Position numbers and translations under genes: made by a program
DNA from: Psammoneis japonica
Taxonomy: Eukaryota
Reading direction: 5' to 3'
Assembly: GCA_008632985.1 (NCBI GenBank)
Contig: QPGO01000139.1
Location: forward strand, 1-64,000
DNA: 64,000 nucleotides
Shown: positions 1 to 64,000 of the stretch, one piece after another
How positions within the stretch are numbered: the first letter of the stretch is position 1
How the letters are laid out: each line of letters starts with the position of its first letter
Notes under the pieces: generated by a model
What the model was told of the DNA's origin: nothing
Databases searched by the model: none
What the model saw: the letters and a program-made list of their open reading frames with translations, nothing else

Positions 1-150
1 TGTTTCCTGCTCAAGAGTTACTGCTTTGCCCCCTCGAATCTTCCTCTAATGAGAGACGAGCCAAACTTGGCCTCGTTACTGATGGCCGCAATGGAGCGGT
101 TCCCAGCAGAATGCCAAGACCGAGCATACTACGTGCTTCAGCGAATATGA
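1..150 (+). CDS. 3' end of an upstream gene (partial, unknown helical protein)
   Basis: Frame 1 is open from base 1 to TGA at 148-150 (CFLLKSY...AMERFPAECQDRAYYVLQRI*). Gene-like composition, convergent with RMI1. Confidence 0.35.
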   Translation, partial: CFLLKSYCFAPSNLPLMRDEPNLASLLMAAMERFPAECQDRAYYVLQRI

Positions 151-251
151 TTCCATTTCACCCAAGAGCAGAAAGAAATACTGTTGCATCTCATTAACGT
201 TAAATAATGAATAAGTCTCAACTTCGACACTCTGCCTTATGTACTCACCCG

Positions 252-2326
252 TCAAGAATCGTGCTTACACATTACCTCCAAGATTGGTTCTGCGCCGTCA
301 ATCGCCGGCATGGTCGTCTTGGCGAAGAAGTCGTCGCAAGAATCACGAAGAACAACCTGCCACAATTTCTCGGTTACCAGTTCTGAATGTACCATTGACC
401 CGCCTTTGGAAACAATTTGCTTGCTCTTTTCCTTGTCGGTTTTGTTCATTTTTCGAAGTTCACCCTAAGTAACACAGTTGCAACATTATCAGTCTCGGCC
501 TAATTTGTCAACGACGACTACCAATGCTAGCTAGCAGCTACTTACCGGGGGAACGCCAAAGAGCGGTTCCAGGAACGCGCTTGCAATCTTGCAAGTTATT
601 GTTCCGTTTTCTTGGTTTCTCCCCATTTTAGCAAACATTAGATATTCATACTTTGCAAGGAAACGAAAACGCGGGAAAACAGAGTTGTCAGAGTACACGC
701 TTATAGTCTCTCGATATGAGCGACAGTGTCTTTAAAATGAAACTCACCTTGTCTTTCCCTTTTCGTCGCTTTTTTGTCTCTTTTTAATATCAAATTTCGT
801 GTGCTTGCCAATCATTTTGAACGAAACCACAAAGACTGTGTCTTGGTACTTCCGATACAGCTCCTTGTCTGTCAACAGTTGATTCAACAGGTTTCTCAAG
901 TCACCGTACGACATGCGTTCCAGTTGCTTTGGCTTGCTATTTTCCGTAGCAGTTGTCAAGGTCGTGTCCTGACTGCATTGTATTACAGAACTTGTGTCTG
1001 GTGTCTTTGAAAAAGCAGCTTGTTGAGGTGGAGGGTCAAGTGTGGCAACAGCATCCTGAGCCTCGGCGTTGGTGGGGGTAATGAGGTCCACGGGCGATTC
1101 GGCCAACCCACTTGCGACGGTTCGAGATGCTTCATCCGCCGCGGTAGAAACCGATAAGGCTGATCCACTTGCAGATGTCACGCGGCAAATGGATGGTGCT
1201 GCAATACTTGATGAGCATGGCGAAGAGGAAGCGTACGGATTGCGACTCGCGTATGGATTGCTAGCGGGCGCTCTATTGGACGAAGTTGCGGGAGCAGCAC
1301 GAGAAGAAGCAGACGATTGGGGCGGCGCTGGTACTCTCTGACTTGACAAAGTAGAAGCAAAGGATGCTCTCTGAGATGAAGAACTTTGCTGTGCCGATCG
1401 CTGGCTGTACGAGTTGACGGCCGCCCTTGATTGCGGAGGCTGACTTGGCGCGGGAGGCTCTCTTATTGTTGCAGGAGCCGGCGGAGGGGGGTCGGGAGGC
1501 GCAGGTAGATCCCGACTCTCGTGTTCGCCTCCTGTTGATCTATTAGAATGGAAATCAAACAGGATCATCAGTATAAAGCAACAATAGTAACCACAAACGA
1601 GATTGAAACTTCGACATACCGTTCTCTTCTCCGGTATCAGGATTCCAAATCAGGGCTCGTATTGTCGGATCTACACCAATCCCAGCAACACGTTTGGCTT
1701 GTTGCAGTGCTTTCGCCTGAACCTGTACCAAGGAAGCGACGCATCCACCCAGCACGGTTGTGTTATCCGGATGCCACAACAAAACACCATACCGTACTTC
1801 CAGAGGACCTCGCAGTTGCACCTTGATGCCAGATTTGGAATTGACGCTTAAATTGGGAATGGGTCTTGTTTCCATGGCAACATATTTGTTGTTTTTATAT
1901 CCATCGCGTATCGTCATTTTCAAGCAACGTTTTCGTTGATTCCCTATGGGGGTTGGATTCACTGGGGCTGCCGGTCCAACAGAAATTCGTGCTTCAGCAT
2001 TGAGTGACACGTCCAGTAACTCATCCACTTGTACCAACAACTTGAACGATTCTGGTAAACACACAAGACGCTTCTTCAATGTCGTCGTTTTCCGTAACTG
2101 CTCTATTCAATTCTTGAGAAGCGGCCGATGCTTGTATTTGACTGTTCTCGTTGTCGCTAGGAGCTCCCAGAACGACATCGCACAAATCAGAATGCAACAC
2201 TTGATGAAAGACTGATTCAGGAGTATCTTCATTGGTGGCTTGTAAATGAGCACGGCAAGCCTCTAGCCAATCGGGTGCCGGACAAACTCCGCAGTTTTGT
2301 TCCAAGTACTGCCGTCGATCCGTCAT
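252..2326 (-). CDS. RMI1: RecQ-mediated genome instability protein 1 (RMI1), multi-exon, with one apparent frameshift at about 2088-2091
   Basis: N-terminal helical motif (PDWLEAC...FHQVLHSDL), then OB fold (LLVQVDELLDVS...RCLKMTIRDG...AMETRPIPNLS...GIKVQLRGPLEVRYGVLLWHPDNTTVLGG), a low-complexity linker, and C-terminal exons joined by GT-AG introns (about 1617-1535, 748-651, 545-467). Confidence 0.8.
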
Positions 2327-2622
2327 TGTCGTCGCTGTTTTTCGGCCGGCGTTGGGCGTTGCGAATGACGAAAAATGAAAAATCCGGCGCGTCGCGCAAC
2401 GAAAGGCAAGCAAAACTCTCGCGCGAAATAATCGTCTGTCATCTGCCCGCCATCGCCAGCATTCTGGTCAGAACGCCTGGCCGTTACCCGATAGTGATGA
2501 CATCGCCTGGCCGTTGACGTCATCGTCACCGCGTGGCAACTGGCAACTGACGGGATTCAGATTTCAATCTGCGACGACGACGACCAACACATCGCAACGC
2601 GAACGACGTCGGGCTATTTTGT

Positions 2623-3437
2623 TTGGTTTTTGTTGTGTCTATTGCATTAGCTCTTACTTTACCTCTCACAATGGTAGCAATCACTGCAATCGTTGCCGCT
2701 ATTGCTGCTGTACTAGCATCCACGTCTGTCGTGCATAATGTCTTGACTCCGAGATTGCCTCTGTACAAACTTCAGACAGTCAAGCTCTTCAATCTGGGAA
2801 TGAATTGGAACGCACTCAAAGCAACCATGACGGCTGACGTGAGCTTGATGAATGAGAATTACATCAAGGCTGACGTTCATAGACTGCGCATTGACATGTA
2901 CTATCCTACTTGGGATGGACAGGACCTGACACACATTGGGCACGTTGTGAGAAATGAAGAAGCTAGTCATGCTGAACAGAAACCGAACGACAAAAAGGAA
3001 AATCTTACAGACAAAAACAATAGCGTCGCGAATGTAAACAGCAGTGACAAAAAATTGCCACTCTGGTCCTTGCAGCCACGACAGCCCTTTGAAGCGAGAG
3101 ACGATTTGCACATGACACTGTTTCACATGTCTCCACGCACCATGATGAACTTGTTGTACTCGATTGTTCGAACTGGTCAGTTGGTGATTCCCTCGACGGG
3201 TGTGGCTCATGTGAAAGCTACGGGAGCTGGAGCTCAATGACAATTGCAATGATCTGTGACAATCACGTGGAGGTGTGGTCGCAGAATGTGGTTGGGAGAG
3301 ACTGCACCATGAATAAACTCTCGACTGGTTGGATCAACATGGATAAGGAACACGCTCGTCTCCAAAAGGATGCCTACCAACGACATTTTGGGAGCTCAGT
3401 TGAAATGCAACATGAAACTGGAGTTGTCATGGCATGA
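2623..3437 (+). CDS. Membrane-anchored LEA type-2 / WHy-like protein; start uncertain, frameshift at about 3237
   Basis: Hydrophobic N-terminal anchor followed by a beta-rich segment (MTADVSLMNENYIKADVHRLRIDMYY...IGHV). ORFs 2623-3240 and 3237-3437 join if one A is added (GCT CA[A] ATG). Confidence 0.5.
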
Positions 3438-3646
3438 CAGAACATCGAGTAGCAAAGAAATGATACGCAATCGTTCGCCGAGACCGACTACAAGTACTCC
3501 TGGAAAATGCGAATCAAACGCACCATCCTCTAGAGCTGGAGTACGAATAATTAGATCTCTAACATGCAAGCATGTACCGGTACCTGGCAAGGTCTATCAA
3601 ATTGTATTCCACTAGTGTAGTATTGTTCTAGACAGCTATTGCATTG

Positions 3647-4759
3647 TTACAAATCGGCACTTTTGTTTTGGCTTGCACGTTCCTGTTCCAACTTCTTTCG
3701 TGCAATTCTCGCTAGGCGCTTTTCTTCCTTCTTTTTGAATTCGGGATTCTCTCCCACCCCATACATGGGACAGTTCTTACATCCATTCGTCGGACAATTG
3801 TTGCACCGAGCACCCATGTTACCACTAATTTTCTGAGGCCCTGTAAAGCCGTTTGCACCTCCCACGAGTTGAGAGGTAGCTCCTCCATACTCTCCTTGAT
3901 TGACAAGCCTGGCTTTGAAGTTGATGTTTTGGTCCCGCCTTTCAATTTCGAGTTTTACCAATTCTTCGTATGGGACATAGTGAATACAATCGACAGGGCA
4001 AGTTTCAATCGCAACCTGAATCGTCTCATCGTCATCCCCCCACTGCTGAAAGACGCGAGCTCGACCGTGTTCATCGTCGATGAAAAAGGTCGACTGAGCC
4101 ACACACGCACAGTTATAGCAACCAATACAAGTATGCTCGTCGACATAAACCATTTGTGACCGGATAGGCGCACCCGTTTCCTCGTCGGTTTCCACACGCG
4201 TGTGACTTTCAACTGTTCTCAAATCAACATCATCCTCGTCCATGTAAATATCTTCACGATATGCACTCATTCCCGCCACCTCCTCCTTGACTTCGAGAGA
4301 ATCATCTGTTGCAACATCTAAAGTAGAAGATATCGCTTCTTGATCAAATCCCCACTCTTGCATTTGTCGAACCTTATCAGCTCGGTCGGCTTCTTTGAGA
4401 TTGAATTCAATTTCTTCCGCGCCCAACGACGCAAGCGTATCAAGCCATGCCTCGGTGTCATCCTCTGGTTCTGCTGTTTTGGAGGAATCCTTCGTTTCAG
4501 TATCATCATCATCATCTGTTGATGATTCAAATGTGGTCCAGAATTCACCACTTTGTTTCTTTGCCATGGCCTCTTGCCAATCCTCCGAATCCTGAGAAAA
4601 TGTGTCCTGCTCGTTTCCCCATTGATTGGAATCCTGACCACTGGAACTCCAGCCACCGTCAGAATAAACTTTTGTACTCGATCGCCATTGTAGTTTGGAA
4701 GGAGAAAAGGCGTCAACCACAGATAATACCACAACCAACCACGCCGTTTGCCACAGCAT
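3647..4759 (-). CDS. Plastid-targeted 4Fe-4S ferredoxin-domain protein resembling the Fer domain of chloroplast DnaJ-Fer proteins; no J domain seen
   Basis: Signal peptide MLWQTAWLVVVLSVVDA-FSP. Fer domain VYVDEHTCIGCYNC...GRARVFQQWGD...AIETCPVDCIH. Extra C-terminal CNNCPTNGCKNC. Confidence 0.75.
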   Translation of the reverse strand: MLWQTAWLVVVLSVVDAFSPSKLQWRSSTKVYSDGGWSSSGQDSNQWGNEQDTFSQDSEDWQEAMAKKQSGEFWTTFESSTDDDDDTETKDSSKTAEPEDDTEAWLDTLASLGAEEIEFNLKEADRADKVRQMQEWGFDQEAISSTLDVATDDSLEVKEEVAGMSAYREDIYMDEDDVDLRTVESHTRVETDEETGAPIRSQMVYVDEHTCIGCYNCACVAQSTFFIDDEHGRARVFQQWGDDDETIQVAIETCPVDCIHYVPYEELVKLEIERRDQNINFKARLVNQGEYGGATSQLVGGANGFTGPQKISGNMGARCNNCPTNGCKNCPMYGVGENPEFKKKEEKRLARIARKKLEQERASQNKSADL

Positions 4760-4855
4760 GGTCAACGAGCAATGCTGTCGGGGCGACGAAATGAGAAAGA
4801 TGCGTCGTGTTGGCTTGGTGTTGGAGGGAAGAATTGGAATTTCAGATGTTCGTTG

Positions 4856-4863
4856 TGACGTCA
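4856..4863. promoter_or_regulatory. TGACGTCA bZIP / aureochrome-type palindrome in the divergent Fer-protein / VIPP1 intergenic region
   Basis: Perfect TGACGTCA about 100 bp upstream of the Fer gene ATG, with a second ACGTCA core at about 4893-4898. Short motif, so chance occurrence is not excluded. Confidence 0.25.
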
Positions 4864-5216
4864 GCAACGAACTATGTAACCCGGATATAGCTACGTCAGT
4901 AAAAGAGTACTGGAAACCTACATACTCGCTTCTCAGTAGAAAACATACGATCCAGCCGGCCTACCACGCGTAAAAGCGTCTTGCGTGGTTGGTTTTTGCT
5001 GATGCCTTCGTGCATCGTCGTGCAGTTTGGAAGTTTCCAAGGTGCCTAATGCCTCATCGTACATTGACATAGCGATTCCAGATTGTTGCCGAAGGGTTGG
5101 AGTGCATTGCAACCGCTTGTTTCCCTCAAGATCGACTAAGAAAACCGCATCTCTTGCCTCGTAGAGTTTCTTTGCAGAGAAGAAACCTTTTTTAAAGAAT
5201 TTTTTTGTTAGAAACC

Positions 5217-6236
5217 ATGACCAAGTACGGAAAAGCTGCGATTGTGGCTCTTGCATCCATTGGAACTACCACGGCCTTTGTTCCTGCCGCTCATCATAAG
5301 CCAGCCTTTGTTCCAACGTCCACAACCCTATACGAAGGTGGTCTCTTTGATCGTTTTACACGGGTGGCAAAGGCTAACATCAACAATGTTCTCAAAAACT
5401 TGGAAGACCCTGAGAAGATCATGAATCAAGCACTCGAAGACATGCAGGTAAGAAGATTTCGGTACCGGATTGGAAACTGTCATCGAATCAAATAATGAAG
5501 GTGGAGTAACCATCTCACTACCCATCGCTTTCTCGAAAAACTTTTTATCAAAACTTAACAGTCTGACTTGGTCAAGGTCCGCCAGTCCTACGCAGAAATT
5601 ACGGCGACGCAGCGTCGTTTGCTCAAACAAAAGGAACAAGCCGAAGCCTTGGCCAAGGATTGGTACGACCGTGCTCAGTTGGCTTTGAAGAAAGGAAGCG
5701 AGGACTTGGCTCGCGAGGCTCTTACGAGGAGACAGCAGCAAATGGAAACCGTGGAGAATTTGCAACAACAGATTGATTCTCAGGGCGAAGCGGTCGATAA
5801 GTTGTACGAAGGCATGCAGCAGTTGGAAGCGAGGATTTTGGAATCCAAGGCCAAGAAGGATCAAATGGTGGCACGTGCTCGGACGGCGCAATCTACGCAA
5901 AAGGTGAACGATATGCTTGGTGGAATCACGGGAAAAACGAGTATGGATGCATTCTCGCGAATGGAAGAAAAGGTCGAAGCGCTTGAGGCTGCAGCAGAAG
6001 TTTCGGCAGAGATGGGAACGATTGGTGGAAACGCGTTACCAGGATCGGCTGAATCGTCCATTGAAAAGGAGTTTGCAATGTTGGAGGCGTCTTCGTCTGT
6101 GGATGATGAATTGAAGAAAATGAAGGGACTCTTGTCCGGATCTGATGAAGGCAGCAGTTCAAAATCGTCTTCGTCTTCCGGTAACTCGGCAGTTGACGAC
6201 GACCTTGAGCAACTCAAAAAGGATGCCGGATTGTGA
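5217..6236 (+). CDS. VIPP1: VIPP1 / IM30 (PspA family), plastid-targeted, one intron (about 5448-5561)
   Basis: Presequence ...TTTA-FVP. GLFDRFTRVAKANIN...EDPEKIMNQALEDMQ, AQLALKKGSEDLAREALTRR, AFSRMEEKV, and a C-terminal extension typical of VIPP1. Confidence 0.92.
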
Positions 6237-6410
6237 TGAACATGTTAGGTTCATCTTTTACTTGAGTTCCAGCCCGTTAACAATGTGACAGTGGTAGGTA
6301 ATCAGAACGCTAGGAAAGGCCTAATGCAATGCTTCTGACTGCACCTGCCACGAAAAGCACAGGTGTACACTCGTTACTAAAATTTCCTACAATTGCACCG
6401 TGTCGCTCTG

Positions 6411-7148
6411 CTATTCATATGCATTATCAAAAAACTCTTCTTCCAAATTCACAGCTTCCAAGAACCTTTCTTTGCATCGCGTTCGTTGCTGTTCGTCAAG
6501 GTGCTCGCCTTCCTTATCAAGAAGAGTTCGAAGGTATTGCACAACACTTTCAAAATATTCCCCTGTATGCAAATCCACCCACTCGTACATTACAAAATTG
6601 TCTCTTTTGGTGGTTGGTTGCACAGTTTGTCCCCAAGAGAGATACGACCACTCACAAACCAGAAGGACTGCCAGCTTTTCCGCCAAACTATCTGAGGACG
6701 CAACTTCTCTCATTAATTTTATAAAAGCACTTGTGCAAGCGTCATTGGGAATACTAGCTCTTTCCGCCTCGGAACAATCCAACTCTTGAAAAGAGCGTTC
6801 AAAGTATGTGTTTTCCTTTCCCGTAATGAGTGCCAAGAACTGACATCCCTGGATGCGATCTTCAAGACAACGGGCACTTGCAACCATTGATGCAAGGAGA
6901 ACGACAAAGGCATCCAGGAATCGATGATCTTGGATAAGGTATTTCTTTAATACTGCCAAAAGGGAGAAAGACTTAGAAAAGAGTGGAAAAGCGATACGTT
7001 TCAATTTTCAATGTTGCCTTTCATAGCGCGCACCTGTTTCATCAATGGTACCCGCACTGAGCTCTTTCGTAAATCGATGATTCACAACCCTAGTCCATTG
7101 ATTTCCGGCGGCTTGCCTGAGCTCATCAGTGAACCTGATCGGCGCCAT
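6411..7148 (-). CDS. TenA / thiaminase II family protein, one intron
   Basis: MAPIRFTDELRQAAGNQWTRVVNHRFTKEL..G, YLIQDHRFLDAF, LLVCEWSYLSW, YEWVDLH, LEEEFFDNAY. Confidence 0.85.
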
Positions 7149-8921
7149 TGTCAATGAGGAATGTATCAAGGATTTATAGAATGTATGGTGTGATACGTGA
7201 TACAGTGCAGGAGTTTGCGATGTAGCCGCGAACACCGCGTCGCGTCTTCTGTGAATTGAATGTCGGAGGGAGTTTTTTGGAATTTCGGTGTTCTCACACA
7301 TGATATAATAAAATAGTATTTATGGATAATAAATAAAAACTCTCGCCGATGATGATGATTCTTCCAAGCAAACCCGAGCTGAAACTCTAAACAACAAACC
7401 AACGATGACAATGCACGATGATACAGGAAAGAAATCCACTTTCACAACATGTTACAAGGTAATGGCATGCCCTCGTGCTCGAATATCATTTTTAACCAAC
7501 GTCTACTAAAACTTCTAAGCTACTTCACAACTCGACAACTTCCCACGGAGGACGCTCAGACTCCATGGACTGGCTTTCCAACCTCGTGGACTTCCAAGGC
7601 ACCGTCACCAAGGTTGTACTTGTAACACTGTCCATCCTTAACGACGACCTTGATATTGTCGCGTTTCAGCATGGTAATATCTTCAAGAGGGTTCCCGTCA
7701 ATAACAATAACGTCCGCGTAGGCGCCCTCCTCGATAATACCAATAGGACCATCAGGGTAGGGGTTCATACCACCGGACCAGCCGAGAACGGTTCCAGCAT
7801 TTCCAGTGGCAGTCTTGAGAGCCGCCACGGTATCAAATCCGCCCATGGTAACCAAGGCGATAATATTATCGGCCTGGCGGGGCTGATAGGCAGAACCAAA
7901 CATGTCTGCAATAATTTCAACGTGAAAAAGGAGAACGTGTGAGGCATTACATATGCTTTCTACTTGTGCTTTGCACTGTATGTACCTACCACCGCCTGAA
8001 ATCAAAATGGGTTTGTACTTTCGCGCGAGAGCCATCATTTTGGCCGCTCCAGAATTGACCATTGCTCCTTTTTGTTGCTGTTGCTTGGTGAAAAACGTAA
8101 TGGCCTCCGGATGAGCAAAGGCTTCCAGGCTCATGACTGCCTGCAACGACAAGGCAACTCCTTCGTCCGAAATGCGTTTCATGGTGTCCTCCGTCATTAG
8201 AAAACCGTGCTCCACGCACTTGACGCCGGCATCGAGAGCACGGTTGATGGAACGGTCGTGGTAGGCATGAATCATAACGTAGCTACCATAGTCGGCGGCG
8301 ACGTCGCAGGCGGCCTTCATCTCGTCAAACGTTCCTTCGGTAATGTGAATGGGATCAAAGGCTGACGCGCATCCACCACCGGCCATGAACTTGATTTGAG
8401 TCGCCCCGTTGCGGAAGTTGTTTCGGACGGCCTTTTTCACTTCAGCAACACTGTCGCCTGGAGCAAAAAGAGGTTGGAGAAACGCAGGTTTAACAGCAGA
8501 AATAACATCATCTGTTTTCCTCTCCGCTTCGAGATGCCGACTTACAGATATGCGAAAATCCATGCTTCATGAGCTCGTCCATGGTACCTGGTTGATCAAA
8601 GCAACAACCGGTGTCGCCATGGCCACCAGTCTGACTGATAAAACCGCCACAGGCGAAGATGCGGGGTCCAGGTATGCGTCCAAGCTTGACCGCCTTGGCC
8701 ATGCCCAAAACATTCCCTCCTGCGTCACGACAAGTCGTAAATCCTTGGTTGAGATAATCTATAAGGTCCTTGGCACACATGGCTCCCATGGCCATTTGAT
8801 CAAAATCGTCCCGTCCTTCGAGCATGCCTTCTTGGATGCTCAAGTGCGAGTGCATATCCACCAAACCGGGCATGAGAGTCTTGCCGGTGCAGTCGACAAT
8901 CGCACATTTTTGATCCGTCGG

Positions 8922-9268
8922 TGTGGGAAAGTAGCCGGAATTCTGGGATTCGTCTGCACTTTCAGTGATTGAAAGCTGCAGTTGCGATGCAACAATCAAT
9001 CAGTAACTTTATTGAACCAAAAGTTGAGAGGTGACAATCAATACGTTAGAAAGATTATGAGCAGTTTTTATGAGCAGATGCAGCTGCCATCTAAAGGAAA
9101 CGCGAAGTTAAACAAGCGCAAAGCTAGGAACAAACATCGCATTCGTGACTCGGCTTCCGCGGGATTCGAGACTGAGCATCGCACACGGGGTTCGAATCTT
9201 GGATCTCTGATTGGAATCGTGGAGGTCCGATGTTGTTGTAAAAACATGCAAATATGAATATTGTCACA
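8922..9268 (-). repeat. 3' LTR (347 bp)
   Basis: Nine substitutions relative to 15131-15477. Preceded on the element strand by the polypurine tract GAAGGGAG (9269-9276). Confidence 0.97.
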
Positions 9269-9311
9269 CTCCCTTCAACAATGTCGGGTGGAATGATGAC
9301 TCGAAAACGTC

Positions 9312-12300
9312 TTACCACTTAAGGAGCGATTTCCTGTGTTTAACGAAGAGATTCTGTGGTAGAGGTTTGGTGAAAATGTCTGCAATCTGATCCGCCGTAT
9401 CAATTGGTAGGATTGATATGAGACCTTTGCGAACATAGTCTTTAAAGTGGTGGAGAGTGAGGTTGAAGTGTTTTGTCCGAGGACGCATCTTAGGCAATCT
9501 CGCGATCTCCAATGCTCCAGAATTGTCTTCAAAAGCCTTACAATGTACGACTGGTGTCTTGGAAGGGACATTATGACCGTGATCCATAAATTCTTGAATG
9601 AGGTTCATAATTGGGATGGCGCTTCGAAGACTTTCCGAAAGAGCGATAAATTCAGCTTCAGTAGTGCTGAGCGCGATCTGAGTCTGTAGCTTGGACGTCC
9701 AGACAATCGGACATCCTGCATAGGTGATGACAAACCCAGTTCGAGATTTGGAAGTGCCGACGTCATTGGGTGCAGTCAGCTTATTCCAATTGCCCACAAA
9801 GTCCGCGTCGGCGTGAACTTCAAGGGACTTGTCCGTTGAGGCTGTAGTATAATACCTTCAGTTCTGGTTGACCTTAGGTACTTACAGAGCCATAGTACGG
9901 CTTCACCGTGAGAAACCTTGGGATCGGAAGAAAAGCGTGCGACTTGGTGCACCGCGTAAGCGATATCCGGTCGAGTGCTCTTCTCCAGAAAATTGAGCTT
10001 GCCGATGATGGATCGGTAATGAAAGCTCCCTTGGAAAGCAGGCTCACTCATATGCCTGTGGAGGATCTTGGAGGAAGGAGCAGGAGTAGACTTATCTGGT
10101 AGTCTCTTTGGAATATTGGCCATCTCCAGCATCTGATTGATAAGGTGAGGTTGGGTAAGTTTCATTCTGCCGTCTGGTAGTGTCTCGACGTTGACACCGA
10201 GATAGTCGTCCAGAGTGCCTTGATCATCAATATCAAAATTCTCATCTCTGATATCCTGTATCGCCTTGTCAATAGCAGACTTGTCAGGGGATGCAAAGAT
10301 GCCGTCATCGACATGATGAATGAAAATGACATTGCCACGAAAATACAGGCACTCATCAACCGCCGATTGTACGAAACCAATCCTTAACAATCCATCACGT
10401 AAGTGTTCTTGCCATACTCTCCCTGCTTGCTTTTGTCCATATAAGTTCTTGAGCAACTTCAGAACATGAGTCTTACCATTGCCACATTTTGTTTCAATTC
10501 CTGCAGGTAACTCCATGTACATATCACACTCGATATCGGCATGCGGGTACGCCAGAACGAAGTCGACTTGGCGTGTATGCCACTTCTTAAGAATGGCAAT
10601 GATCAGTAGGAGCCGGATAGTGAACCAGAAGACCACGGCAGAGTAGGTCTGGAAGTAGTTGACAGCATGCTCTTGCTTTCCGCCGTGCACATTAAGTCGG
10701 GACTTCCATTTGTAGACGGCTTGGGTCTTAATATCTCTTTTGCGCTTCATAGACCATACCGAAGGGAGAACATCAACATCGTCAGGTACGTTCTCTCTTG
10801 GAATGAGTATCCAATGTTTCCTTTCAATATGATCATTGACTTCCTTAACACAGGCCTTGATAAATTCGTCTCTGTCAGGTTCACGCATAGCCTGATCAAA
10901 GTACATGGTGTCGGGGTCCGAGCTCGCCAGAAAAGAGATAGGTGAGTCCATATCGTCCTGCAGTTTGTAATCATCCTCGTGCATCGCATCATAATATGCC
11001 TCTGCCTCTGCATTGTAGGAGACAATGCCTTGAGCCCGTTGTAGTTGGCTCTCGCGCATCCTTTCGGTCGGGCGTCGTTGTCGGCCGGACCTACTGGTAC
11101 TGGGTTGACCCATAGTGCGCTGTGGCTCAGATGGTGCGTCAGAATCATCTGGAGGCGTGTATAGCATTTCGTCATCCGGTTGGGCATTATCAAATGAGTC
11201 ATCAGTGGTAGACGTATCAGTAGGATGCAGCAGCTGAGACGGGACATCCGAATTCGGCTCAGGTGGTTCCGTTGTGGTAGGGACTGATCCCTCAACCGGT
11301 ACGTCACTTGATTTCCCAAAGATGTTAAAAGTACTCCTTGTCTTGAGTTGTCTGAAACCTGCAATGCCTTGCCATTGTGAGAATGTAGGAGGATTCCCAG
11401 CAAAAAGGGCGAACGGTCTCAAAGAAGTCGTCAAATTGTACGTGAAATTGCGGCGATACGAGTCCGGTCTGCAAATTCAAAACCAAGGTAACTGAACCTG
11501 CGTGTCTTGTTGATGGTCCCAAATTGATTCCTAACCTTGCCCTTGGGTCCCACTTAGGCAGCCTACCTCCTCCCTGCAACCGGTTGTGCAAGGCGTAGAC
11601 GGGACAGCCGAAGGTATGGTGTTGTTTGAGATTAGGCTGGACCTTGACGGACGAGAAACGTTCCAGCGGAGAAGAACCGTCCTCGTGATTCGGTAAGTGA
11701 TTCTTGATCTCGTTTGAGTTCCTGAGAGCGCTTGGCCATAAGTTCAACTCAATAGCCGTTGGCCATCTCACTTTTGCATGCAGGAGTTGCTTCCGAGATT
11801 GCTCTTGGAGGTCCCTCATTCTTTTCTCCGCGATGCCGTTTTGGAAGTGGGCGTTGACCCCACAATAGGATATTGTTTGCTGTTGCTTCTTGACGTCTTG
11901 TATGAAAGCATTATCAGCGAATCTTCCATTGTCGGCGTGGTAGTGTTGAATACGGACGTGCATCCGGCGTGCGAATGCCTCGAAAGCGTGCTTGGCTTCG
12001 AGCGTCTCGGCTGAGGTAAGTCCTTTCTGCAAATATGTGTATCCCAATCCGCTGAAATGATCAACAAAAATTGTCGCTGCTCGATACCTTTGTTTCATAG
12101 GTCTCCCTTTGAGCTGTGGGATCAGTCCAGGAGTAGGACTTTCGAGCTGGTCGACAGATACGGCTTCTCCAGGCGAAGTTGCCAAGTGGATTCGTCGGTT
12201 CCGCTTGGACTTGGAGCGCCATGGTCGTTTCGTCATGGCACCGTATAGGCAGCCGGCACATTTTGGGTTGTGTACCTTTGTAAGGCGTTTCGGTAGAATG

Positions 12301-13571
12301 CCTAGGGCGGCCAATAGCTTTATCATTTTGAATGACATGTGGCCCAGGCGGTAATGCCAACGCAATAGTTCACCCTGGTCATCTGTGGCAGCAAGGGCGT
12401 CATCATTTGGTATGATGTTGATGGGTTCCGGTAAGTCCTGCTGTACCTCCGGTGTCGTGAAATCCCTTAGGTTTTCCTCGTCTGAGTCTGAACGACTTGC
12501 TCCGTCTGTTGGCTCAAATAAGACAGGAGCATCCTCATCAGTAGTGTTGCGTGCGTCTTGCGTCTCGGAAGGACGTGTCTCGGATGGACTTCTGAAGACG
12601 TCTGTATCAATTGCAGCCTCGTCATCATTCGCAATACTCTCGTCGTCTGGTGGTATGATGTGAGCTTGATAGGCCACGTGCTCGATAGTTTCGATATCGG
12701 TTTGTTCTTCGACAGCGGCTGCAAAGGTCCGGTATTTGTTGGAACCGGGTGCGGAGCGCATCTTGGCGACGTTAGAGTTGGCGGACCATGGAATCAGGCG
12801 ATGACACTTGCGTTGATCCCACATGAGTAATAGTCCGTCGTCCCTAGTCCAAGATACGGTTCCGTGAGACTCTGGCGTGTGGTCATTAGCTTGCTGGCTC
12901 CATTGCTGTGGGCAGAGAAGACAATGAGGTAAGTCGGGTACATAGAGTGCGTCTCGAATTTTAATGCTGTGCACTTGTCCCATGTCGTCCTCAATTGCCC
13001 ACTGCACTGTTCCTTCTCCCTTAGCACGTAAGTAGTCCTTGACACCGAGTACCACTTTGTTGGATTTGCGAAGAGGACCAATGAAGTGTGCCTCGTCGTT
13101 GGACATGGTGCAGGAAGAATGCGAGTCGACGCCGATTACGAATGAGTCCGAATCGTAAGTGGGCTCCGTTCGCTCGGGACGGTATGGTGTGGTTGAGTTG
13201 TACGCTCTAACCGTCTTGTATCGTGTAATGACATAGTGAGCCTTCTTGGTGGCCACTCTGGAGCGGTGACCTGGCCTCGTCGACGTATGATACCGTGCGC
13301 AGTACCTCGTCGTTGGCCGTCGCTGGTAAGTCTTAACTCGTCTTGTGCCCAGTTCAGCCAGGATATGTGAGATGACCCACTCACCCAGCGTCATTACGGC
13401 ATGTGACAGGCGCTTACACTTTTCTGAAGGAAGGGATAGCATCATGAATAGTAGTATGATCCAGATCGGTGCTGCACATTTCATGACGCCAGCGACCGCT
13501 ATCAGGAGCACTGACACAGTGACGGCTATCTGCAAGGACAGCAGCAGTGTCAGAGTGAACCTGCAGAGCAG
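9312..13571 (-). CDS. pol: Copia Pol (protease, integrase, RT, RNase H) with apparent 1-nt frameshifts at about 11402 and 9840
   Basis: PR: IGVDSHSSCTMS. IN: WHYRLGH..CAGC, SVDQL, HADNG, QNGIAEK. RT: QVDFVLAY, KNLYGQKQAGR, HVDD. RH: ADADF, ALSTTEAEF, FEDNSGAL, ADIFTKPL. Confidence 0.93.
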
Positions 13572-15056
13572 TCACTCTTGATCCACTTCATTTAGGATGG
13601 TAGAGACAGCACTTGCGAAGGAGACTTTCTTGTCCGACGTGTCTGTGGATGGAGCAGACTGTTGCTTGCGGAGTCTACAGCCTTGGTTGCCCGGATCATC
13701 AGGTGAGTGTATGACCCAAGCAGTGTGATATGGGCACCAGTGATAGTCGCGATAGTTGACGCGCTTGTGATAGTACTGATGACCGTTCACTGTCTTCTTA
13801 GGAGCGTCCTCCTTAGGCGGGACTTTCTTCCAGGCTTCGTCCGCTTTCTGTCTCTGACGTGGAGTGGTCTTGGTCTTCCTTGACCGTGTGCTTCTTTCCT
13901 TGGTTGAACCAGCCTTGGCCTTCAAAGCTTTAGACAGCTGAAGGTTCTGATCCTTGATGGAGTCTACCTTGGCTGCAAGCGCGACGATTTGCTCTTCAGC
14001 CGGTGATAGTGCTCCCCACTTCTTCTCGCGCTTGAGGTTAGTATGTTTGTTCAGTGCCAACGTCATGATTTGCGTCGGCGTGAATTCCTCACCGTCGTCG
14101 TACCTGTCCTTGTATAACATGATGTACTTGACGAATACTTCGTCAGCAGCTGCGGCGTATCCTTTGAATAGGTTCATGATAAGGTCGTCGCACTGCTCTC
14201 CTCTAGCTTGGAGTCCATCAACGTTGAGCTTGGCGTACTTGTTGAACTCTTCGATGTCCGAGTTAACAGCCGCCATGTACGTATCCAGGCTTGACAAGTT
14301 CTCGCGGAAGTAGTTGGTGGTAGAGCGTGTGTCAACGATGGCCTTTTGCGTAAGTAGCTTGAAGAATAGTGTGCCGATTTGATTTCCATTGATCGTATGG
14401 GAATCTATCTCAGCCAATGTCTTGTCTCTTGCTTCCTCCGTAAGGGATTGAGAGATCGCCTCGGCCATCTGCACATTGTTCTGTGCTTGTCGCGTAGGCA
14501 GATTCGCGAAGGTGTTCGCATGGGTTCTTACATCCTGTAGAGTGAGTAGTCCGTACTCGGAGATGAGATCTCGTGGAGTTCCATTCACGTCGGGAATGGT
14601 AAGTATGTCTCCTGCCCCTGTTTTCCATCCTGCCTCGGCAGCTCGTTGACTGAGTGTCTCACAAAACCGTTTGAGACCTTCTGAATCGCCGTTGAACTCG
14701 TGCGGCAGCGGTGCAGTAGCGGCGTTCCAAAGCTTGAGGCCTTGCGATGTGCCGTAGTCGATGAAGTTGTTGGGACGGTGTTGACCTGGAGTCAACGTGA
14801 AGATCGGCAGTGGTGGCACAGGTGCCAATGGTGGTCCACCTGGTGGGACTCCGCCTCCTCCTCCACCTCCTCCGCCACCTCCTCCTGGAGGTACACCGGG
14901 AGGAACGACTGGGGGAGGTACAGGAGCAACTGGAGCGGCTGCAGGAGCAGGTGCTGTTGCCGGAGCAGCAGCAGCGGTAGGAGCTGCAGCGGGTGCAGCA
15001 GCGGGAGCTGCAACAGAGGCAGCTAGAGCAGCCGCGGTTCGTGTCTGCGTGACCAC
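13572..15056 (-). CDS. gag: Copia Gag with Ala/Pro/Gly-rich N-terminus
   Basis: 494-codon ORF directly after the 5' LTR, with the CoDi-like knuckle HWCPYHTAWVIH...C. Ends in TGA in frame with pol. Confidence 0.88.
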   Translation of the reverse strand: MVTQTRTAAALAASVAAPAAAPAAAPTAAAAPATAPAPAAAPVAPVPPPVVPPGVPPGGGGGGGGGGGGVPPGGPPLAPVPPLPIFTLTPGQHRPNNFIDYGTSQGLKLWNAATAPLPHEFNGDSEGLKRFCETLSQRAAEAGWKTGAGDILTIPDVNGTPRDLISEYGLLTLQDVRTHANTFANLPTRQAQNNVQMAEAISQSLTEEARDKTLAEIDSHTINGNQIGTLFFKLLTQKAIVDTRSTTNYFRENLSSLDTYMAAVNSDIEEFNKYAKLNVDGLQARGEQCDDLIMNLFKGYAAAADEVFVKYIMLYKDRYDDGEEFTPTQIMTLALNKHTNLKREKKWGALSPAEEQIVALAAKVDSIKDQNLQLSKALKAKAGSTKERSTRSRKTKTTPRQRQKADEAWKKVPPKEDAPKKTVNGHQYYHKRVNYRDYHWCPYHTAWVIHSPDDPGNQGCRLRKQQSAPSTDTSDKKVSFASAVSTILNEVDQE

Positions 15057-15116
15057 AGTGACAGCAGAGTAAAGTAGAATCGAGAGCTTAAGATCGATTG
15101 ACTTAACTTGTAGATT

Positions 15117-15130
15117 GCGCAGAGGAAGCG
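15117..15130 (-). promoter_or_regulatory. Putative primer-binding site complementary to the D-arm of initiator tRNA-Met
   Basis: Element strand reads CGCTTCCTCTGCGC immediately after the 5' LTR. The complement GCGCAGAGGAAGCG(TG) resembles the eukaryotic tRNAiMet D-arm GCGCAGCGGAAGCGTG. Confidence 0.5.
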
Positions 15131-15477
15131 TGTGGGAAAGTAGCCGGAATTCTGGGATTCGTCTGCACTTTCAGTGATTAAAAGCTGCAATTGCGATGCA
15201 ACAATCAATCAGCAACTTTGTTGAACCAAAAGTTGAGAGGTGACAATCAATGCGTTAGAAAGATTGTGAGCAGTTTTTATGAGCAGATGCAGCTGCCATC
15301 TAAAGGAAACGCGAAGTTAAACAAGCGCGAAGCTAGGAACAAACATCGCATTCGTGACTCGGCTTCCGCGGGATTCGAGACTGAGCATCGCACACGGGGT
15401 TCGAATCTTGGATCTCTGATTGGAATCGTGGAGGTCCGATGTTGTTGTAAAAACATGCAAACATGAATGTTGTCACA
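15131..15477 (-). repeat. 5' LTR (347 bp)
   Basis: Direct repeat of 8922-9268. Confidence 0.97.
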
Positions 15478-16853
15478 GTCGGTGGCTCCAACCCCTTTCC
15501 AATCTTCTGGATGATGTTTCCAACGGTGAGGACATCGGCTCCTTCACTGTCACACAATGGCACAACAAAACAACAGAATAAAATTAACCTTCACATTCGC
15601 CGCAGTGCCCACCCGTAACATAGACGCACCTCAACTCGTCTGACTTTCCATCAAAGACATTTGCATTCTTAAAAAGGATGGCCTTGGCCGGAGGTGGTGC
15701 ATCGGGAGCACGGCAGTTCAACGGAAAGCACTCGGGCATGGTCTTTTGCTTTTTCAGTTTTGCCTGTCTTGAAGTTGGAGTTAGGAGTTGTGGTACCCGG
15801 TGCAGCGATTGGAAGAAGTTCTGAATGAAGTTGGAAGATGAACGCGGTGCTCAGAAGATGAAATCATCGTCTTGCGGAAAAGATGCCGAAGATTGCACTC
15901 TACATCGCTGAACGTTTGATTGCGAATGCGCGACGTCACAGCACATACGGTACGGCACTACTCAATACTTTCATACCGTACTCAATACGACTTCGACCAA
16001 ACTGCCGCCTTCCATCTTCCATCTTCATTCCATCACTTCTCACTTCTCTAGTATGAGGCTACGACTAGCACAATGTGCAAAATAGACTATTACAAACTGA
16101 ATACTTTGTATTTAAATATATAGTAAATGTCTGAATGATTGGTATGTAAAATGACTGCACATGACTCCTGCTGTAGAATTTGTACCAGTCTACGTATTTA
16201 TTGCTCTACGAACTGAAGCCCTATAGAAATGTCTGGTGTTAAGTAAATTCAAATGTCGGAGCCGCCAAAATGGACCGAAACGCCGGCCACGTCTTTTAAT
16301 AAAACATCCGAACTTGTTTATTGATTATGAAGCAGTCGGAGTTGAAAAAGTAATATCAAAATTTGAGTCATAATTTGAATAGGAAACATTTAAAAAATCT
16401 TCTAATTGTGTTACAAGTATCGATTTTTGACTACAAATTGTATGGGTTACATCTGTAAAAATGCCATAATTATTTGCTAAAAGCCGTTATCATTAAACAT
16501 CGATGTACAAAAAATGCGATACGGGTGTTCGGGACGTTTTTTACAGTTCACATTGTGCTAGTCGTAACTCCATAGAGAGGGCCTAACGCGCACGTAGAGG
16601 TCGCTTCCCTAACTAATAAACAATCGACAATGGCAGTAGTTAGTTGTCGGTAGTAGTCGTAGGTGGCACACCGCCAGCAAACATCATCTTCTCCCTCAAC
16701 CTTGAATATTTTTCCAATCTTCGAACCCAGAAACCCTGAACCTCCTGATCAACGTGGCAACGCAAAAGTTCAACGACGTTTCAACGAGGAAGAAGATAGG
16801 AGTCTAGTGTTCAGTTTGATCAGCGCAGTGGAGTCTTAAAAGTATTTCAAGCC

Positions 16854-19306
16854 ATGGGATTGGGCAGGAAGCTACTAACGGATGCTCGTACCGAGAGAGC
16901 AATCCGACAGACTGCGCTAGTGGCAGCAACGTGGGCAGTCTTCTTTTGGCCTCCCGACAATTGGATTGACTGGACGTTGCCTGTCCAGCTGGCTTCTGGC
17001 GGAAGTCTCGACTTTTACAACGTTGGATGGTCCCTCTATTTCGGCATCGGTTCTGCCTTTTGCATGACTATTGCGGGTTGCTTATTGAGCATTGTTTACT
17101 CACTTTTGCAAGACGATCAACTCGGTGCCGCATACGTCATTTTGGTGGGCATGCTGACCATATTGTCGGTACCCGTAATGCTCAACCAAGGCGTGCTCAA
17201 CAACACCATGGGCTTGACACTTTTGCTGTTGTCTGTGTTTGTGGAAGGTAACCTAAAGTATGGCTGTTGCAATACTCTACATTTTTTTCTGGTTTCTTTC
17301 TACTGACGCGTCACTCTTCGTTCTTTTCTCGTTCCTCGTTACAAAAGTATTTTATGGGCCCGTGTTGAACCTCCGGGGTGTGCTTCCAGACGAAAAGGCT
17401 GTGTTTACCGAGATTATACGACCTAGTGCTGTCGCGGCACTTGTTTATGCTGGAATGGCAATAGCGTCCTACCTGGCGCCACCCATTCACCGAGGAAAGA
17501 AACAATCCGAGAATTTGGCAGTATCGCTTCTCAACGGCATTGCACAGTCGCTCTCCAGTGCCAGCCGTAGCTTATCGGATGCAAAAGCCTTGAAAGATAT
17601 TGCTAGAACTCTCTTTCAAGAGAGCAATTTCGCTGGACTCAAAGTTCCGATTTCCTTATACGGAGAGTTTGGCCTATGGGAGATTAATCCTGTATCAAAC
17701 ACCGTTCCTCCGCGGCTGGGTGAAACCGTAGACGTGTTGGCTTTTCACACAAGTGTGGTTCTGTACATACTAGCGTCGGACGAGGTCATGCCGCAGCTCG
17801 AGGACGAAACGGTGCGACAAGTGGTAGTAGACTATCTCGAAACCACAGCTGCGTTTGTTTCCGCGATGGCCGAGGATCTAGACTCTTCCCAGAGCAACAC
17901 TGCATCCTCTGTGAAAGAAAAAATCCAAAAGGCAACCGAAGCGCTTAGGGATGCAACAGTTACTACTGCGCCACTAGTGTGGGCAGCCCTTCATGACCTT
18001 ACGATTGGCAAGGGCGAGCTGTCACACGCAGCGCGAGTCAACGTGTCTGGCACAGCAGTAGAGGAGGGAGGATCCACGGGGAAAATGTGGACAGCTGTGG
18101 ATGCGGCACGACCGGACTGGAAGGATCCGATTGGATATGTTCGCATTTTGTTCCGCACCAGCTTTATGGAACAGTTCTTTGCGCTAATAGTGCACTGGTG
18201 TCGTGGCATCTCCAGCATATGCAGAAGAAAACACGGAAGGGGGACATGGTGGAAACGCCGTGGTGTTCGCCGGGGTATTCAGTTTCTGGTGGGTATGTGG
18301 GGACTGTATGCAATGGCGACTTGGTACGTACACAGTGTTTTAGCGCCGCCGAGTTCTTTTCTTGTCTAATCTAAGATGACCTTGTTGCAGGTGGGACGAT
18401 TACCGCACTCTTCTTGGTAGTAGTTCCACAGGTCAATGGACCATGGTGTCATTTTTTGTATGTTTTCGAGCCACATCAGACGAGACGGTGAATGCTGGCA
18501 TTCTTCGATCCATCGGACATGGACTAGGTGCACTCGCAAGCTATGGAGTGAACGAAGGAGTGACATCACGCGGCGGGCGGATGGCGGTCCACTGCATTAT
18601 CAATCTCGTGCTGGTGTGGTTCATTCCCACGCCATTCTGCTTTCCATCGTCCATCAAGTTTAAGTTTGATGGGTGGCTCGGGACAGGGATCCTCGAGGGA
18701 CTTTTAACCACATACCACCTCACGGGTACCCTTGTCTATAGCACAGACATTGCTTCGGCTACAAAGGCGCGCGCCTTGTCTCAGTGCATTGGCGCACTTG
18801 CAGCCGCGATTGTTTCGGTGGTAATCTTACCGTGGTTTGTTCGTGTGGAGACACCTAGAACTTTGCGTCGCTTTAGAGAAGAATCAGTAAAACTCTTACT
18901 GTCGCCTGGCGATGCGAACGAGTCGGAAACCTATGAAGCAGTAGAGGAACTCCTGCAAGCTCGCCGCGATTGGGGAGCAGCTCTGGAAGCCAAGGGATGG
19001 GTCGGAGCACTACTGGACACGTTTGGCATAGCTATGGACGATTCCGAGGCGCAAGACGTATCGAGAGAGTTGACCAAGGCAGCCGTCGGTGCATTTGCTT
19101 TGGAAGGTCTTGCGTGTCGCCTGAATCGACTGGAAATAGACACATTCCGTGAAGCCTTGGACAAGAAGAACTGGAATCAAAGTCTAGATATCCTGAAACA
19201 GAAGATAGATGAGGAATCCGATGACGAGCGAAGAGAAGAACTGGCCGCTTCCTTTCTTTTGACTCTGTTGTTTCGCGACAGTCTAGCTGAAGTCCCTGTT
19301 AAATAA
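16854..19306 (+). CDS. Polytopic membrane protein, FUSC / aromatic-acid-exporter / ALMT-like; three exons
   Basis: Two TM clusters separated by a helical region; VSFFVCFRATSDETVNAGILRSIGHGLGAL resembles the FUSC-type repeat. Introns at about 17248-17347 and 18324-18390. Confidence 0.5.
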
Positions 19307-19794
19307 AAAAAAACACTCTGACAAGGCGGCGGCGCGGTTACAATTGAATCCCTGCTACGAACGAATCGCACACATTGCGTACATAGCTACGCAGCGCCAC
19401 TTGTAAGAAATGAGCTTGATTACAATTGCGCTCGCTCAAGAGCCCGTTTTGCAACTCTGCAACTCGATAGAACAATTTTCAAACATGCAACACAGACAAA
19501 GACAATCGATGCTATCAGGAATAGTTCACCCAACCATGTTGACAACGGACAACCGCGTCGCGGTGGATGATGGAGCGGAGCGAGAAAATGTGATGGCGGC
19601 GGCAGTTTTTGGAATTTTGGTGTTCTCACACATAGGTTCATAAAATATATTCGTATCTTATAATACATTTAAAATTGAATTGGACTTCGCGACACGCACG
19701 TCAAAGGATCATCATGGTATTCAACCTCAGTGCCATGATGGCAACCGCTCCCGCTTGTGCATCTCGACACTCGCCGGGATACCTACGCATTAGC

Positions 19795-21289
19795 ATGATG
19801 TCCTTATCCCTTTTCGTCGTTTTTGCGACGTTCGCTCCTGGTTGGGCTGACGCGGCTTTTATTATGCAAGGAGCTCTAGCGAGGCGTTGCAATGATATCC
19901 ACCTCGCAGCAACAGCTAGAGACAAGCATGACGGTGAATCTGTTGATGGATCAACAATGTCGCGACGCAGAAGTTTACAGTGGGGAGGAACACTGCTCGC
20001 ATCCTGGCTAGTACCGAGATCCCCGTCTCAGGCTGAGGCTGCAACGGGAAAGCAAAACATTCTAATTACTGGCTGCACTTCCGGCATCGGATATGAAGCT
20101 GCGCTTAGATTAGCGCGAGATGGTCATCACATTATTCTCCCGGGACGTTCTTTAGCAAAAGCCAAGGATGCGGCGGATCGAATTCAATCTGAGCTTTCGA
20201 CTGGTGATGCGCGGATTACCCCAGCCGAATGTGACTTGGCGAGTCTCGCATCCATCAAATCATTTGCAAAGAGTTCGCTGCCGTCCATCTTGAACAATGA
20301 GCCTCTTGATGTTGCTTGTCTCAATGCGGGTATAGCACGCAATACTAATGCCAAGGATGTTCTTCGGACTGCCGAAGGCCTCGAGTTAACTGGTAAGTAC
20401 CATACTGTCCTACCGGCCCTGCTGGCAATGCCGAAACTCAACTCTGAACCGTCGCTTTCAGTGGGCACAAATCACTTTGGCCATTTCTATTTGAATAGCT
20501 TGCTTTTACCTTTGATTGATCCATCTAGTGGTCGTATCGTAGTAACTGCAAGTGGTGTTCATGACCCGGAAAGCCCCGGCGGAGCTCAGGTAACTCGATT
20601 CTTGAACAAACGTTTCCTCAACGCGCGTCGCAGAATCTCAAATTCTTCCTTTATGAACCGCAGGGTGTTCCTGCTACGCTGGGAGATTTGCAAGGATTGG
20701 AACGTGATGGACCAGGGTTTGAAATGGTGGATGGCGGAGACTTCAATGCTGATAAGGCATATAAGGACAGCAAGGTACTGAAACAGTTGTCCTGACGCAT
20801 AACCGCTTGCTCGAAAATGTCGTGATGCCATGTTCCGTCCATAGTATCTCTAACCCGCTGGTGTTCTGCTTTTGTTTTTTCATTTGATAGCTTTGCAATG
20901 TTCTCTTTACACGAGAACTCCAACGCCGACTTGAAGGAGACACCGCGACAAAAAATATTAGGGCTAACTGCTTCAATCCAGGCCTCATCGTAGGCACCGG
21001 ATTGTTTCGCGATCAGAATAAATTGTTTACCAAAGTCTTTGACGTTGCAGCAACTGACCTCCTAAAAGTAGGCGAGAACCCACCTTGGGGAGGTGGCGCG
21101 CTAGCATACATGACTACTGTCGACGATCGAGGACACTACTACTCGTCGGACCCAGGTTCCAGCAAGTATGGTGATGCCGCTTTTGGGAATCAATTCACTG
21201 TGACAGGCGTGAGCAAAGAAGCCCAAGATGATGCCAAAGCAATGCGACTATGGGAGCTAAGCGAGAAGATTATAGGCGTTTCAATCTAG
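19795..21289 (+). CDS. Short-chain dehydrogenase, protochlorophyllide-reductase-like, plastid-targeted; three introns; start uncertain
   Basis: ITGCTSGIG, LNAGI, VGTNHFGHF, IVVTASGVHDP, AYKDSK, NPGLIVGTGLFR, RLWELSEKI. Confidence 0.8.
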
Positions 21290-21534
21290 TTTGCGCATAC
21301 ATACATATCATTCTGTCTCACTCTAGAGAGAGGCTAGTAAAGATAGCCCTAACCATCACTACTACCTGACCATTGAACGACAAAAAATGATTTCATTTTT
21401 ATACGAGTCTGCATAGGTTATTGAAAAATTGGCGGGAAAGGGTGGCGCCACCAAACACGTCGACTTGCTACACGACGGAGAAAACCCAAAACCACACTTC
21501 CTACATTGAGATATAAAACACTCAGTAACTCACC

Positions 21535-22026
21535 ATGGCTTCAGCAAACGTTCCTTCCTACGGCGCAGTGCCTGGCAATGAGGAGGTTGACTTCGACCCA
21601 CGCTATCTTGAAGAGCGCGCTTTGACACGGCAAGAAAAAGTTCGCAGATTTGTGACGATTATTCTACCTATTCTTGTCGCCGGCTGCATTGTCGGCGGTT
21701 TCGCATGGTTCTTGACTCATGATTTTGGACGGCTTTATCCTCGTCCGGGTACTGGCGGAAGTGGGAGTCCATCTTATCCCAATGATGCACCCGTTCCAAT
21801 TCGCCACGACTACTACTACGGTCCTCCTCCGGGAATTATTGCTCCCGCTCCAGCGCCTGCGCCGAAAACAAAGATCGAAACGCCTGCGGTTATTGCTCCA
21901 ACTAAGAACAGCGAACCAGAAAAATCAAAGAAATCATGTGACAACAATGAGAAATGTAAATCATTAGACCTTAGAGGGGACTGTTGCCCGACAACTGCCG
22001 GCGTCATGCTACAGTGCTGTAGTTAA
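21535..22026 (+). CDS. Single-pass membrane protein with Pro-rich stalk and C-terminal Cys-rich motif
   Basis: One TM helix (FVTIILPILVAGCIVGGFAWFL) and CDNNEKC..LDLRGDCCPT..GVMLQCC at the C-terminus. Confidence 0.7.
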   Translation: MASANVPSYGAVPGNEEVDFDPRYLEERALTRQEKVRRFVTIILPILVAGCIVGGFAWFLTHDFGRLYPRPGTGGSGSPSYPNDAPVPIRHDYYYGPPPGIIAPAPAPAPKTKIETPAVIAPTKNSEPEKSKKSCDNNEKCKSLDLRGDCCPTTAGVMLQCCS

Positions 22027-22339
22027 GTAAAGAGAATATCTCATCTCGTGGTGAATCGATAATCCGTGTGTCCTGTGGTTGAGGCTGAACACCAATGGCT
22101 CTAGAGAGAACAGTACACAACTGAATAAAATAGCGCAAAACACAAGTGAATCTTTGGCGGTTCCCTTTAGATTTATCTTGCGCGTCAGAAGCAATCGGAT
22201 ACGAAACACCACCGCGAAGAAACAACACAGCGAACACAAAATGCAGTGAACGGAGGCCATAATCGTTGGTCTCACAACGCATGTAATGATCTATCCCCTT
22301 TCTATCATATACCACGACCTGTAATTGATTCTTCCTCAA

Positions 22340-24208
22340 CTAGTCAGAAACCTCTGGAAGCGCGCTTCTCATCGGTTCGAGATTTCCAAGTGGCGACATC
22401 GACGAGCTAGCTGCTGTACCCAACGGAAGTTCAGGAGGACTAATAGCTTGATCCTGCGAAACAGCATCCTGAGAAGGTGGCTCGTCTGGCGCTCCTAGGG
22501 GATGCCCACCGCCATCGTCCAGAGGAGGATCCGCAGAATCAAGAGGAGGACCTTCACCCATAGATCTCTGCGTATCGTACCAACGATTCGACGGTGGAAG
22601 CGCATCGGCTGCCGAAAGGTCAGAAGGTCTATCTGACGTCCGGCTCTGTTGCTTGTGTTGCACTTTGAGCCGCTTGTTTCCAATCTAAGGGGGGTGCCAA
22701 ACACAGAAACAAAAAGCAAGATTAGGGCGGCCAGATCAAATAAATATGCGATAGCGTGACGCAGCACTTACAGCGAAGCCATTCAACTCCTTGATCGCCA
22801 TGGACGCAGACTCGGGATTATCATACGAAACAAAACCAAAACCTCGACTACGTCCCGTCTCTTTCTCTACCATGATGCGGACGCTGAGCAAGTTTCCATA
22901 TTGCTGAAACAGGTGATACATGTCCAGGTTTGTAAAGTGGTTCGGTATGTGGAATATGAATAGGTTGGCTCCTTCCGGTCCTTTGTTTGACGCCGTAAAC
23001 TGAATTGGCGGACCAGGCGAAGTTGCAGGATAGTACGGTGGCATGCCCTGCTGCCCTGGATACATCCCCCGCATGCCGCCAGGCGGTCCACCCGGGAAAG
23101 AACCTTGCATTACAGGATTACTACGAGGCTGCAAAGGCGACCCCGGTACCCCGTACATGTCACTCCCTGGGCTAAAACCCCACGGTTGCTGTGCAAATAA
23201 CGTGCCACTTGACGCTGTCTGTGTTGCACCGTATGGTGAGTAAGTAATGGGGCTTTGTTGTTCCTGATGGTCAAGCATAGACGGCGGAAGCATCTCGTCG
23301 AAGGAGTATGCACGGTTTCCGGCACCAGCGCGACTAGCCGGATACTGAACCGGAACCCCGGGTTGGACCTGTGGAGAGGCCTGCCCATTATTTTGCTGCG
23401 CTCCAGCGCTAATATTTACCACAAAAGTCAAAACAACGTGCAATCATGAGCTCGACGTCAAGTACAATGCTATCTCAACAATACATCATACTCACCGCTC
23501 TGCCCAAGTGGGTTTTGCTTCTTCGGGAGAGTTGTCGGAGTTTCCTCCTGTGGAACCTGCGTTTGGGTAAGTCCCACCATAGCCATATATTGTGTAACTC
23601 GATCCGGCCGCCGGTCCTAGCGGCGGCGACAAATACACAGAAGGGCTAGGTGGCGCTGCCATCCGAGGGAGACCTGCCGGATCAATTTGTTGCTGGTCAA
23701 GAGCACTTGTAGGTATTCCAGCGGCATTCGTTGTAGCCCGTGGGAACAATGGAGATGCAGGAGGTATCCCTCCCATTGAACGATTGCTGGTTGAAGGAGA
23801 AAGAGGGGGTTGTGGAATGCCGTAGTGTACACTAGGACCGAACGGATTGCTAGTGACTCCTGATTGTGCGAGTGCTGCTTGTTGCTGAAGGAAACCTGTT
23901 ACATCATAGCTGCCAACACCACCAGGACCAGCCGGCGACGGAGGCTCTGGGGTCATCTGTGAAAGCCCGTACCCAGAATAGTATCCTGCACCGGGAGTCA
24001 GTTGTGGGTAATACGCATTGGCCGGCTGGTTCGCGTATATTTGGGATTGGGGTGAGGGCGAGGATACACTTCCTGCGGTATCCTGGTTGGTGTCATCGGA
24101 TTCCTCTGCTCCGGGAGTTGATCCCGCTCCTTCTTTTGTATCAGTTTCGGGAACTTCGGGCGGTGCTTCTTCTGTGACTGGCTCTTCCCCTGCGCCTGCT
24201 GAACTCAT
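22340..24208 (-). CDS. CELF/Bruno-like RNA-binding protein with a single RRM; two introns
   Basis: KGPEGANLFIFHIP...SRGFGFVSYDN...AIKELNGFA|IGNKRLKVQHK matches the CELF RRM3 type. Pro/Ser-rich N-terminus. Confidence 0.8.
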
Positions 24209-25665
24209 CTTGGAGTCAGCAATCGCCTCAGGAGACGCTCCAAGTACTGTGCTTCGTGGAGAAGGAATGATTACACTCTATCTTGGTACCGCGGCCAAAC
24301 TGCTTCGCTTACAAAAGCTTTCAGATGCTATCCCTCTTGATTTCTGACAATCTGGATCAGCTTTCGGTCAAGTAGTAAGCCTATGAAAGATGTCTGTAGA
24401 ACCAATGTTCTTGTGCGCGGGAGAGCATGCGGCGGGATTACCACGAACTCGAGCAAAAGGACGGCTCAGTTTCTTGCGCAGACGTCAGATCAGACCGATG
24501 AAAAGTGCGGTATCCGGTATCTCACCAGTTTGTTGACCCAGATACGTAATCAAAGACAAACGGTTAACGAACTCTCCGCTGGAGAGAAAAGCAAACAAGA
24601 AGGCGGTGAGTAATGACAAAGAATCACCAAGCTTGCTGCCGCTCATCGAACATTTCAACATGTCACGCCCCCCAGTCGATGATTTGTGGTGCAATAGATG
24701 CGAAGTCAGACAGCACTTTTTCTGTCGGACGGGAACCAAACTCAATGGAGTCGTGGGAGAGGAGGAGAAGGAAGCTAAAAACTTCGCATGACCAAAAAAT
24801 ATGTGGGCCCACTCCGAAAATTGCGAACACCGAAATCCCAAAGTCTCGGGAATAGATTTTCAAAGACAAACTAACAAACAAGTAGAAATCACGTAGAGCT
24901 CTGGTACTCCAGTTCATTTCTACGTGCGAGTACCGAGCAGGCGATGCCAGTGTGCGATGATGGCCGCGGATCGCAAAGAACAAAAATCGACCTGACCATG
25001 ATGCAAAGGGACGACAATAACGGACAATGTTACTCAACTCGTTCAACGTTAAACTGTTCTCTCGTCGTGACTATGGCTTGAGTTTTGAATTCAAGCAGAG
25101 TACTTCACGAAACGACGACGGTGGAAGAGGATCCCTTCACTCGTCTCTCGATGGTTGTCGCGGTGTGATGCGTGATGTGACTGCGCGCACCTACCGTGTG
25201 CAGCATTCGTTCAAGCTGCCGTAGAGAATGTACTGAATCCTACACCACTTAGAATTCCGCATTTGCGACCGTTCTTTCCACGGAGGCTCTTGGTATGTTT
25301 CACTTTGTACCAGAACGCATGTGAAAGTTCTACATGCAATTTCTAATTATCTAACCTCGGGCATGTATAGCGTATAAAAATAAATTGATTTTCTTAGCGC
25401 ACGAGGAAACACATACATCACGATATGGATTGTGGCAGCAAATCTCACATCATCGCCACCAAGATCTCACACAAAAACCGACACACTCAACACTCGATCA
25501 ATCGATGATTCTTCAACACGGAACGAAATGCAAGCTCCATGGTAGATGGTGGTAGGGCTTACATCAATGTCCAGTTCGCTGTTAATCATCCATAACTTTT
25601 CTCCTCATCAGATCTAGAGGGTGGCGCGTTGTCACCTGAAACGTGAAGCGCGAAGCGTGCACGGC

Positions 25666-26652
25666 ATGACAGCCAGAGGCTGGAACCGAGCTTTTCCCGT
25701 AGCATTAAGAGGCTGTTCCGCGACAGAGGAATTCTATCACAGGCATCGAATATGGTCCAAAGGGGCATCTCGATGCTATACAAATATTCTTTCTGGCAAA
25801 AGGTACTTCTCAGATACTCCGAAAACAGATGAGAACGTGAAGGACGTTCTGCAGAAAATGAGATCACGACTTCATGAGGCAAATGCCGAGGGAAATTCGA
25901 TACACGGCGGATGGGACGTAGTATGGAAGGAAGGGTTGACCCCATGGGACCTCGGCAAACCTACGCCAGCGTTAGTGAAGGAGCTTGAGCAGATTCGAAA
26001 CTCTGAGGAATTTGAAAGGTCAAGGCTCACTACCCTAGTGCCAGGTTGCGGATCTGGTTACGACCTGGTGACTCTAGCAGACCATCAAGATCGTCTCATT
26101 TCAAAATCCAACAGTGTTGAGGAAAGTCTAGTCGTGGGCCTTGAAGTGTCAGCAACCTCGCTTGAAATATCCAATCGGCTGATCAGATCAAATTTCGCAG
26201 TTGACGAAGGAAATTCCGCACTTCGGACAAGAATCGAACTGGTTCACGGAGATTTCTTTTCAAACAGCTCGAATTGGAAAGTCCATAGTACAGTCGGTGC
26301 TGCTGATGGCTCTAATGGCAAGCTGCCTGAAGGCTTGTTGTTCGATTTGATATTCGATTACACCTTCTTTTGTGCGTTATCGCCTTCCCTTCGCGCAGCA
26401 TGGGGAGAACGAATGGCGGAGCTGCTTCATCCCGAGACGGGTAAGCTGCTCACTCTCATTTTTCCAATCCCTCCAGAGGATCAAGCGGTGGAAATGAAGG
26501 GACCACCCTACCCGGTAACCGTGCAGGACTACCGAGATGTACTTGAACCACACGGACTTGTGATGACTTTGGAACCCTACGCAAGCCCACACACAGTTCC
26601 ATCGCGGTCAGGAAAGGAGCTAGTGTGTTGGTGGGAGGTAGAGAAAGAATAG
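25666..26652 (+). CDS. SAM-dependent thiol/halide methyltransferase (TPMT/HOL family); start uncertain
   Basis: WDVVWKEGLTPWDLGKPTPAL, LVPGCGSGYD, GDFF, FDLIFDYTFFCAL, GPPYPV. Confidence 0.85.
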   Translation: MTARGWNRAFPVALRGCSATEEFYHRHRIWSKGASRCYTNILSGKRYFSDTPKTDENVKDVLQKMRSRLHEANAEGNSIHGGWDVVWKEGLTPWDLGKPTPALVKELEQIRNSEEFERSRLTTLVPGCGSGYDLVTLADHQDRLISKSNSVEESLVVGLEVSATSLEISNRLIRSNFAVDEGNSALRTRIELVHGDFFSNSSNWKVHSTVGAADGSNGKLPEGLLFDLIFDYTFFCALSPSLRAAWGERMAELLHPETGKLLTLIFPIPPEDQAVEMKGPPYPVTVQDYRDVLEPHGLVMTLEPYASPHTVPSRSGKELVCWWEVEKE

Positions 26653-26679
26653 AGGGTTCAATATCCGTTTAGTTCGATG

Positions 26680-27280
26680 TGGTACTATTTTCTATACCTT
26701 CTCGTGTGCGTCATCTCCGTCCGCACGTGCAGCATGGGTGAAAACGAACGGCAGAGCGGCTTCATCCCGAAACCGGTCAGCTGCGGCTCACTCTCATTTT
26801 CCCGATCGTTCGGGAAGAGCAGGCAGTGGAAATAAAGAAGCCTCCCAACCCAGTTTCGTGCAAGGCTATCGAGATGTGCATGGGTCTCCGGTAGTTGTGA
26901 TGACTTCGGATCCCTGCGCAAGCCATTTCCACGGTTTCTCGTTCAGTAAAGGAGCTAGTGTCCCGGTGGCGCCCACATTGTCCGATTTGATCTTCAACTG
27001 CACCCTCTTTTGTGCGTTATCGCCGTCCTACTCGAATGGTGAAGCTGCTTCATCACGGTTGGCTTAAACTACTAACCCTACTTTTCGGCCCCTTCGAAAG
27101 GTCCAGGCGAAAGAGTTGAAGAGACCAACCTACCCGGTTGCCGTGCGGGTGTAAGGTTACTTTGACCCACTTAAGCTTCACGGAGTTGTGACGGCTTTGG
27201 ACCCATACGCAAGCCATTACACAGTTTCAGCTCGGGCAGGAAAGGAGCTCATATGCTGGTGCAAGATGGAGAAAAGAGCT
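26680..27280 (+). pseudogene. Two decayed tandem copies of the last ~310 bp of the methyltransferase gene
   Basis: 26680-26960 and 26978-27278 align with 26337-26650 (e.g. tcttttgtgcgttatcgcc, gcttcatcccga, ctcactctcattttcc, ggaaaggagct) with indels. Confidence 0.8.
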
Positions 27281-27735
27281 TTCCAGAACAACGAGAATTG
27301 CAGTACGAGCTGTATTGTTGTTTGAGGAGGTTTGTTCATCCAATGAAACAGTAGAGAGGATCGCCATTAGAATCTGTAAAGAATCTATTGTCAGTATGCT
27401 GAATCTCTGCATTTTACGACCTTTTCTCTTACTCATTCTTTAGTACTTGCCGAGCGGCATAATATCTATTTGTCTTGCTAGTTTGTTCACCGTCGTTGTC
27501 TGTTTCTGCAATGAGAGAATTCCAATAAACGAACTCTTCAGCTGAAACCTCTTATCCCCTTGTCCTTGAACCCGTAAGTTCTTGAAGTACCCAATAGCGA
27601 GCATCTTTGAACCCCCTTCAACTTGCAATTTGCGAAACAACAAGACGGACCCCAAGTACCGACTTGCCGTTTCAACCCTAATAGCCAAAAGTCACACGTG
27701 TCGTTGAGTGACTCGTCGTCTCCCAATAATTCGAA

Positions 27736-28605
27736 TCAAAATCGAAAAGCTCCTCGAGACTTGGGCGCTCCGACGTACATGTTTCCAGGAAACATTGTGC
27801 TTGTCACCCCCACTCGTGACTTAGGTGTCTTGAAGGACATGCTTCCTGTGTTTCCCTGATTCTGAAAGTGCACGTTTCCGGGAAACATTAAGTTTGCGAA
27901 CGCAGCTCGTGATCTGTATGTTTTTCGCATGGTTCTCGAGTGATTCCTTGGTAGTCCCGCTTTGTTTTCGGCGTCCATCACGGCTTGGTGACTTGCAAGG
28001 GATTCGACAAACAAATCGTAAAGTCTCTGTTTGGATCGCTCTAGAGAACTTTCATGGATTGCCAGTCGACCATGAGACGATGACAATGCCTGCTGCATTG
28101 TTGTGCGTAGTTCTTGAACACGCTTCTGACGAAAAGGATCATGCTGTACAGTTGGAGGCTCCATTCGCTCAGGAGTATCTGTTGGCTTACAGATAATCAC
28201 CATATTAGTCAAAGGGCCTGATTCACTATCCGTCGACTCTGTATCAGAGAATAGCCGAGGTTTCTTTGTCGAAGGCTTGGCGACAGGACGGATGATATTT
28301 TCGCTTAAGGGTCGTTTCTTGTTACTAACTCGAGGAGGAGGTGGCGGAGAAACGCATCTGGAAGAGGAAACCGAAGCTTCGTCATCAAAGTTCATATCGG
28401 TATTTACATCGCCAATATCAAAAATGCCACTCAAATCTTCCTGCGATAAGGCCTCGTGTACATCAAACGACATTTCGTCGATCGATGGCTTTCTCGATTG
28501 CGTCGTCGGATCCGTTGGTGATTTTGTCGTGCACTCTGTATTTCTTTGGAAGCAATCATCCAAGCAATTAGGGTCGTGATTGAGTGCATCTGGAGTTATC
28601 ATCAT
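27736..28605 (-). CDS. Hypothetical protein, low-complexity N-terminal half
   Basis: 289-aa ORF with gene-like composition; no family recognised. Confidence 0.55.
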   Translation of the reverse strand: MMITPDALNHDPNCLDDCFQRNTECTTKSPTDPTTQSRKPSIDEMSFDVHEALSQEDLSGIFDIGDVNTDMNFDDEASVSSSRCVSPPPPPRVSNKKRPLSENIIRPVAKPSTKKPRLFSDTESTDSESGPLTNMVIICKPTDTPERMEPPTVQHDPFRQKRVQELRTTMQQALSSSHGRLAIHESSLERSKQRLYDLFVESLASHQAVMDAENKAGLPRNHSRTMRKTYRSRAAFANLMFPGNVHFQNQGNTGSMSFKTPKSRVGVTSTMFPGNMYVGAPKSRGAFRF

Positions 28606-29015
28606 CTTTGCAAAGCCGTCTTTGCGCTTTGGTTAGTTCTCTGGACAAAGTTGTGAGGTGGATTCGATTTCTGGATTTTTCCCTTTGAGTGAAGACGGAC
28701 AACCTCGTGGTGAACAGTGAGGGCAATAATGCGTTAAATGCCTGTCAATTGGTAATTATAGAAGATACTGGAAAGGAATTTTTTAGCTTAGGTACTATGT
28801 GGTCGCAGATATTTAGCATTCATTATATTAAGCATGAAGATGTTAATAATATCAAAATTGCAAGTTTATGATTAGGAGGCACTTGTGCTTTTTGAAGATT
28901 TGGAGAGAAATAAAAAACTGGATCGATGCGATCGGCACATCTATCACAGTCGTTGCTCGTTGCGACAGCAAAAAACGTACTCAAAGATACCGTTGAGTTT
29001 CGAGTTGGCTCGACA

Positions 29016-31326
29016 ATGACGTCGTCGGGACGGAAGAAGAGGAGTCACCTTTCGGCAACATGTCGGGGTGTTATGATCGGGATGGGACTTTCTTACGTGT
29101 TAATGTCTTTGTTGGAAGGGAAGACGGGGCTTCACTCATGGGAACCTTCTCGAAATCTCAAGGAGGAGGAAGAGTTTGAGGTGGAGGAAGAAGAAGAGGA
29201 AGAAATTGATCCGGATATCGAGGCGACGGCGATTGTTTGTATCATTATCCTCTTGATCGGTTTGACCATTGCTTTTGAAGAGATTGAGGAACTCATTATT
29301 GAAAGTTCTCCTCGCGATTTCAGACCCATCGTTGCCTCCCTCTTTCAAGAAATGACAATACTGGGTTTCTTGAGCTTGTGCACCTTTTGTATCACAAAGA
29401 CCCCGTTTCCTTCAATTCTTTCTCGACACTTATTCGGAGAAGAAGAATTCTTGCTGGAAATCTTCGAAATGGTTCACTTTTGTCTCTTCTTCATCATGAT
29501 CTTTTTTGTGGCTCAGGTTTGTACCCTCTCGTATTGTTTGAAGTTGCTTCGCACGTATGCACCACTTAACCTGTCTACTGGGTGTAAGCAAGAACGGTAT
29601 CTCATTTTGATGCATGCATGTTTATTGCTACGTAGGTTCTCGTTCTGTTGAAGGAGAGTATCAAGATCCAAAAGAAGTGGCACGCTATGGATCGCGCTTG
29701 TATGTGAGTGTTTTTTTGTTCTTGTTGTATACACCACTCCATTACAAAAACAAAAGCTTCGCAGCAGTCTTTAGCCTCACCCTCTTTTTCTCCAGGGAGC
29801 TAAGATATGGATCTTCCACCTCCTTTCAGCACGGTTTTGCTAAAGAGGAAATGGATGTCTTTACGTGTCTTCGAGACGAATTCATCTTGGAACGATCCTT
29901 GGAGCCCCCCTTTGATCCGGCAGAACAAGAAAACCGCGTCGCGGAGGATTTCAACTTTGGAAGATACCTTTCGATCTGTCTGGGTATTTCGGTTTCCCAC
30001 GTGGTCCATGTCAGCGTTGCTAGCTGGGTATTCTTCATTTTCTTGACGGTGGTATTGTACTTGATCATGCTTATTCTTGAGGGAAATCTCATGGTAAGTG
30101 GCTCCTCTTTCTTACTTTCAACCGATCGTGGGCCAATGGGTGTATTCCTCATAAATTCCATGTTGTTCAATATTGATCCTCGCAGGTACTTGGGTGGATT
30201 TGGGTCGGCTTTGGGTGGATGGACATGCTCCTTTTCAGATTTGTCTTTGAACGATATCTTATTGGAATTCTCAAGGCGCTGGCATTACCATCACCTGCTT
30301 CCGAATCAAGCTCTGGAACAGAGCAGGAAACTCTTTTGTCAGATGGCTCCGGATCCAATCTCCCTGCTTGGTGTCAAATTGACTTGGACGAGTACATGTC
30401 GAGTCGATCGTGGCTTGTGCGACGCTTATGTCACAAGTTACCTACTCGACAGGATGCTCTCTTTTGGCTCGAAGAGAAAGGTCCTCACTTGCATTTGGTG
30501 GTACTTCAAATCAACCTGGTCTTCCGAGGGGTATACGGGGCGACATTGATTTTGATCTTCATCCCTGCCTTTCGTGAAGCTTCAGTGGTGATCTTTGCTT
30601 CATACATCATCTTGGCCTTCATTCCAATCTTTGGTTTCGTCGGACATGTTCGACGTGTCTTTGCCGTCATGTCAATTGTGGGCAGCACGGGAGCGCTCAG
30701 GCTTCCTCAGGTTGTTTCGGATGTGATTCGAAAAGAAAAGACACTCTTGGTGGTTCGGGCCTTTCTTATTCTGGACAAAATGCACCAGCTTGCGTCCGCG
30801 GACACGGAAGATATTACTGATGCTAGTAGCAGCAGTAAGGAACTTCGCCAGCTGACGCACTTGGAGACCATGGAAGTAGGCGCAACTTTCGATCGACCGG
30901 GACGGTGACGGCCAAATGTCGATTTCTGAGTTGGATCGTGTCATGCACGCAATGGCAGGCCACACCTCAGAAGAAAAGCTGCGTCGCATTCTATCATCGC
31001 TCGATATGAATGGGGATGGAATAGTGAGCAAGCCCGAGTTTCTAGAGTGGTACAGGCGCTACATGATCCCAAAGGAGCACGCTGTTTCGCTCGAGGAACG
31101 TGCTCACCACCTGTTTCACTTGTTTGACAAAAACAACAGTGGAAAGATCTCAATTAGTGAGTTCAAGAAGTCGATGGATGCTTTGAACATAGGGTTCACT
31201 GTTGACGAGGTTGGCATGCTTATTCAAGAGCTTGACGAAGATGATAACGTTATGATTGGACTTGACGAGTTTCACGAGTTGTTGGAAAAACACTATCCAG
31301 AAGAATTGGAACATCATCATTCTTAG
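29016..31326 (+). CDS. MLO-like multi-TM protein fused to C-terminal EF-hands; multi-exon, apparent frameshift at about 30893
   Basis: SLFQEMTILGFLSL, FEMVHFCLF and LRDEFI...DFNFGRYL resemble MLO motifs. EF loops DRDGDGQMS, DMNGDGIVSKPE, DKNNSGKISISE, DEDDNVMIGLDE. Confidence 0.65.
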
Positions 31327-32089
31327 CATTCTCTAGCTAGAGCTAGAGAGAAGCGTGCACAGGGCTATAGTAGCTAGAAATCTATTAACTAAGCAAGTGG
31401 CATTTGCCTGTATTAAATAGAAACCTCTCAATCTCAGTACTGTAAGCATCACCAGCAGTTTCAGTTCGACTGGTCGAGTAAGGAATCAAGTTGACGTACG
31501 GACTAAAATGATCTCATCAGTCTGCACATGCAAAGAAACAGGCAAAGCAAAATGTGTGTCAAGTGATTGTGTGTTAGAGTGCTTGCAGAAGCTCACAGAA
31601 CTGTTCATTTCAAATCTTGCTCCATGCAACCACCATGCATCTGGCAGACTTGGAGAAAGCAAGAGAGCTTTTCTCTGTGCTAACGACCCTCTCCCCACAA
31701 CTCTTGTCAATCACGGCAACACAAGTGGGCCAGAAGTTTGGTTTCCAACAAAAGAACTTTGCCTGCAAATTCTTGTCTGTCAAGAAACAAGTGGATGATG
31801 GGTCATTTTGCCTTTTGGCACATGCAGTGATGAGTTGATTTGTGCCAAGTGACTGGCACAAAAAAATTCATCAACTTTGGCATGGTTCCTGTGCCTTTCC
31901 AGAGGTTTGCTTTGGTCAAAGAAATGGTGGTTGCAATCACAGACCATTGCTCATGGGAAAAGGCTCAAGTGTGTTTTGTTGGTTGTGACTCTTGCACATG
32001 ACTGTTGTCGATCATTTGGTGTTGTGGTGTCAGTCATTTTGGCTGGTGAGGGTTCCAATGACATCACTCCTGTTGGTTGTCTGTCACTG

Positions 32090-32540
32090 CCCACCATCCA
32101 AATCTGCCAATTGAGGAAAAGCTTGAAGTTGGAGGTTGTTTGTGGTTCTTTCTTTTTACCTGCTTTGTCCCCTGCATTGTTGTTGGGTGACATGCAAGTG
32201 CCACACAAGTTTCTCATTGAAATGAAAAAAGCAACACAAAGACAAATGGGCAGCCAATTTAGAGCCGCGCCAGTTGTCTGCCACTGTGCTGCCCAAATCT
32301 GCCAACTGAGGAAAAGCCCAAAGTCTGAGGTCACATTCATTGCTCTTTCTCATTGCTTGCTTTCTTGTTGTTGCACTTTGCCATTGTTGGACAAAATGCC
32401 AACATTGTGTGAGCATGTGCTGAAGCAGAAAAGTCAAACAAAGACAAATTGGCCAATTTGAAGCCACACCAGCTGTCTGTCATTTCACCATCCAAATCCA
32501 CCAATTGAGAAAAAGCTTGAAGTTGGATGTTGTTTGCAAT
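32090..32540 (+). repeat. Degenerate direct repeat, period about 196 bp
   Basis: ccaaatc(tg/ca)ccaa(t/c)tgag(g/a)aaaagc recurs at about 32098, 32294 and 32492. Confidence 0.65.
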
Positions 32541-32975
32541 TCCCAGCCATCTTGAAGTGCAAGCCATTGCAAAGCTTTTTAACTTGCTCGAGCTGATGAC
32601 CAAACTCCTCACAAGAAAAGATGAGATGTTGTGCAGCCAAGTCACAAGATTTGGAGCTGTTTTCTTTTGTCTTGTCCACTTTATGCTGCACATCATGCAC
32701 CTCCTGTTTTTGCAAATGATGACTTTCCAACTCATCAAAGCACTTGTCAATGGTTGGACATGGGCACAACTTGAGACTTGTTCCCTCATTTGACATGTTG
32801 CCATGGTGCAGCTCCCCAGCTTGATGGAGAGTCATCACATTGTGAGACCAGAAGAGGCACAAACAGAACACAACTGTCTTCTCAGCATTGGAGCATCTGG
32901 ACCACAGGATGAAAAACCCAAGTCCATTGAAAAAAAAATGCTTTGGCTCCTGACATGGTGATGCAAGCAACTGTT

Positions 32976-33984
32976 TGTCAAGGAATTTTCATGGCCACTG
33001 AACCCTCACCTCTGCTTTCATCTTGCTGTTTGGAGTGAGTTGTTTGGTGCATCATCCATTTGCCTTTCAGCACCACTGGGCACCTGTTGTTGCACAAATT
33101 TGAAGTTTGCACTGACAACTTCTGGGCAACCCAAGGCCAAGCAACAAAGACTGCCAAGTTCTTGAATGCAGTGGGCATCACAGGAAGCCTTGCAGGACTC
33201 CTTTTTGGGGATGTTGACTTGCTGGTTCAACACTCACTCCAAAGAGGCCCTGATGCTGCTTCAAGTGCTTGTGCCTGCCAACCCACAGTTGACAGAACAC
33301 TGCACACCTGCAAAATGAGTGACAGAGGAAGAGGCAGCACAAGCGGAAGGACCAAGGCCAAAGCATGGCCAAGGCAGAGGTGACAACAGTTGCAGGTCCT
33401 CTGGCCAGAAGAAGAAGACCAACAAAAAAGCTTTCAGCCTGACACAAAGTTCCACCCTTGCTTGCTTCATCACTGAGTGGCAATTTTTGCAGCAGTGCAT
33501 GTGAAGACATCAAAGAGAAAGCCTTCTTTTGCTTGCAAAAAGAGTGTGAGCAAGGTGCGAGCATCTGATGATGTCTTTGGAAGACATGAAGTGCAAGGGG
33601 TGTGGTTCTGAGAAGCTCACCTCGAAGGTGTCACCAGCGAAAATGCCCAAGGCAAGCATTGCAGAGTGCCACAAGGCACCAAAGGAAGGAACAGCATGAA
33701 GACAAAGAACTCAAGTGCAAAGCGGAGCTGAGCAACTACCACAGCAAAGTGGCGCAGTTTGAAGAATGAGACAACTGCACCTGTCAAGATCCTGGAAGAT
33801 TGCTGCACCAAGCTGATGAAGCAAAAGTGCAGGGCAATCCCAGATGCTCCAGCACTGGGGATGATCCAATCAAGCTGAGGAAGAAGCTGATCCAACCCCT
33901 TGCACTTGACTCAATGAGATGTGGGCACCCATTGCAACAACAAAACAACAAAACAACAAAACAACAAAACAACAAAAAAACAAA

Positions 33985-34015
<31 letters not shown>

Positions 34016-35954
34016 CACAACAACAACGACAACAATGACAACAACGACAACAATGACAACAACGACAACAACGACAACAACAATGACAACAAGCAACAAC
34101 AACAGCAGTTGGCCCAACAATGCAAAGGACCTGAGCCTTGCCCAGAAGAGCAGCTCCAGCAATGCTGTGGCATGCCACTGCTGGGGTGCACCAGGGCACA
34201 AGTCCCCAGGCTGCAAACATCTGAGCAACATTGCACACAACAGCTGCTGGTTCAAAAGCACCTGAACAAAACTGGATGTTGGGGGGCAGAGGCACACACA
34301 AACTTCAGCAGCAGGCAATGATGACCACCTGTTGGTGGATGGCAACAACGTGAGTGTCAACACCACCAGATCTAGCCAGCTGACCCACTCCAGCTGGAGC
34401 AGGAGCACGGCATGGCATGATGGGTTGCAACTGACAAACAAAAGGTCAGAAACAAGAAGTGTGAGCCAAGCCAATGCAGGCATCAAGAGCAACAAAATTG
34501 TCCTTGACAATGGCTTCACCCTCAGCATGCTGGACAAGAAGACTGGTGAGCAAGTCACAGTGTTTGGAGTTGACAATGTTGGACCATGTGCAATCACACC
34601 AAGCCAGCAATTCTTTGACCATGCAAAACATCTCCAAGAAGGTGAGTTGCATGTGAGAGCACTGAACTGTGGGTCTGATGGGGGGACATGCAAGCACTCA
34701 GACTATCTTGCAAGGCTGGAACACCCAGTGTGAGGGATTTTCAAGTGATTTTTGCATTCAAACCAGGTGAAGATCTTGTCCATCACACCTGAAGACATTG
34801 ACAGAATGGCAGCTGTTTGGGGTCCACCAATGGATGCACTGAAAGGCAAGACCAAACACATGCATTTTTTTCATGAGAGGAACAATGCCACAACAGCCAG
34901 CACACCTCAGCCATGCCAGAAGCAGAGAGAAGCAAGGTGTGATCCTCTGCATCAATGCTTTAGAAGCATGCTGAGTCAAGATGCTGCACGTGACAGACAA
35001 GACAATCAAGTGCCAATCAAGTGTGAGGCTAAAGTCAAAAGCACACTGATGTGTGGTGCAACACACTGGGACATGATTCTCCAACAGCACAACATGGTGC
35101 CACTCAAGTTTGGCTTCATTGCATGTGATCCCAAGTTGATGCAAAAGACAAGAGAGAGGGTCACACATTTGGGTGTGGTGAGAACACATCTTCTCTGCCA
35201 AAGTGGCATGACCCATCATTGAGAAGGCTCAGGTGCTGATGGAAGACATGAACAAACACATCAAACAGCATGCTCCAGAAGTTTGTGAACACATGTCTGC
35301 CACTGTTCCAACATTCTCCATGCACAAGGACAATGATGTGAGTGCACACCATGTGAGATTGGAGTGCATGACAGCAAGCACATTTGACCAAGGAACATTG
35401 GTGTGTCATTGGAGGCTGAGCCTCAAGGCAGGGCAAGGCATGTTGTTGCAAATGGAGGCAACGCACAGACAGTGTCATCAAACAGATGAGTTACAGCAAG
35501 TTTGTTGCTGGATCAAGAGGCAGGGATTTGAAGTTGGCCAAGACAGAAGTGATCCTCAATGCTCTTGGCCCAAAATTTAAATCATCAGCACAAACAACAG
35601 GAGTGTTTTGGAACATCCAGATCATCGGTGTTGTGAGGAATGCAGTGGCCCATTGAGAAAAAATGCTTTGACTCCTGATGTGGCATTGTGAGCAACCATT
35701 GGTGAAGGAATTTGAAGCTGCTGATCTCTCACCTCTGCTTTGGGCCTTCATCTCACCAGTTGTTTGGAGCAAATCATTTGGTGTGTCATCTGCTTGCCAT
35801 TTGGCATCACTGAGCACTGGTTGTTGCACAAGTTTCAAGTTTGCATTGACAACTTCTGGGCAACCAATCTGCTGTCAAGGTGAATGCAGCAAGCATCACA
35901 GGAAGCCCTGTGGGGCTCCCTTTTGGCAACATTGACTTGCCAGTTCAGCACTCA
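32976..35954 (+). mobile_element. Ancient, internally deleted Ty1/copia (CoDi-type) element with diverged LTRs (about 32976-33236 and 35700-35954)
   Basis: Flanking direct repeats share ctcacctctgcttt, ttgttgcacaa, gacaacttctgggcaacc and gcatcacaggaagcc. Internal relics: IVLDNGFTLS (protease-like), ITPEDIDRMAAVWGPPMDALKGKT (CoDi pre-integrase-like), KFGFIACDPKL (RT-like). Confidence 0.6.
33934..34107 (+). repeat. (CAA)n / (AAC)n imperfect microsatellite
   Basis: About 170 bp of caa/caaaa/gacaa units inside the relic gag region. Confidence 0.9.
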
Positions 35955-37199
35955 GGGCCCAAACAAACAAACTTGGAAGAGAAAGAAAATCCTTGCTTGT
36001 GAGGACCAGCAAAGCCAGACAACACCAGGTGCTCCTCTTTGTTCTTCAAATCTTGCACAGGCTGAAGCATTGCCATTGCAAACTCCTCATCCAACCCAAA
36101 GCATTTGAGTGCCTTGCCACAAAAAAAGACTGGGCACACTTGCAAGTTCTTTGTTGACAATGCCAAGAACTTGTTCAAAACATTGCTTGCTGTGCCATTT
36201 TTTCAACTGCAGCACAAACAACAAAGCATCAAAGTTGAGCATGTTGCTGCCCTGCTGAAGTCAACCTGCACTGGTGCATTGTGCTCAAAGAGCAAGTGCA
36301 AACAAGAGCAGAACAAATCACAAAAAGTGGAAAATTGTGAGATTGGATTTTGCTCTGCCAGTCTGGGTTTTTCCATGTGGGCTCTCAATGGCCCAAAGCA
36401 TTTGCACTGTGGTTGTTGCATGTCACAGTGCTCACAGAAGCTTGCAGAACAATCAATTTCAAATTTGGCTCAGCTGTGAAATGACCACATGTCCAGTCAA
36501 CTTCTTGGACAAAGCAAGCAGTTTCTCACTGACAACACTGCATTTGCCAGTCATCATCATGATGCAATGCTGCTGTGCTCAAACTGTCTGGACACACTTG
36601 CAATGATTGTCAATGTGTCTTCTGCATCCTTGAGACTCTTTCCAGGAAAAGCAAATTCAAGCTGAGCTGCAAAAAACTTTGGTTCTGAGTCTCAAGTCTG
36701 GGAGTCAGCAGAAATCTGAAACTGCACTTGCAAACTTCTTTCACATTAGCTTGGTTTGGACTGCATGCACTCCAACACTGCCCATGCATTGGTTTTGACT
36801 TCAGCACTGGCTTTCTGAGGACAATGACAAGCTCAATTAAAAATCCAGTGCACACACAAAATGAGGGCACATCTGACAACAAGAGTTTGGGTGACTGCAG
36901 GTCTTTTGAGGACAGTGCCCATGCTTGTGTCTGTTTGTTGATGGCATGCCATTTGCAAAATGGTTTGGTGTCAATGGTCCTGGCACATTTGTCACACCAC
37001 AATTTGCACTTGGCATGCCACAAAGAGGTCCTTGTCTCTTTCTCATCTCCTGCGGGGGCTGCTCCTGCTGCAGTTTTCATGATTTTTACACTCGCAACAC
37101 ACCTCTTCACATCTTTTGTTTTGGCCCCATGTGGGTGCATGTTGATGATGTGACGTGGCCATTGCTTTGATGCTTCTTGTGACTGTGTGCAGTCTCATT

Positions 37200-39400
37200 T
37201 TGATTGCTCATGTGCATGAGAGGGTTTTCCTTGTTTTTCATGTTCTTGGCAGCAGTGGCTGCCTTGAATCAATGCATGACTCATGCTTGCCAAGATTCAC
37301 ACATCCAGGACACTCAATTGGCATGCTTTTTTCTGGCTTGCACCCCCTCCAGCACATGCTTGTGGGCTCCATGCTGCCACACCTCAGCTCTGCCTGGAAC
37401 AAACCACTCTCTCCCACAAAGTGGCACAGTGAAGGCAAGTCAAGTCAATGATCAATGCAACAAGTTGAGATGGTTGGGCATGTGTGCAATGTTTGCAACT
37501 GCACATGACTCGTGAGCATTGCTTGTGTTCACAATGAAAGTTGGCCACCAGCAAGCAAGAAGGCAGCCAGGGTGTGGGGTCAGCAGCCACAGGCTTGGAG
37601 TTGCCAGCAGCAGGCTGAGCAACTGGCTCCCTTTGACTGGGTGCAGATGGGTTGGGAGTCAAGAGATTTCTTTTTTCAGCATTGGCGCATCTTCTTGGAG
37701 ATGCCTTGACTGTTCCACAGGAGGGTGTCTTCCAACTTGCCAGAACAACAAGGGGGACCCCTTTGGCTGGCCTGGCTTTTTTGCTCCCTTCACCTGTTGT
37801 TGTCCATCCTTCAACCTGGACACTCCTCCACCAGACGGCATTCATGTGGAAGTGGAGCTCATCACATGGCCATCAACTTGAAACAAGCTGGCATTTTTTG
37901 TTGAAGGATCATTCCTGTTTTGAGTTGGAGACACCCTGTCACAGCCTTGGCTCAGCTGCACCTCTTGGCAAGAACACATGTGAATGTTGTCACAGCATCT
38001 TGACACAGCTGCAAGTCTGTGGACACATTCACATGGCTTTTGCACAAGTGATGGGCATGAACGGATGTAAGAAGTCACATCTTGTGTGCTGCTGCTGAGA
38101 TGGCAGCAGCTGGCAAGGTGAACAAACACTGATCTTGTCTTGTGGCTCCAGAGTCCAGAGTGCCATGCATCCCAAGAAGCAGAAGTTGTTCCCTGTCACT
38201 GTGTGAACAGAAGGCTGGGATGGGAGGAGGGAAATTTTCAGTGTGGGGCACCATTTTTGGTTGGCAAACAGATCTCATGTCACACCAATGGCTCGCCAAG
38301 AACAACAAGGGATGTGCTTGGGCAGGCCTTGTCTTGCCATCGGCCATCTGTCCATCTCACTTCCACATCTGCACTGCTGTTGCTTGGTGTGCAAGGTGGG
38401 TGATGACAACTCCAAGAGCCCAACTGCCAACAAGAGATTCCACTCTGTCTTTGTCTTCTTGCAAGCTCAGCTCTCATGTGCTTTTGGCTCAGTGTGGACC
38501 TGAGCAGGATTGCTGCTGTGGCCAATTGGAGCTTTGATGTCTGACATTGAAATGCAAGCCAAAAGCATGACAAAACAATGTGTGAGTCCATGAACATCAC
38601 TCATTTGTCAGCCAACACAAACAACTGTCAAGTGATTGAGAAGCGGTGCACATGGTCTGCAAGTGCCTTGTTGACATGACTGCACCTGAGTGGCTTAAAA
38701 ATTCTTCCCATGTGGACCCCAAGTGTTTGACACAGCATCATCATGATGTTGTTGGTGCAAACAAAGGTGATTGGTGGTGGCAGTCCAGCCAATCATTTGC
38801 ACACATTGATGATCAGATGTAAAAATTGCAAGATTCTGGTGTTTGACACAGAAGCATGAAATTGACGTGGTCTTGATGATGGCAGAAAACAGCCCAGTTG
38901 GGTCAGAACTGCCAAGGAGGTCAACATCACTGTGCACAATCTTGCCTGGTTTGTCTGCAGCAGCCCTGGATGCCTTGGGCACCTGTGGGGGGTCTGGCCA
39001 GCATTGGTGGGCCCAGAGCACAGAGCACACATGTGGGGCGGGGGGCAGCAGGGATGTTGGCAATGTTGGTGTCAGGATGGTGTGTGCACAAGGCAGCTGC
39101 CCCACTGACCCCGCTCCAGTCATTTTGTAATTTGTTTCACACCTGGCACACACTGTTCTTCTGTGTGTGGCATGTGCATGGTCTGCTCCTGCTCAGCAGC
39201 TCTCATTGCAGCGCGTGCCTTTGAAGTGCTGGTGCCCCAAACACATGGGCATGTTGTGGTGGGGACTCAGGGGCAGCGCAGCATCATTGTGTTGGCAACA
39301 AGCCTTGGCTGACTTCACACTGCAGTTCAGTGTGCTGGTGCTTTTTCAAGGGTGGCAACACCCTGTTCCCAACCAACTTGCAAACCCTGCTGCTGGGGGG
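37200..39400 (+). mobile_element. Possible relic of a tyrosine-recombinase (DIRS/Ngaro-like) retrotransposon
   Basis: Weak motif resemblances in the expected order: TIFGWQ (RT), CTAVAWCARWVMTT (RNase H-like), GLRGSAASL (SLR.GGA-like box of YR). Heavily mutated. Confidence 0.2.
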
Positions 39401-39559
39401 TGCCCATGGTGTGGCAGGTGGTCCCATGCTGGCCAACTGGGCATTGACTTCTGAGCACATTTCCATGGATGGTGGCTCACAGTGAGGCCAGAGACATGTG
39501 AGTGGGCATCCATCTGCACAGCAACCAAGGACAATTCAAAGCAGCACACAGGAAAGCCT

Positions 39560-42300
39560 GTGGTGGCCAATCATCTGTCCCCTCAAAGATGGGGCAGCAA
39601 GGTCTGGCGCTGGGGCTGGGAGGTCTGTTCACTCTTGCCAGGAGCAGAGCCAATTGTTTGCAGCCAACTGGGTGTTGTGGACAAGAAGGGCTGGTGCAAG
39701 GTGTTGCATGGTGGGGTTGTGAGGTCACACTCAACACTCCAGCTCAGCTGGCGGCATTGGCAACCATGGTGGAGAGGGGGGGGGGGGGGGAGGTGCACTG
39801 GTGCACAACTTCTTTCTGATTGGTGGAGAGCGGTGCTGTCACATTGCACCTGCAGGCCACTTGGCAGCAGTGCATCTGCAGACTTGTGCAAAAGCAGCTG
39901 CTGGGGGGAGCTGCAGGTCCAGCCAAGGGGGGGGGGGCTTCTTGATCCACCATGAAAGACAAGGATGAATGGAGAGGGGTGTGCCACATGCACACCAGAG
40001 GGCACCTGTGGTGTGTGAGCAGTTGGGGGACACCCACACTTTGCCGAGATGATGTCATCAGCACTGTCCAAGAAGATTGTGGAAGTGCACTTCATTTCAC
40101 CCCTTCTTGACAATGAGTTGGAAGGTGTCAACCTGCACATTGTCAGGTGCAGCATGATGGAGGAGGCAGCCCCACCACCCAACGAGCCTTGAGCACCCAG
40201 TCAGACATGGCTGGTCAGAGCTCAGTGGTGCCAAGCATCTTGCCGTCATCAACGAAAGACCTGCCACTGTTTGCACGGCAATTGCATGGGCCAAGATGGT
40301 GGGCACATTCTTCATCCTTGTGACTGTCTGCTGGTTGCTTGATGTTGCAACAATCAACAACAACAAAGAATGACCTCCTTGGAAGATGCAGCAGTGTCTT
40401 GCCAAAGGTGTGCAAATCTTGGGTTCACTGTTCAATTGGTTTTTTGCAGAAAGCTCACAATTGACAGCACCTGTGGCTGCATTTCCAGGTTTAACAACAG
40501 CCTGCATTTCCATCCAGGAAGGCAGGGGGGCAATTGCAGCCTTCTGGCCAATGTCATGAGCTCCAGTCAAACATCTGCATTGTTTGACATTGTCATTCAA
40601 AAGGGAAAGGAAAGACTTGCAAGCCTTGATTTGGTTGAGCTGAGGAGGAACCACTCCAACAAATCTCTTCCTGAGGCAAAGGCATGCCACAGCCTGAGTG
40701 CAAACCTCCAGTTTCCAATCGTCTTGGGCTTGGGTGCATTGCCAAAATGATGGAAGTCCTCTCATCCACACCATGCTCCTCCTTGTGCAAGTGGAACAAA
40801 AGTGGATGAACAACTTGGACAAGTGGAAGCCAAAGAATTCATCTGCCATGTCAGCCAGGTTGCAGCCCATCCCAAGTGCCAACCAAAAGGAGCATCTGGG
40901 CTGTTGCACTCAAAAAGCACAGACCTGGAGTGCAGGCATGTGTTGCACATTGGACAGAAATCAACTCAAGGCAGTTAAGCTGGAACACCAAACACAAACA
41001 ATGGCACACCTCACAGACAAGTTGGGAGCATCCATTGGGGTCTAGGTTGCACTTGTTTTTGATGGTGAAAAACCCAGGCAACCAGCTGGTGTGCTCACCA
41101 TCATGCAATCCATTGCTGACACTGTGCCAAGACAATCAAATCATTGGAAGTTCCTGACATGCTGGGCCAGAATGGGATCACAGGCATCTTGATTTTTGCC
41201 ACATCATTGCACCCCTTGTGCATCTGCAAGTTGATTGCACAACATTTCAATTCGCTGGTTGCTGGGTCTGGTTGCATGCTCGACAGACCAATGACTTTGC
41301 TGCTGTCACCATTCTTGGTGTCATCTTGACACTCACAATCAAAGCCAGGTGCTTGCCATGTGGTGATGATTCTTGAACAGTCCATCATTGCCTTGGGGGG
41401 TCCATTGTGCTGCCAAACATTGTGCTGTGCTGTGGATGATTGGGGTTGGCAAAAGGGTGCTGACCCTTTGGGATGAAGGGTGCCATCTCACCTGACAATC
41501 CAGCAGCAATGGAAGATTTGATCATGGCATTGACAAAGGCAGGATTGGGCTCACGCTCGCTGGATTTTGACTGCAACTTGGGTGGCACATGTGTGGCTTG
41601 AAGCATGCTGGGACAGCTGTGTCCATCCGTGCTGGCAGTGTGTCCATTGGATTGGCCACCGGCGGCAAAGCCAACATCACAGAAGTCACTGGGTTTCTGC
41701 CATTTCATGGAGTTTTTCTTTGGAATGGCATTGAATTTACATCCAAATTCAATGCCCTCATGGACTCCACGCCAGTCAACCTCCTTCACCAAAAAGCACC
41801 AGCACCTTGGTCTCCTTTGTGGATGATTGTTGTGTTGTGTCATTGGTGTGGACAAACATTTTGGGATTGCACAAACACACAGCTGGAGACACACCCAGAG
41901 CTTCAAAAATCTGCTTCAGCTGCCTCATCAAAAAACCAATCTGGCGCTGGGCATGACCATGCTTGCCTTTGTGCAACAAATGTCCTTGGCACTTTGCCTG
42001 GGGCCAACAGCGAATCTCGGACACACACTCAAGGATGCGGTCAATGTCCAGTTTGCCTCTGTCAATGAAAGTGGATTTTTCTTCTCTGGAAAGATCAAAC
42101 CACTTGTCATTGAACTTCTTGATGAAAAAGCCATGGTTGAAAATAGAGTTCTTGTAGAGAGAAGCTGGCAAGGAGCGGCACAGATGCTGGAAATCTTGTG
42201 CAGTTTGGATGGGAGACATGGGTGGGCAGAAGCATTTGTTTGATGGATTGGCAGAAGCACACCATCAGTGTTTGCACCATGGGAAGTGGCAACATCAGCA
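39560..42300 (-). pseudogene. Decayed long coding relic, possibly an endogenised negative-strand RNA virus L (RdRp) gene
   Basis: Ordered motif resemblances: NQIK...(F), GAQGSLGGGAASSIMLH (B), LDSADDII (C), HKS...VQCDS (D/E). No clear motif A. Confidence 0.25.
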
Positions 42301-43249
42301 AGAACACTGCTCTCATCAAAACTGGCAGGGTCACCATCAGAGAGCAGGTGCAAAGCAGGGGAACTGCTGCCATTCTCATCAACATCATTGGTGTCACAAT
42401 CAAGGAAGAGGTGGCAAGGATCCAAGGCAGCAGTGTCAACAGTGGAAACCACTGAGGGGGGGAATCAGGGGAGACAAGCAGCCTGCCAACCCTGTCCATG
42501 CTTGGCTGACATTGAAAACTCAGTGCTGAGGGTGGAGCTTCAATGGCCAAAGCGGCTGTGCAAGTGAGGAAATGCCACCCTGTCTTCATCTTGTCAAGCC
42601 ATGCAGACAGGGAGAAGAGGCACCCAGAGGGCAAAGTCACAGCATTTGACTTGGCACTCCCCTTGCAATGATGTTTGTGCTTCCTGCCATGATTGCCAGA
42701 GTGACGGCACTTGTTGTCAGTGTGACGTTGCGAATGATGCCTGGCCCCCATTTCACCTGGAGGAGGCTGCAAAAGAGTGGTGGCTGAGGGACCATGATGC
42801 AACACATGTCACAATGCACACAAGGCAGCATCATTGGGGCATTGGTGTGGATGCTTGCCATGTGGCAGTCTTTTGCCATGGTGGCTGCTGAATTTCTTTT
42901 TGGCATGCTGTTTCATGTCGTGCGTGGGAGGAAATCCAACCGTTGAGAGTTCAAACTGAGCATTGAGTTCAAATTCTCATCAAATGTCTGTCTTTAATTG
43001 ACACAACATAAAGTTGCATGCTCTTGGAAATGTCACATGTGTGTGAAGCCAATGGATGGTCAGTCAACCACTTGGCGCACATGACGCAGGCATGACGTGA
43101 GATTGTTGCCCACTTTCCGGGAGGGCCATCTCCTCCTTGATGCCAATGCATCAGATGCCCATTTGCGGCCCACACATGAGCCGCAATTTTTTTCAAATCT
43201 TCAATGACAGAGACAATTGATGAACAGACCCCACAGTTGAATTCTCCAC

Positions 43250-44450
43250 ACCCAAAAACATGGGAATCTACACTTCAACTGTTGAAAAGGACCCACACTG
43301 GTTGTTGTTGTGGCCTCGTTTTTGAGCAATTTTTTGCCAGTTTCTCCCTCCACCATGGCAGACCCTGTGGCTGCTCCCACCAGCAAAAGATGTTCACTCC
43401 AGAAACCTCAGACGCCTGACAACATCATTGGGGAAATGCTGGGGTGGACATGTCAGAATTGCTTGCAGCAGGAACAGACACGTCTTTTTCACCTGTCAAA
43501 GACATGCCACAAAACCCAGCATCACAGTCTGCAGCAGAAGCACCAACTGTTCCCCCCCATGCATGCTCCCCCTCCAAGTCTTCCTGCGAGCCACCAGTGG
43601 CCAAGAGAGCTCAACTTTGACTCAGCTTTGCAAAGCAACAAAGGCAAGACAATGTGGGAAAAGAAGAAACGTGAGTTTGCATTGTTGCTGCAATGGTTGC
43701 TCACTGTCACTGTTCCATTGCTGTTCCAGCATGCTGCCATTGCTTGTCAGTGTCACTTGGAGCCAGTTTGGGTTGAGGCAACCGAGCCAGAAGATGAGGT
43801 GGAAGTGGAGTGTGAGGAGGCGTGGAGGAAGAAGAAGGTCAAGAGTGCCGGCGGCATCATTTGTCTTTGCACCGCTGCATCTTTGCTCTTGCGGGTTTTG
43901 AAAAACAACAACACTCACATGTCTGTTTTCACTCATTCACTGCCACATGTTGTTCCAGTGGCTTCTTGGGAAAAGTCTTGGCACCGCTGCCCGTCATTGT
44001 CATTTGAACGCCAAACCATCCCCACCATGTCAGAGTGCAGCACCACCCCCCTGAGTTTTCAGTCATGACACCTCTTTTGCCCAGTCTGCCCTTTGAAGGT
44101 CTGGTTCAAGTGCCGCTCTTGGAAAGTGACAAGAGTGATTGACTGTGTGTTGGTCTTTTGGGAAAAATGACAGAGTGCACCATTGATGTCCAGCAGCAAA
44201 ATTGGGTTTGGCAGCAACATTGGGTTTGTTGTTGTTTGGATTGTGTCACATCGCTCTTCCAACATTGATCTTTCCCGCAAAAATGACAACGAGACAAGCT
44301 TTGTTTTAAGAATTGTGGCCAATTTGCGGCCCACGTGTGGGTCGCAAAAACATGCGATAAGAATTTTTTGCCATTGTCGTCGGTCTCTCATGCACTCAAG
44401 CATGACAGGCCTGTCACACTTCCAGTGCGTGGACAGACGAAGTTTCAACG
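43250..44450 (-). mobile_element. piggyBac-like transposase relic
   Basis: MRDRRQWQKILIACFCD, ITLVTFQERHLNQTFKG, AACWNSNGTVTVSN and CMGG occur in the order of PGBD motifs MSRNRF..LHF.D, ESMVPF.GRH..KQ..GK, W.DN..VT..SN, YN..MGGVD. Confidence 0.4.
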
Positions 44451-44519
44451 TCCAACAACAGACAGTTGCAAGCAGATGGCATCACCATTTTTAGCTCTGT
44501 GTCACATGTGCACAAAAGG

Positions 44520-45590
44520 GCGACTGCACATCCAACCGTTGTTCACACTGGCGACATGCAAGCATGTGTGCCACAACACCCCCCTTCAAACCAATGCTCG
44601 GATGTTCACGAAGTGCGTTGGCTTGCACTGCATTCAGAGGCAGACATTTTTCCAGTTGTCAGTGTCTGGTGCGCGTGTTTGTGTGTTTTCATTGTGTGTT
44701 GCAACTGTCAGTGCAGTCGCCGGAGAGGTGTCTCCCACACCTGCGGGCACACTTTTTGTGTGTGTTGCATTTTTTGGCCACATGTTTTGATGTTTGTTTG
44801 TTGTGATGGCTGCTCTGTCAGGCACCTCGCACCCTGCTGGCTTCTCGCACCCTGGCTGGAAGGCATGTTTTGTGAGCTCCTCTTGCGCAGACATTTTCTG
44901 CATGTCAGTTTGGCTGTTTTGCAGGCATTTGCCCCCCTGCGTTGCCGCGAACTTTTTTTGCATGAATTCGAGGCGTCGAACCTGCGACCATCAGCGCGAG
45001 GGACGGGGACATTGTGATGTGTTCATTTGCGCAGTTGTCAATGTTGGCCTCGCATTGGATGGGGACATGCTCGGTTCGAATGGGGACATGGTGAGGCACG
45101 CTCGTCACGCTTTGGGGCACAATGGCGCGCGTGTTTGTCAAATTGTTGACGCAGGCCTCCTTGCGCTTTGGGGCACAACAGCCACCATGACGCCAGAGGG
45201 GACACAACAGGGATGCGCTTGTCAGGAACGGGGACATTGCAGCATGAGGAACGGGGACATTGTGATGCATTCATTTACATGGTTGTCAACATTGGCCTCG
45301 CATCGGACGGGGACACGCTCTGTTCGAACGGGGACATGATGGGACAAGCTCGTTACGCTTTGGGACATAGCAATGCATTCATTTTTTTTAATTGTTAATG
45401 TAGGCCTCGTTATGTTTTGGGACACGCTCGTTACGCTTTGGGATATAATAATATATTAATTTATGAAATTGTTAATATAGGCCTCCTTACGCTTTGGGAC
45501 ATAATAACCACCACGACACCAGAGGGCACATCCAACCGTTATGTATTCACACTGGTGATATGCAAATAATAGAGTACACCATAACACTCT
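44520..45590 (+). repeat. Tandem/dispersed repeat units straddling the right border of domain A
   Basis: 45097-45200 is collinear with 45423-45526; about 45002-45160 resembles 45250-45410; 44526-44580 resembles 45526-45587. Confidence 0.85.
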
Positions 45591-45689
45591 GCAGCTACTG
45601 TACAGAGTATCGCCAAACGGACAGCCATGCCTTCACACTTGCCTGAACTCCTCCGTCAAAACCATGTCAAAACGAAGCTGGAATAAACA

Positions 45690-46487
45690 ATGACTTCACT
45701 GCTACAACAATTCCTTCTTCCGGCCGTCGGGTTGTTCGATTCATGGTGGACAACGATGACAGATTCACAACGTTGTGCAGTCGTGGCCAACGTCTTATTT
45801 TGGATGTGGAGTGGCGTTTGTTGGATGTTAGATCGGTACAGCACGCAAGAGCGAAAAACACCGGTCGGCAAATGGTTGCACCAACAAAAGATACAGGGTG
45901 ATGTCGCATTCACGTACTGTACGACGAATCCTCAATTAGGATGGAAGATCTTACGTATCGCTGCATTGAACATGATCGCTGTAACACCCATCATTGCAAT
46001 TGGTGCAGAATATTTATTCAACACACTGTACGGTGCTGATCGACGATTGACATGTAGCGATGAGTGGAGGGCAACGATTGAGATTCCTAAACTGGTCATT
46101 TCATTTGCAACCGTATCTGTTTGGTTCTATTCGACACATCGGATGCTGCACTGGAAATACTTTTACAAGACGATTCATAAGCTGCACCATAGTGTCACAG
46201 CACCGATGGCCATGTGTGCCGTCTACACGCACCCGATCGAATTCGCGGTGGGGAATGTTGCCGGTGTTGCACTTGGACCAATCCTAACAAACGCTCACCC
46301 CTACACTTCTTATGTGTGGTACGGACTGGCGTTGACCGATACCTGTCGGATGCATTCCGGCTACAAATTTTTGGGTTCATCCCGACATGATGACCATCAT
46401 AACGAACACTTCAATCACAACTTTGGTAACCGGGTGATGGACACCGTCTTCAGAACGCATGCGCCATCATCCCGGAAAAAAATGTAG
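45690..46487 (+). CDS. Fatty acid hydroxylase / sterol desaturase family protein
   Basis: His boxes HRMLH, HKLHH, HDDHH; YTHPIE; MHSGY; NFG...MDTVFRT. Confidence 0.88.
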   Translation: MTSLLQQFLLPAVGLFDSWWTTMTDSQRCAVVANVLFWMWSGVCWMLDRYSTQERKTPVGKWLHQQKIQGDVAFTYCTTNPQLGWKILRIAALNMIAVTPIIAIGAEYLFNTLYGADRRLTCSDEWRATIEIPKLVISFATVSVWFYSTHRMLHWKYFYKTIHKLHHSVTAPMAMCAVYTHPIEFAVGNVAGVALGPILTNAHPYTSYVWYGLALTDTCRMHSGYKFLGSSRHDDHHNEHFNHNFGNRVMDTVFRTHAPSSRKKM

Positions 46488-46880
46488 GAACGAATAGATT
46501 GCAACACTTCACTAGACTGACTTCTGCACACTGAATACTGTAGATTAACGATTAACTCTCAACAAGAAAACAAATGCACGCGCGACAGTACACAGTCGCA
46601 CACCACCATTTTGGTAAGCAAAATGGATCATCATGGTCATGAGAATTCAGAAGTTCAGTTCCAGTACCCACACACATGTTGTTGTTGTCAGTGCTGTTGC
46701 GCATCGAAGCGAAACCCCACGTACAATTAGTCTGCCCATCATCCGAAAACGCTGGAAAACGAGCTACCACCCAAACGACAACAAAACAACAAAAAGGATT
46801 TCGTCGATCGGCCATGGCCGCATAGCAGCGCCGATTGCATCAACAACAGTGACACCGCCCTTGTACATCTCTTCCCAACC

Positions 46881-48444
46881 ATGCCTCCAGTGGTGAGGAC
46901 GTTTCTTTTTCTATCAAGATCTGCTCTTATTATTGTCAGCATGAGGTGCTTTGCGGCTGCGTTTGTCGGCCGTCATTCCCACGCCGTGCTTCGACAGGTT
47001 TTGAATGGAAGAATCATTTCAGCGACAACAACCACAAGGCCGATTTCATCCTTTCAACGCTTTGAATCTCTCCCTCCTGACTACACAATCGTTGAGGATG
47101 ATGACGAAGACGATGACGAAGATGTTCCACTTGGCGCAAACCTTCCGTTTTTCACTGGGGAGACACGAAATCATCTGTGAAAGTTGACGAGAGCAGTACG
47201 TCAATACCGACGAGGCGCAGTGTCAAGAAAAAAGCAAGTCAAACAATTCCTGAAACATCATGGATGGAAAAGAATACAAACTTTTCTTTTGACGAGCCAA
47301 AGCAGAAACCACGTAAGGATCGTAGGGAAGAGCGCAGAAACAACAATCGTCGGCAAAAGAACGATCGAAATGCGAGTTTCAAGGATGATTTCCGTGGAAC
47401 ACGGGTGTTTGTGCAAGGGCTGAATCAAGATACAAGCTGGCAAACTGTAAGTGTATCGAAATGAATGTGAAACTTGGCAGATACAACCAGCAGCAGTCTC
47501 ACAAGTTTGTTTATGCTTTTTTCGAAATCGCTGTGACGCAGCTCAAGGATCACTTTCGCACGGCAGGGGAGGTCGTCTTTGCATCCATAAGCGTGGATGG
47601 TCAGACAGGACAGTCCAAGGGATGCGGTGTGGTTCAATTTGAAACAACAGCCGAAGCACAAAATGCAATTAAAATCATGAGAGACTATCCATTGGAAGGT
47701 GCAACGCTTTACGTTAGGGAGGACGTCCAAGACAAGGCTCCCAGGCCGCGTGGTGGGGGTAACACAACTCCGCCTTCTAAATGGAAATGCGCGAATGAAG
47801 CAAACATAGAGAACATGTCAATGGAAGAACGAGATAATATTCTATCCCTTATCAAAGCACGCGATCAAGCACGGAGGAGAAAGAATTACGAAGCTTCCGA
47901 CGATATGAGGGACGAGCTCAAATACGAGTATGGAATTCATTTGGATGATCGCTTGAAGCTTTGGTGGAGTGACGTGAATGGGAAACCTCCCGAAATGATT
48001 TCAGATATCAAAGGTGAGGGACGTTGGGGGAAAGCGCGGTCGTGGAGACAGATTCCTACGACACCAGAGAATGATGCTTGTGTGGATCCCGATTTAGTTG
48101 AGGGCTTATTGAAACAACGGGACATTGCACGAAGAGAAAAGGACTTTGAAACCGCTGATGCACTGCTGGAAGAAGCACGAACGGCACCCGATGGCGACTT
48201 GTACCTACGCATCCACGATGAAAGTCGAACGTGGCGGATCTGGACGGAGGCTCCGCCGCCGAAAGCTTTTGATCAAGGTGTCGCCCGGGAAAGGGTCCGA
48301 AGAAGTGCATCTGAGCAATGCCTTGACATTGTCTCAGAGCATGCGCCAGATAAAGTCGCGGAAGTTCGTAACATGTTGGAGAAATTTCCTGGAAGGGAGT
48401 ATAGCATTCTCAAGAAACTGAAACAGCGATACGAAAAACGATAA
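46881..48444 (+). CDS. Organelle-targeted RRM protein with two repeats resembling the CysRS C-terminal helical domain; one intron, frameshift at about 47158
   Basis: RVFVQGL..DTSWQT|LKDHF...SKGCGVVQF (RRM); ARDQARRRKNYEASDDMRDEL and QRDIARREKDFETADALLEE. Confidence 0.7.
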
Positions 48445-48558
48445 ACAGCACAGGCATTGTAGTGAAACTACGTCTATTGACAATTATGATTCTATCTGCG
48501 ATCGATCGATGTACTTTGCTTTCTTTGACACGAGTAGCTGTCCTTGTCTATCGCCCGT

Positions 48559-50455
48559 CTAAAAACTTCCAGGATCCATTCCTGGAGACTCAAGAGATGC
48601 TTGAGTCGATGATGGCGCTAGATATGGATTTCTCCACCGAGTATTCTCAGTGTCGGGATATTGAATAGTGGTCTCCTCCTCGTCCTCATGCGGGTAGCAT
48701 GCACAACATGAACATAGCTCAATGTTTTCGGATCTAGATTTTTCAAGGGGTTTATAGCTGAAAAGGCAGAGAGAAAGGGTGAAATGATTGGATCGAATAG
48801 AACACGTCTTTACCAACGTCTATTGGCTCGCTCACCTGACTTCCCCAAACATAGGAATAACAGTGACTCCTTTGCTTTCGACACTAGTCCACCCATTCGC
48901 CTCGAAGCGTAATCTCATCGGATGAACAGCCGCTTGACCACCGTACAACAGCAGTCGAGCGAATTCGTCTCTACTGACCGCCCAGGCTCCCATCCCAACA
49001 AGACATATCACCAGTGGTGCCATAGCAACGACGAATAATCTGGTTTCAAGCTCCACTGGTCGCTCGAGCGGAATAACCTCCCCAACAACCACCAGGAGGA
49101 CGATGAAGATTAAGGATGCCATTGAGTACAGTATTCCTGCAGTGAGCTGCGCCTCAGTCAGCTGATAGTACCCGACCTGATGTCCATATACAATATAAAT
49201 TAGCAGACCCGATGACATGCTAAGCACCGCGACAAGTGGAGAAACAATGAGTCTCCATCGTATTCCGTCAACCGAGTGGTCCACTTTCAAAACTGCAAGT
49301 ATCATTGCAGTGCAAACTAGTATCCAACAGAGAAGCTTTAGGACGTGTTGAGTCTTGCATATTACACCATCGAGAATTCCACCACCAACCAAAAGCCACG
49401 CAGGGATAAGGTCGCAGCCAATGAGATCGAACCATGCGCAATTCGAAGATAGACCAGAATCTCAAAGACGAATAGACAAAACGATAAAAGGCCGGTTTTG
49501 AGGCCGAATTTGAGAGATCGCTGCAGCAATGGCAGATACTCAGTGCGATCCAAGTGATCGGTTGAGTCTGGTCGCTGTCTATTATCATTTGCGTCCGAAA
49601 TGAATCCTGAAAGAGCTCTGGCAGACATAATATGGCACCATAAAAGTCCCACGTGTGATAACCACGATGGGAGCAAAATGAACCAAAAAGGCAAATCATT
49701 AATCATCTGCGTCCATCGAACCGCTCCCAGTAGCGCTGTAAGCGAGAACCGATGGAAACACAAGCTTGTAGGTCGGAGAAAGACGAAGGCATGAGCTGAT
49801 GGAATGATATCGGACTTTACACCCAGTCCATGCACATATCCCATACTTACCCATGTTGCAATAAGCGGTTTCATAACCTTCAGAGCGGCCTTGCGGACAG
49901 CATATATTTCTTCTGGCATCTCAAATAAGGGTTGCCCCCCTGCTCCTCCCGCTTGAACTGTCTCTGGATTTTCTATAATCTGCGGTTTATATACACCCGT
50001 AGGACGCCTTAATTCCCCCTGGTTCATTGATTCTGATCCTTCCACTGCTCGCGCATAGTGAGCAGCATGATGTTGTCGCGAATGATGGTGATCATCGTCT
50101 GAGAACATCGCGTATGGTTGATCAGTTGAATTGTAATTGTGATCGTCTTCGAATCGCTGGTTACCCGCCGCTCGCCAGATTGATATTCCCTGTGTTGACC
50201 CCTTGACTTCTCCATCTGAAACCCACTGGAGTTGTCCATGATATCTGGCTGATAATGTAGCTGCTGAAGCGACGACGGAGACTTGCTCGACCTTCTCGAT
50301 CGAATCGACCCCTTCCCGTAGGATCCAGTAGAATTTCTACGTAAACCTTCGTCGGCGGTGGACGCAAGGAGCGGATCGGACTCTGTCGCCGGTCCTTCCG
50401 CTTTCTTTGACGCAGTTCTGCTTCTACTATCACCAGCACTACTACTAGGTCTCAT
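48559..50455 (-). CDS. Multi-pass membrane protein, TMEM185 / Fragile-X-F-like; introns, apparent frameshifts at about 50165 and 49402
   Basis: LPFWFILLPSWLSH and LAVLKVDHSVDGIRWRLIVSPL; several TM segments; Cys-rich C-terminal exon. Confidence 0.55.
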
Positions 50456-52762
50456 CTCATTCCCACCTTGATGCGGCGGGTGGGTATCGCCGTCTTTGGG
50501 GCTGCCTCGATTTACAATACAAAAAGCTTGTTGAAACTCGATATTTATTTGCCTTTGTGGTTATTTCTCTTTTTTTGTTTCATACGAATACGCTATTCTC
50601 ATAAATTCGATATTTGAACTTGAAGAAAATAAATTAATGAAGAGATTATATTAATACTATGGAGTTCTAAATTAGAATAAGTATCAATAATGATCTCCAT
50701 AAATAAATCTCCAAAATACATTTTACCAAATATAGCTCTTTATGTGGATAATAAATCCGTTGGGATCGTCATTGCAGTTCTCAGATAATCGGTTGGAAGC
50801 TCTGTGAGAAAAACTCTCATGAGCAGAAAATGGCCAGGCCCTGCAGCAAGTGTGCTGCCCTTGCCCCCTTTTTTGTGCAGACTGTAAATGACAAACACCA
50901 TCTGCCAAATGAAGAACAGTGCATGTTCATTTGTCAACTCAGCACTGCACGGCTTTGAAGTGCTGCAAAGAAAACTCAAAGCAGAAGCAGTGCTGGCAGC
51001 GTCGCAACAACTTGCGCCTCAACCCTGGCTGACAAATCCACACAAGAGCAGCAATTGAAGCCTTGGCAGCCAAGAGACTGCAGAAAATGTGGGTGCAATG
51101 CTCTGCACAAACCATGTGAACAGAGGGCATCCACCGCACATGTCCATTTTTGCTGGTTGGGAGAGGGTGGCTTTGGAGCGGCTTTGCTGCAGCACACCCC
51201 GGCTCTCCTGGAGCTGGCCTGAGCAATTCTTCATGTCATGTCATGTCATGCCAGTGCTGCCAGCTGCTGCTGAAAGTTGTGGTTTGAGCTCAAAATCACA
51301 TTTCCTCCATGCTGTTGAGTCCTTGCATGAGACGGGTCAGCCACAAAACAAGGAGGCAATCTCCACAATGTGCTCATGCCGTGTGTGTGTGTGTGTTGGC
51401 TCCACAATGTGGCAAGTGCCGCATGACTTCTGCAAAGCAGTGAAGAGACTGCACCATGTGGGAAAACTGCTCAAACACATGTGTGCCCAGAGTCCCAAAG
51501 GACATGAGCAAACACCACAAACAGCGAGCTTTCACGGTCGTGCGATTGAGATTTCCAGCCTTGGCTTCTGCCGCTGAAAGTTTGTGCACAATTGCTCAAA
51601 CTTGCACCCCCATTTGCTCAAACTTGCAAAAAAAAATCCAGGTTGTGTTCAACATCAACATTTGTGGACAACGTGAGTTGAGTTTTCCATTGACACGCCA
51701 ACAAGACACTTCTTGTTTCCCAACTGCGCTGCCATCCCCCCATCCAAGACAAAAGGCCATTGCAAACAATGGTGTGCATGACTGCCCACTGCAACTGCAT
51801 TGAATTTCCACCACATGACAACAAAAAGCATGCCATTAGAACTGGCACATTTTGGTTGGCACAGAGGCACCATTTTTTGTTTTGTCAGAACAGCAAACAC
51901 AGACTCATGGGCTGATTTCATTGCCTTTCAACTGGAAAGTTCTTGAACCCTCATCTTGGGACATTTTGACCCCCCTGCTCTACAACCAATCAATGTGAAA
52001 ACAGCGCCATTAAACCCACTGCATCAAAGCCAGTCTGCATGGTCACTGCTGTGTCTCGAGGAAACAAGAATTTGGGGACCTTGGTGCATCAACTTGTGGG
52101 CAATGCATCAAGGCCAGCGGGGTCCTTTGAAAACAATGAGTCGATCTCAGCACAAAATGCATCATGATTCAACAATTCCTTCTGTGTGGTGCTGCTCAAC
52201 ATTTTTGTGGCAAAACTTGGCATGCCAGCTTTGGGGCCAAACTTGGCATGCCACCAACTTTGGAGCCAAACTTGGCATGCCAACTTTGGCACAAAACTTG
52301 GCATGCCAAATTTGGGGCAAAACTTGGCATGCCAGTTTTGGGGCAAAAATGGGCATGCCAACTTTGGCACAAAACATGGCGCGCCAGCTTTGGGGCAAAA
52401 CTTGGCATGCCAACTTTGGGGCAAAACTTGGTGTGCCAACTTTGGAGCAAAACTTGGCATGCCAACTTTGGAGCAAAACTTGGCATGCCAGCTTTGGGGG
52501 GTGAAACTTTGCATGCCAACTTTGAAGCAAACTTGGCTTGCCAACTTTGGGGCAAAACTTGGCATGCCAGCTCTGGGGCAAAACTTGGCATGCCGACTCT
52601 GGGGCGAAACTTGCCATGCCAACTTTGGGGCAAAGCTTGGTGTGCCAACTTTGGAGCAAAACTTGGCATGCCAACATTGGGGGGCGAAACTTTGTGTGCC
52701 AGCTTTGAAGCAAACTTGGCTTGCCAACTTTGGTTTAAAACTTGGCATGCCAACTTTGGCAA

Positions 52763-53321
52763 GGGTCTGCGGGAAATCACAATTTTCACCACCTGCATGT
52801 CAAAATTGATGGAGTCGTGCCTGCCAGCACAAAATCTGTCTGACAAGACAAATTTGTCACTGACATCACCTCACAGGAAAGACATTTTCCAGACACAACT
52901 TTTGATGCAAAAAACTGTGTGAGACAAAGAAAGCTGTGGGAAGACCCGGATGTGCACAACCAAAAATGTCCCAAAATTTTGTGTTGTGCAGGAATGCACC
53001 AGGCTTCCACACATGAAAGAACCTGTGTGTGCATTTTTCAAAATGTGTGACACAACTTTCAAAACGCACATCCGGGTCACATTTTTTTGTGCAGATTTTG
53101 TGCTGGAAGTCTTGCAGGAATTCTAAAAACACCCGGATGTGCATTTTCAAAACTGTGGCACAACTTTGATTTGTGTCAAAAGTTGTGTCAAAATTGTGTC
53201 AAAAACGCGCGAGCTCATCACGTGGAAAAAGTGCGTGCGGCTGCACTGCTGGCGTTGCAAACGGTCGAAACTCACAGAGACTCTCTGTTTTTTGCTTAAA
53301 AACATGATTTCCTGCAGACCC
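52763..53321 (+). mobile_element. MITE (559 bp), PIF/Harbinger-like, copy 1
   Basis: TIRs GGGTCTGCGGGAAA / TTTCCTGCAGACCC, flanked by CAA on both sides (3-bp TSD); no coding capacity. Confidence 0.75.
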
Positions 53322-53996
53322 CAAAACTTGGCATGCCAACTTTGGAGCAAAGCTTGGCATGCCAACATTGGGGGGTGAAATTTTGTGTGCCAACTTTGAG
53401 GCAAACTTGGCTTGCCAACTTTGGGGCAAAACTTGGCATGCATGCCAACTGTGGGGCAAAACTTGGCATGCCAACTTTGGGGCAAAACTTGGTGTGCCAA
53501 CTTTGGGGCAAAACTTGGGGCAAAACTTGGCATGCCAACTTTGGCGCAAAACTTGGCATGCCAACTTTGGGGCAAAACTTGGCACGCCAACTTGAGCTTG
53601 GAACTTGGCATGCCAACTTTGGAACAAAGCTTGGCATGCCAACTTTGGGGGGTGAAATTTTGTGCGCCAATTTTGGGCAAACTTGGCTTGCCAACTTTGG
53701 GGCAAAACTTGGCATGCACGCCAACTTTGGGGCAAAACTTGGCATGCCACTTTGGCTCAAAACTGCTTGGCATGCTAACTTTGGGGCAAAACTTGGCACG
53801 CCAACTCAGGGGCAAAACTTGGCATGCCAACTTTTGGGGCAAAATTTGGTGCGCCAACTCTGGGGCAACACTTGGTGTGCCACCTTTGGGGCAAAACCTG
53901 GCACACCAACTTTGTGGCAAAACTTGGCACGCCAACTTTGGGGCAAAACTTGGTGTGCCAACTTTGGTGCAAAACTTGGCATGCCAACTTTGGCAA

Positions 53997-54562
53997 GGGA
54001 TCTGTGGGAAATTTTGTTTTCAAGCAAAAAACAGAGAATCTCAGTGAGTTCCAACCGTTTGCAACACCAACGGTGCAGCTGGCTGCACGTGCTTTTTCTG
54101 CGTGACAAGCTTGCACATTTTTGACACAACTTTGACACAATTTTTGAAACAAATCAAAGTTGCGCCACAGTTTCAAAAATGCACATCCGGGCATTTTTGG
54201 AATTCCTGCGAGACTTCCAGTGCAAAGTCTGCACAAGAAAATGCAGCCCGGGCGTGCATTTTGAAAGTTGCGCCACACATTTTGAAAAATGCACACACAG
54301 GTTTTTTTGCATGTGGAAGCCTGGTGCATTCCTGCACAACACAAAAGTCAGGACATTTTTGATTGTGCACATCCAGGTCTTTGCAAAACTTTTTTTTGTC
54401 TCTCACAGTTTTTTGCATCAAAAGTTGTGTCTAAAAATGTCTTTTCTGCGCGGTGGTGTTGGCAACAAATTTGGCTTGTCCAACAGATTTTGTGCTGGCA
54501 GGCATGACTCACATCAATTTTGACACACAGGTGGCAAAAATGGCAATTTCCCACGCAGACCC
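53997..54562 (-). mobile_element. MITE copy 2, inverted relative to copy 1
   Basis: Diverged reverse complement of 52763-53321 over its whole length; ends GGGATCTGTGGGAAA and TTTCCCACGCAGACCC. Confidence 0.75.
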
Positions 54563-56649
54563 AACAATGGGAATCTTTCAAAAATGACCCGTGATGTAAA
54601 ACGCACAAATCACTTGTGGACGTCCGTAGAATCTGCACGTTTTTGCACCAAAACTGTCATCGTCTCAAAACTTTTGCAAAAAAGGAAATCACTGCTGGCT
54701 GATCAGGCGCATTTCTGCAAATGTGTTGTTCTAAAATGCGCCTGATCAGTTTGCAGCAAAGTCCATTTTTCGCAGAATTAAAATTCACCAAGGGCAGACG
54801 GACAGACAATTTCACATTTTTGCTGGGACTGTTCCACATGATTTCTGCGTGTTTGTGAAACAATGACTCTGCGGCACAAAAGATTGCCACTGACTTGGCA
54901 TGCCAACTTTGGGGGGCGAAACTTTGTGCACCAACTTTGAAGCAAACTTGGCATGCCAACTTTGGGGTGAAACTTTGCACGCCAACTTTGAAGCTGACTT
55001 GGCTTGCCAACTTTGGGGCAAAACTTGGCATGCACACCAACTTTGGGGCGAAACTTGGCATGCCAGCTTTGGCTCAAAACTTGGCATGCCAACTTTGGGA
55101 CAAAACTTGGCATGCCAGCTTTCACGCAAAACTTGGCATGCCAACTTTGGGGCAAAAATGGGCACGCCAACTTTGGCACAAAACATGGCATGCCAGCTTT
55201 GGGGCGAAACTTGGCATGCCAACTTTGGGGCAAAACTTGGTGTGCCAACTTTGGAGCAAAACTTGGCATGCCGACTTTGGAGCAAAACTTGGGATGCCAG
55301 CTTTGGGGGGTGAAACTTTGCACGCCAACTTTGAAGCAAACTTGGCTTGCCAACTTTGGGGCAAAACTTGGCATGCCAACTCTGGGGCAAAACTTGGCAT
55401 GCCAACTCTGGGGCAAAACTTGGCATGCCAACTTTGGGGCAAAACTTGGTGTGCCAACTTTGGAGCAAAACTTGGCATGCCAACCTTGGGGGGCAAAACT
55501 TTGTGCACCAACTTTGAAGCAAACTTGGCTTGCCAACTTTGGGGCAAAACTTGGCATGCCAACTTTGGCTCAAAACTTGGCATGCCAACTTTGGCACAAA
55601 ACTTGGCATGCCAACTTTGGAGCAAAACTTGGCATGCCAACTTTGGGGGGTGAAACTTTATGTGCCAACTTTGAAGCAAACTTGGCTTGCCAACTTTTGC
55701 ACAAAACTTGGCACGCCAACTTTGTTGGGGCCAAACTGGGCACACCAACTTTCGAGCAAATGTCGGCATGCCAACTTTGGAGCGATGCTTGGCATGCCAA
55801 CTTTGGGTCAATCAACACATGGTTGATTGATGCAGCCTGAGTGTCCAAGAGTTGAAAATGGGCAGAAGATGTTGGCGGCAAGAGAGCAGGTGAGATGTGG
55901 AGAGAACACAGCAACAGGAGGTGCAGCAAGTTGTTGCCTGCATCAAGACACTCAAAATCAAGGTGTCCAGTCTTGTGACATTGGCAATGGTGTTTGCATC
56001 AGGAGGAGTGCCAGAGTCACCCTGACAGAGCATTTTGGTGGCCAAAGACAGATGAGAAAGAGATGTGTCAGTGGCTGGCAACAAATCAGGGTCATCCTCT
56101 TTCACAGTGCCCCACAAGGGATCTCCGTGTCAGCTGGTTTGTTGACCAAGATCAGAAGAAGGGGTGTCCTCAACCTCTGGAGATGAGGAGTTGAGCACAT
56201 GTGGTTCATCTGTGCACTGCTGCATGGATTTTGTGGGGGCTGGTTGTTCCCATTGGAGGTGCAATGGCTCTGATGGTTGGATGGGTCAAGATGTTGAGCA
56301 GGGCTGTTGGCATTGGAGCACTGGGGTTGGGTGCAGCTTTCAAAGGACAAACAGACAAAAAGTTGCAGTGTGAGATGTGCCAACAATTGTGGACAATGTG
56401 GCAAGGGCACTTCAAGTTTGCACTTGAAGCTTGGGCTGAGTTTTGCAGGTCATGTGCTCACTTGGTTGTTGGCTTCTGCACCCAGCTGACATGGCAACAA
56501 CAGCTCTGGCAACAGCCAAGTGGTTGCAAGCCACACATTGAGTTTGGAGATGGTGAGACTGAATGAGTGCCACAGCAAGTGAGCTGCGAAGCTTCAACAC
56601 AGAAGCCAAAAGGTCATGGCACCATGGTCAAAGGAGCAGTGTTGTGTTT

Positions 56650-56745
56650 GAGGGCTGGGAAGTCAAGAGGAATCTGCACAGTGAGGGCTGGGAAGTTGAG
56701 AGGAATCTGCAGATGAGGGCTGGAAAGTTCACAGGAATCCAAAAG
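56650..56745 (+). repeat. About 33-bp tandem repeat, three copies
   Basis: gagggctgg(g/a)aagt...aggaatc repeated three times. Confidence 0.75.
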
Positions 56746-57149
56746 GAAAAGGCAATGAGGTTGACAGGAATCCAAGGGCGTGCCTCATGTTGGCAGATTG
56801 CAGCAAACAACCTGGATGGACAATCTCTGGAGGGCCTTGCTGTTGAGGTGACAGCCAGGTGTTTGCATGCAATTTCTGGCACCCTGTGGACTTCAGCACA
56901 AATTCTTCCAGGGCTCCTCAGCTTGGCCAAACCACACTTTCAATTGCCCACATTTTCATCAAAAAAGCCAATTGTCACAACCAAAGAAGAGTCAAACCAT
57001 CACAAGTGCCTGCACAGGGGGGGACATGGTTTGGGGGTCAAAGTGCACTTTTGAACCTCATGTCACAAGACAAGTGCATTTCTTGCCTGCAAAGGGGTTT
57101 GCAAATGCAGGCAGAGATGACCTCATCTGTGTGGGGGTTTGCAAATGCA

Positions 57150-59500
57150 GGCAGAGGCAACACAAGAGTGCCCCAGATTGGCAACAAGAACACTCTCTTG
57201 CCCAGACAACAAGAGTGTCCCTTGTCAGCCAAAAATGTTTTTGTCTGAACAAGAGTGTTCTTCTGGGCCAGTGCAAGAACATTCTTGCCCAGAGAAGAAT
57301 GTTGTTGCCCAGACTGAAACTTCCCAGACAAGCCAGCAAAATGTTTTTGTCTGGACAAGAATTTCTTGCCCAGACAAGAGTGTCCCAGACCAGCCAGGAA
57401 TGTTCTTTCCCAGACAAGAATGCTCTTGCCCAGACAAGAACATCCTTGCCCAGAAAAGAGCACCCTTGCCATTGTTGTCCAGGCTTGAATGTTCCAGGCA
57501 AGCCAGGTGTGTTTCAATCAGGGTGTGAATTTTCTTGCCCAGATGAGAATGCTCTTGCCCCTTGCCCAGACAAAAATGTCCAAGACCAGCCAAAATGTTC
57601 TTGTCTGGACAAGAGTGTTCTTGCCTGGACAAGAGTGTTGCACACCAGGACAGGAACATTCTTGCACAGACAAGAATGTTGTTGCCCAGACTGAAGTGTT
57701 CCAGACAAGCCAAAAATGTTTTTGTCTGGATGAGAATTTTTTGGCCATTTGAGAGTGTGTCCCAGACCAGCCAAGAATGCTCTGGCCCAGGCAAGAGCAC
57801 TCTTGCCAAGACAAAAATGTTGTTGCCCAGGCTGGAATGTTTCAGGCAAGCCAAGTGTGTTTTTGTCTGGACACAAATTTTGCTGCCCAGACAAGAATGC
57901 TCTTGCCAAGATGAGAGCATCGTTGCCCAGACAAGAGTGTTTCCAGACCAGCCAAAAATGTTCTGGGCCATTCTTGCCTGCAAACACAAGAGTGCCCCAG
58001 ATCAGCAAAGAATGTTCTTGTCCAGACAAGAATGTTCTTGCCCAGCAGACAAGAACATCCCAACCAGCCAAAAACAACATTCTTGTCTGGAGTCTGGACA
58101 AGAATGTTCTCACCTGGAAAGAGTGTTCCAGACAAGGGCAAGAACATTCTTGCCCAGATGAGAATGTTGTTGTGCCCAGACTGGAGTGTTCCAGACAAAC
58201 CAAAAATGTTTTTGTCTGGACAAGAATTTTCTCACCCAGACAAAAGTGTCCCAGACCAGCCAGGAATGTTCGCACCTGAACAAGAATGCTCTTGCGCAGT
58301 GGACAAGAGTGCTCTTGTCCAGACAACAATGTTGTTGCCCAGGCTGGAATGTTCCAGGCAAGCCAAATGTGCTTGTGTCTGGGTGCAAACTTTCTTGCCC
58401 AGAAAAGAATGCTCTTGCCTGGACAAGAGCATTGTTGCCCAGACAAAAGTGTTCCAGACCAGCCAAAAATGTTCTGGGCCATTCTTCCCTGCCAGGCAAG
58501 AGCACCCCAGATTGTCAAAGAATGTTTTGGCCCAGACAAGAATGTCCCAGACCAGCCAAAATGTCCCCCTGTCTGGACAAGAATTTTCTTGCCTGGACAA
58601 GAGTGCTCCAGACCAGGACAAGAACATTCTTGCTCAGACAAAAAAGTTGTCACTCAGAGTGCTGTGGACCAGCAAGGAACACTCTTGCCCAGACAAGAAC
58701 ATTGTTGCCCAGACCAGACTGGAGTGCACCAGGCATGCCAAGGGTGTTTTTTGTCTGGATGTGAAATTTTCTTGCCCAGAAAAGAATGCTCTCATCTGGA
58801 CAAAAACATTGTTGTCTTGCCCAGACAAGAATGTCCCAGACTGGCAAAAAGTGTTCTTGTCCAGAGACAAGAGTGTTCTTGCTTGGACAAGAGTGCTGCA
58901 GACCATGACAAGAACATTCTTGCCCAGACACGGCAGTTGTTGCCCAGAGTGTCCCACACCAGCCAGGGACATTTTGCCCAAACAATCAATGCTCTGGCCC
59001 AGACAAGAGAGTTGTTGCCCAGGCTGAAATGTTCCAGGTGAGCCAAACGTGTTTTTTGTCTGGACACGAATTTTCTTGCCTGGACAAGAGCATTGTTGCC
59101 CAGACAAGAGTGTTTCAGGCCAGCCAGAAATGTTCTGTGCGCTCTTGCCCCCAGGCAAGAGTGCCTCAGGTCAGCAAAGTGTGTTTTTGCCCAGCAAAGA
59201 ATGTTCTTGCCCAGACAAGAATGTTCCAGACCAGTCAACAAAAATGTTCTTGTCTGGACAAGAATGTCATTGCCTGGACAAGAGTGTTCCAGACCAGGGA
59301 AAGAACATTCTTGCCCAGACAAGAATGTTGTTGCCCAGACTGGAGTGTTCTTGCCCAGACAAGCCAAAAATCTTTAGTCTGGACATGAATTTTCTTGCCC
59401 AGATGAGAGTGCCCCAGAACAGCCAGGAATGCTCTTGCCCAGACAAGAACATTCTTGCCCAGACAAAAGCACTCTTGCCCCCAAACAAGAATGTCATTGC
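57150..59500 (+). repeat. Second satellite built from ~20-bp units (TTCTTGYCYRGACAAGARTG) with higher-order organisation
   Basis: About 2.3 kb of cttgcccagacaag / cttgtctggacaag / cttgcctggacaag units interspersed with ccagaccagcca motifs. Confidence 0.92.
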
Positions 59501-60040
59501 TCACAAGCTTGAAACAGTGGCAGAGTTTGCAAGAGTTTTAAAGGAGTGGGATGTGGCAGAGCCACTGGGCATTCTCAAGTTGATCTTGTTTGATGCAAAT
59601 GAGAAGACAACCCCCAAGCAGCAGCTTGTGCTTGTTCACTGAGACAAAGGAGAAGTGCTTCAAGACTGTTGCGATTGGTTTGTGGTGAGCATGGTTGAAA
59701 TGAAGGATCATCCTGGAAGAAATTGCCAAGAAAGAAGATTGGCTCAGCTTGGATGCTGATGACACCTGGAGCAAATGTGGGGTCAAGTTGTTGGCAGCAA
59801 TCGATGCTGATGGAAGGTTTCAAGAAATGTTGGCATGTCTTGAAAAGACCTGCATCAGCAGCTTGCACTGGGGGTTGACAAATTGTCCCAATTTGGCTGC
59901 TGAGGAGGCACTGCAGGTGTGGGACATGCATGGAGCCAACAAGAAACCTGAGGGTGCAAGTTTTGCACAAAACAAGAAGAAGCAGATGTCAAATGCTGAA
60001 AATGTGACAAGGTTGGGCATGTGAAAAAGGATTGCCCTTG
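59500..60040 (+). mobile_element. Retrotransposon gag relic with CCHC zinc knuckle
   Basis: 59994-60035 reads C-*-K-C-D-K-V-G-H-V-K-K-D-C (CX2CX4HX4C). Upstream ADGRFQEMLACLEK...TNCP resembles copia gag. Confidence 0.65.
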
Positions 60041-62123
60041 GCTCAATGACGACAATGATTGTTCACTGGTGGCAGAGTGTGGGATGATCTGGGCCATGGC
60101 AGTCAGTGCTGGAACAGCTGAGGTGGTGTTGGATGGCATGGTTTTCAAGTGTCATCCCCTCCTGCAGTTGGCACACATGAGGCCAGTCAATTGATGGCTC
60201 ATGCAAAGGAGTGTGTTGGAACATTGAGGCGCAAGGTGGTTTTTGCAGGACAGACAGACAACATTGCAGTGAAAGGGCACACCGGCAATTTTGGATGATG
60301 TGGCAAATTTATGTTTGCAGCTCTTGTTGAGCTGCGGGTCTTTTGCTCACTTTTTAGCTTCTGCACCTGGTCAACATGGCAACAGCACTGGAAATGTGTT
60401 TGCAGGCTGTGTGGCAAGTTTGGGATTGGCAAGACCAAGCACCTGCCAGCCAGCAAGCCACGAAACTTCAACACCAGTCACTCCTCCTCCAAGCCATCTG
60501 TGGGCAACTCCAGCAAAGACAAAGTGCTTTTGGAGCCCTCCTGTGAGACAGTGGTCGAGTGCACAAACACTTGCCCAAATGTTGCCCCCTCTGTCAAGTC
60601 ATCAAAGTTTGCCAAACTTCCCTGCACTGCCAGAGCAATTTGTCAAACAAAAAAGATTGGCTAAGACAGCTCTGTTTGTTGCTGATGAGAGAGTGAAAAT
60701 GACAGCAGCAAGCCGCAATGAAAGAGTGCCACAGCACATGTGCACATGTGACGCAGAGCATGCCATGCTCACCATGCATGCTCTTGTGCTGCATTTTTGC
60801 TGATGCCTTCTGTTGCACTGCCTCTTGCACACAACACCTTTTCTCTTTTGCTTTTTTCCAGAAATCAAGCTGTTGTTGTCAAAGCACAGAGAAAAGACAC
60901 CGCCACCTGCTGGGTGCCTCCTCAACTGGGCAAAACTTGGTCAGTGGAGTCAATCCAAAAAACAGGGTTTTGTTTTTTTTCTTTGTTGTCAAGATGCAGC
61001 AGTAACCCCCCAGCAGTGTCCAAGGTGATGAGAGCACTGCCTCTGATTTGAGCCTCTCTCCTTCTCACCCAGCCGGACTTGTTGCACCACACATGCCACA
61101 TGTTGTTGTTGTGGCGCGACACACGTGGGGAGAGATCACATGCCCTCCCAATTGCTCAAGATTCCTTGAGAATTGCACTGCTTTTTCTTCATCAAGATTG
61201 GCCAAATGATGCTTGGCAAAGCTGCAAGTGGGGTGGGATGAGGTGAGGACTTGTGGCAAGTGCATGCTGCGGGTGCATCACACGCGAAGCGAGCGAGCGA
61301 GGGACAAACCCTTTCAGTTTTTTGAAATCGAGCAAGTGGGGGACTGCAGCATTCAAAAAGCATGGAATTCTCGGATCACACTTTGCCCTGTTGTAAATTG
61401 AAATCACGTGGTGAAAGCATGGCAAAACTGGCAAGTGGCGGAGAGCGCCCAAATGACAATTGGAAGGAAAGCAACGTTGTGTGGAGCCTGTCCCAGACAC
61501 ATGTTCTCTGATGCAAACAGAAACTTTTGCTCAGAATTTTGTTGAAAGAACTGTTTTGGACAATTCCCAAGTTCACCAGGGTGAAGCACGGGAAATCACT
61601 CACCGAGTTGCCACGCAAATCGCCAGCAATTGTCTGGCGATGCTTTGCAATGCTGTGTGGTCAATGCATGACTTCTTTTCCGACACATCGAACTGGCACA
61701 ACTCATTGTCAGATGTGTCAAAGCAAAACTGTCATTTAGCAGAGTGTTCTTCGGTGGTTAAATGTGGTCAGAAGCAGTTGTGGCTTTCCACCGTGCTTTC
61801 GTCGTGGCATCAATTTTATAACACGGTGAAGCATGTACGTAAATTCATACCAGGTTCTACAACAACAGCATGTAGATGAGCACCGGCATTAATGTGCCAC
61901 ATGATGTATTCATGTATGGATGTTTTGTAATAAAATTGATCCCCTGCGGTCTGTCTGTCCCTCTCCCTTCACGCACCACGTACTTATCTGACGAAGGCCA
62001 GACTGCCGGACACGTTGCCGTTGATTTCCTACGTCACAGACCAAAATCTTGGACATCAACTCAAATGAACGAGAAAAGTAGGAGGCAACATCTCGCTCAT
62101 TGTGGCCATCGACAACATCAACG

Positions 62124-63795
62124 ATGAAGGTTTTAAAGGTTGCTACGTTCCTTCTTATCCCAGCCGTGGGGTCGGCTTTCGCCCCCCCGATGCATGGTGT
62201 ACAGGTATGTTGGATTGATGATATTGGCATCGGGTAATTTGGGATTGCGAGATTGATGCTGCACTCCGCATCATCTAGCCCTATTGAGAAAGCTCTTGAA
62301 GTTTGAGGTTTCCTCTTGGAATGAATTGGAAAAGTTTGTTCTCCCCTTTCTTTTTTCCGTTTTCGTTGTCTCACATTGTGGTATCTGATACATTTATGTC
62401 ATGTAATGCAACACGCAACCCAGAGACTATCTCCAAGTGCCAAATTGGTTTCTCCCACAAAAATGGTGTCTTCTCGGCCATCCCTTTCTTCGATGCAAAT
62501 GTCATCTGCTGCGGTAAGTGAATATCGTGGGCCCACTGCCTATGTTTCTGAAGTGACTTTCATACACACAGTGTAGATCAAAACAGTGTACGAAAAGCCT
62601 AATACGTGGTCGTCCCTCCTCCTTTACTACTTCAGGCCGACGGCGAAGAGAAGACCAGTCTTGGCTCCAAAATCTTCAAAGCATACACTAGGACTGCGAG
62701 CATCGCCACAACTCTCTTTCCAATCTGGACCGTCCTTTTCACTGGAATTGCTCTTAAGAAACCAGACTCTTTTGCATGGTTCACCACCGAGTATTTCACG
62801 GCAGGCCTCGCTGCTCTGATGCTTTCCATGGGTATTACCCTTACTCCAGCTGATTTTGCTAAGGTTGCCACTCGTCCAAATGCAGTCGTCATGCAGTTTG
62901 CCCTGTGCTATGCCATGATGCCCTTGCTGGCTTTGGGGCTTGGTACTGCTTTTGGTTTGGACCCTGCTCTTCTTGCTGGGATGGTCCTCGTCGGAAGTAT
63001 CAACGGAGGGCAGGCTAGCAACTTGTGCACGTACATTGCCAAGGGAAATGTCGCTCTCTCTGTACTCATGACGACAGCTACCACCCTTGGTGCTATCTTC
63101 ATGACTCCGTTGCTATGCAAGGGTCTCCTCGGTGCCGTTGTTCCTGTTGATGCTGCAGGCATTGCCATTTCCACCGTTGAGGTTGTTCTTGCGCCAATTG
63201 CTATCGGTATGTTGACAAACAAGTTCTTCCCAAACTTTGTCAAGGCAATTCTTCCCTTTGCACCTGTTGTTGGTGTCGTCTCTACTTGCCTTCTTGTGGC
63301 AAGCGCAGTTGCCCAGGTTGCGGAACCCATTCTCAATGCCGGTATCTCTCTTCAGGTGTGTTGATGGATCTTTTCTTCTCTTTCGTCTTTCGGGCTTCTT
63401 CTCACAAAGGTGGATTTCGTTTCTTGTGTTTAAAGATTCCTGTCCTTTTGTTGCATCTTCTCGGTGGTTTCGTTGGATATCTCCTTCCCAAGTTGACTGG
63501 CTTTAGCGAGGTGTCTTCGCGTACCATGGCAATCGAAACTTCCATGAAATCTTCCGCCTTTGGATTTCTTTTGGCCAAGCTTCACTTTGGCGAATATGCC
63601 GCTCGTGTCCCTTCGGCTGTCAGTGTGGTTTGGATGGCTCTCACGGGCTCCATTTTAGCCGTAATCTGGAGATACATACCCGTCCCACAGAAGCCTTTCG
63701 ACCGTTCGCTCAAGGAGAAGTACCCTCCATTCAACGCTAAGAACGCATGGGGAAAGGTGCTGAAAGCGGTTGGGCTCAAGAAGAAGGATGATTGA
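62124..63795 (+). CDS. Plastid BASS-family Na+/metabolite symporter (BASS2-like); three introns
   Basis: MKVLKVATFLLIPAVGSA-FAP presequence; LMLSMGITLT, GGQASNLCTYIAKGNVALSVLMT, SRTMAIETSMKSSAFGFLLAKLHF, VPSAVSVVWMALTGS. Confidence 0.9.
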
Positions 63796-64000
63796 ATTGC
63801 CATCGCACAGATTGGTGGCGCTACTCACGCGGGAATTTTGATGTAAACAAACAACACAGGTTTCTCTGTGTATTAATAACGCTAGTTGACCAAGAATCAT
63901 GTGATACGAACAAACGCTTTTTTTCTAGAAGAAGCAGTTGAGACCAAACATATGCGGTGAGACACAGAGTTTCATACCCCAGATAAAATCAGGGAAGTCG

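Follow-up and report, generated by a model that had tools for sequence, protein, structure and literature searches.

Why should the two long terminal repeats (LTRs) of a single, recently inserted retrotransposon differ mainly at one kind of dinucleotide? The element in question is a Ty1/copia retrotransposon at 8922-15477, on the minus strand of a 64,000-nt stretch of the Psammoneis japonica genome, the whole of which is referred to below as the window. When such an element integrates, a single template serves for both of its LTRs; the differences between them are post-integration, and editing of the genomic RNA is therefore excluded as their source. The LTR pattern is most likely an early trace of the DNA editing that stripped almost all TA from older repeats nearby. 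In the reading that we favour, with a probability of roughly 0.7, a recent copia insertion has been subject to a post-integration process that converts TpA to TpG or CpA, and the same process lies behind the TA-free blocks of the window. It brings together the context bias of the LTR differences, the youth of the insertion, the polarised losses of TA within the element and the blocks themselves.

Structure and identity of the element

The LTR pair is 97.4% identical, has TG..CA ends and is flanked on both sides by the 5-bp sequence GTCGG, as in an LTR element; an integrase lies upstream of an RVT_2-type reverse transcriptase on the minus strand, which is the Ty1/copia gene order (Table 1). Because the copia ORFs are on the minus strand, the right-hand LTR is the 5' LTR. 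This is not an intact autonomous copy: its coding region is in four ORF pieces, the frame changes twice, and an in-frame TGA (13572-13574) splits pieces 1 and 2. One frame change falls between pieces 4 and 3, near 9800-9839; the other is near 11403, where most family contigs, when read contigs are compared with this copy, lack one base, so that it either is unique to this element or stems from misassembly. Both frame changes could be assembly errors. In the Y-x-D-D motif of the reverse transcriptase the conserved Y, present in 32 of 34 homologs, is read as H. ORF piece 1 had no Pfam match, a search for primer self-complementarity after the 5' LTR found no complement of at least 8 nt in the LTR, and the 64-kb window contains neither another copy of the element nor another LTR pair.

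The closest copia protein in a protein search is 69% identical, so that only distant homologs were usable for comparing copies. Ten metagenome loci encode relatives with 37-59% identity, too distant for LTR alignment; a single one of the ten (L005) has terminal repeats, of 119 nt and with 99% identity. IMG/VR contained no copia relative and no exact match to the LTR. Diatoms are among the best named matches, the named copia relatives coming from Attheya, Epithemia and Fragilaria, and a host gene in the window has its best named match, at 67%, in Seminavis robusta.

Spliced introns are also densely packed on the antisense strand of the copia lineage here, those of this copy being listed in Table 1. 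An antisense protein gene in this copy was considered and rejected, since stops interrupt all three frames in most of the 12 exons that the introns shown delimit.

Table 1. Features of the element, its flanks and the TA-free blocks, in window coordinates; X1 and X2 are public read runs
Feature	Position	Strand	Description
Left-flank host DNA	8549..8763		Window TA, X1 empty-site contig CA/TG, at 8549, 8755, 8761 and 8763
Target-site duplication, left copy	8917..8921		GTCGG, 5 bp; empty-site joint has a single copy
3' LTR (left in window)	8922..9268	-	347 bp, TG..CA; 13 TpA; TA at 6/7 TA-class variable sites
Putative polypurine tract	9269..9276	-	Sense strand GAAGGGAG; directly upstream of 3' LTR; role predicted from sequence
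ORF piece 4, RNase H end of pol	9312..9797	-	Matches the C-terminal region in 30 copia homologs
ORF piece 3, reverse transcriptase	9776..11434	-	Pfam RVT_2, E = 3.7e-35
GT..AG intron array	10399..14708	+	Introns of 70-113 nt each, antisense to copia ORFs; spliced in run X2
ORF piece 2, protease and integrase	11325..13535	-	Pfam gag_pre-integrs, SH3_retrovirus, Pol_BBD
ORF piece 1, gag region	13572..15056	-	Same frame as piece 2
5' LTR (right in window)	15131..15477	-	347 bp; 8 TpA; TG/CA at 6/7 TA-class variable sites
Target-site duplication, right copy	15478..15482		GTCGG, 5 bp
Right-flank host DNA	15680..15729		Insertion sequence TG/CA, X1 and X2 empty-site contigs TA, at 15680, 15714 and 15729
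TA-free block 1	31500..45000 (approximate)		TA 0-5 per kb, CG nearly absent, TG+CA about 230 per kb
TA- and CG-poor block 2	51000..61500 (approximate)		Degenerate tandem repeats, 26-nt and 20-nt period

Age of the insertion and its flanks

The empty-site joint, running from 8916 to 15478, was found in both of the public read runs X1 and X2; a third run, X3, yielded no matching sequence. As the empty-site allele is present in these reads, the insertion is young: it is intergenic, recent and still polymorphic, in keeping with the suggestion of a first-pass annotation of this DNA that the change at TA has an early onset.

Host DNA on either side of the insertion also differs between alleles. All 11 of the flank differences listed are of the TA class (seven) or the CpG class (four), and they occur on both alleles. 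At the four left-flank sites in Table 1 the X2 contig agrees with the window; because the left flank keeps four TA that are absent from the X1 empty-site contig, TA-class change is not limited to the element-bearing allele. A three-haplotype parsimony on the flanks was dropped, since bubble popping may have fused two alleles into a chimeric X2 contig; this leaves two haplotypes that can be relied on, and hence the flanks give no direction.

LTR differences are concentrated at TpA

Aligned at an offset of 6209, the LTRs differ at exactly nine of 347 positions, all by transitions. Given as left-LTR positions with the left/right contexts, these are 8971 (TG/TA), 8981 (AG/AA), 9004 (TA/CA), 9011 (TA/TG), 9043 (TA/TG), 9057 (TA/TG), 9120 (CA/CG), 9253 (TA/CA) and 9260 (TA/TG). 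Seven of the nine are thus TA against TG or CA, as expected of changes at TpA that give TpG or CpA, one is AA against AG and one CA against CG; both the positions and this breakdown agree with the first-pass annotation, as does the presence of TG/CA in the promoter (right-hand) LTR at six of the seven TA-class sites.

The excess that had been claimed for this context is real. A transition of the TA<->TG/CA class would arise at 80 of the 347 LTR sites, an expectation of 23%, and the probability of at least seven in nine is 8e-4. Change at TA has also outpaced change at CpG in this LTR pair, as had been proposed: half of the inferred TpA differ between the LTRs (7/14), against 1/19 CpG (Fisher p = 0.005). 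The asymmetry that had been read into the pair holds as a count, with a 6:1 split of TG/CA towards the 5' LTR, but not as a significant bias on its own (two-sided p = 0.125). A broader WA>WG signature is unneeded, the single AA>AG site falling within background.

Direction of change

That TA was lost to TG/CA, rather than gained, is indicated only indirectly, by codons within the element, the skew of family variants, the TA-free blocks and a preprint on Bigelowiella in which this kind of change arises de novo. Internal codons were polarised on residues conserved in at least 70% of 30-40 distant copia proteins. TA had been lost at 4 of 72 non-synonymous targets and gained at none of 130 (p = 0.015), other transitions being found at 4 of 556 (p = 0.008 against TA loss); the polarised set is small, at four events, part of which may predate the insertion. 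Three of the losses lie in piece 3, at 10315 (the Y of Y-x-D-D to H), 10163 and 10130 (I to M), and one in piece 2, at 11817 (I573M). The TA state at 11817 accounts for 720.7 of 750.7 of the X1 family read depth, and the residue is I in 40 of 40 homologs; as both keep TA, the loss there is private to this copy.

Comparison of 1144 X1 family contigs with the element gave 319 places with A>G or T>C, 204 with G>A or C>T and 65 with transversions. Among the internal family variants listed, 12 of the 19 analysed are of the TA<->TG/CA class. That listing covers 40 of the 591 variant places, and the nine LTR sites are not among the 40. At least seven internal places have TA in this copy and TG/CA in most or all of the X1 family depth; by parsimony these are gains of TA, unless parallel losses took place in older copies. 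The one diverged LTR fragment observed, represented by two contigs with a loose end at 9005, agrees with the right LTR at 8981 and at 9004 (CA at the latter), so that plain parsimony makes the TA of the 3' LTR at 9004 derived; if loss of TA recurs in parallel, the fragment fits either direction. The nine LTR differences nevertheless probably arose in the direction of TA loss.

Two further lines were set aside. Alternation of TG and CA in the diverged LTR and in tandem-repeat units is ambiguous as proof of a TA ancestor, because a CpG ancestor yields the same pair. The difference in depth between LTR bins is matched by equal differences between neighbouring internal bins, and contig depth does not equal copy number.

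TA-free blocks

TA falls to 0-5 per kb in the two blocks of Table 1, against 30-50 per kb in genic DNA, and CG to 0-20 per kb, with an excess of TG+CA that about equals the missing TA and CG. TA o/e is 0.01-0.04 in these repeat blocks, at a GC content of 0.43-0.58, and 0.5-0.75 in the genic parts of the window. The borders are sharp, TA dropping over roughly 1 kb from 30-50 to 0-5 per kb whilst the adjoining genes retain it; at the block edges TA is already gone and CG is partly kept. There is no TA-enriched region in the 64 kb, the extremes being TA-free. Of 41 ORFs taken from these blocks, not one scored above the curated Pfam cut-offs, and hence the blocks were assigned to no transposon family.

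Proposed mechanism and its alternatives

In the favoured reading, a Ty1/copia element would have landed between genes of a diatom-like genome in the recent past, after which a process acting on DNA would turn TpA into TpG or CpA (A:T to G:C), on whichever strand, the TA step being a palindrome. About half of the 14 LTR TpA would thereby have been affected in either of the two LTRs, more often the 5' one, as would several of the element's conserved codons; carried through to the end and combined with CpG decay, the same process would leave two blocks nearly without TA and CG. Such a process is probably enzymatic and directed at repeat or foreign DNA. By analogy with the proposal for Bigelowiella natans in a preprint (Mettrop et al., bioRxiv 10.64898/2026.01.13.699255), its chemistry may be adenine deamination at TpA. 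A more elaborate scheme is tentative: a diatom TpA to TpG/CpA editor directed by chromatin might hit new retrotransposons while the insertion is still polymorphic, begin at the promoter LTR and spread a few hundred bases into host DNA, as a defence common to chlorarachniophytes and possibly old in SAR, and an array of about 14-22 antisense introns, conserved in this copia lineage, may be an answer to silencing by antisense RNA.

The sharp borders of the blocks, next to genes that keep their TA, make it improbable that TpA is simply, along with CpG, the most mutable step in all non-genic DNA, the LTRs and blocks recording nothing but time. Differences confined to the TA and CpG classes in the host flanks of both alleles are what such an untargeted bias would produce, as would a targeted one, and even genic DNA has a depressed TA o/e; however, half of the LTR TpA already differ in an insertion that is still polymorphic, and the B. 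natans signature is limited to particular integrated regions. Change in the opposite sense, from CpA/TpG to TpA by C to T mutation as in repeat-induced point mutation (RIP), would place the events mainly in the 3' LTR and left flank, where ten TA-rich states cluster on the insertion allele between 8549 and 9260. Neither two alleles nor two LTRs give a direction, and at 9004 the state of the diverged LTR fragment is CA. We nonetheless consider it a poor candidate, given the absence of TA gain among the 130 polarisable targets as against four losses in 72, the lack of any TA-enriched region, a skew of family variants to G/C rather than A/T, and a host gene and copia relatives that indicate a diatom rather than a fungus; RIP is not known from outside the fungi.

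If a deaminase acted instead on single-stranded reverse-transcription intermediates, the LTRs would already have differed at integration, which would account for a divergence of 2.6% in so young an insertion and for its uneven split between the LTRs. APOBEC-type restriction offers an analogy for such deaminase editing of replication intermediates. It would explain neither the TA-class differences in flanking host DNA nor the TA-free blocks, tandem repeats included, and the B. natans mutations arise in resident chromosomal DNA; we regard this origin as very unlikely. Still less credence is due to an artefact, whether through a modified TA step that was miscalled or misassembled or through gene conversion by other copies. 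Both frame changes do sit where family contigs differ by single-base indels; however, X1, whose reads can be taken as accurate because the run includes a 315-kb contig, holds both states side by side at TA-class places (for example 970.8/2149.5 of depth at 10485), and the changes at conserved codons match those expected of real TA>TG/CA mutation. Post-integration conversion of TpA thus remains the preferred explanation.

Implications

Were this reading true in diatoms as in Bigelowiella, TpA editing of mobile DNA would extend beyond one alga, and one of the main groups of marine phytoplankton would have a second, chemically opposite counterpart to fungal RIP. A young, polymorphic insertion with half its LTR TpA changed gives a handle on the tempo of the process. 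Dating by LTR divergence would overestimate age in such genomes, here by about 4.5-fold (9/347 against 2/347), much as the first-pass annotation had warned. TA-free blocks defeat homology-based annotation of repeats, as the failure of all their ORFs at the Pfam cut-offs illustrates, and SNP spectra close to repeats will be skewed.

Comparison with known systems

Diatom Ty1/copia elements were reportedly sorted into 'CoDi' groups by Maumus and colleagues in 2009. The present element resembles these in its copia gene order, RVT_2 domain, short LTRs and diatom relatives, and differs in that its closest protein is just 69% identical. Decay of CpG by methylation and deamination likewise turns a palindromic dinucleotide into TG/CA in repeats, in the same blocks here, and explains the one CA/CG site in the LTRs (9120). 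It accounts for only one of the nine differences though 18-19 CpG were available, and removal of TpA by this route is impossible.

In RIP, as found in Neurospora and other Pezizomycotina, filamentous fungi with cytosine methyltransferases of the RID/DIM-2 type, CpA is changed to TpA by C to T mutation and AT content rises. The likeness is that dinucleotide-specific transitions wreck repeated or foreign DNA and leave a skewed dinucleotide footprint, and that an element's two LTRs drift apart more quickly than the clock predicts. Here, however, TpA is removed: in place of TpA- and AT-rich repeats there are 0/130 TA gains and TA-free blocks with the low TA o/e and GC content given above, and in place of a filamentous fungus a host whose matches are to Seminavis robusta, Attheya, Epithemia and Fragilaria. 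RIP is also named in the Discussion of the B. natans preprint (10.64898/2026.01.13.699255).

The closest parallel drawn here is to B. natans, for which that preprint describes TpA-specific hypermutation of giant-virus and virophage DNA in the integrated state. In mutation-accumulation lines, two integrated viral regions gained 231 new mutations, of which 230 were A>G or T>C, all of these sitting on TpA, and TpA-poor coding sequences were enriched for reverse-transcriptase and DDE domains (Mettrop et al., bioRxiv 10.64898/2026.01.13.699255). The two systems share TpA as the target, a product of TpG or CpA according to strand and a long-term depletion of TpA with enrichment of CpA+TpG, and probably also a change from A:T to G:C, against the usual direction. 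They differ in that the process was seen de novo in B. natans and is deduced from sequence here, and in their hosts, a rhizarian there and a diatom-like stramenopile here, the preprint making no mention of diatoms. The target here is an LTR retrotransposon together with repeat blocks, the depletion is near total and accompanied by loss of CpG, and the host flanks of both alleles also carry TA-class differences.

Structure and age of the copia insertion

Base-by-base alignment of a direct repeat with a spacing of 6209 nt resolves two LTRs of 347 bp, each starting with TG and ending with CA, and the sequence GTCGG flanks the element on each side. Its internal ORFs are read from the minus strand and place integrase-type domains ahead of RVT_2, which makes this a Ty1/copia element with the right LTR as its 5' LTR. 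Named relatives of its reverse transcriptase (RT) include Attheya, Epithemia and Fragilaria, and together with the Seminavis robusta relative of the adjacent amidohydrolase ORF they point to a diatom as the likely host. The coding region is split into four pieces, with two frame changes, near 11403 and near 9800-9839, following the protease-integrase piece. Most family contigs are one base shorter than the element at 11403-11406, hence the first of these frame changes either belongs to this copy alone or is an assembly error. At the tyrosine of the RT Y-x-D-D motif the codon is now CAT, for histidine; one TA>CA transition accounts for it and has probably disabled the enzyme.

Features of the copia element and its surroundings, with the conserved residues altered by TA loss
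Feature	Position	Strand	Remarks
Amidohydrolase ORF	7556-8563		beside element; best named relative Seminavis robusta (67% identity); unnamed proteins up to 72%, dinoflagellates 62-65%
Copia element	8922-15477	minus
Left (3') LTR	8922-9268
Right (5') LTR	15131-15477
gag_pre-integrs, Pol_BBD, SH3_retrovirus		minus	internal ORFs, upstream of RVT_2
gag piece	13572-15056	minus	one frame with protease-integrase piece
Protease-integrase piece	11325-13535	minus	TGA between it and gag piece
TA loss	10315		RT Y -> H; Y in 32/34 homologs
TA loss	10163		RT I -> M; conserved-residue alignment
TA loss	10130		RT I -> M; conserved-residue alignment
TA loss	11817		I -> M; I in 40/40 homologs

The family was followed in two public read runs of one study, X1 being accurate DNA-like data (longest contig 315 kb) and X2 RNA-like (longest contig 16 kb, with spliced joints). 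Contigs of both join 8916 straight to 15478, with a single GTCGG; from this empty site it follows that the sequenced material is heterozygous or polymorphic for the insertion, and that the insertion is young. No second copy was found within the 64-kb window. The 1144 X1 contigs on the element comprised 270 at 99% identity or above, 400 at 95-99%, 364 at 90-95% and 110 below 90%, a spread indicating many family copies of differing ages. Relative to this copy they show A>G at 146 places, T>C at 173, G>A at 114, C>T at 90 and transversions at 65; as there are many copies, and most variant places therefore represent changes in the others, the family spectrum leans from A:T to G:C, the opposite of the usual mutation bias.

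Divergence of the LTR pair and direction of change

The nine LTR differences described in the first-pass annotation were all recovered by alignment, each at the place reported and every one a transition: seven are TA in one LTR against TG or CA in the other (TA-class), one is AA/AG (8981) and one CA/CG (9120). TA-class transitions are possible at 80 of the 347 LTR sites, giving P = 8e-4 for at least seven of nine by chance. There are 13 TpA in the left LTR and 8 in its partner, with 7 TpA and 18 CpG common to both, such that, if TA was lost, 7/14 TpA have changed against 1/19 CpG (Fisher p = 0.005), which bears out the view that TA-class change outpaces CpG change in this pair. The proposed asymmetry towards the 5' LTR is seen in that six of the seven sites read TG/CA in the right LTR, though this is not significant alone (p = 0.125). 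Read as loss, the changes on the plus strand are five TA>TG and two TA>CA, hence both strands would be affected. A diverged LTR fragment, represented by two contigs with a loose end before 9005, matches the right LTR at both 8981 and 9004, which tells against TA loss.

Direction was approached by three indirect routes, two of them being the TA-poor blocks and the Bigelowiella natans mutations described below. For the third, distant copia homologs were aligned with the RT piece (34 proteins), the integrase piece (40) and the RNase H piece (30), and deviations from residues common to at least 70% of homologs were scored where a single transition would reverse them; RT residues 537 and 541, inside the frame-change zone, were excluded. 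The element has four TA losses (see table), three CpG losses and four other transitions, and neither TA gains nor CpG gains were found among these polarised deviations. Per unmutated target, TA loss stands at 4/72. This compares with 0/130 for gains of TA (p = 0.015), 4/556 for transitions of other kinds (p = 0.008) and 3/107 for CpG loss. The TA state is retained at 11817 in 720.7 of 750.7 of family read depth, so this loss is private to the present copy.

A less likely rival to TA loss is a RIP-like process working in the reverse direction. The read variants include some that tell against TA loss. Of 591 variant places, 40 were listed, all lying outside the nine LTR sites, and 30 analysed, ten rows at 14043-14136 from two strongly diverged contigs being excluded. 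Among the variants listed, 12 of the 19 internal places analysed are TA-class; at seven of them this copy has TA and most or all of the X1 depth has TG/CA, and the other five are reversed. These seven would be equally well explained, neither account being proven, as TA gains by plain parsimony or as parallel TpA loss in older copies.

TA-poor blocks in the window

Two blocks of complex sequence, at ~31.5-45 kb and ~51-61.5 kb, contain 0-5 TA and 0-37 CG per kb, compared with 30-50 TA and 50-65 CG per kb in genic parts of the window. In the blocks TG and CA together rise from ~140 to ~230 per kb, an increase approximately equal to the missing TA and CG. At the block edges TA is lost before CG, being gone where CG is partly left (e.g. 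TA 3 and CG 37 at 44001-45000); no TA-enriched region was found anywhere in the 64 kb. The absence of TAA and TAG from the blocks results in long ORFs in all frames, and none of 41 ORFs from the blocks reached a Pfam cut-off. The second block also contains tandem arrays with periods of 26 nt and 20 nt, degenerate in sequence (52187-55728 and 57342-59485; units 60-98% identical), among which are long imperfect inverted repeats, such as 52977-53241 and 54082-54346 (86% complementary).

Antisense introns in the element

X2 has 22 joints inside the element, 15 of which were listed. Thirteen of these 15, at 10399-14708, skip 70-113 nt and show GT..AG borders in the plus-strand reading, so they run antisense to the copia ORFs; the remaining two are the empty-site joint and 11299->11410, where 110 nt are swapped for 19 other letters. 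The latter, seen in one X2 contig and overlapping the frame-change zone near 11403, represents either variation in a different copy of the family or alternative splicing. No antisense intron joints were seen in X1. GTAAGT occurs in the internal region 11 times antisense and once sense (dinucleotide shuffles 1.45 +/- 1.21; 11 or more in 0/2000), and at least 10 of 14 GTRAGT sites serve as donors of listed joints. Codon usage was rejected as the cause of this excess, since donors are found in each of the three phases of the sense codons. Most exons between the introns carry stops in every frame, hence the antisense RNA looks non-coding. X2 depth is nil at 8994-10228 and 14922-15415 (the LTRs and RNase H end) and 170-900 over 10229-14921, thus the family RNA in this run seems to be mostly an internal antisense transcript rather than full-length sense RNA.

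The closest metagenome relative fetched (L001; RT identity 59%) has 12 antisense and one sense GTAAGT (shuffles 1.13 +/- 1.07; 12 or more in 0/2000). One donor position is exactly common to it and the element and three lie within 4-7 codons, the positions being mostly different; the other nine metagenome loci have 0-3 antisense GTAAGT each. In one of the metagenome loci, L005, the same 119 nt are present at both contig ends (1-119 and 6390-6508; 99% identity), and possibly represent two LTRs truncated at the contig borders. Antisense introns have reportedly been described in Drosophila TART, and a dense array of them in a copia element was not found in the literature searched. Our guess is that they might help the element evade silencing set off by antisense RNA.

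Origin of the TpA changes and comparison with known systems

Both LTRs of one insertion are copies of a single RNA. Any editing of that genomic RNA would thus leave them alike, and the changes were made on DNA. Post-integration TpA conversion is most likely to account for the LTR differences: a process acting preferentially on repeat or foreign chromatin would, after integration, convert the adenine of a TpA step, on one strand or the other, into a base read as G. Competing explanations are that the cDNA was edited before integration, or that the differences are an artefact.

The preference for repeats is where an untargeted TpA bias of non-genic DNA remains a live alternative. When the host flanks of the window (8530-8763 and 15680-15843) were set against those of the empty-site contigs, all 11 differences listed were TA-class (7) or CpG-class (4). 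In the right flank, which adjoins the 5' LTR, three sites are TG/CA with the insertion and TA on the empty allele, a pattern that fits a spreading outward from the element; at four sites of the left flank the insertion allele has TA and the X1 contig CA/TG. The insertion allele is thus TA-poorer on the right and TA-richer on the left, in a comparison of two alleles from which direction cannot be read. On this evidence TA-class change is not limited to the element-bearing allele. The X2 empty-site contig resembles an intermediate haplotype, and is possibly a chimera of the contig builder.

Post-integration TpA conversion has a counterpart in the rhizarian alga Bigelowiella natans. In a preprint on its mutation-accumulation lines, two integrated viral regions acquired 231 new mutations; A>G and T>C make up 230 of them, every one of these at TpA. 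Reverse-transcriptase and DDE domains are enriched in TpA-poor coding sequences, and an ADAT2-like adenine deaminase is proposed (Mettrop et al., bioRxiv 10.64898/2026.01.13.699255). Adenine deamination is accordingly borrowed from there as a candidate chemistry. The preprint is silent on diatoms, and no report of TpA hypermutation in diatoms was found in the literature searched. To the signature, known from this one preprint, the present analysis contributes a TpA case at an insertion that is still polymorphic, a polarised test on a small set of changes, and a comparison of flanks with the empty allele.

Follow-up and report, generated by a model that had tools for sequence, protein, structure and literature searches.

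Does the histidine that stands in place of tyrosine in the reverse transcriptase (RT) motif of a Ty1/copia retrotransposon from Psammoneis japonica record a directed mutational process, and in which direction would such a process run? The sequence-only reading of the 64-kb stretch of DNA analyzed here (hereafter the window) had pointed to three such histidine codons in Pol and took them as evidence for a change of TA to CA. Differences between TA and CA/TG are directionless on their own, since RIP-like C>T mutation and adenine-directed A>G mutation predict identical differences, and it is the conserved residues that supply the arrow.

The insertion and its histidine codons

The element occupies positions 8922–15477 on the minus strand (6556 bp) and is bounded by direct LTRs of 347 bp (TGTG...CACA; 5′ LTR at 15131–15477, 3′ LTR with TG..CA ends at 8922–9268) and by a 5-bp target-site duplication (GTCGG at 8917–8921 and, identically, at 15478–15482). 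The empty-site joint, 8916>15478, skips 6561 bases, the 6556 of the element plus five. The Gag reading frame (13575–15170) is followed by the protease/integrase part of Pol (11404–13571; Pol_BBD, gag_pre-integrs, and SH3_retrovirus), the RT (9840–11403; RVT_2, PF07727, E 3.9e-35), and an RNase H part in its own frame (9315–9839) that aligns with 221 relatives; RVT_2 falls within 9776–11476, and gag_pre-integrs and SH3_retrovirus within the upstream frame at 11325–13571. The LTRs, the 5-bp duplication, the order of gag and then protease-integrase-RT-RNase H, and the RVT_2 domain are shared with the Ty1/copia elements of diatoms (the CoDi lineages), and the insertion is a degenerate, polymorphic Ty1/copia element that is diatom CoDi-like. 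Diatoms supply the nearest named relatives, at 45–52% identity (Chaetoceros tenuissimus, Fragilaria crotonensis, Epithemia, and Attheya). Protein searches returned no sister copy, with a best identity of 69% among 1253 near-length matches and of 62% among 775 longer matches, and a search of 1.84 billion representative proteins added only distant relatives. With a top relative only 69% identical, the element family itself is absent from the collections searched. A tblastn search of the window with the element proteins and 40 relatives found no second copia of the same clade.

Pol had been described as otherwise intact, which is incorrect. It is spread over three reading frames by two minus-strand frameshifts, both of which vary in the depth-weighted contigs of sister copies (X1 and X2; three sequencing runs from one sample in one study). 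The integrase/RT frameshift is a T5 run (11402–11406) that is one T longer than in contigs making up 728.6 of 760.8 depth. At the RT/RNase H frameshift (CC at 9840–9841), an extra base, which would hold RT and RNase H in one frame, is present in contigs that account for 605.5 of 2375.6 depth. No internal stops were found in the ~1500 codons of the three Pol frames. An autonomous element would have a single Pol frame and a catalytic YXDD; this copy has three frames and the motif HVDD, which would be expected to abolish RT activity.

The positions and identities of the three histidine codons were reported correctly on the minus strand. The CAT at 10315–10313 lies in FIHHVDD and places histidine at the YVDD tyrosine, the CAC at 9815–9813 lies in EVHADADF of the RNase H, and the CAT at 10669–10667 lies in GGKQEH; each is a single T>C step from TAT or TAC, and the next base is A. 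Conservation was counted in 120 long relatives, each no more than 62% identical to the element. Strong conservation of the YVDD tyrosine was borne out (Y 110, F 8, C 2, H 0), and in a set of 240 relatives the column is 94% tyrosine with histidine in one. The statement that tyrosine is usual at the other two sites holds for the RNase H column (Y 65, W 34, F 12, and H 4 in 115 relatives) and not for the GGKQE column (Y 47, H 30, F 19, K 14, L 7, R 2, and Q 1 in 120), where tyrosine is no more than a plurality and histidine is a natural state, making this a weak site.

Direction of change at TA sites

For polarity, we took the 895 columns in which at least 60% of the nearest relatives agree. Of these, 106 differ in the window, 31 by one transition and 75 by a transversion or two changes. 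The one-transition deviations comprise 11 TA>CA/TG, a single CA/TG>TA (12035, His>Tyr), three CG>TG/CA, three TG/CA>CG, six other T>C/A>G, and seven other C>T/G>A. Per opportunity, TA>CA/TG changes (11/155) exceed the reverse direction 15-fold (1/212; Fisher P 4.7e-4) and transitions at other A/T sites fivefold (9/683; P 2.3e-4). Nine of the 20 polarized A:T>G:C changes in the element copy lie off TA and may be ordinary divergence. At least 11 replacements in the lineage of the copy require a single A:T>G:C transition at TpA (five Tyr>His, three Ile>Met, one Ile>Thr, and two Ile>Val), so that the three codons first noted are accompanied by two Tyr>His in gag and six isoleucine changes of the same type. 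The minus-strand Gag frame carries its two Tyr>His codons at 14397–14399 and 14043–14045 and an Ile>Thr at 14418–14420. The minus-strand ATG (Met) at 11817–11819 represents a copy-specific TA>TG change, because sister copies have ATA (720.7 of 750.7 depth) and 142 of 142 relatives have isoleucine. This opportunity-based test took the place of a comparison of Tyr/Ile with His/Cys/Met columns alone, which was not significant (6/74 versus 1/45, Fisher P 0.25).

Ordinary neutral decay combined with family divergence, which would make the histidine codons unrelated substitutions in an old dead copy, fits several of these observations. Most of the deviating columns require a transversion or two changes, the copy bears frameshifts and plain G:C>A:T changes (window-private at 12097, 10792, and 13036), and histidine is frequent among relatives in the GGKQE column. 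Among the 31 Pol columns that are at least 60% tyrosine in the 40 nearest relatives, the window has Y 22, F 4, H 3, S 1, L 1, and C 0; the three histidines are exactly the noted codons, set against four Tyr>Phe that arose by transversion. About 12% of conserved tyrosine codons changed to histidine (5/42), so the YVDD change is one draw among many, and the earlier suggestion that the process can disable the RT within a few hits is arithmetic and not evidence. Additionally, with 258 TA in its 6556 bp (rho 0.63), the element has the same TpA level as the adjoining host DNA and eight metagenome relatives (0.37–0.73). The dose was small, too low within the element itself to stand out from its flanks, and any one site could be an ordinary transition. 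TA-type changes are present in the element, as had been proposed, but the copy is only lightly mutated. Neutral decay does not, however, account for the excess of the TA rate over both other A/T sites and the reverse direction, nor for the LTR differences and purged blocks described below, and it is an unlikely explanation.

The two LTRs of an element are identical at integration under the standard reverse-transcription scheme. Here the pair shows nine differences, all transitions, of which seven are TA-type compared to 23% expected (P 7.7e-4). At six of these seven the 3′ LTR has TA and the 5′ LTR has CA/TG, and TA loss amounts to 6/14 in one LTR and 1/14 in the other. Between haplotypes, the single-copy flanks have 11 differences, seven of them TA-type; solved amidohydrolases were too remote for polarizing the host-gene differences in the flanks. 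The divergent LTRs and the touched single-copy flanks together point to action after integration, on integrated DNA.

Elsewhere in the window, TpA is almost absent from two blocks. A block purged of TpA and CpG extends over 31700–44900 (30 TA, 111 CG, and 3088 CA+TG counted in the 13.1 kb from 31800 to 44900) and a second over 50900–61400 (19 TA in the 10.3 kb from 51000 to 61300). In both blocks CA+TG is about doubled and CpG falls to a rho of 0.0–0.3. The loss is local, as the host genes spared between the blocks at 45–51 kb have normal TA (253 in 6 kb). The blocks hold long frames with no Pfam family above cut-off and no recognizable retroelement domains.

Alleles in sister copies

The sister-copy variants considered here are the 40 listed of 894, each of which reaches 100% in at least one run; among them are 34 transitions, of which 23 are TA-type (P 2.5e-8). 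Nine of the listed variants fall in gag, and at five of these the window has TA and the sister contigs CA/TG. One of the five (14043) is synonymous and not polarizable, and at the four non-synonymous sites the gag relatives support the TA allele in every case (14101, Y 29/37; 14755, Y 28/32; 14604, I 28/35; 14600, T 15 and A 0). The proposed TA>CA direction is thus supported by the 11 to one replacements, the gag sites, the two purged blocks, and an experimental precedent discussed below. As judged from these sequence comparisons, TA-specific mutation in the P. japonica genome would run from TA to CA/TG, the opposite of fungal RIP. The arrow from conserved residues implies A:T>G:C chemistry on integrated DNA. 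It is likely that the three histidine codons are scars of TpA>CpA change, left by a low dose of TpA-specific DNA hypermutation.

The same scars could in principle originate in RNA, through ADAR-like A-to-I editing of retrotransposon RNA or of sense/antisense duplexes, with U preceding the edited A, before reverse transcription; the internal histidine codons would then be inherited at integration. Several changes are indeed common to sister copies, namely 10669 and the histidine at 14045, and these were either inherited from an already-mutated source or arose repeatedly. At 10669 the histidine allele accounts for 2160.7 of 2623.9 depth in X1, while the TAT allele is present on the other 463.2 and in the sole X2 contig, so that not all family members encode histidine at this site. 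The TA context also fits the neighbor preference of ADAR (10.64898/2026.01.13.699255, in the passages available), and duplex RNA could form, since the family appears to be transcribed antisense. RNA editing is nonetheless quite improbable, as it is at odds with the seven TA-type differences between LTRs of one element, with the changes in single-copy flanks, and with purged blocks that have no recognizable retroelement domains; further, the corresponding changes in Bigelowiella natans arose in integrated DNA over cell divisions, according to the passages available of the same preprint (10.64898/2026.01.13.699255).

For these putative spliced antisense transcripts, removal of the 13 listed antisense skips yielded no long antisense frame, the eight metagenome relatives showed no excess of antisense GTAAGT, and a search of titles found nothing fitting on such transcripts of diatom LTR elements.

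It is very unlikely that HVDD and the other histidines are fixed, tolerated features of a family that is active or copied in trans. None of the 40 listed of 894 variants falls at 10315 or 9815, despite an X1 depth of ~1600–1700, whereas truly private alleles (12097, 11817) did surface at ~100%; as all listed variants reach 100%, sister contigs would not unanimously differ from the window at these two sites. The RT/RNase H frameshift is carried on about three quarters of the contig depth, meaning that copies with a defect still multiplied. An absence among 40 of 894 variants is weak evidence and does not prove sameness, histidine is all but lacking from this column in the relatives (none of 120, one of 240), and shared ancestry of the change would leave its direction unaltered.

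A reversed polarity, with RIP-like C>T mutation of CA/TG to TA and the histidines as the older state or unrelated, draws on the nine internal sites among the listed variants where the window has TA and all or most X1 depth CA/TG, provided the majority allele is taken as ancestral (the opposite holds at two, with TA on at least half of the X1 depth), on the three informative non-TA window-private changes all being G:C>A:T, and on a slight lean of the 40 nearest relatives to the histidine allele at 9437 (H 18, Y 9, F 9), but is scarcely credible given that no YVDD histidine occurs in the 120 relatives, that gag relatives match the TA allele throughout, that the TA allele missing from X1 contigs at 14755 is found in X2, that 2 TA per kb with doubled CA+TG cannot come from CA>TA, and that the expected CAA/CAG/TGG>stop changes are missing from Pol. 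The X2 allele also indicates that a value of 100% in X1 does not represent the entire family. The window-private TA alleles had at first suggested CA>TA mutation, or mutation in both directions, an idea that was dropped because of the gag outgroup, the X2 allele at 14755, and the purged blocks.

A candidate process and its known counterparts

The changes described here are enriched at TA and fall on both strands. Adenine would be deaminated in 5′-TA-3′ on either DNA strand and read as G, with the activity presumably targeted to repeats, and in the two blocks of the window it would have converted almost all TA, along with most CG, to CA/TG. Beyond this locus, it is possible, though we stop somewhat short of favoring it, that diatoms own an adenine-directed, TpA-specific, repeat-aimed DNA mutator, a 'reverse RIP'. 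Such a mutator would act in doses, touching young polymorphic insertions first (roughly a tenth of TA in the present case) and ending in total TpA erasure. As lightly mutated copies go on multiplying, their scars (Tyr>His/Cys, Ile>Met) would be inherited and the family consensus rewritten, and TA loss could then serve to date and order element families.

An A:T>G:C defense on integrated DNA has so far been shown experimentally in one unrelated alga only, and a search of titles found no report of TpA hypermutation in diatoms; if diatoms share the process, it is widespread in marine algae. Both transposon annotation and the hunt for the responsible deaminase would then have to take the process into account. 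LTR divergence in this element consists mostly of TA changes and is not clock-like, so the dating of LTR insertions would likewise have to allow for such a process.

Fungal RIP, as it occurs in ascomycetes, converts C to T mainly at CpA, yields TpA, and makes stops. The pattern observed here has in common with RIP the dinucleotide-specific transitions in repeats, the spill-over into flanks, and LTR pairs and copies that are made to differ. The direction is opposite (11 to 1): TA is destroyed in the blocks, stops are removed and none occur in Pol, and tyrosine is converted to histidine or cysteine.

In animals, hypermutation of retroelements and viruses by APOBEC3 (G>A) and ADAR (A>G) takes place on RNA or on the replication intermediate, so both LTRs of a new copy are equally scarred. 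A deaminase-type, context-specific scar on retroelements is common to these systems and to the element, and ADAR favors U before the edited A. Here, in contrast, the LTRs differ and the single-copy flanks are touched.

The closest counterpart is the process acting on integrated giant-virus and virophage DNA in B. natans. According to the passages available of the preprint, 230 of 231 mutations in two integrated-virus regions of mutation-accumulation lines were A>G/T>C (10.64898/2026.01.13.699255), and all 230 were on TpA (Mettrop et al., bioRxiv 10.64898/2026.01.13.699255). As described in those passages, both systems share A:T>G:C changes at TpA that produce TpG or CpA by strand, a confinement to foreign or repeated DNA beside normal host DNA, and a long-term state of low TpA with high CpA+TpG; the direction of change agrees in the element, in the column comparison as well as at the gag sites. 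They differ in host, here a diatom-like stramenopile, and in target, here retrotransposons and unnamed repeats rather than integrated viruses. Both purged blocks are also CpG-poor, a loss that does not appear in the preprint passages available. Finally, the direction here was obtained from outgroups in a lightly mutated element, whereas in B. natans it was watched in mutation-accumulation lines. The present work soundly tests the polarity of a known type of process in a new host.

The interrupted host gene and its retrotransposon

The three Pol histidine codons of the sequence-only reading lie within a Ty1/copia LTR retrotransposon at 8922-15477 on the minus strand, with LTRs of 347 bp each that end in TG..CA and a perfect 5 bp target duplication, GTCGG, at 8917-8921 and 15478-15482. 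On the minus strand, gag (13575-15170) is followed by a stop and then by protease/integrase (to ~11404), RT (to ~9840; RVT_2, E 3.9e-35) and RNase H, the last part of Pol (to 9315). The named relatives come from diatoms, with protein identities of 45-52%, and the closest unnamed one reaches 69%, so the family itself is absent from the collections searched. The insertion interrupts an amidohydrolase gene (Amidohydro_1; 7556-8921, minus, the strand of the element) within the coding sequence for its N-terminus. Contigs from X1 and X2, two sequencing runs of one sample, join 8916 to 15478 at the exact empty site, skipping 6561 bases, and thus an empty allele exists and the insertion is polymorphic. 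One haplotype carries the element and another lacks it, though its two LTRs have already diverged by 2.6%.

The family is abundant. In X1, 1211 contigs aligned to the element (270 at ≥99% identity, 400 at 95-99%, 364 at 90-95% and 177 at <90%), with a depth of ~1000-2900 across most of its length compared to ~45 in the flanks. Pol had been read as otherwise intact, but it carries two frameshifts: one additional T in the T-run at 11402-11406 relative to contigs holding 728.6/760.8 of the depth, and one base missing at 9840-9841, which shifts RNase H into another frame. As the latter lack is common to ~3/4 of the sister-contig depth, most of the family may derive from a source that was itself defective and was copied in trans.

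Conserved residues and the direction of change

All three histidine codons occur as described, and comparison with long relatives allows the underlying columns to be graded as excellent for RT YVDD (HVDD, 10313-10315), good for RNase H (9813-9815) and weak for GGKQE (10667-10669). The strong conservation claimed for the YVDD tyrosine was borne out (Y 110, F 8, C 2, H 0 of 120). Tyrosine was also said to be usual at the other two sites, which stands for RNase H (Y 65, W 34, F 12, H 4 of 115) and only weakly for GGKQE (Y 47, H 30, F 19, K 14, others 10 of 120). With histidine in 0/120 relatives, HVDD would be expected to abolish RT activity. Another His (CAT) directly precedes HVDD, at a column that gives no polarity (V 21, F 12 and others 7 among the nearest relatives). 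Across the 31 Pol columns with ≥60% Tyr among the 40 nearest relatives, the window has Y 22, H 3, F 4, S 1 and L 1, and for gag and Pol combined 5/42 conserved tyrosines have been hit. The YVDD hit is therefore one draw in ~8 and offers no evidence for the suggestion that a few hits suffice to disable the RT. Frameshifts are present in this copy as well.

Polarity was assessed at 895 columns conserved at ≥60% among the 40 nearest Pol relatives or the 37 nearest gag relatives. The window departs from the conserved residue at 106 of these, 48 by transversion, 27 by two or more changes and 31 by one transition. The single transitions comprise 11 TA>CA/TG, 1 CA/TG>TA, 3 CG>TG/CA, 3 TG/CA>CG, 6 other T>C/A>G and 7 other C>T/G>A. 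The TA>CA/TG changes, all at conserved columns of the minus-strand frames, are Tyr>His at 10315, 9815, 10669, 14399 and 14045, Ile>Thr at 14419, Ile>Val at 10771 and 14531, and Ile>Met at 11817, 10130 and 10163, each of which could also have arisen through a transversion. Per non-synonymous opportunity, TA>CA/TG (11/155) exceeds both its reverse (1/212; Fisher P 4.7e-4) and other A/T transitions (9/683; P 2.3e-4), and on the sense strand T>C accounts for 6 of the 11 changes and A>G for 5, such that both strands are hit. The earlier observation is thus partly confirmed and its interpretation partly supported, with the core inference, that change runs from TA to CA, holding well.

LTRs, sister copies and apparent antisense RNA

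Both LTRs of a retrotransposon copy arise from one template. Here they differ at 9 positions, all transitions (7 TA-type, a difference of TA versus CA/TG, P 7.7e-4; 1 CpG-type; 1 other), and the LTR hits must therefore have fallen on DNA after integration. If TA is the older state, it has been lost from the 5' LTR at 6/14 sites and from the 3' LTR at 1/14. The flanks (8530-8763 and 15680-15843) differ from the empty-site contigs at 11 positions, all transitions and 7 TA-type. Four of these 7 lie on the left, with TA in the window and CA/TG in the X1 contig; in the host gene one of them is silent and the others are Tyr>Cys, Ile>Thr and Ile>Val. The remaining 3 lie on the right, beside the 5' LTR, which is the more heavily hit of the two, and there it is the window that carries CA/TG. 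Were TA ancestral, the host gene of the element-free haplotype would also have been hit.

Sister copies vary over the element by transition at 753/891 variable places. Among 40 of the 894 variants, from which types and sites were taken, 34 are transitions and 23 are TA-type, compared to 22% expected (P 2.5e-8). The 40 include neither 10315 nor 9815. The change at 11817 is a clean, copy-specific TA>TG, with ATG in the window, ATA in 720.7/750.7 of sister depth and Ile in 142/142 relatives. At 10669, His is the major allele and Tyr occurs in 463.2/2623.9 of X1 depth and in the only X2 contig. Plain G:C>A:T changes private to the window occur at 12097 (at a CpG), 10792 and 13036.

Nine internal sites among the same variants have TA in the window and CA/TG in all or most X1 depth, and were first read as the reverse polarity. 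This reading was rejected, as gag relatives side with the TA allele at 4/4 informative sites (14101, Y 29/37; 14755, Y 28/32; 14604, I 28/35; 14600, T 15, A 0). The TA allele at 14755 is found in X2 and not in X1, so the X1 contigs do not represent the whole family. The column at 9437 is ambiguous, with H 18, Y 9 and F 9 among the 40 nearest relatives.

Across 10155-14708, X2 contigs skip 70-113 bases on the plus strand, antisense to the element, at the 13 of 25 joints listed; all 13 are bounded by GT..AG and 8 start with GTAAGT. This motif occurs 11 times antisense and once sense (shuffles: mean 1.9, maximum 7, n = 500), an antisense excess absent from 8 metagenome relatives. The pattern suggests extensive splicing of antisense RNA from this family, and removing the 13 stretches opened no long frame. 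At 14599-14604 the window retains GTAAGT at a donor used by X2; C at 14600, in 95% of X1 depth, is predicted to destroy the donor GT, and TA hits may therefore erase antisense splice sites.

Purged blocks and comparison with known hypermutation

The element as a whole has no TA shortage (dinucleotide observed/expected, rho, 0.63; 258 TA in 6556 bp), a level matched by host stretches and the 8 metagenome relatives. Elsewhere in the window, two blocks have been purged to ~2 TpA per kb (~31.7-44.9 kb, 30 TA in 13.1 kb; ~50.9-61.4 kb, 19 TA in 10.3 kb), with CpG rho of 0.0-0.3 and CA+TG about doubled (rho 1.7-2.0), a composition that only TA loss can produce. The host genes between them (fatty-acid hydroxylase, RRM protein) are normal, with 253 TA in 6 kb. 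Long frames in the blocks matched no Pfam family above the cut-off.

The data establish the direction of change, its preference for TA, its action on both strands and after integration, and its local saturation in these blocks. Mechanistically, the adenine of 5'-TA-3' in DNA would be deaminated and then copied as if it were G when the DNA next replicates, in a process probably targeted to repeated or silenced DNA. The process itself is what matters, and the present finding is one line of support for it, adding a polarity test that uses outgroups and corrects for opportunity, applied to a polymorphic copy with few hits. Searches of literature listings found no report of such a process in diatoms.

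Repeat-induced point mutation of fungi runs in the opposite direction. The part of a 2026 preprint on Bigelowiella natans drawn on here describes mutation accumulation in two integrated-virus regions, where 230 of 231 mutations were A>G/T>C, all 230 on TpA, and proposes an ADAT2-like deaminase (Mettrop et al., bioRxiv 10.64898/2026.01.13.699255). Judged from that part, direction and context are the same as in the diatom element, while the diatom case differs in its host, its targets (retrotransposons and unnamed repeats) and its saturated blocks with added CpG loss. The diatom is, on this reading, a new host for a process of known kind.

What the first reader, a model, noticed from the sequence alone, without database searches (positions are those of the whole stretch)
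31505..61850. Candidate 'reverse-RIP' genome defence: repeat domains purged of TpA (TA to CA/TG) as well as CpG
Seen: two TE/satellite domains (about 31.5-45.3 kb and 50.8-61.85 kb) have almost no TA, few CG and a large TG/CA excess (no TA or CG found by eye in 36001-36600). The genes between and around them are normal, and composition switches within a few hundred bp. Established: diatom TEs carry DNMT5-type CG methylation, which explains CG>TG/CA; fungal RIP creates TpA rather than destroying it. Inference: a second, repeat-targeted T>C / A>G process acts at TpA. Candidate mechanisms are an error-prone Pol-eta-like repair patch (WA>WG, as in phase II of somatic hypermutation) triggered by deaminated 5mC, or a TA-preferring adenine deaminase. 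It converts Tyr to His/Cys, removes TAA/TAG stops and TA-type target sites, and would irreversibly inactivate TEs. I know of no named system like this.
Basis: partly seen in the sequence, partly recalled or inferred. Interest (0 to 1): 0.95.

Follow-up and report, generated by a model that had tools for sequence, protein, structure and literature searches.

The report
TpA-purged silent DNA in a diatom
Two silent stretches of a diatom chromosome have had nearly every TA and most CG steps rewritten to TG or CA, the footprint of a TA-directed hypermutation so far reported only once, in an unrelated alga, in a 2026 preprint.

Summary
Window 31505-45353 and 50787-61736 (24,799 nt) hold 54 TA where about 1,029 are expected, and 278 CG where about 1,371 are expected. 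TG+CA rises by the amount lost, so pyrimidine-purine steps stay at 24.16% against 24.09% in the flanks. Edges are under about 150 nt wide.

Contigs of a public run reproduce the sequence at flank depth and cross the left edge, so a base-calling artefact is unlikely.

The change arose in place, by transitions:
- A tandem array straddles the right edge. All 13 TA of an outside unit are CA, TG or CG in the inside unit.
- A young Copia element outside the domains has 7 of 10 LTR differences at TA steps (P=2e-6).
- Duplicates inside domain 1 differ at 14 steps by CA versus TG.

TA loss reaches 0.7-1.1 kb beyond CG loss, so these are two processes. Single-copy stretches are purged too, so targeting follows a silent domain rather than repeats.

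The host is a diatom. The same signature was measured in Bigelowiella natans (bioRxiv 10.64898/2026.01.13.699255). This is therefore a second lineage, not a first case. The enzyme is unknown.

The parts
31505..45353 (.). TA-purged domain 1. It lies between two expressed genes and is a mosaic of multi-copy and single-copy DNA.
   Evidence: TA positions. There are 33 TA in 13,849 nt. X1 contigs reproduce it at depth 50-62. The spliced contigs of X2 stop at 31278 and resume at 45625.
31505..44250 (.). Core of domain 1, which has lost both TA and CG.
   Evidence: TA o/e 0.03 (n=29), CG o/e 0.11 (n=87), TG 1.86, CA 1.92.
44251..45353 (.). Zone purged of TA but keeping CG. It is part of a multi-copy family.
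   Evidence: TA o/e 0.07 (n=4), CG o/e 0.78 (n=59). Word depth is 300-530.
45006..45525 (+). Tandem array that straddles the right edge of domain 1. Inside units are converted, the unit at 45362-45418 is half converted, and the unit at 45440-45496 is TA-rich.
   Evidence: Sequence. Inside 45092-45205 against outside 45418-45531: 72.8% identical, 96.5% identical in purine/pyrimidine coding, 27 transitions and 4 transversions. The 13 outside TA are 6 CA, 4 TG and 3 CG inside.
50787..61736 (.). TA-purged domain 2, mostly satellite DNA.
   Evidence: 21 TA in 10,950 nt. The longest TA-free run is 55659-59375.
61071..61736 (.). Zone at the right end of domain 2 purged of TA but keeping CG.
   Evidence: TA o/e 0.02 (n=1), CG o/e 0.59 (n=23).
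52204..55811 (.). Three blocks of a 26-bp satellite (52204-52759, 53322-53993, 54893-55811), partly in inverted arrangement.
   Evidence: In 77 units, columns 18-19 read CA 55, TG 13, CG 1, and columns 20-21 read TG 64, CG 9, CA 4.
57274..59480 (.). Degenerate 20/61/121-bp satellite.
8921..15480 (-). Young Copia-type LTR retrotransposon outside the domains, at an early stage of the same TpA process.
   Evidence: RVT_2, gag_pre-integrs, SH3_retrovirus and Pol_BBD hits. The 351-nt LTRs are 97.2% identical. It has one in-frame TGA and one frameshift. Overall TA is 3.93%, which is normal.
8921..9271 (-). 3' LTR, with 13 TA.
15130..15480 (-). 5' LTR, with 8 TA. It carries the non-TA state at 6 of the 7 TA-type differences.

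Best explanation
These are two transcriptionally silent chromatin domains of a diatom chromosome whose DNA was rewritten in place by two independent transition processes.

Process 1 is fast. It converts TpA to TpG or CpA, that is A>G on either strand. It acts on duplex genomic DNA, hits both strands equally, and is bounded by position (the ends of the neighbouring expressed genes), not by sequence homology or copy number.

Process 2 is slower. It is the ordinary decay of CpG to TpG/CpA, as expected from deamination of 5-methylcytosine in methylated silent DNA.

Both feed the same sink, so the domains end with no TA, little CG and doubled TG/CA, at unchanged G+C and unchanged pyrimidine-purine step content.

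Process 1 has the same signature as the TpA-only hypermutation measured in mutation-accumulation lines of Bigelowiella natans.

Shown here: the composition, the edges, transition-only divergence, TA as the ancestral state at the edge array, enrichment of post-insertion LTR changes at TpA, strand symmetry, and separability from CpG loss.

Inferred: that the trigger is a chromatin state; that the chemistry is enzymatic deamination of adenine in TpA, with TTAA a poor substrate; that CpG loss reflects methylation; and that the effect is irreversible inactivation of invading or repeated DNA.
For: 1. Mass balance. TA+CG loss is 8.34 points and TG+CA gain is 8.42 points. The YR total is 24.16% against 24.09%. 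Applying only 'TA>TG/CA, CG>TG/CA' in silico to the flanks reproduces the 16-dinucleotide profile of domain 1: r=0.965 and rmsd 0.78, against r=0.670 and rmsd 2.39 for the unmodified flanks.

2. Polarity. In the edge-straddling array, all 13 TA of the outside unit are CA (6), TG (4) or CG (3) in the inside unit, with 27 transitions and 4 transversions. Most paralogous contigs carry TA where the window has TG or CA at 36377, 43497 and 44592.

3. Change after duplication. Internal duplicates 32924-33236 and 35650-35954 differ by 47 transitions and 14 transversions, with 14 steps CA in one copy and TG in the other and no TA or CG intermediates.

4. Action on integrated DNA. Of 10 differences between the Copia LTRs, 7 are TA against TG/CA, although only 8% of LTR positions lie in a TA (binomial P=2e-6). 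Only 1 is CG-type, with 18-19 CG per LTR.

5. Strand symmetry. TG:CA is 1584:1657 and 1219:1199. The runs test gives z=-0.87 in domain 1.

6. Not an assembly quirk. X1 contigs, at word depth 50-62 inside and 57-59 in the flanks, match with 27 other letters in 9,137 nt, and one contig runs 28500-33243 across the edge with 1 other letter.

7. Still going on. Of the 23 shown full-depth differences between X1 and the window inside domain 1, 5 are TA<->TG/CA and 9 are CG<->TG/CA.

8. Silent. The spliced contigs of X2 cover both flanking genes and next to nothing of the domain.

9. Independent precedent. In B. natans, 230 of 231 de novo mutations in two silent viral insertions were A>G or T>C, all of them at TpA (main text read).
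Against: - No de novo mutation was observed here; the rates are inferred.
- X1 comes from one sample and study and may be the very sample the window was assembled from. Its library type is not on record, so the platform argument is not airtight.
- Polarity rests on one edge array, three paralog sites and one LTR pair without an outgroup.
- The strict sequential TpA-only model cannot produce the 3 TA>CG double conversions.
- The simulation underpredicts G+C (0.465 against 0.488), overpredicts AT steps and underpredicts GC steps. Either the ancestor was more TA-rich than the flanks or something more is acting.
- No TE or viral protein is recognisable in 128 ORFs, so 'defence against invaders' is an inference.
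- None of 198 windows in 17 other diatom-like metagenome contigs shows the signature.
- Methylation and chromatin state were not measured.
Confidence: 0.8

Rival explanations
1. Artefact. The DNA really carries TA and CG with modified bases, and a base-caller or polisher read them as the other purine or pyrimidine.
For: Both lost steps are palindromic, the kind of site DNA-modifying enzymes prefer. The library of X1 is not on record, and X1 may be the assembly's own data.
Against: X1 gives long contigs at even word depth (50-62), which calls for accurate reads, and these agree with the window. X1 and the window differ in both directions at CG steps (5 CG>TG/CA and 4 TG/CA>CG), so there is no one-way miscall. 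Satellite units carry fixed TG/CA states in most copies. The LTR pair shows the same change in otherwise TA-normal DNA. The same mutation type was called de novo from Illumina reads in another alga.
Confidence: 0.05
2. Foreign or special-purpose DNA that was TA- and CG-poor from the start, through horizontal acquisition or selection against the two steps. No in-place mutation.
For: No homology to anything was found. In B. natans the targets are viral insertions.
Against: The edge lies inside one tandem array whose outer units keep TA. There are CA-against-TG alternatives between internal duplicates. The YR step content equals that of the host flanks to 0.1 point. TA/CG polymorphism persists within the domain.
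Confidence: 0.03
3. Error-prone repair patches (Pol-eta-like, WA>WG) set off by deaminated 5mC.
For: TA loss and CG loss coincide over most of both domains.
Against: AA is not depleted (9.21% against 7.87%). Zones 44251-45353 and 61071-61736 lack TA but keep CG. The LTRs show 7 TA-type changes against 1 CG-type. In B. natans the hypermutable regions showed no accompanying C>T.
Confidence: 0.04
4. RNA-level A-to-I editing (ADAR-like) of repeat transcripts, followed by reverse transcription and reinsertion.
For: ADAR prefers a U upstream of the edited A (as stated in the preprint's discussion).
Against: Both strands are hit equally and without strand runs. Satellites and single-copy DNA are purged too. 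The two LTRs diverged after integration. The edge cuts through a tandem array.
Confidence: 0.03
5. A repair or conversion bias in heterochromatin, rather than a dedicated editing enzyme: for example T:G-type mismatch correction towards G:C, or oxidised thymine at TpA mispairing with G.
For: The outcome is a pure AT>GC transition. The double TA>CG outcomes (3 of 13) need repair that uses the altered strand as template.
Against: Known GC-biased conversion is not dinucleotide-specific; this statement is recalled and was not tested here. Near-complete, TA-only loss, with TTAA spared (13 of 54 residual TA against 61 of 1,354; P=1.6e-6), points to site recognition.
Confidence: 0.05

Closest known systems
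TpA-restricted hypermutation of integrated viral DNA in Bigelowiella natans (Mettrop et al. 2026, bioRxiv 10.64898/2026.01.13.699255; main text read, supplements closed)
   Same: The changes are A>G/T>C at TpA only, giving TpG/CpA on both strands. They are confined to discrete, silent regions next to normally mutating genes. [quoted passage not shown]
   Different: The host is a diatom (stramenopile), not a chlorarachniophyte (rhizarian). The domains here are saturated (TA o/e 0.03, against 0.45 for the B. natans NCLDV region). The content is satellites, unidentified DNA and an LTR retrotransposon rather than recognisable viral genes. CpG loss occurs alongside; the preprint never mentions CpG (0 occurrences). 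TTAA sparing, TA>CG double hits and an edge inside a tandem array are not described there (0 occurrences of context, flanking or TTAA). No de novo rate was measured here.
Repeat-induced point mutation (RIP) of Neurospora and other fungi
   Same: It is irreversible, dinucleotide-specific transition mutagenesis of unwanted DNA with sharp borders.
   Different: The direction is opposite: RIP turns CpA into TpA and makes DNA AT-rich. RIP is triggered by sequence duplication. Here single-copy DNA is purged and homologous repeat units outside the edge are spared.
CpG decay of methylated DNA (5mC deamination), as in vertebrate genomes and methylated TEs
   Same: It accounts for the CG>TG/CA half of the signature and its slower pace.
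   Different: It cannot remove TA. Methylation of these domains was not measured.
APOBEC/ADAR hyperediting footprints in retroelements of animals
   Same: A deaminase-type transition signature with a neighbour preference, used against mobile elements.
   Different: Those act on single-stranded DNA or on RNA intermediates and leave strand-coordinated tracts in retro-copies. Here both strands of resident duplex DNA are affected evenly, satellites included.

Membership tests
TpA-targeted hypermutation (B. natans type) | Changes are almost only A>G / T>C transitions | tested here: met
   Edge array: 27 transitions, 4 transversions. Internal duplicate: 47 and 14. X1 contigs: 229 transition places against 63 transversion places.
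TpA-targeted hypermutation (B. natans type) | Changes fall on TpA and give TpG or CpA, on either strand | tested here: met
   7 of 10 LTR differences. 13 of 13 outside TA are converted in the inside unit. TG:CA is balanced. AA, AC and AG are not depleted.
TpA-targeted hypermutation (B. natans type) | Confined to discrete regions beside normally composed genes | tested here: met
   Edges at 31505, 45353, 50787 and 61736, each under about 150 nt wide.
TpA-targeted hypermutation (B. natans type) | Targets are foreign (viral or TE) and transcriptionally silent | tested here: inconclusive
   Silence: the spliced contigs of X2 are nearly absent from domain 1 (contigs show presence, not absence). Foreign origin: 0 family hits at or above cut-off in 128 ORFs. 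One Copia element does show the early stage.
TpA-targeted hypermutation (B. natans type) | Raised de novo rate seen directly in mutation-accumulation lines | not testable with these tools
   Only one sample holds the locus. The indirect sign is 3.0 other letters per kb inside against 0.66 per kb in the right flank.
Fungal RIP | C>T at CpA, producing TpA excess and AT enrichment | tested here: not met
   TA o/e is 0.03, CA and TG are doubled, and G+C is unchanged.
Fungal RIP | Triggered by, and limited to, duplicated sequence | tested here: not met
   Single-copy stretches are purged. Array units outside the edge are spared.
Pol-eta / somatic-hypermutation phase II type patch | A>G at WA (AA as well as TA), dependent on prior C deamination | tested here: not met
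   AA is 9.21% inside against 7.87% outside. TA-free zones with CG o/e 0.78 and 0.59 exist.
5mC-deamination decay of CpG | CG replaced by TG/CA | tested here: met
   CG is 1.12% against 5.53%. CG<->TG/CA polymorphisms make up 9 of the 23 shown differences.
5mC-deamination decay of CpG | The region carries cytosine methylation | not testable with these tools
   No methylation data. TE methylation in diatoms is recalled knowledge.
ADAR-type RNA editing fixed by retro-copying | Strand-coordinated A>G in retro-copies only | tested here: not met
   Runs test z=-0.87, TG:CA 1584:1657. Satellites are affected too.

The most novel reading that the evidence does not exclude
TpA-directed DNA editing is an old genome-defence system guided by chromatin domains and shared by distant SAR lineages (diatoms and chlorarachniophytes). 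Its still unidentified enzyme recognises the palindromic TpA step in duplex DNA, can hit both strands of one step (TA>CG), handles TTAA poorly, and works about ten times faster per site than CpG decay. It marks everything inside a silenced domain, whether repeated or not.
Probability: 0.35. Interest if true: 0.9.

Novelty: new member of a known kind. Interest (0 to 1): 0.75.

Why it matters
Outside fungi, sequence-level (as opposed to epigenetic) inactivation of invading DNA in eukaryotes is barely documented. The one report of TpA-only hypermutation is a 2026 preprint on a chlorarachniophyte.

Finding the saturated end state, an intermediate state and an early state of the same signature within one 64-kb stretch of a diatom has three consequences. 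The process is not a curiosity of one lineage. It can run to completion. It follows silent chromatin domains rather than repeats.

Diatoms include genetically tractable models, so the enzyme hunt becomes feasible: candidates are deaminase or thymine-modifying genes shared by diatoms and B. natans.

The work also gives a simple genome-wide marker for such domains (TA o/e below 0.1 with TG/CA near 2). And it carries a warning for annotation: these domains have almost no TAA/TAG stops, so they are full of long spurious ORFs (60 ORFs of 150 aa or more overlap 31000-62500, most of them inside the domains).

Tried and rejected
- Whole genome of the window: not held. No genome-wide scan or TE consensus was possible.
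- The look-up of sequencing runs failed once and then worked. It found only one sample, so there is no independent strain.
- Pfam on 65 ORFs of 130 aa or more from both domains, and on 63 ORFs of 75-129 aa from domain 1: nothing at or above cut-off. There were 5 weak sub-threshold hits (NPR3, DUF3400, Gp38_N, GCS, Mucin), taken as chance.
- tblastn of the window's Copia proteins against the domains: best E 0.44.
- Purine/pyrimidine-coded BLAST of the domains against the window: only the edge array is meaningful. The 25-48-nt hits are expected by chance in a two-letter alphabet.
- Protein atlas with the PspA/IM30 (VIPP1-type) ORF: bacterial PspA clusters, no help for taxonomy.
- TPMT-like ORF homologues: best 52% identity, named hits from diatoms and plants; not decisive alone.
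- Earlier findings of this scan: none for this genome or sequence. Word hits were phage cases of other kinds.
- Other diatoms: the 17 loci of 2.5 kb or more (out of 80 metagenome loci around PspA/IM30 homologues) gave 0 of 198 one-kb windows with TA o/e under 0.2. This is a small, gene-rich sample and says nothing about how widespread the process is.
- tRNA and Rfam scans as possible boundary elements: 0 and 0.
- Literature: searches found no description in diatoms. One search was rejected for a term's syntax.
- X2 and X3 cover next to nothing of the domain. This is used only as a hint of silence.
Full report
**The observation**

Sliding 1-kb dinucleotide ratios show two blocks in which TA is 0.00-0.06 of expectation, CG is mostly 0.0-0.3, and TG and CA are 1.5-2.5. 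Elsewhere in the window TA is about 0.4-0.9 and CG about 0.8-1.2. TA positions put the edges at 31505-45353 and 50787-61736.

| | Length | TA | CG | TG | CA | YR steps |
|---|---|---|---|---|---|---|
| Domains | 24,799 nt | 54 (0.22%) | 278 (1.12%) | 11.30% | 11.52% | 24.16% |
| Flanks, Copia excluded | 32,602 nt | 1,354 (4.15%) | 1,803 (5.53%) | 7.34% | 7.06% | 24.09% |

At flank frequencies the domains should hold about 1,029 TA and 1,371 CG. What TA and CG lose (8.34 points) TG and CA gain (8.42 points), so the pyrimidine-purine step content is unchanged. G+C is also unchanged (0.487 against 0.475). The longest TA-free run is 3,716 nt inside against 164 nt outside.

**Is the sequence real?**

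No whole genome is held. One public sample holds the locus. Contigs of its DNA run X1 have the same word depth inside (50-62) as in the flanks (57-59). They match with 27 other letters in 9,137 nt, and one contig crosses the left edge (28500-33243) with one other letter.

Differences at CG steps between X1 and the window go both ways: 5 are CG>TG/CA and 4 are TG/CA>CG. That is not what a one-way miscall of a modified base would give.

X1 may be the assembly's own sample and its library type is not on record, so I leave 5% for an artefact.

**What the domains contain**

Domain 2 is mostly satellite: 26-bp units in three blocks and a degenerate 20/61/121-bp repeat.

Domain 1 is a mosaic. By X1 word depth, 33.2-37.2 kb, 40.5-41.2 kb and 42.5-45.2 kb are multi-copy (about 100-640). 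Stretches 37.2-40.5 kb and 41.2-42.5 kb are single-copy (57-81).

None of 128 ORFs reaches a Pfam cut-off, and there is no similarity to the Copia element in the window. With TAA and TAG nearly gone (42 against 502 TGA), long ORFs in all frames are expected by chance.

Run X2 of the same sample gives spliced contigs with GT..AG gaps of 119, 92 and 92 nt. They cover the genes on both sides, up to 31278 and from 45625, and next to nothing between. The domain therefore fills the silent space between two expressed genes.

The flanks carry ordinary genes: RMI1, PspA/IM30, TENA, amidohydrolase, short-chain dehydrogenase, TPMT, EF-hand, fatty-acid hydroxylase and SBF.

**The host**

For the PspA/IM30 (VIPP1-type) ORF, the named hits among the 120 listed are diatom names or stems that I read as such. 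Three full names are Cyclophora tenuis (78%), Seminavis robusta (74%) and Nitzschia inconspicua (73%). Two more are Mayamaea pseudoterrestris (73%) and Amphora coffeaeformis (71%). Truncated MMETSP names begin Trice, Nitzsc, Dacty and Step. The best hit overall is 82%. That these are diatom genera is recalled knowledge.

The host is thus a diatom whose proteins are not in the collection. It is not Bigelowiella.

**The change happened in place, by transitions, from TA and CG**

1. A tandem array at 45006-45525 straddles the right edge of domain 1. The inside unit 45092-45205 and the outside unit 45418-45531 are 72.8% identical, but 96.5% identical in purine/pyrimidine coding (27 transitions, 4 transversions). 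All 13 TA of the outside unit are CA (6), TG (4) or CG (3) inside. The unit at 45362-45418 is half converted. The border is therefore a gradient of about 100-150 nt inside a repeat, not the end of a repeat.

2. The internal duplicates 32924-33236 and 35650-35954 differ by 47 transitions and 14 transversions. At 14 steps one copy has CA and the other TG. This is what independent resolution of an ancestral TA or CG in each copy would give.

3. In the 26-bp satellite the same columns read CA in 55 units and TG in 13. These counts are not independent events, because units amplify.

4. Most paralogous contigs elsewhere in the genome carry TA where the window has TG or CA, at 36377, 43497 and 44592.

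5. A simulation that applies only TA>TG/CA and CG>TG/CA to the flanks reproduces domain 1's full dinucleotide profile. It gives r=0.965 and rmsd 0.78, against r=0.670 and rmsd 2.39 for the unmodified flanks.

**An early stage in the same window**

The Copia-type LTR retrotransposon at 8921-15480 on the minus strand has RVT_2 and integrase-associated domains. It also has one in-frame TGA and one frameshift. Its overall composition is normal, with TA at 3.93%.

Its two 351-nt LTRs must have been identical at integration. They now differ at 10 positions. Seven are TA against TG or CA, one is CG against CA, one is AG against AA, and one is a transversion.

Only 8% of LTR positions lie in a TA, so 7 of 10 has binomial P=2e-6. 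About a quarter of the TA steps have changed, against 1 of about 37 CG steps. Per site, the TA process is therefore roughly ten times faster than CpG decay. There is no outgroup, so direction is inferred here.

**Two processes, not one**

TA loss extends beyond CG loss at the right end of both domains.

| Zone | TA o/e | CG o/e |
|---|---|---|
| 44251-45353 | 0.07 | 0.78 |
| 61071-61736 | 0.02 | 0.59 |

Together with the LTR result, this gives a time series:
- A young element has scattered TA hits.
- An intermediate zone has TA gone and CG kept.
- The old core has lost both.

The first zone belongs to a multi-copy family with word depth 300-530, which fits a younger insertion.

**How the TA process behaves**

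- Both strands are hit equally. TG:CA is 1584:1657 and 1219:1199, and there is no run structure in domain 1 (z=-0.87). The z=+6.0 in domain 2 reflects the satellite's periodicity.
- Only TA is affected. AA, AC and AG are not reduced.
- The 54 surviving TA are biased. The 5' neighbour is T in 29 and the 3' neighbour is A in 29, against 21% and 23% in the flanks. ATA and TAT are nearly gone (3 and 4). TTAA accounts for 13 of 54, against 61 of 1,354 in the flanks (odds ratio 6.7, P=1.6e-6).
- Three of 13 TA became CG. A strictly sequential TA-only rule cannot do that. It suggests both strands of one step can be hit in a single episode and fixed before replication; this is inference.
- Variation is still segregating. 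Of the 23 shown full-depth differences between X1 and the window inside domain 1, 5 are TA<->TG/CA and 9 are CG<->TG/CA. Only 40 of 295 rows were shown.
- Other letters run at 3.0 per kb inside against 0.66 per kb in the right flank.

**What this excludes**

- RIP-like homology triggering: single-copy DNA is purged, homologous units outside the edge are spared, and the direction is the opposite.
- A Pol-eta WA>WG patch dependent on 5mC deamination: AA is untouched and TA loss occurs without CG loss.
- RNA editing followed by retro-copying: the strands are hit symmetrically, satellites are affected, and the LTRs diverged after integration.
- Inherently odd foreign DNA: the edge lies inside an array, and the YR content equals the host's.

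**Comparison with what is known**

A full-text search turned up Mettrop et al., bioRxiv 10.64898/2026.01.13.699255. I read the abstract, results and discussion, plus term searches. Its supplements are closed.

In mutation-accumulation lines of Bigelowiella natans, 231 of 302 nuclear single-nucleotide mutations fell in two silent integrated viral regions. Of those, 230 were A>G or T>C, all at TpA, at about 6e-7 per site per generation. [quoted passage not shown] The authors propose an ADAT2-like adenine deaminase, without a test.

The signature is the same as here. The preprint says nothing on CpG, flanking context, diatoms, or borders inside repeats. Four further searches found no diatom report.

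The finding is therefore a second, distant lineage for a very recently described kind. Here it is seen at saturation and together with independent CpG decay.

**Limits**

- There is no genome-wide view, no methylation or chromatin data, no de novo events and only one sample.
- The origin of domain 1 is unknown.
- The simulation leaves G+C (0.465 against 0.488) and the AT and GC steps imperfectly explained. This probably means the ancestor was richer in TA runs than the gene-rich flanks.
- A look at 17 other diatom-like contigs found no such window (0 of 198). That sample is too small and too gene-rich to bear on how widespread the process is.

**Verdict**

Its 'repeat-targeted' and Pol-eta elements are not, and its claim of no precedent is out of date by one preprint.

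Noticed in passing
window 8921-15480 (-): A nearly intact Copia-type LTR retrotransposon with 351-nt LTRs 97.2% identical. Its gag-pol is interrupted by one in-frame TGA (13572-13574) and one frameshift near 11.4 kb. The 5' LTR (15130-15480) carries the non-TA state at 6 of the 7 TA-type differences, and the 3' LTR at one.
   Followed up: partly
window 26445-27274: Downstream of the TPMT-like (methyl halide transferase type) gene at 25618-26649 lie two degenerate partial copies of its 3' part, 71-77% identical (repeat families D11, D13, D15). Their TA/CG composition is normal.
   Followed up: no
window 30863: Both the DNA contigs (X1) and the spliced contigs (X2) of the public sample lack 30 nt that the window has here, inside the EF-hand gene region. 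This is an in-frame length difference between the assembly and that sample.
   Followed up: no
window 52977-53241 and 54082-54346: A 265-nt inverted repeat (86% complementary) brackets the middle 26-bp satellite block, so part of domain 2 is arranged as a large palindrome.
   Followed up: no
window 33935-34104: A (CAA)n microsatellite of about 59 units inside domain 1. Read laying skipped it as a repeat.
   Followed up: no
window 28970-31278: Spliced contigs show three GT..AG introns of 119, 92 and 92 nt in the gene that ends in the EF-hand domains. The TA-free domain starts 227 nt after the last base these contigs cover.
   Followed up: partly
window 31505-61736: The domains have almost no TAA or TAG (42 in all, against 502 TGA), so they are filled with long meaningless ORFs in all six frames, up to 379 aa at 57514-58653. 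Gene callers would over-predict here.
   Followed up: yes

Follow-up and report, generated by a model that had tools for sequence, protein, structure and literature searches.

Loss of TA ahead of CG in two non-genic blocks of Psammoneis japonica DNA

The DNA analyzed here, hereafter the window, is a stretch of 64,000 nucleotides from contig QPGO01000139.1 of Psammoneis japonica (GenBank assembly GCA_008632985.1). Two non-genic blocks of the window (31.68-45.28 kb and 50.89-61.74 kb) contain TA at only 0.01-0.07 of expectation, and CG is retained in part of this TA-free DNA. The pattern is probably explained by two context-specific transition processes on silent non-genic DNA, which would be distinct in speed and would both end at TG/CA. 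An earlier sequence-only reading had proposed that the losses of TA and CG are uncoupled, and this is borne out by 250-bp bins (n = 256): 138 are normal, 75 are without TA and CG, and 20 are depleted of TA alone (CG being normal in 8 and intermediate in 12), while none has normal TA with CG lost. The TA-free bins with normal CG start at 44501, 44751, 45001, 51501, 53001, 54001, 61251 and 61501. TA would be lost at least 3-fold, and probably about 10-fold or more, faster than CG. The blocks and the zones of block 1 are as follows.

31681..45276, no strand: TA-free block 1, spanning the entire space between two genes (from TA positions and read contigs)
31700..41540, no strand: core of block 1, TA and CG both erased (4.8 CG per kb; change-point fit)
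41540..44240, no strand: intermediate zone with TA erased and a partial loss of CG (14.4 CG per kb; change-point fit)
44240..45280, no strand: CG-retaining, TA-free margin (50 CG per kb; change-point fit), the heart of the finding
50885..61737, no strand: TA-free block 2, with patchy CG

The CG zones of block 1 are maximum-likelihood change points, with normal DNA (56.6 CG per kb) as reference. Normal DNA (1-31500) has an o/e of 0.60 for TA and 0.98 for CG; the corresponding values for the stretch 31700-42900 (core 1) are 0.03 and 0.09, in agreement with the earlier statement that the cores lack both dinucleotides. Over all block cores the CG o/e is 0.05-0.09, as against 0.98-1.04 in the gene zones. 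TpA depletion is clustered and accompanied by TpG/CpA enrichment, with a TG/CA o/e of 1.5-2.1 across 24.4 kb in both blocks. The combined density of TA, CG, TG and CA is conserved (240.7 per kb in normal DNA, 245.4 per kb in core 1), and its split among TA, CG and TG+CA goes from 17:24:60 to 1:2:97; only transitions inside pyrimidine-purine steps are involved. The two strands of core 1 are nearly symmetric (TG o/e 1.87, CA o/e 1.94). GC-biased gene conversion was ruled out by the GC content (0.49 inside the blocks, 0.48 outside) and by the context-specific nature of the changes, and editing during retrotransposition by the fact that both strands and DNA other than retroelements are affected. 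Within block 2, the stretches 50.9-56.0, 56.0-60.2 and 61.0-61.74 kb have a CG o/e of 0.30, 0.05 and 0.51, respectively. The middle stretch, which contains a TA-free run of 3716 bp, has both the lowest CG and the lowest TA (o/e 0.01) and thus suggests that TA erasure does not need CpG.

The margin (44250-45280) contains 4 TA (o/e 0.07) and 52 CG (o/e 0.75), a CG count far above that of other TA-free DNA (9.3 CG per kb; Poisson P = 1e-21). The strings that the sequence-only reading had quoted for such DNA lie at 44941-45000. The range claimed there for TA-free, CG-rich DNA, 42900..45340, was too wide: it is CG-rich at 44.24-45.28 kb, but its left part (42900-44250) has a CG o/e of just 0.30. 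The further CG-keeping patches named near 53.0-54.9 and 61.3-61.7 kb were recovered as the TA-free, CG-normal bins starting at 53001, 54001, 61251 and 61501. CGCG occurs 5 times in 1.03 kb of the margin compared to 3.1 per kb in normal DNA; the excess is not significant, and its interpretation as a relic of earlier TATA was dropped. Similar contigs reach a summed depth of 184-612 over 42.8-45.2 kb, compared to 57 in the adjacent genes, which marks this stretch as a multi-copy family; at the margin many of these contigs are at least 85% alike, and the summed depth in the core is 52-127. Copies of the margin family elsewhere in the genome differ by CG versus TG/CA at 6 of the 11 listed variant sites in 43.2-45.0 kb (contexts assigned by eye), and at 4 listed sites the window has CG where other copies have TG/CA. 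These differences suggest that CpG decay is in progress in the family.

The right edge of block 1 cuts through a tandem repeat, which allows copies on both sides of the edge to be compared.

44526..44588, + strand: mutated copy of a short segment with a TA-rich counterpart at 45526-45595
44992..45239, + strand: inner copy of a 248-bp tandem repeat, all TA erased, holding unit U1 (45092-45177)
45240..45541, + strand: outer copy of the 248-bp tandem repeat, TA-free to about 45340 and followed by units U2 and U3
45340-45417, within the outer copy: unit U2, half erased
45418-45503, within the outer copy: unit U3, TA-rich

Inner and outer copy share 77.7% of their nucleotides and 96.3% of their purine/pyrimidine code (74-78% and 96.3-96.5%, respectively, in the edge repeat alignments overall). 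Within about 250 bp, the number of TA falls from 13 in U3 to 5 of those in U2 and to 0 in U1. With the TA-rich outer copy taken as closer to the ancestor, a polarity that is assumed and not rooted by an outgroup, a small sample of 175 aligned bases with 18 TA and 6 CG can be polarized. No open reading frame of the normal zones (213 compared by tblastn) has more than a marginal match in the blocks (best E = 0.004, over at most 28 amino acids), so that there is no gene/pseudogene pair to polarize the changes. From outer to inner copy, all 18 TA are lost (to CA in 8 cases, TG in 6, CG in 3 and another dinucleotide in 1), compared to 1 of the 6 CG (p = 1.4e-4). The other five CG are preserved. Six of the 11 CG in the inner copy have no counterpart in the outer one, and three of the six align to an outer TA. 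This confirms the earlier observation of inner CG opposite TA-rich outer runs, and the idea that CpG is created is supported in a small sample of assumed polarity. At the three sites with CG in U1 and TA in U3, the intermediate unit U2 has TG, CA and TG, and (TA)n runs of the outer unit align with (CG)n of the inner unit. Under the same polarity, the edge shows 33 A:T-to-G:C transitions, 3 G:C-to-A:T transitions and 5 transversions. Per site, transitions amount to 21/38 at TpA, 12/62 at other A/T, 1/12 at CpG and 2/56 at other G/C; of the A:T-to-G:C changes, 21 are thus at TpA, and the remaining 12 are found mostly in AT-rich runs. The two TA-free halves of the 248-bp repeat were also compared for a gradient in CG, which was rejected (3 sites with CG in the inner half only, 4 in the outer only). 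Homology among the sequences at 42.9, 44.5 and 45.5 kb was likewise not accepted beyond about 75 bp, where transition-tolerant alignments look spurious.

Two further pairs of duplicated sequences, one in normal DNA and one inside block 2, were compared.

8921..9271, - strand: 3' long terminal repeat (LTR) of an intact Ty1/copia element, in normal DNA
15130..15480, - strand: 5' LTR of the same element, with six of the seven TA-to-TG/CA differences
52763..53321, + strand: spacer sp1, an inverted duplicate of 53998-54562, TA-free with intermediate CG
53998..54562, - strand: spacer sp2, the inverted partner of sp1, TA-free with intermediate CG

The LTRs form a young pair with 10 differences: seven of TA versus TG/CA, one CA/CG, one AA/AG and one transversion. 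TA-type changes thus account for 7 of the 9 transitions, and losses affect 7 of 28 TA copies compared to at most 1 of 38 CG (p = 0.008). Together with the edge repeat, this upholds the earlier proposal that TA is lost first. CG is untouched in the pair, and one ambiguous site is the sole possible CpG gain. The intact copia itself is almost unaffected (TA o/e 0.67), and a nascent TA-poor patch, looked for near the LTRs, was not evident. Between sp1 and sp2 (567 columns), 70 transitions and 11 transversions (1.9%) were counted; the pyrimidine-purine columns comprise 5 with CG in both copies, 15 of CG with TG or CA, 15 of TG with CA and 3 with TA in a single copy. Transversions were taken as a proxy of age, as were the numbers of similar contigs given above. 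The LTR pair has 0.3% of them, the edge repeat 2.7-3.5% and the cores 3.9-7.4%, with gaps far more numerous in the cores; duplicates within the core of block 1 are 3.9-5.1% transversions and 7-9 gaps apart. The spacers (1.9% transversions) differ only modestly from the edge repeat (2.7-3.5%) in this proxy and yet kept fewer CG, so that the margin may not be a matter of age alone.

The margin faces the 5' end of a gene of normal composition, which lies about 400 bp beyond the block edge.

45690..46487, + strand: fatty-acid hydroxylase family gene (Pfam PF04116, E = 6e-16)

Its homologs are up to 69% identical among the 13 relatives returned by a protein search, and it is covered by spliced, cDNA-like contigs of sequencing run X2. 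None of the X2 contigs falls on the blocks, an observation that is not evidence of silence. The Pfam scan of the blocks covered 67 of the 106 stop-to-stop open reading frames of at least 110 amino acids, the 39 of the satellite arrays being excluded, and gave no family at the cut-off and no retroelement protein. At 51947-52501, FA_hydroxylase gave a weak match (E = 0.018) that found no support in tblastn and was discarded. Neither tRNA genes nor Rfam families were detected in the 64-kb window, and metagenome scans with the edge-family motif and with the 26-bp satellite returned 0 matches.

Observation covers the compositions, the sharp edge, the substitution spectrum and the lack of any bin with normal TA but lost CG. 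From these we infer two processes, in which the direction of change, the part of 5-methylcytosine, the enzyme and its chromatin-based targeting are all putative. The first process would be a fast and persistent A:T-to-G:C mutator centered on TpA, presumably an enzymatic adenine deaminase, which turns TA into TG or CA and may have a weaker side activity on other A:T pairs, above all inside AT-rich runs. It would be limited to sharply bounded, chromatin-like domains rather than to repeats as such; the outer repeat units stayed TA-rich and the intact copia is nearly untouched, which indicates that repetition alone is no trigger. The second process would be a slower decay of CpG to TpG/CpA, most likely by deamination of 5-methylcytosine (5mC) on methylated repeat DNA. 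The first process would be complete and the second barely begun at 44.24-45.28 kb and, less markedly, at 41.5-44.2 kb. About half of the CG in the margin may be ancestral and about half products of the first process, arising from TA by two hits or from TG/CA by one off-context hit. The TA-first order would then reflect a difference in rate and no causal chain.

Several known systems resemble parts of this pattern. Repeat-induced point mutation (RIP), known from Neurospora and other ascomycetes, inactivates mobile DNA by dense transition hypermutation of repeats within sharp local limits, as is seen here. Its chemistry is opposite, since RIP converts C to T at CpA and produces an excess of TpA, which is destroyed and not enriched in the blocks. 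RIP also follows duplicated sequence, unlike the changes described here, which spared unit U3 and nearly all of the copia. ADAR/APOBEC editing of retroelement intermediates has in common with the blocks that transitions (A>G or C>T) are clustered and show a preference for neighboring bases, but it acts on one strand of RNA or cDNA and does not reach beyond the element. In the blocks, the two strands are changed equally (core 1, and 8 CA against 6 TG at the edge), and satellites and spacers are affected, with no retroelement protein matched by the 67 open reading frames scanned.

With methylation-driven decay the blocks share the change of CG to TG/CA in silent repeats next to genes that keep CG, and by analogy the CpG loss is probably due to deamination of 5mC. 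Unlike in the classical cases, it trails a second process, not known from them, on which it is overlaid. In the diatom Phaeodactylum, 5mC is confined to transposons (PMC12344493). The closest counterpart of the first process comes from Bigelowiella natans, whose integrated giant-virus and virophage DNA undergoes hypermutation restricted to TpA (Mettrop et al., bioRxiv 10.64898/2026.01.13.699255). In one viral region, A>G or T>C changes made up 210 of 211 new mutations, and all of these changes were at TpA. Both cases combine local A:T-to-G:C changes (TpA to TpG/CpA) on non-host or repeat DNA with lasting TpA depletion and enrichment of TpG and CpA. They differ in the complete erasure seen here over blocks of 11-14 kb, which takes in satellites and the whole of the non-genic DNA as far as the ends of the genes, and in the CpG loss alongside. 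Moreover, about one third of the polarized A:T-to-G:C changes (12/33) are off-context in our sample, which is either a departure from the strict TpA rule of B. natans or divergence of the reference copy. The mutator was measured directly in B. natans and is deduced here from sequence alone. The words "CpG" and "diatom" have 0 occurrences each in the text of the preprint, supplements excepted (bioRxiv 10.64898/2026.01.13.699255). A search of full-text literature gave this preprint as the sole case of TpA hypermutation and nothing on an interplay with CpG decay.

The main competitor of the two-rate reading, though an unlikely one, is spatial: the domain of the TpA mutator might be wider than the CpG-methylated domain, so that the margin is as old as the interior and its CpG is unmethylated or weakly methylated, in a buffer beside an active promoter, and does not decay. 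CG is indeed higher than in the adjoining core at three of the four block edges (45.3, 50.9 and 61.7 kb), and the hydroxylase gene has its 5' end toward the margin. Block 1, however, lacks such a margin on its left (0-2 CG in each 200 bp from 31.6 kb), and the CG-normal patches at 51.5, 53.0 and 54.0 kb are interior to block 2. The edge repeat kept 5 of 6 CG, compared to 5 shared against 15 one-copy CG columns in the interior spacers, whose transversions are similar or lower; this comparison is not significant, and the CG columns of the spacers could be new CpG. The 4 sites with TG/CA in other copies of the margin family also indicate that such CpG decays somewhere. The order of losses may nevertheless be partly spatial, with CpG decay weaker near the block edges, and not purely temporal.

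The sequence-only reading had envisaged a self-reinforcing ratchet, in which TA loss creates CpG, which is methylated, deepens silencing and promotes further mutation. New CpG does arise in the polarized sample, as seen from the 6 of 11 inner CG and from (CG)n opposite (TA)n, but margin CG is not above normal (o/e 0.75 against 0.98), erasure evidently went on without CpG in the CG-poorest stretch (56.0-60.2 kb), and loss of TA is already under way in the young LTR pair, where CG is untouched and no CpG was gained beyond the ambiguous site. A causal chain of this kind is therefore very improbable. Scarcely better placed is a single deaminase with high efficiency on A in TpA and low efficiency on C in CpG, with no role for 5mC. 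It would account for two losses common to the same domains and with the same end state, and ADAT2-type enzymes are reported to deaminate A and C in DNA (cited in bioRxiv 10.64898/2026.01.13.699255). The almost exclusive A>G or T>C changes in the B. natans viral region (same source) speak against it, as does the ratio of CG to TA retention, which varies among the LTR pair, the edge and the spacers where a fixed enzyme predicts otherwise. Sharp borders and complete conversion could also mimic systematic miscalls at modified bases, or misassembly. Independent contigs built from words of run X1 (depth about 50-57), possibly the source sample of the window's own assembly, agree with the TA-free sequence but for 2 letters in 40000-41032 and 3 in 41004-43168. 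Furthermore, repeat copies differ at the same site (TG versus CA), as with real independent mutations, and an artefact is hardly conceivable.

To date, one preprint alone describes a mutator that targets nuclear DNA with A:T-to-G:C changes. We know of no enzyme responsible for such an activity. Under the two-rate reading, the mutator is separable from CpG decay in kinetics and space and precedes it, so that each could be studied and dated apart. Its edge, which divides a repeat and ends within about 250 bp beside a gene, favors targeting of chromatin domains over RIP-like sensing of homology, and the mutator's yield of CpG as a by-product and its action in CpG-free DNA argue against 5mC as a guide. 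Tentatively, and with the odds somewhat against so far-reaching a view, it might be a DNA adenine-deaminating defense aimed by chromatin state and guided neither by homology nor by 5mC, which would stay active in DNA emptied of CpG and whose weaker off-context hits would feed fresh CpG into methylation decay, bringing all pyrimidine-purine steps to TG/CA; retained TA and CG would serve as the fast and the slow hand of a clock dating entry into a silent domain. If the two-rate picture is true genome-wide, the past of heterochromatin could be dated by an intrinsic clock of two speeds, given by TA and CG retention.

The window is eukaryotic and its genes are compact, with short introns. Two blocks nearly without TA, each spanning the whole interval between two adjacent genes, together occupy 24.4 kb (38% of the window).

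Features of the window
8921–15480, minus strand: apparently intact Ty1/copia element (ORFs of 494, 736 and 552 aa; Pfam domains)
31681–45276, no strand assigned: block 1, nearly without TA (TA positions and counts)
50885–61737, no strand assigned: block 2, nearly without TA (TA positions and counts)
52204–52759, 53322–53993, 54893–55811: three arrays of a 26-bp satellite, TA-free and nearly CG-free

The copia element encodes gag_pre-integrs, SH3_retrovirus, Pol_BBD and RVT_2 domains, and its LTRs (351 bp each) are 97.2% identical to one another. The blocks consist of decayed repeats, namely satellites (a 26-bp type and a 20/61/121-bp type), one inverted duplicate and dispersed duplicates. No Pfam family scored above the cut-off in the 67 block ORFs scanned, tRNA and Rfam searches of the blocks gave no match, and no likeness to the window's normal genes was found at the protein level. 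The middle 26-bp array (53322–53993) is flanked by inverted spacers of ~560 bp (sp1/sp2; 52763–53321 and 53998–54562, 84% identical), the whole forming a large palindrome-like structure. The satellite at 57200–59480 (periods of 20, 61 and 121 bp) is old, with copies just 60–70% alike, and sits in the stretch lowest in TA and CG of the window. A (CAA)n microsatellite, about 59 units long (33935–34104), causes a strong local A-over-T skew in core 1, the interior of block 1. In DNA of normal composition, three diverged direct repeats of ~290 bp each (26338–27277) are located at and beyond the 3' end of a thiopurine-methyltransferase-like ORF. The cDNA-like contigs of read run X2 cover only the gene island 45625–50547 between the blocks; they are broken at 47446/47542 and 48757/48836, and the two gaps (47447–47541 and 48758–48835) suggest two short introns.

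The domain edges are sharp, and the changes inside are context-specific transitions. At the right edge of block 1, no TA was counted in 45001–45200 versus 24 in 45401–45600, and at the left edge of block 2, 1 in 50801–51000 versus 24 in 50601–50800. Both outer intervals are exceptionally TA-rich (GC 27% in 50601–50800); they may represent the look of the block DNA before erasure, or barrier sequences. The TA-free sequence was reproduced by X1 contigs, independently built from reads (word depth about 50–57), with 2 other letters in 40000–41032 and 3 in 41004–43168; errors of base calling or of assembly are thereby excluded, but peculiarities of the strain are not, X1 possibly being the source sample. 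Differences between 229 contigs and the window were predominantly transitions (52 A>G, 51 G>A, 47 C>T and 55 T>C), with 55 transversions in all.

The changes are confined to transitions within pyrimidine-purine steps. In normal DNA, TA, CG, TG and CA together amount to 240.7/kb; in core 1 they amount to 245.4/kb, and the shares of TA, CG and TG+CA shift from 17:24:60 to 1:2:97. A tandem repeat at the right edge of block 1 (edge repeat) is 96.3–96.5% identical in purine/pyrimidine code versus 74–78% in nucleotides, and the LTR pair is 100% identical in this code (348 bp).

TA and CG composition
44250–45280: CG-retaining margin of block 1, 4 TA (o/e 0.07), 52 CG (o/e 0.75)
31700–42900: core 1, TA o/e 0.03, CG o/e 0.09
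56000–60200: core of block 2, TA o/e 0.01, CG o/e 0.05
1–31500: normal DNA, TA o/e 0.60, CG o/e 0.98

Classes of 250-bp bins (256 in the window; unlisted bins are borderline)
Normal TA and normal CG: 138/256
Without TA and without CG: 75/256
TA-free, CG intermediate: 12/256
TA-free, CG normal: 8/256
TA normal, CG lost: 0/256

A three-segment Poisson fit divided block 1 at 41.54 and 44.24 kb into segments that have, from left to right, 4.8, 14.4 and 50 CG/kb (56.6 in normal DNA); the CG count of the margin stands apart from the remaining TA-free DNA with P = 1e-21 (Poisson). The sequence-only reading had placed a region of scarce TA and abundant CG at 42.9–45.3 kb, which holds from 44.25 kb onward but not for 42.9–44.25 kb, where CG is only intermediate (o/e 0.30). 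TA-free bins with normal CG start at 44501, 44751, 45001, 51501, 53001, 54001, 61251 and 61501, four of them (53001, 54001, 61251, 61501) in the other places it had named (53.0–54.9 and 61.3–61.7 kb). The 8 and 12 TA-free bins with normal or intermediate CG bear out its view that the two losses are uncoupled.

The proposed order, TA first, was also recovered: TA loss leads CG loss in all comparisons (bins, LTRs, edge repeat, sp1/sp2), and the opposite order was never found. The LTR pair, located in normal DNA, has 10 differences (seven TA versus TG/CA, one CA/CG, one AA/AG and one transversion), and six of the seven TA-type differences fall in the 5' LTR (15130–15480). Losses per copy were 7/28 for TA versus at most 1/38 for CG (p = 0.008), a rate ratio of about 10 with wide uncertainty. 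Inside block 2, the sp1/sp2 pair differs by 70 transitions and by 11 transversions over 567 aligned columns; among the pyrimidine-purine columns are 15 TG/CA, 5 CG/CG, 15 with CG in one copy, 3 with TA in one copy and no TA/TA. A simple model gives losses per copy of about 93% for TA and about 60% for CG if one-copy CG are losses, but these could equally be read as new CpG, and the pair shows only that TA loss leads.

Edge repeat and its sub-units
44992–45239 and 45240 onward: 248-bp tandem repeat with a 77-bp sub-repeat; the TA border crosses it
45418–45503: sub-unit U3, 13 TA
45340–45417: sub-unit U2, just outside the last TA-free run, 5 of U3's 13 TA kept
45092–45177: sub-unit U1, none of U3's TA kept

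For the edge repeat, the TA-rich outer copies were assumed to be nearer the ancestral state, based on overall composition and the direction measured in Bigelowiella natans rather than an outgroup; the polarised sample comprises 175 aligned bases with a partner outside the block. Under this polarity, none of 18 outer TA was kept (inner CA 8, TG 6, CG 3, other 1), while five of six outer CG were kept and one became TG (Fisher p = 1.4e-4). Both strands are hit equally, as seen in these 8 CA and 6 TG and in core 1 (TG o/e 1.87, CA o/e 1.94). Assuming the same polarity, transitions per site amounted to 21/38 at TpA and 12/62 at other A/T, and to 1/12 at CpG and 2/56 at other G/C (other A/T versus other G/C, p = 0.0096). 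That CpG can be created, as had been claimed, is seen with this polarity in the 11 inner CG, of which 5 are retained, 3 lie on former TA and 3 on former TT/CA/TG. With an off-context rate of 0.19, 3.5 of the 18 TA would be expected to take a second hit; 3 TA-to-CG changes were observed, and a simultaneous double hit is therefore unnecessary. At the three sites with CG in U1 and TA in U3, U2 has TG, CA and TG. The series from U3 through U2 to U1 indicates that the process fades across about 250 bp within one repeat, which favours a limit set by position (a chromatin domain) and speaks against homology-based recognition.

The age proxies favour a younger margin as the reason for its CG. Transversion divergence of duplicates within the window is 0.3% for the LTRs, 2.7–3.5% for the edge repeat and 3.9–7.4% for four core pairs; the latter contain 7–13 gaps versus 0–2 in the LTR and edge-repeat duplicates, and the summed depth of contigs at least 85% alike is 184–612 at 42.8–45.2 kb, 52–127 at 40.0–42.8 kb and 57 in genes. 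By these three measures the margin belongs to a younger multi-copy family. CpG decay is in progress there, since copies differ by CG versus TG/CA at 6 of 11 sites (43.2–45.0 kb; among 40 of 265 variants listed), with CG in the window at four and in other copies at two; at one further listed site the window has CA and most other copies TA. Alternatively, the margin may be less methylated: CG is denser at three of the four block edges than in the core next to them, and the interior sp1/sp2, of similar divergence, retains fewer CG than the edge repeat. A 30-nt motif with a GC-rich imperfect palindrome occurs at 43157–43186 and 44318–44347, 1161 bp apart within the multi-copy sub-domain, and may be a structural feature of this family.

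Enzymatic adenine deamination is the probable basis of the TA process, by analogy with B. natans, for which this was proposed and where, in the viral region described, 210 of 211 new mutations are A>G or T>C and fall on TpA (bioRxiv 10.64898/2026.01.13.699255). For the CG process, deamination of 5mC is likewise probable, as 5mC limited to transposable elements and co-located with repressive histone marks is reported for diatoms (PMC12344493). Off-context A:T-to-G:C hits are concentrated in stretches that were AT-rich before and in which, if the polarity holds, (TA)n turned into (CG)n; speculatively, this would fit an enzyme requiring easily opened DNA. The stretch poorest in CG (56.0–60.2 kb) has 2 TA in 4.2 kb and one TA-free run of 3716 bp, with a transversion divergence of 6–7% between its duplicates. 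Erasure appears to persist there, because ordinary C>T at CpA/TpG should otherwise have remade several TA per kb; we infer that a TpA mutator still acts in CpG-free DNA and would not be guided by 5mCpG. This persistence argues against the possible self-reinforcing ratchet of the sequence-only reading, in which TA loss creates CpG, whose methylation would deepen silencing. A rate difference alone is enough to explain the order.

RIP has a chemistry opposite to TA erasure, and its mutations follow duplication; both features were looked for in the window and neither was found. Among published cases the B. natans preprint (bioRxiv 10.64898/2026.01.13.699255) comes closest; its text contains neither 'CpG' nor 'diatom', and a full-text literature search found no other description. 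New from the window are the relative order of the TA and CG processes with an approximate ratio of their rates, CpG as a by-product, and a TA-free edge cutting through a repeat.

What the first reader, a model, noticed from the sequence alone, without database searches (positions are those of the whole stretch)
45097..45526. Tandem repeat crossing the domain border gives a before/after pair
45423-45526 (outside, TA-rich) and 45097-45200 (inside) align without gaps over 104 bp with 27 differences by manual count: 23 are A/T outside vs G/C inside transitions, one is the reverse (CG vs TG) and three are transversions. Example: gttaatatagg vs gttgacgcagg; cataataacc vs cacaacagcc. An intermediate unit lies at about 45250-45410. 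The mutagenic zone thus has a positional edge of about 200-300 bp next to the desaturase promoter, suggesting chromatin position rather than sequence alone decides targeting.
Basis: seen in the sequence. Interest (0 to 1): 0.8.

Follow-up and report, generated by a model that had tools for sequence, protein, structure and literature searches.

The report
Sharp edge of TA-erasing mutation zone
A short tandem repeat next to a gene promoter lies half inside and half outside a block of silent DNA in which nearly every TA step has been rewritten to TG or CA, so its copies show the same sequence before, during and after the rewriting and place the edge of the process within about 170 bases.

Summary
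45097-45200 and 45423-45526 align without gaps with 27 differences: 23 outer-A/T versus inner-G/C transitions, 1 reverse, 3 transversions.

The pair belongs to a five-unit tandem array (44992-45533). The array straddles the right edge of a 13.8-kb block (about 31505-45275) with TpA at 0.04 and CpG at 0.15 of expectation. A second such block lies at 50790-61736.

TpA retention runs 0 of 14 sites in the inner unit, 5 of 10 in the middle unit and all in the outer unit. All four block edges fall off within about 100-200 bp.

The best reading is in-situ, position-limited TpA-to-TpG/CpA hypermutation. Its preferred target is the adenine in T-A-pyrimidine. The closest known case is the TpA hypermutation of integrated viral DNA in Bigelowiella natans (bioRxiv 10.64898/2026.01.13.699255).

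Direction is inferred, not proven, because I could obtain no outgroup copy. That position matters is shown; that chromatin sets the position is untested.

The scan has already reported this TpA erasure, and one similar edge pair, on other pieces of the same genome. This is a second edge locus, and it adds a sequence-context rule and a penumbra width.

The parts
31505..45275 (.). Block 1: TpA-erased, CpG-poor, TG/CA-doubled non-coding DNA
   Evidence: Over 32000-45000: TA 30 (o/e 0.04), CG 120 (0.15), TG 1489 (1.84), CA 1567 (1.92). TA-free gaps run up to 1364 bp here, against a maximum of 164 bp outside the blocks. No convincing Pfam match in any ORF of 75 aa or more.
44992..45099 (+). Array unit A_inner (0 TpA)
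   Evidence: Aligns to 45240-45367 at offset 248 with 83% identity (D1).
45100..45207 (+).
   Evidence: 0 of the 14 outer TpA sites are retained; 9 CpG, of which only 4 are shared with the outer copy.
45240..45347 (+). Array unit A_mid (one TpA, at 45276)
45348..45425 (+). Array unit B_mid, the intermediate copy (77-78 bp)
   Evidence: TRF period 77. Keeps 5 of 10 comparable TpA sites. All 4 R-TA-Y sites are changed, against 1 of 6 other sites.
45426..45533 (+).
   Evidence: 14 TpA in 104 bp; all four R-TA-Y sites that B_mid has lost are intact here, beginning at 45444.
45276..45443 (.). Penumbra of the edge: only mixed or Y-TA-R class TpA survive
   Evidence: TpA per 100 bp runs 0, 1, 4, 14 from 45100 to 45400. 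The last changed site is 45399 and the first intact R-TA-Y is 45444.
44526..44566 (+). In-block copy of the sequence that follows the array (45526-45570), a second short after/before pair at offset 1000
   Evidence: 15 nt exact plus 20 nt at 90% (D14, D8). Alignment. Three outer TA correspond to inner TG/CA.
45690..46487 (+). Intact neighbouring gene, fatty-acid hydroxylase superfamily
   Evidence: PF04116, E 6.3e-16. Normal TpA, 2-6 per 100 bp.
50790..61736 (.). Block 2, same signature
   Evidence: Over 51000-61000: TA 18 (o/e 0.03), CG 106 (0.18). Edges.
8921..15480 (-). Copia-type LTR retrotransposon outside the blocks, with normal TpA content but LTRs that differ mostly at TpA
   Evidence: RVT_2 E 4e-35 and gag_pre-integrase. 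TpA o/e 0.63. The 351-bp LTRs have 10 differences, 7 of them TA versus TG/CA.

Best explanation
A 540-bp tandem array (A-B-A-B-B units, 44992-45533) lies across the right-hand edge of a 13.8-kb block of non-coding, probably repeat-derived DNA. A regional mutator has rewritten TpA to TpG or CpA in place on the chromosome, and CpG has also decayed to TpG/CpA in the block interior. The mutator hits the adenine in 5'-T-A-pyrimidine-3' most readily, on either strand. T-A-purine and purine-A-pyrimidine are weaker targets. Alternating TA runs, where every A keeps pyrimidine neighbours after each hit, go all the way to CG runs. The dose is saturating in the inner units (every TpA gone). It is intermediate in the middle unit (all four R-TA-Y sites gone, most others kept). 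It is nil in the outer unit, 250-400 bp upstream of the start codon of an intact hydroxylase gene. The inner and outer copies are therefore an after/before pair, and the process stops over about 170 bp for reasons of position, not of local sequence. Shown: the sequence pattern, the gradient, the context rule and the sharpness of all four edges. Inferred: the direction (TA ancestral), the chemistry (adenine deamination on DNA, as proposed for Bigelowiella), and the idea that silent chromatin bounded by an active promoter sets the limit.
For: (1) Block-wide signature: TpA o/e is 0.03-0.04 and CpG 0.15-0.18 inside, against 0.60 and 0.98 outside, with TG/CA 1.8-1.9.
(2) Mass balance from the counts: pyrimidine-purine steps total 241 per kb outside (TA 40, CG 57, TG 76, CA 67) and 247 per kb in block 1 (2.3, 9.2, 114.5, 120.5). 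This is what conversion of ordinary DNA by transitions would give.
(3) The inner A+B unit (248 bp) has no TpA. 0 of 38,337 windows of 248 bp outside the blocks are TpA-free, and the longest outside gap is 164 bp. Windows as TA-rich as the outer copy do occur naturally (0.6%, several intergenic sites). So the inner state is the abnormal one.
(5) The same context rule holds block-wide. 0 of 50 residual TpA are R-TA-Y (31.8% of 1556 outside) and 28 of 50 are Y-TA-R (17% outside). In mixed contexts the product follows the T-A-Y rule in 12 of 14 independent changes (after removing one inner site that was counted twice; 12 versus 3 as printed, p 0.018).
(6) Gradient: B_inner keeps 0 of 14, B_mid 5 of 10, B_outer all. 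The last changed site is 45399 and the first intact R-TA-Y is 45444.
(7) All four edges drop within 100-200 bp. At each edge the first TpA met on leaving the block are non-R-TA-Y (3, 8, 6 and 5 sites). By hand, 0.682^22 is about 2e-4, a post hoc figure.
(8) The copies differ at TpA sites although they arose by local duplication, so the changes happened in the chromosome after duplication and not in an RNA or cDNA before insertion.
(9) De novo TpA-to-TpG/CpA hypermutation confined to particular regions has been observed directly in mutation-accumulation lines of Bigelowiella natans (Results and Discussion read).
(10) k-mer contigs of run X1 reproduce the TpA-free sequence at depth 50-62 with 2-12 differences per 0.5-2.2 kb piece. 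One 9,047-nt contig bridges the left edge of block 1 with 0 differences.
Against: No outgroup: every pairwise pattern (TA versus TG/CA/CG and its flanks) is symmetric under the reverse direction.
6 of the 23 transitions are not in an outer TpA, for example GGGACA versus GGGGCA twice. Two of 14 mixed-context changes go against the rule.
The tetranucleotide comparison uses mostly coding DNA as its baseline, and one search shows other compositional differences (GAT 0.56, GGG 1.63) that the model does not explain.
No transposon or viral protein domain was found in either block (0 convincing hits in 193 ORFs), so 'foreign DNA' is not shown here.
No listed contig bridges 43670-45478, so the right-hand junction is not independently confirmed.
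B_mid and B_outer differ by about 5 transversions and an indel, so the array is old and its history is not fully resolved.
Confidence: 0.7

Rival explanations
1. Reverse direction. The array arose from already TA-free DNA, and the outer units later gained TpA through a RIP-like C-to-T process (CpA to TpA, CpG to TpG to TpA) acting next to the promoter.
For: All pairwise differences are symmetric. The outer copy is unusually TA-rich (14 per 104 bp, top 0.6% of windows). The array is a tandem duplication, the classic RIP substrate (recalled). At some A-unit sites an ancestral CpG is as parsimonious as TpA (columns 27-42).
Against: It still needs a TpA-erasing process to explain a TA-free ancestor and the 25 kb of TA-free blocks, so it adds a second unknown mutator. 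RIP hits both copies of a duplication (recalled), yet the inner unit has 0 TpA. TA-rich belts also lie outside the other three edges, where there is no repeat, and they look like ordinary intergenic DNA. The context rule seen in B_mid matches that of the residual TpA deep in the blocks.
Confidence: 0.07
2. Selection edge. The mutator is not confined; TpA in the outer unit and beyond survives because the promoter and 5' region of the hydroxylase gene need it, and mutated alleles are purged.
For: All four edges lie within a few hundred bases of gene ends or likely promoters. The outer unit holds TATA-like runs 235-245 bp upstream of the ATG.
Against: At the left edge of block 1, 19 TpA, including R-TA-Y sites at 31411, 31438 and 31497, survive in the 180 bp after a stop codon, where site-by-site selection is unlikely. 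Erasure starts within about 10-80 bp of them. The same ATAT runs are lost in B_mid and kept in B_outer only 78 bp away.
Confidence: 0.1
3. Homology-triggered mutation with leakage. The mutator recognises the multi-copy element that ends near 44.97-45.0 kb and spills a few hundred bases into adjoining low-copy DNA, as RIP does, with no need for a chromatin domain.
For: Contigs of the same sample pile up over 43.0-45.0 kb (summed depth 298-585, and 167-667 at indel sites as far as 44968), against 57 over the flanking genes and 80 in the bin from 45007. This is a hint only, because the tool warns that depth is not copy number. Erasure would then run about 300-400 bp past the repeat's end. The Copia element's LTRs show the earliest changes.
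Against: Stretches inside block 1 that lie at about single depth (37.0-40.3 kb, 54-82) are just as TpA-free, although old diverged repeats would look the same. Leakage and chromatin spreading predict the same sequence pattern, so this is a variant of the main reading rather than its opposite.
Confidence: 0.2
4. Artefact: a misjoined or collapsed tandem repeat, or base-calling errors on modified DNA.
For: No listed contig spans 43670-45478, and contig 8 starts inside B_outer at 45478. One joint (45508 back to 45468 with 14 extra letters, depth 33) shows that the array varies in the reads.
Against: Independent k-mer contigs reproduce the TpA-free block at depth 50-62 and bridge the left edge without a difference. 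The graded series A_mid/B_mid is not what a chimeric join would give. The units differ by 17-26%, enough for any assembler to tell them apart.
Confidence: 0.03

Closest known systems
TpA-restricted hypermutation of integrated giant-virus and virophage DNA in Bigelowiella natans (Mettrop et al., bioRxiv 10.64898/2026.01.13.699255; abstract, Results and Discussion read)
   Same: Almost only A-to-G and T-to-C changes, all at TpA, giving TpG/CpA. Confined to particular regions of tens to hundreds of kb while the rest of the genome is normal. Long-term signature of TpA depletion with CpA+TpG enrichment in clusters of windows. DNA adenine deamination is the proposed mechanism.
   Different: A different lineage: the named relatives of this window's Copia element are diatoms. 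Erasure here is near complete (o/e 0.03-0.04, against Rho 0.45 for their viral region). There is no recognisable viral or transposon gene in these blocks. CpG is lost as well. The text of the preprint has no occurrence of diatom, boundary, flank, CpG or trinucleotide, so edges, the 3'-pyrimidine rule and the coupling with CpG are not described there. No de novo mutations were observed here.
Repeat-induced point mutation (RIP) of Neurospora and other fungi (recalled; also named in the preprint's Discussion)
   Same: Hypermutation by transitions that inactivates repeated or foreign DNA. A dinucleotide preference. Known (recalled) to leak some hundreds of bases into adjoining unique DNA.
   Different: Opposite chemistry and outcome: RIP turns CpA into TpA and makes DNA A+T-rich and TpA-rich, whereas here TpA disappears and G+C stays near 48%. 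RIP mutates both members of a duplication; here one member of a tandem pair is spared.
ADAR or APOBEC hyper-editing of viral and retroelement RNA or cDNA (recalled; discussed)
   Same: A-to-G changes with a 5' U/T preference (ADAR). Clustered changes as a defence.
   Different: Those act before integration, so the edges would be insertion junctions. Here homologous copies on the two sides of the edge differ, so the editing was on chromosomal DNA in place.
Methylation-driven CpG decay of silenced transposons; repressive marks on diatom transposons (PMC4504042, passages read)
   Same: CpG at 0.15-0.18 of expectation in the block interiors. In Phaeodactylum, H3K9me2/3 and H3K27me3 mark mostly Copia elements, which are largely untranscribed.
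   Different: CpG decay alone cannot remove TpA. On the right sides of both blocks CpG is back to normal 0.7-1 kb before the TpA edge.
Polymerase-eta phase of somatic hypermutation at WA motifs (recalled)
   Same: A-to-G changes at A preceded by T or A, following a cytosine-deamination trigger.
   Different: That process gives many transversions. Here there are 24 transitions to 3 transversions in the pair, and TpA removal is near complete.

Membership tests
TpA hypermutation of the Bigelowiella natans type | Changes are almost exclusively A:T to G:C transitions | tested here: met
   23 of 27 differences in the pair are A/T (outer) versus G/C (inner) transitions, if the outer copy is ancestral. 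7 of the 9 LTR transitions are TA versus TG/CA.
TpA hypermutation of the Bigelowiella natans type | Changes fall on TpA, giving TpG or CpA | tested here: met
   17 of the 23 lie in an outer TpA. Block TpA o/e is 0.03-0.04 with TG/CA at 1.8-1.9. Not exclusive: 6 of 23 lie outside TpA, mostly at A followed by a pyrimidine.
TpA hypermutation of the Bigelowiella natans type | Confined to delimited regions while neighbouring DNA is normal | tested here: met
   Four edges, each 100-200 bp wide, with neighbouring genes at normal TpA.
TpA hypermutation of the Bigelowiella natans type | Target is DNA of viral or other foreign origin | tested here: inconclusive
   No convincing Pfam match in 193 block ORFs of 75 aa or more. 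A contig pile-up hints at a repeat family over 43-45 kb.
TpA hypermutation of the Bigelowiella natans type | Mutations arise de novo at a raised rate (about 1000-fold) in mutation-accumulation lines | not testable with these tools
   Only one sample holds the stretch, so there are no lines or strains to compare.
RIP (fungal repeat-induced point mutation) | C:G to T:A transitions, CpA to TpA, yielding TpA-rich, A+T-rich DNA | tested here: not met
   The blocks are TpA-free and stay at 48% G+C.
RIP (fungal repeat-induced point mutation) | Both copies of a duplicated segment are mutated | tested here: not met
   B_inner has lost 14 of 14 TpA while B_outer keeps all of them.
Pre-integration RNA/cDNA editing (ADAR/APOBEC type) | Edited tract ends at the insertion junction and flanking host DNA is untouched | tested here: not met
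   Homologous array units lie on both sides of the edge, with a graded intermediate.
Methylation-linked CpG decay | CpG depleted with matching TpG/CpA excess | tested here: met
   CpG o/e 0.15-0.18. At four A-unit sites the inner copy has TG where the middle copy has CG. Methylation itself was not tested.

The most novel reading that the evidence does not exclude
Diatoms have a genome-defence system that edits adenines in DNA (T-A-pyrimidine to T-G-pyrimidine) only inside silenced chromatin domains. Its activity falls from saturating to zero across roughly one nucleosome's length at the border with an active promoter. It creates new CpG from TA runs, which a second, methylation-linked process then removes, so both palindromic pyrimidine-purine steps drain into TG/CA. 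Tandem repeats that straddle a border would then be natural dosimeters of this system.
Probability: 0.4. Interest if true: 0.85.

Novelty: new variant of a known kind. Interest (0 to 1): 0.68.

Why it matters
Targeted A:T-to-G:C hypermutation of chromosomal DNA has been reported once, in a chlorarachniophyte, and nothing is known there about how it is aimed. This locus gives a natural internal control: the same sequence at saturating, partial and zero dose within 440 bp.

It shows four things. The editing acts on integrated DNA in place. Local duplication and local sequence are not sufficient to attract it. It stops over about 170 bp beside an intact gene. It prefers T-A-pyrimidine.

These are concrete constraints for finding the enzyme and its guide. 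One would look for a deaminase or equivalent tied to silent chromatin, small RNAs or DNA methylation. The locus also names an exact place (44.9-45.7 kb) at which to map histone marks, 5mC and nucleosomes.

If the system is real in diatoms as well as in Bigelowiella, it is widespread among algae. It would then matter for how their genomes silence transposons and for reading dinucleotide composition in genome annotation.

Tried and rejected
No whole genome is held for this window, so other genomic copies could not be collected.

Only one sample holds the stretch (X1-X3, one study), so there is no strain or population comparison. Laying X1 and X2 gave no listed contig across 43670-45478. The right junction is therefore neither confirmed nor refuted (575 pieces and 264 differences were not shown).

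X2 gave no cover over most of block 1 and split pieces over the flanking genes.

The metagenome scan with the hydroxylase protein found 2 loci at only 28-31% identity, so there is no orthologous upstream region.

The protein search with the Copia RT found 1383 relatives, the best at 69% identity. There were no near-identical copies for a tyrosine-codon direction test. It did show that the three hits carrying an organism name are diatoms.

Pfam on 62 + 131 block ORFs gave only sub-threshold or low-complexity matches. DUF3400 scored just over its cut-off (26.2-26.3 bits against 25) in two ORFs, in each case with no stretch passing on its own. tblastn of 170 outside ORFs against the blocks gave one chance-level hit. 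A weak FA_hydroxylase hit at 51947-52501 (E 0.018) was not borne out by tblastn.

The earlier-findings look-up by sequence found no look-alike stretch.

The Atlas search named the gene family but gave no useful taxon.

Parsimony on the five units cannot orient the changes, because TA-to-TG/CA-to-CG and the reverse cost the same on every tree I considered.

A runs test of TG versus CA order showed no strand-coordinated clustering in the blocks (z +3.2, that is slightly more alternation than chance, against -2.2 outside).

The idea that C-A-pyrimidine is a general slow substrate fits the border pair and the surplus of Y-TG-Y/R-CA-R. It is not secure, because the baseline is coding DNA.

Literature: searches found the Bigelowiella preprint and nothing on TpA erasure in diatoms. 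One search was rejected for a badly formed term and was not repeated.
Full report
OBSERVATION. A script classified the differences. There are 23 transitions with A/T in the outer copy (45423-45526) and G/C in the inner copy (45097-45200). There is one reverse transition (inner TG at 45188, outer CG at 45514) and three transversions. The outer copy has 14 TpA and 38% G+C; the inner has none and 61% G+C. The 14 outer TpA correspond to inner CA (6), TG (4), CG (3) and GT (1). In 30 shuffles of 44000-46500 the best 104-bp gapless identity was 53 at most, against 77 here.

SETTING. The window is eukaryotic. Its Copia element's closest named relatives are from diatoms (Attheya, Epithemia, Fragilaria), the only three organism names among the 120 hits listed. 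Earlier notes of this scan also call the genome a diatom. Two blocks, about 31505-45275 and 50790-61736, are almost free of TpA (o/e 0.04 and 0.03) and poor in CpG (0.15 and 0.18). TG and CA are nearly doubled there (1.7-1.9). The rest of the window has TpA 0.60 and CpG 0.98. G+C stays near 48% throughout. Outside the blocks the longest TpA-free gap is 164 bp. Inside, gaps reach 3716 bp, and the gap holding the inner units is 784 bp (44492-45276). From the counts, the four pyrimidine-purine steps sum to 241 per kb outside and 247 per kb in block 1. The blocks therefore look like ordinary DNA in which TA and CG were turned into TG/CA by transitions. None of 193 block ORFs of 75 aa or more gave a convincing Pfam match. 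With TAA and TAG gone, long spurious ORFs abound.

ANATOMY OF THE ARRAY. Repeat finders and a purine/pyrimidine-collapsed word match show the basic structure. 44992-45130 matches 45240-45378 (offset 248). 45092-45200 matches 45418-45526 (offset 326). There is a 77-78-bp sub-repeat at 45340-45417 / 45418-45495. A five-way alignment gives units A_inner 44992-45099, B_inner 45100-45207, A_mid 45240-45347, B_mid 45348-45425 and B_outer 45426-45533. The 17-nt core occurs at exactly these five places in the window and nowhere else without mismatch. The 45 bases after the array (45526-45570) have a further copy 1000 bp to the left, inside the block (D14 and D8). It again carries TG/CA where the outer copy has TA. 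The gene that follows (ATG at 45690) is a PF04116 hydroxylase/desaturase-superfamily protein.

THE GRADIENT. TpA per 100 bp runs 0 (45100), 1 (45200), 4 (45300), 14 (45400) and 10 (45500), then 2-6 in the gene. Site by site, B_inner keeps 0 of 14 outer TpA. B_mid keeps 5 of the 10 sites comparable by transitions. A_mid has one TpA (45276) where A_inner has TG. The last changed site is 45399 and the first intact site of the most sensitive class is 45444. The other three block edges are as sharp: 7, 2, 1, 0 at 31400-31700; 10, 1, 0 at 50700-50900; 0, 2, 8 at 61600-61800.

A CONTEXT RULE. Of 50 TpA left in the block interiors, none is in purine-TA-pyrimidine (R-TA-Y), against 31.8% of 1556 TpA outside. 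28 are in Y-TA-R, against 17% outside. By hand, 0.682^50 is about 5e-9. Read per adenine, this says that A in T-A-pyrimidine is hit and A in T-A-purine is spared. In mixed contexts the rule predicts which strand changes (Y-TA-Y to Y-TG-Y, R-TA-R to R-CA-R). 12 of 14 independent changes in the array, the 1000-bp pair and the Copia LTRs obey it (printed as 12 versus 3 because one inner site is compared twice). Block-wide, Y-TG-Y plus R-CA-R rise by 29.5 per kb and Y-CA-Y plus R-TG-R by only 3.5. That baseline is mostly coding DNA, and one search shows other unexplained differences, so I treat it as supportive only. The rule explains B_mid: all 4 R-TA-Y sites are changed and only 1 of 6 others (Fisher, by hand, about 0.02). 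It also explains the striking TA-run to CG-run changes. In alternating TA every adenine on both strands keeps pyrimidine neighbours after each hit. All three TA-to-CG sites lie in such runs (45452, 45454, 45476).

PENUMBRA AT EVERY EDGE. On leaving each block, the first TpA met are all of the resistant or mixed classes. The count is 3, 8, 6 and 5 sites at the four edges, before the first R-TA-Y at 31497, 45444, 50731 and 61836. By hand, 0.682^22 is about 2e-4; the test is post hoc.

CpG. CpG loss coincides with the TpA edge on the left sides of both blocks. On the right sides it recovers 0.7-1 kb earlier. The zones 44.3-45.27 kb and 61.07-61.7 kb are TpA-free with near-normal CpG. In B_inner only 4 of 9 CpG are shared with the outer copy; the others correspond to outer TA (3), TT and CA. 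So part of this CpG would be newly made by the adenine changes. Conversely, at four A-unit sites the inner copy has TG where A_mid has CG. Either the right-hand zones joined the blocks more recently, or cytosine decay covers less ground than adenine editing.

DIRECTION. Every pairwise pattern is symmetric under reversal, and I could get no outgroup. I infer that TA is ancestral for the following reasons. First, a TA-free 248-bp unit is never seen in ordinary DNA of this window (0 of 38,337 windows), while TA-rich stretches like the outer copy are. Second, the inner units are continuous with 13.8 kb of TpA-free DNA that only TpA loss can produce. Third, the reverse story therefore needs that same loss plus a second, RIP-like mutator acting only outside the block. 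Fourth, undirected drift cannot give 23:1 directional transitions, 17 of them at TpA. Fifth, one context rule accounts for the deep residues, the intermediate unit and the product choice. Sixth, the process has been watched de novo in Bigelowiella natans: 231 of 302 new nuclear single-nucleotide mutations fell in two viral regions, all but one were A-to-G or T-to-C, and all of these were at TpA. I put the forward direction at about 0.85-0.9.

WHAT DECIDES TARGETING. The array units are local duplicates, so their TpA-site differences arose after duplication, on the chromosome. This rules out editing of an RNA or cDNA before insertion. Being duplicated is not enough, because B_outer is spared. 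Exposure time does not explain it, because B_mid and B_outer are equally old yet differ. Being a transposon is not enough for full erasure either. The Copia element at 8921-15480 has normal TpA (0.63). Its 351-bp LTRs nonetheless differ at 10 sites, 7 of them TA versus TG/CA, with 6 of the 7 having TA in the 8921 LTR. This looks like the first stage of the same process.

What sets the position is open. Silent chromatin bounded by an active promoter is plausible. In Phaeodactylum, H3K9me2/3 and H3K27me3 mark mostly Copia elements, most of them untranscribed (passages of PMC4504042). Leakage from the repeat family would look the same. That family's contigs pile up as far as about 44968 (a hint only, since depth is not copy number). 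Selection on the promoter seems less likely, because at the left edge of block 1 nineteen TpA survive in the 180 bp after a stop codon, right up to the erased zone.

RELIABILITY OF THE SEQUENCE. k-mer contigs of run X1 (possibly the sample the window was assembled from) reproduce 31000-33243 with 0 differences, bridging the left edge. They reproduce six pieces inside block 1 with 2-12 differences each at depth 50-62. So the TpA-free state is in the reads. The right edge itself is not bridged by any listed contig. Contig 8 starts at 45478. One joint (45508 back to 45468 with 14 extra letters, depth 33 against 57) suggests a variant with one more B unit.

COMPARISON AND NOVELTY. The closest known system is the Bigelowiella TpA hypermutation. 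It shares the chemistry, the dinucleotide and the regional confinement. Fungal RIP is analogous in purpose, but two of its defining features fail here (direction, both copies mutated). My searches found no report of TpA erasure in diatoms. Within this scan the phenomenon has been noted many times on other pieces of this genome, including one edge-straddling duplicate (e1-7549555) and a half-erased gene copy (e1-7623287). This locus is thus a second, independent edge. It adds a three-step dose series, the T-A-pyrimidine rule, the penumbra seen at four edges, and the offset between the CpG and TpA edges.

VERDICT. I class it as a new variant of a known kind, with interest 0.68.

Noticed in passing
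window 8921-15480 (- strand): A largely intact Copia-type LTR retrotransposon (RVT_2, gag_pre-integrase) with normal TpA content. Its two 351-bp LTRs differ at 10 sites, 7 of them TA versus TG/CA, and in 6 of the 7 the TA is in the 8921 LTR. It looks like the first stage of the same mutation process acting outside the erased blocks.
   Followed up: partly
window 50790-61736: A second TpA-erased block with equally sharp edges. It holds internal direct and inverted repeats that match only after purine/pyrimidine collapsing (52322/55131, 412 bp; inverted 52782/54541, 462 bp; 57230/59239).
   Followed up: partly
window 44300-45275 and 61070-61736: On the right side of both blocks a 0.7-1 kb zone is TpA-free but has near-normal CpG (3-9 per 100 bp), while on the left sides CpG and TpA edges coincide. 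Either these zones joined the blocks later or cytosine decay covers less ground than adenine editing.
   Followed up: partly
block interiors 31700-45200 and 50900-61700: The 50 residual TpA are never in purine-TA-pyrimidine and are mostly TTAA or CTAA/TTAG. Residual CpG is highest in purine-CG-pyrimidine (33% of the outside level, against 12% for Y-CG-R).
   Followed up: yes
window 45468-45508: Contigs of run X1 include a joint that goes back from 45508 to 45468 with 14 extra letters, at depth 33 against 57. This fits an allele with one more TA-rich B unit.
   Followed up: no
window 44640-44700: Short similarities to both A- and B-type array units (44645-44665 to 45024-45044 at 81%; 44667-44682 to 45123-45138 at 94%) suggest an older, degenerate copy of the array unit inside the repeat family that abuts the array.
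   Followed up: no
window 46800-49748: Contigs of run X2 lie only on genic stretches and are split by 95 bases (47447-47541) and 78 bases (48758-48835), like spliced transcripts. The run is labelled 'DNA?' but behaves like a transcriptome.
   Followed up: no
window 33000-35000: Strong A-over-T skew (AT skew +0.26 to +0.32) inside block 1, and G+C of 0.58 at 39-40 kb. The block is a mosaic of compositionally different pieces.
   Followed up: no
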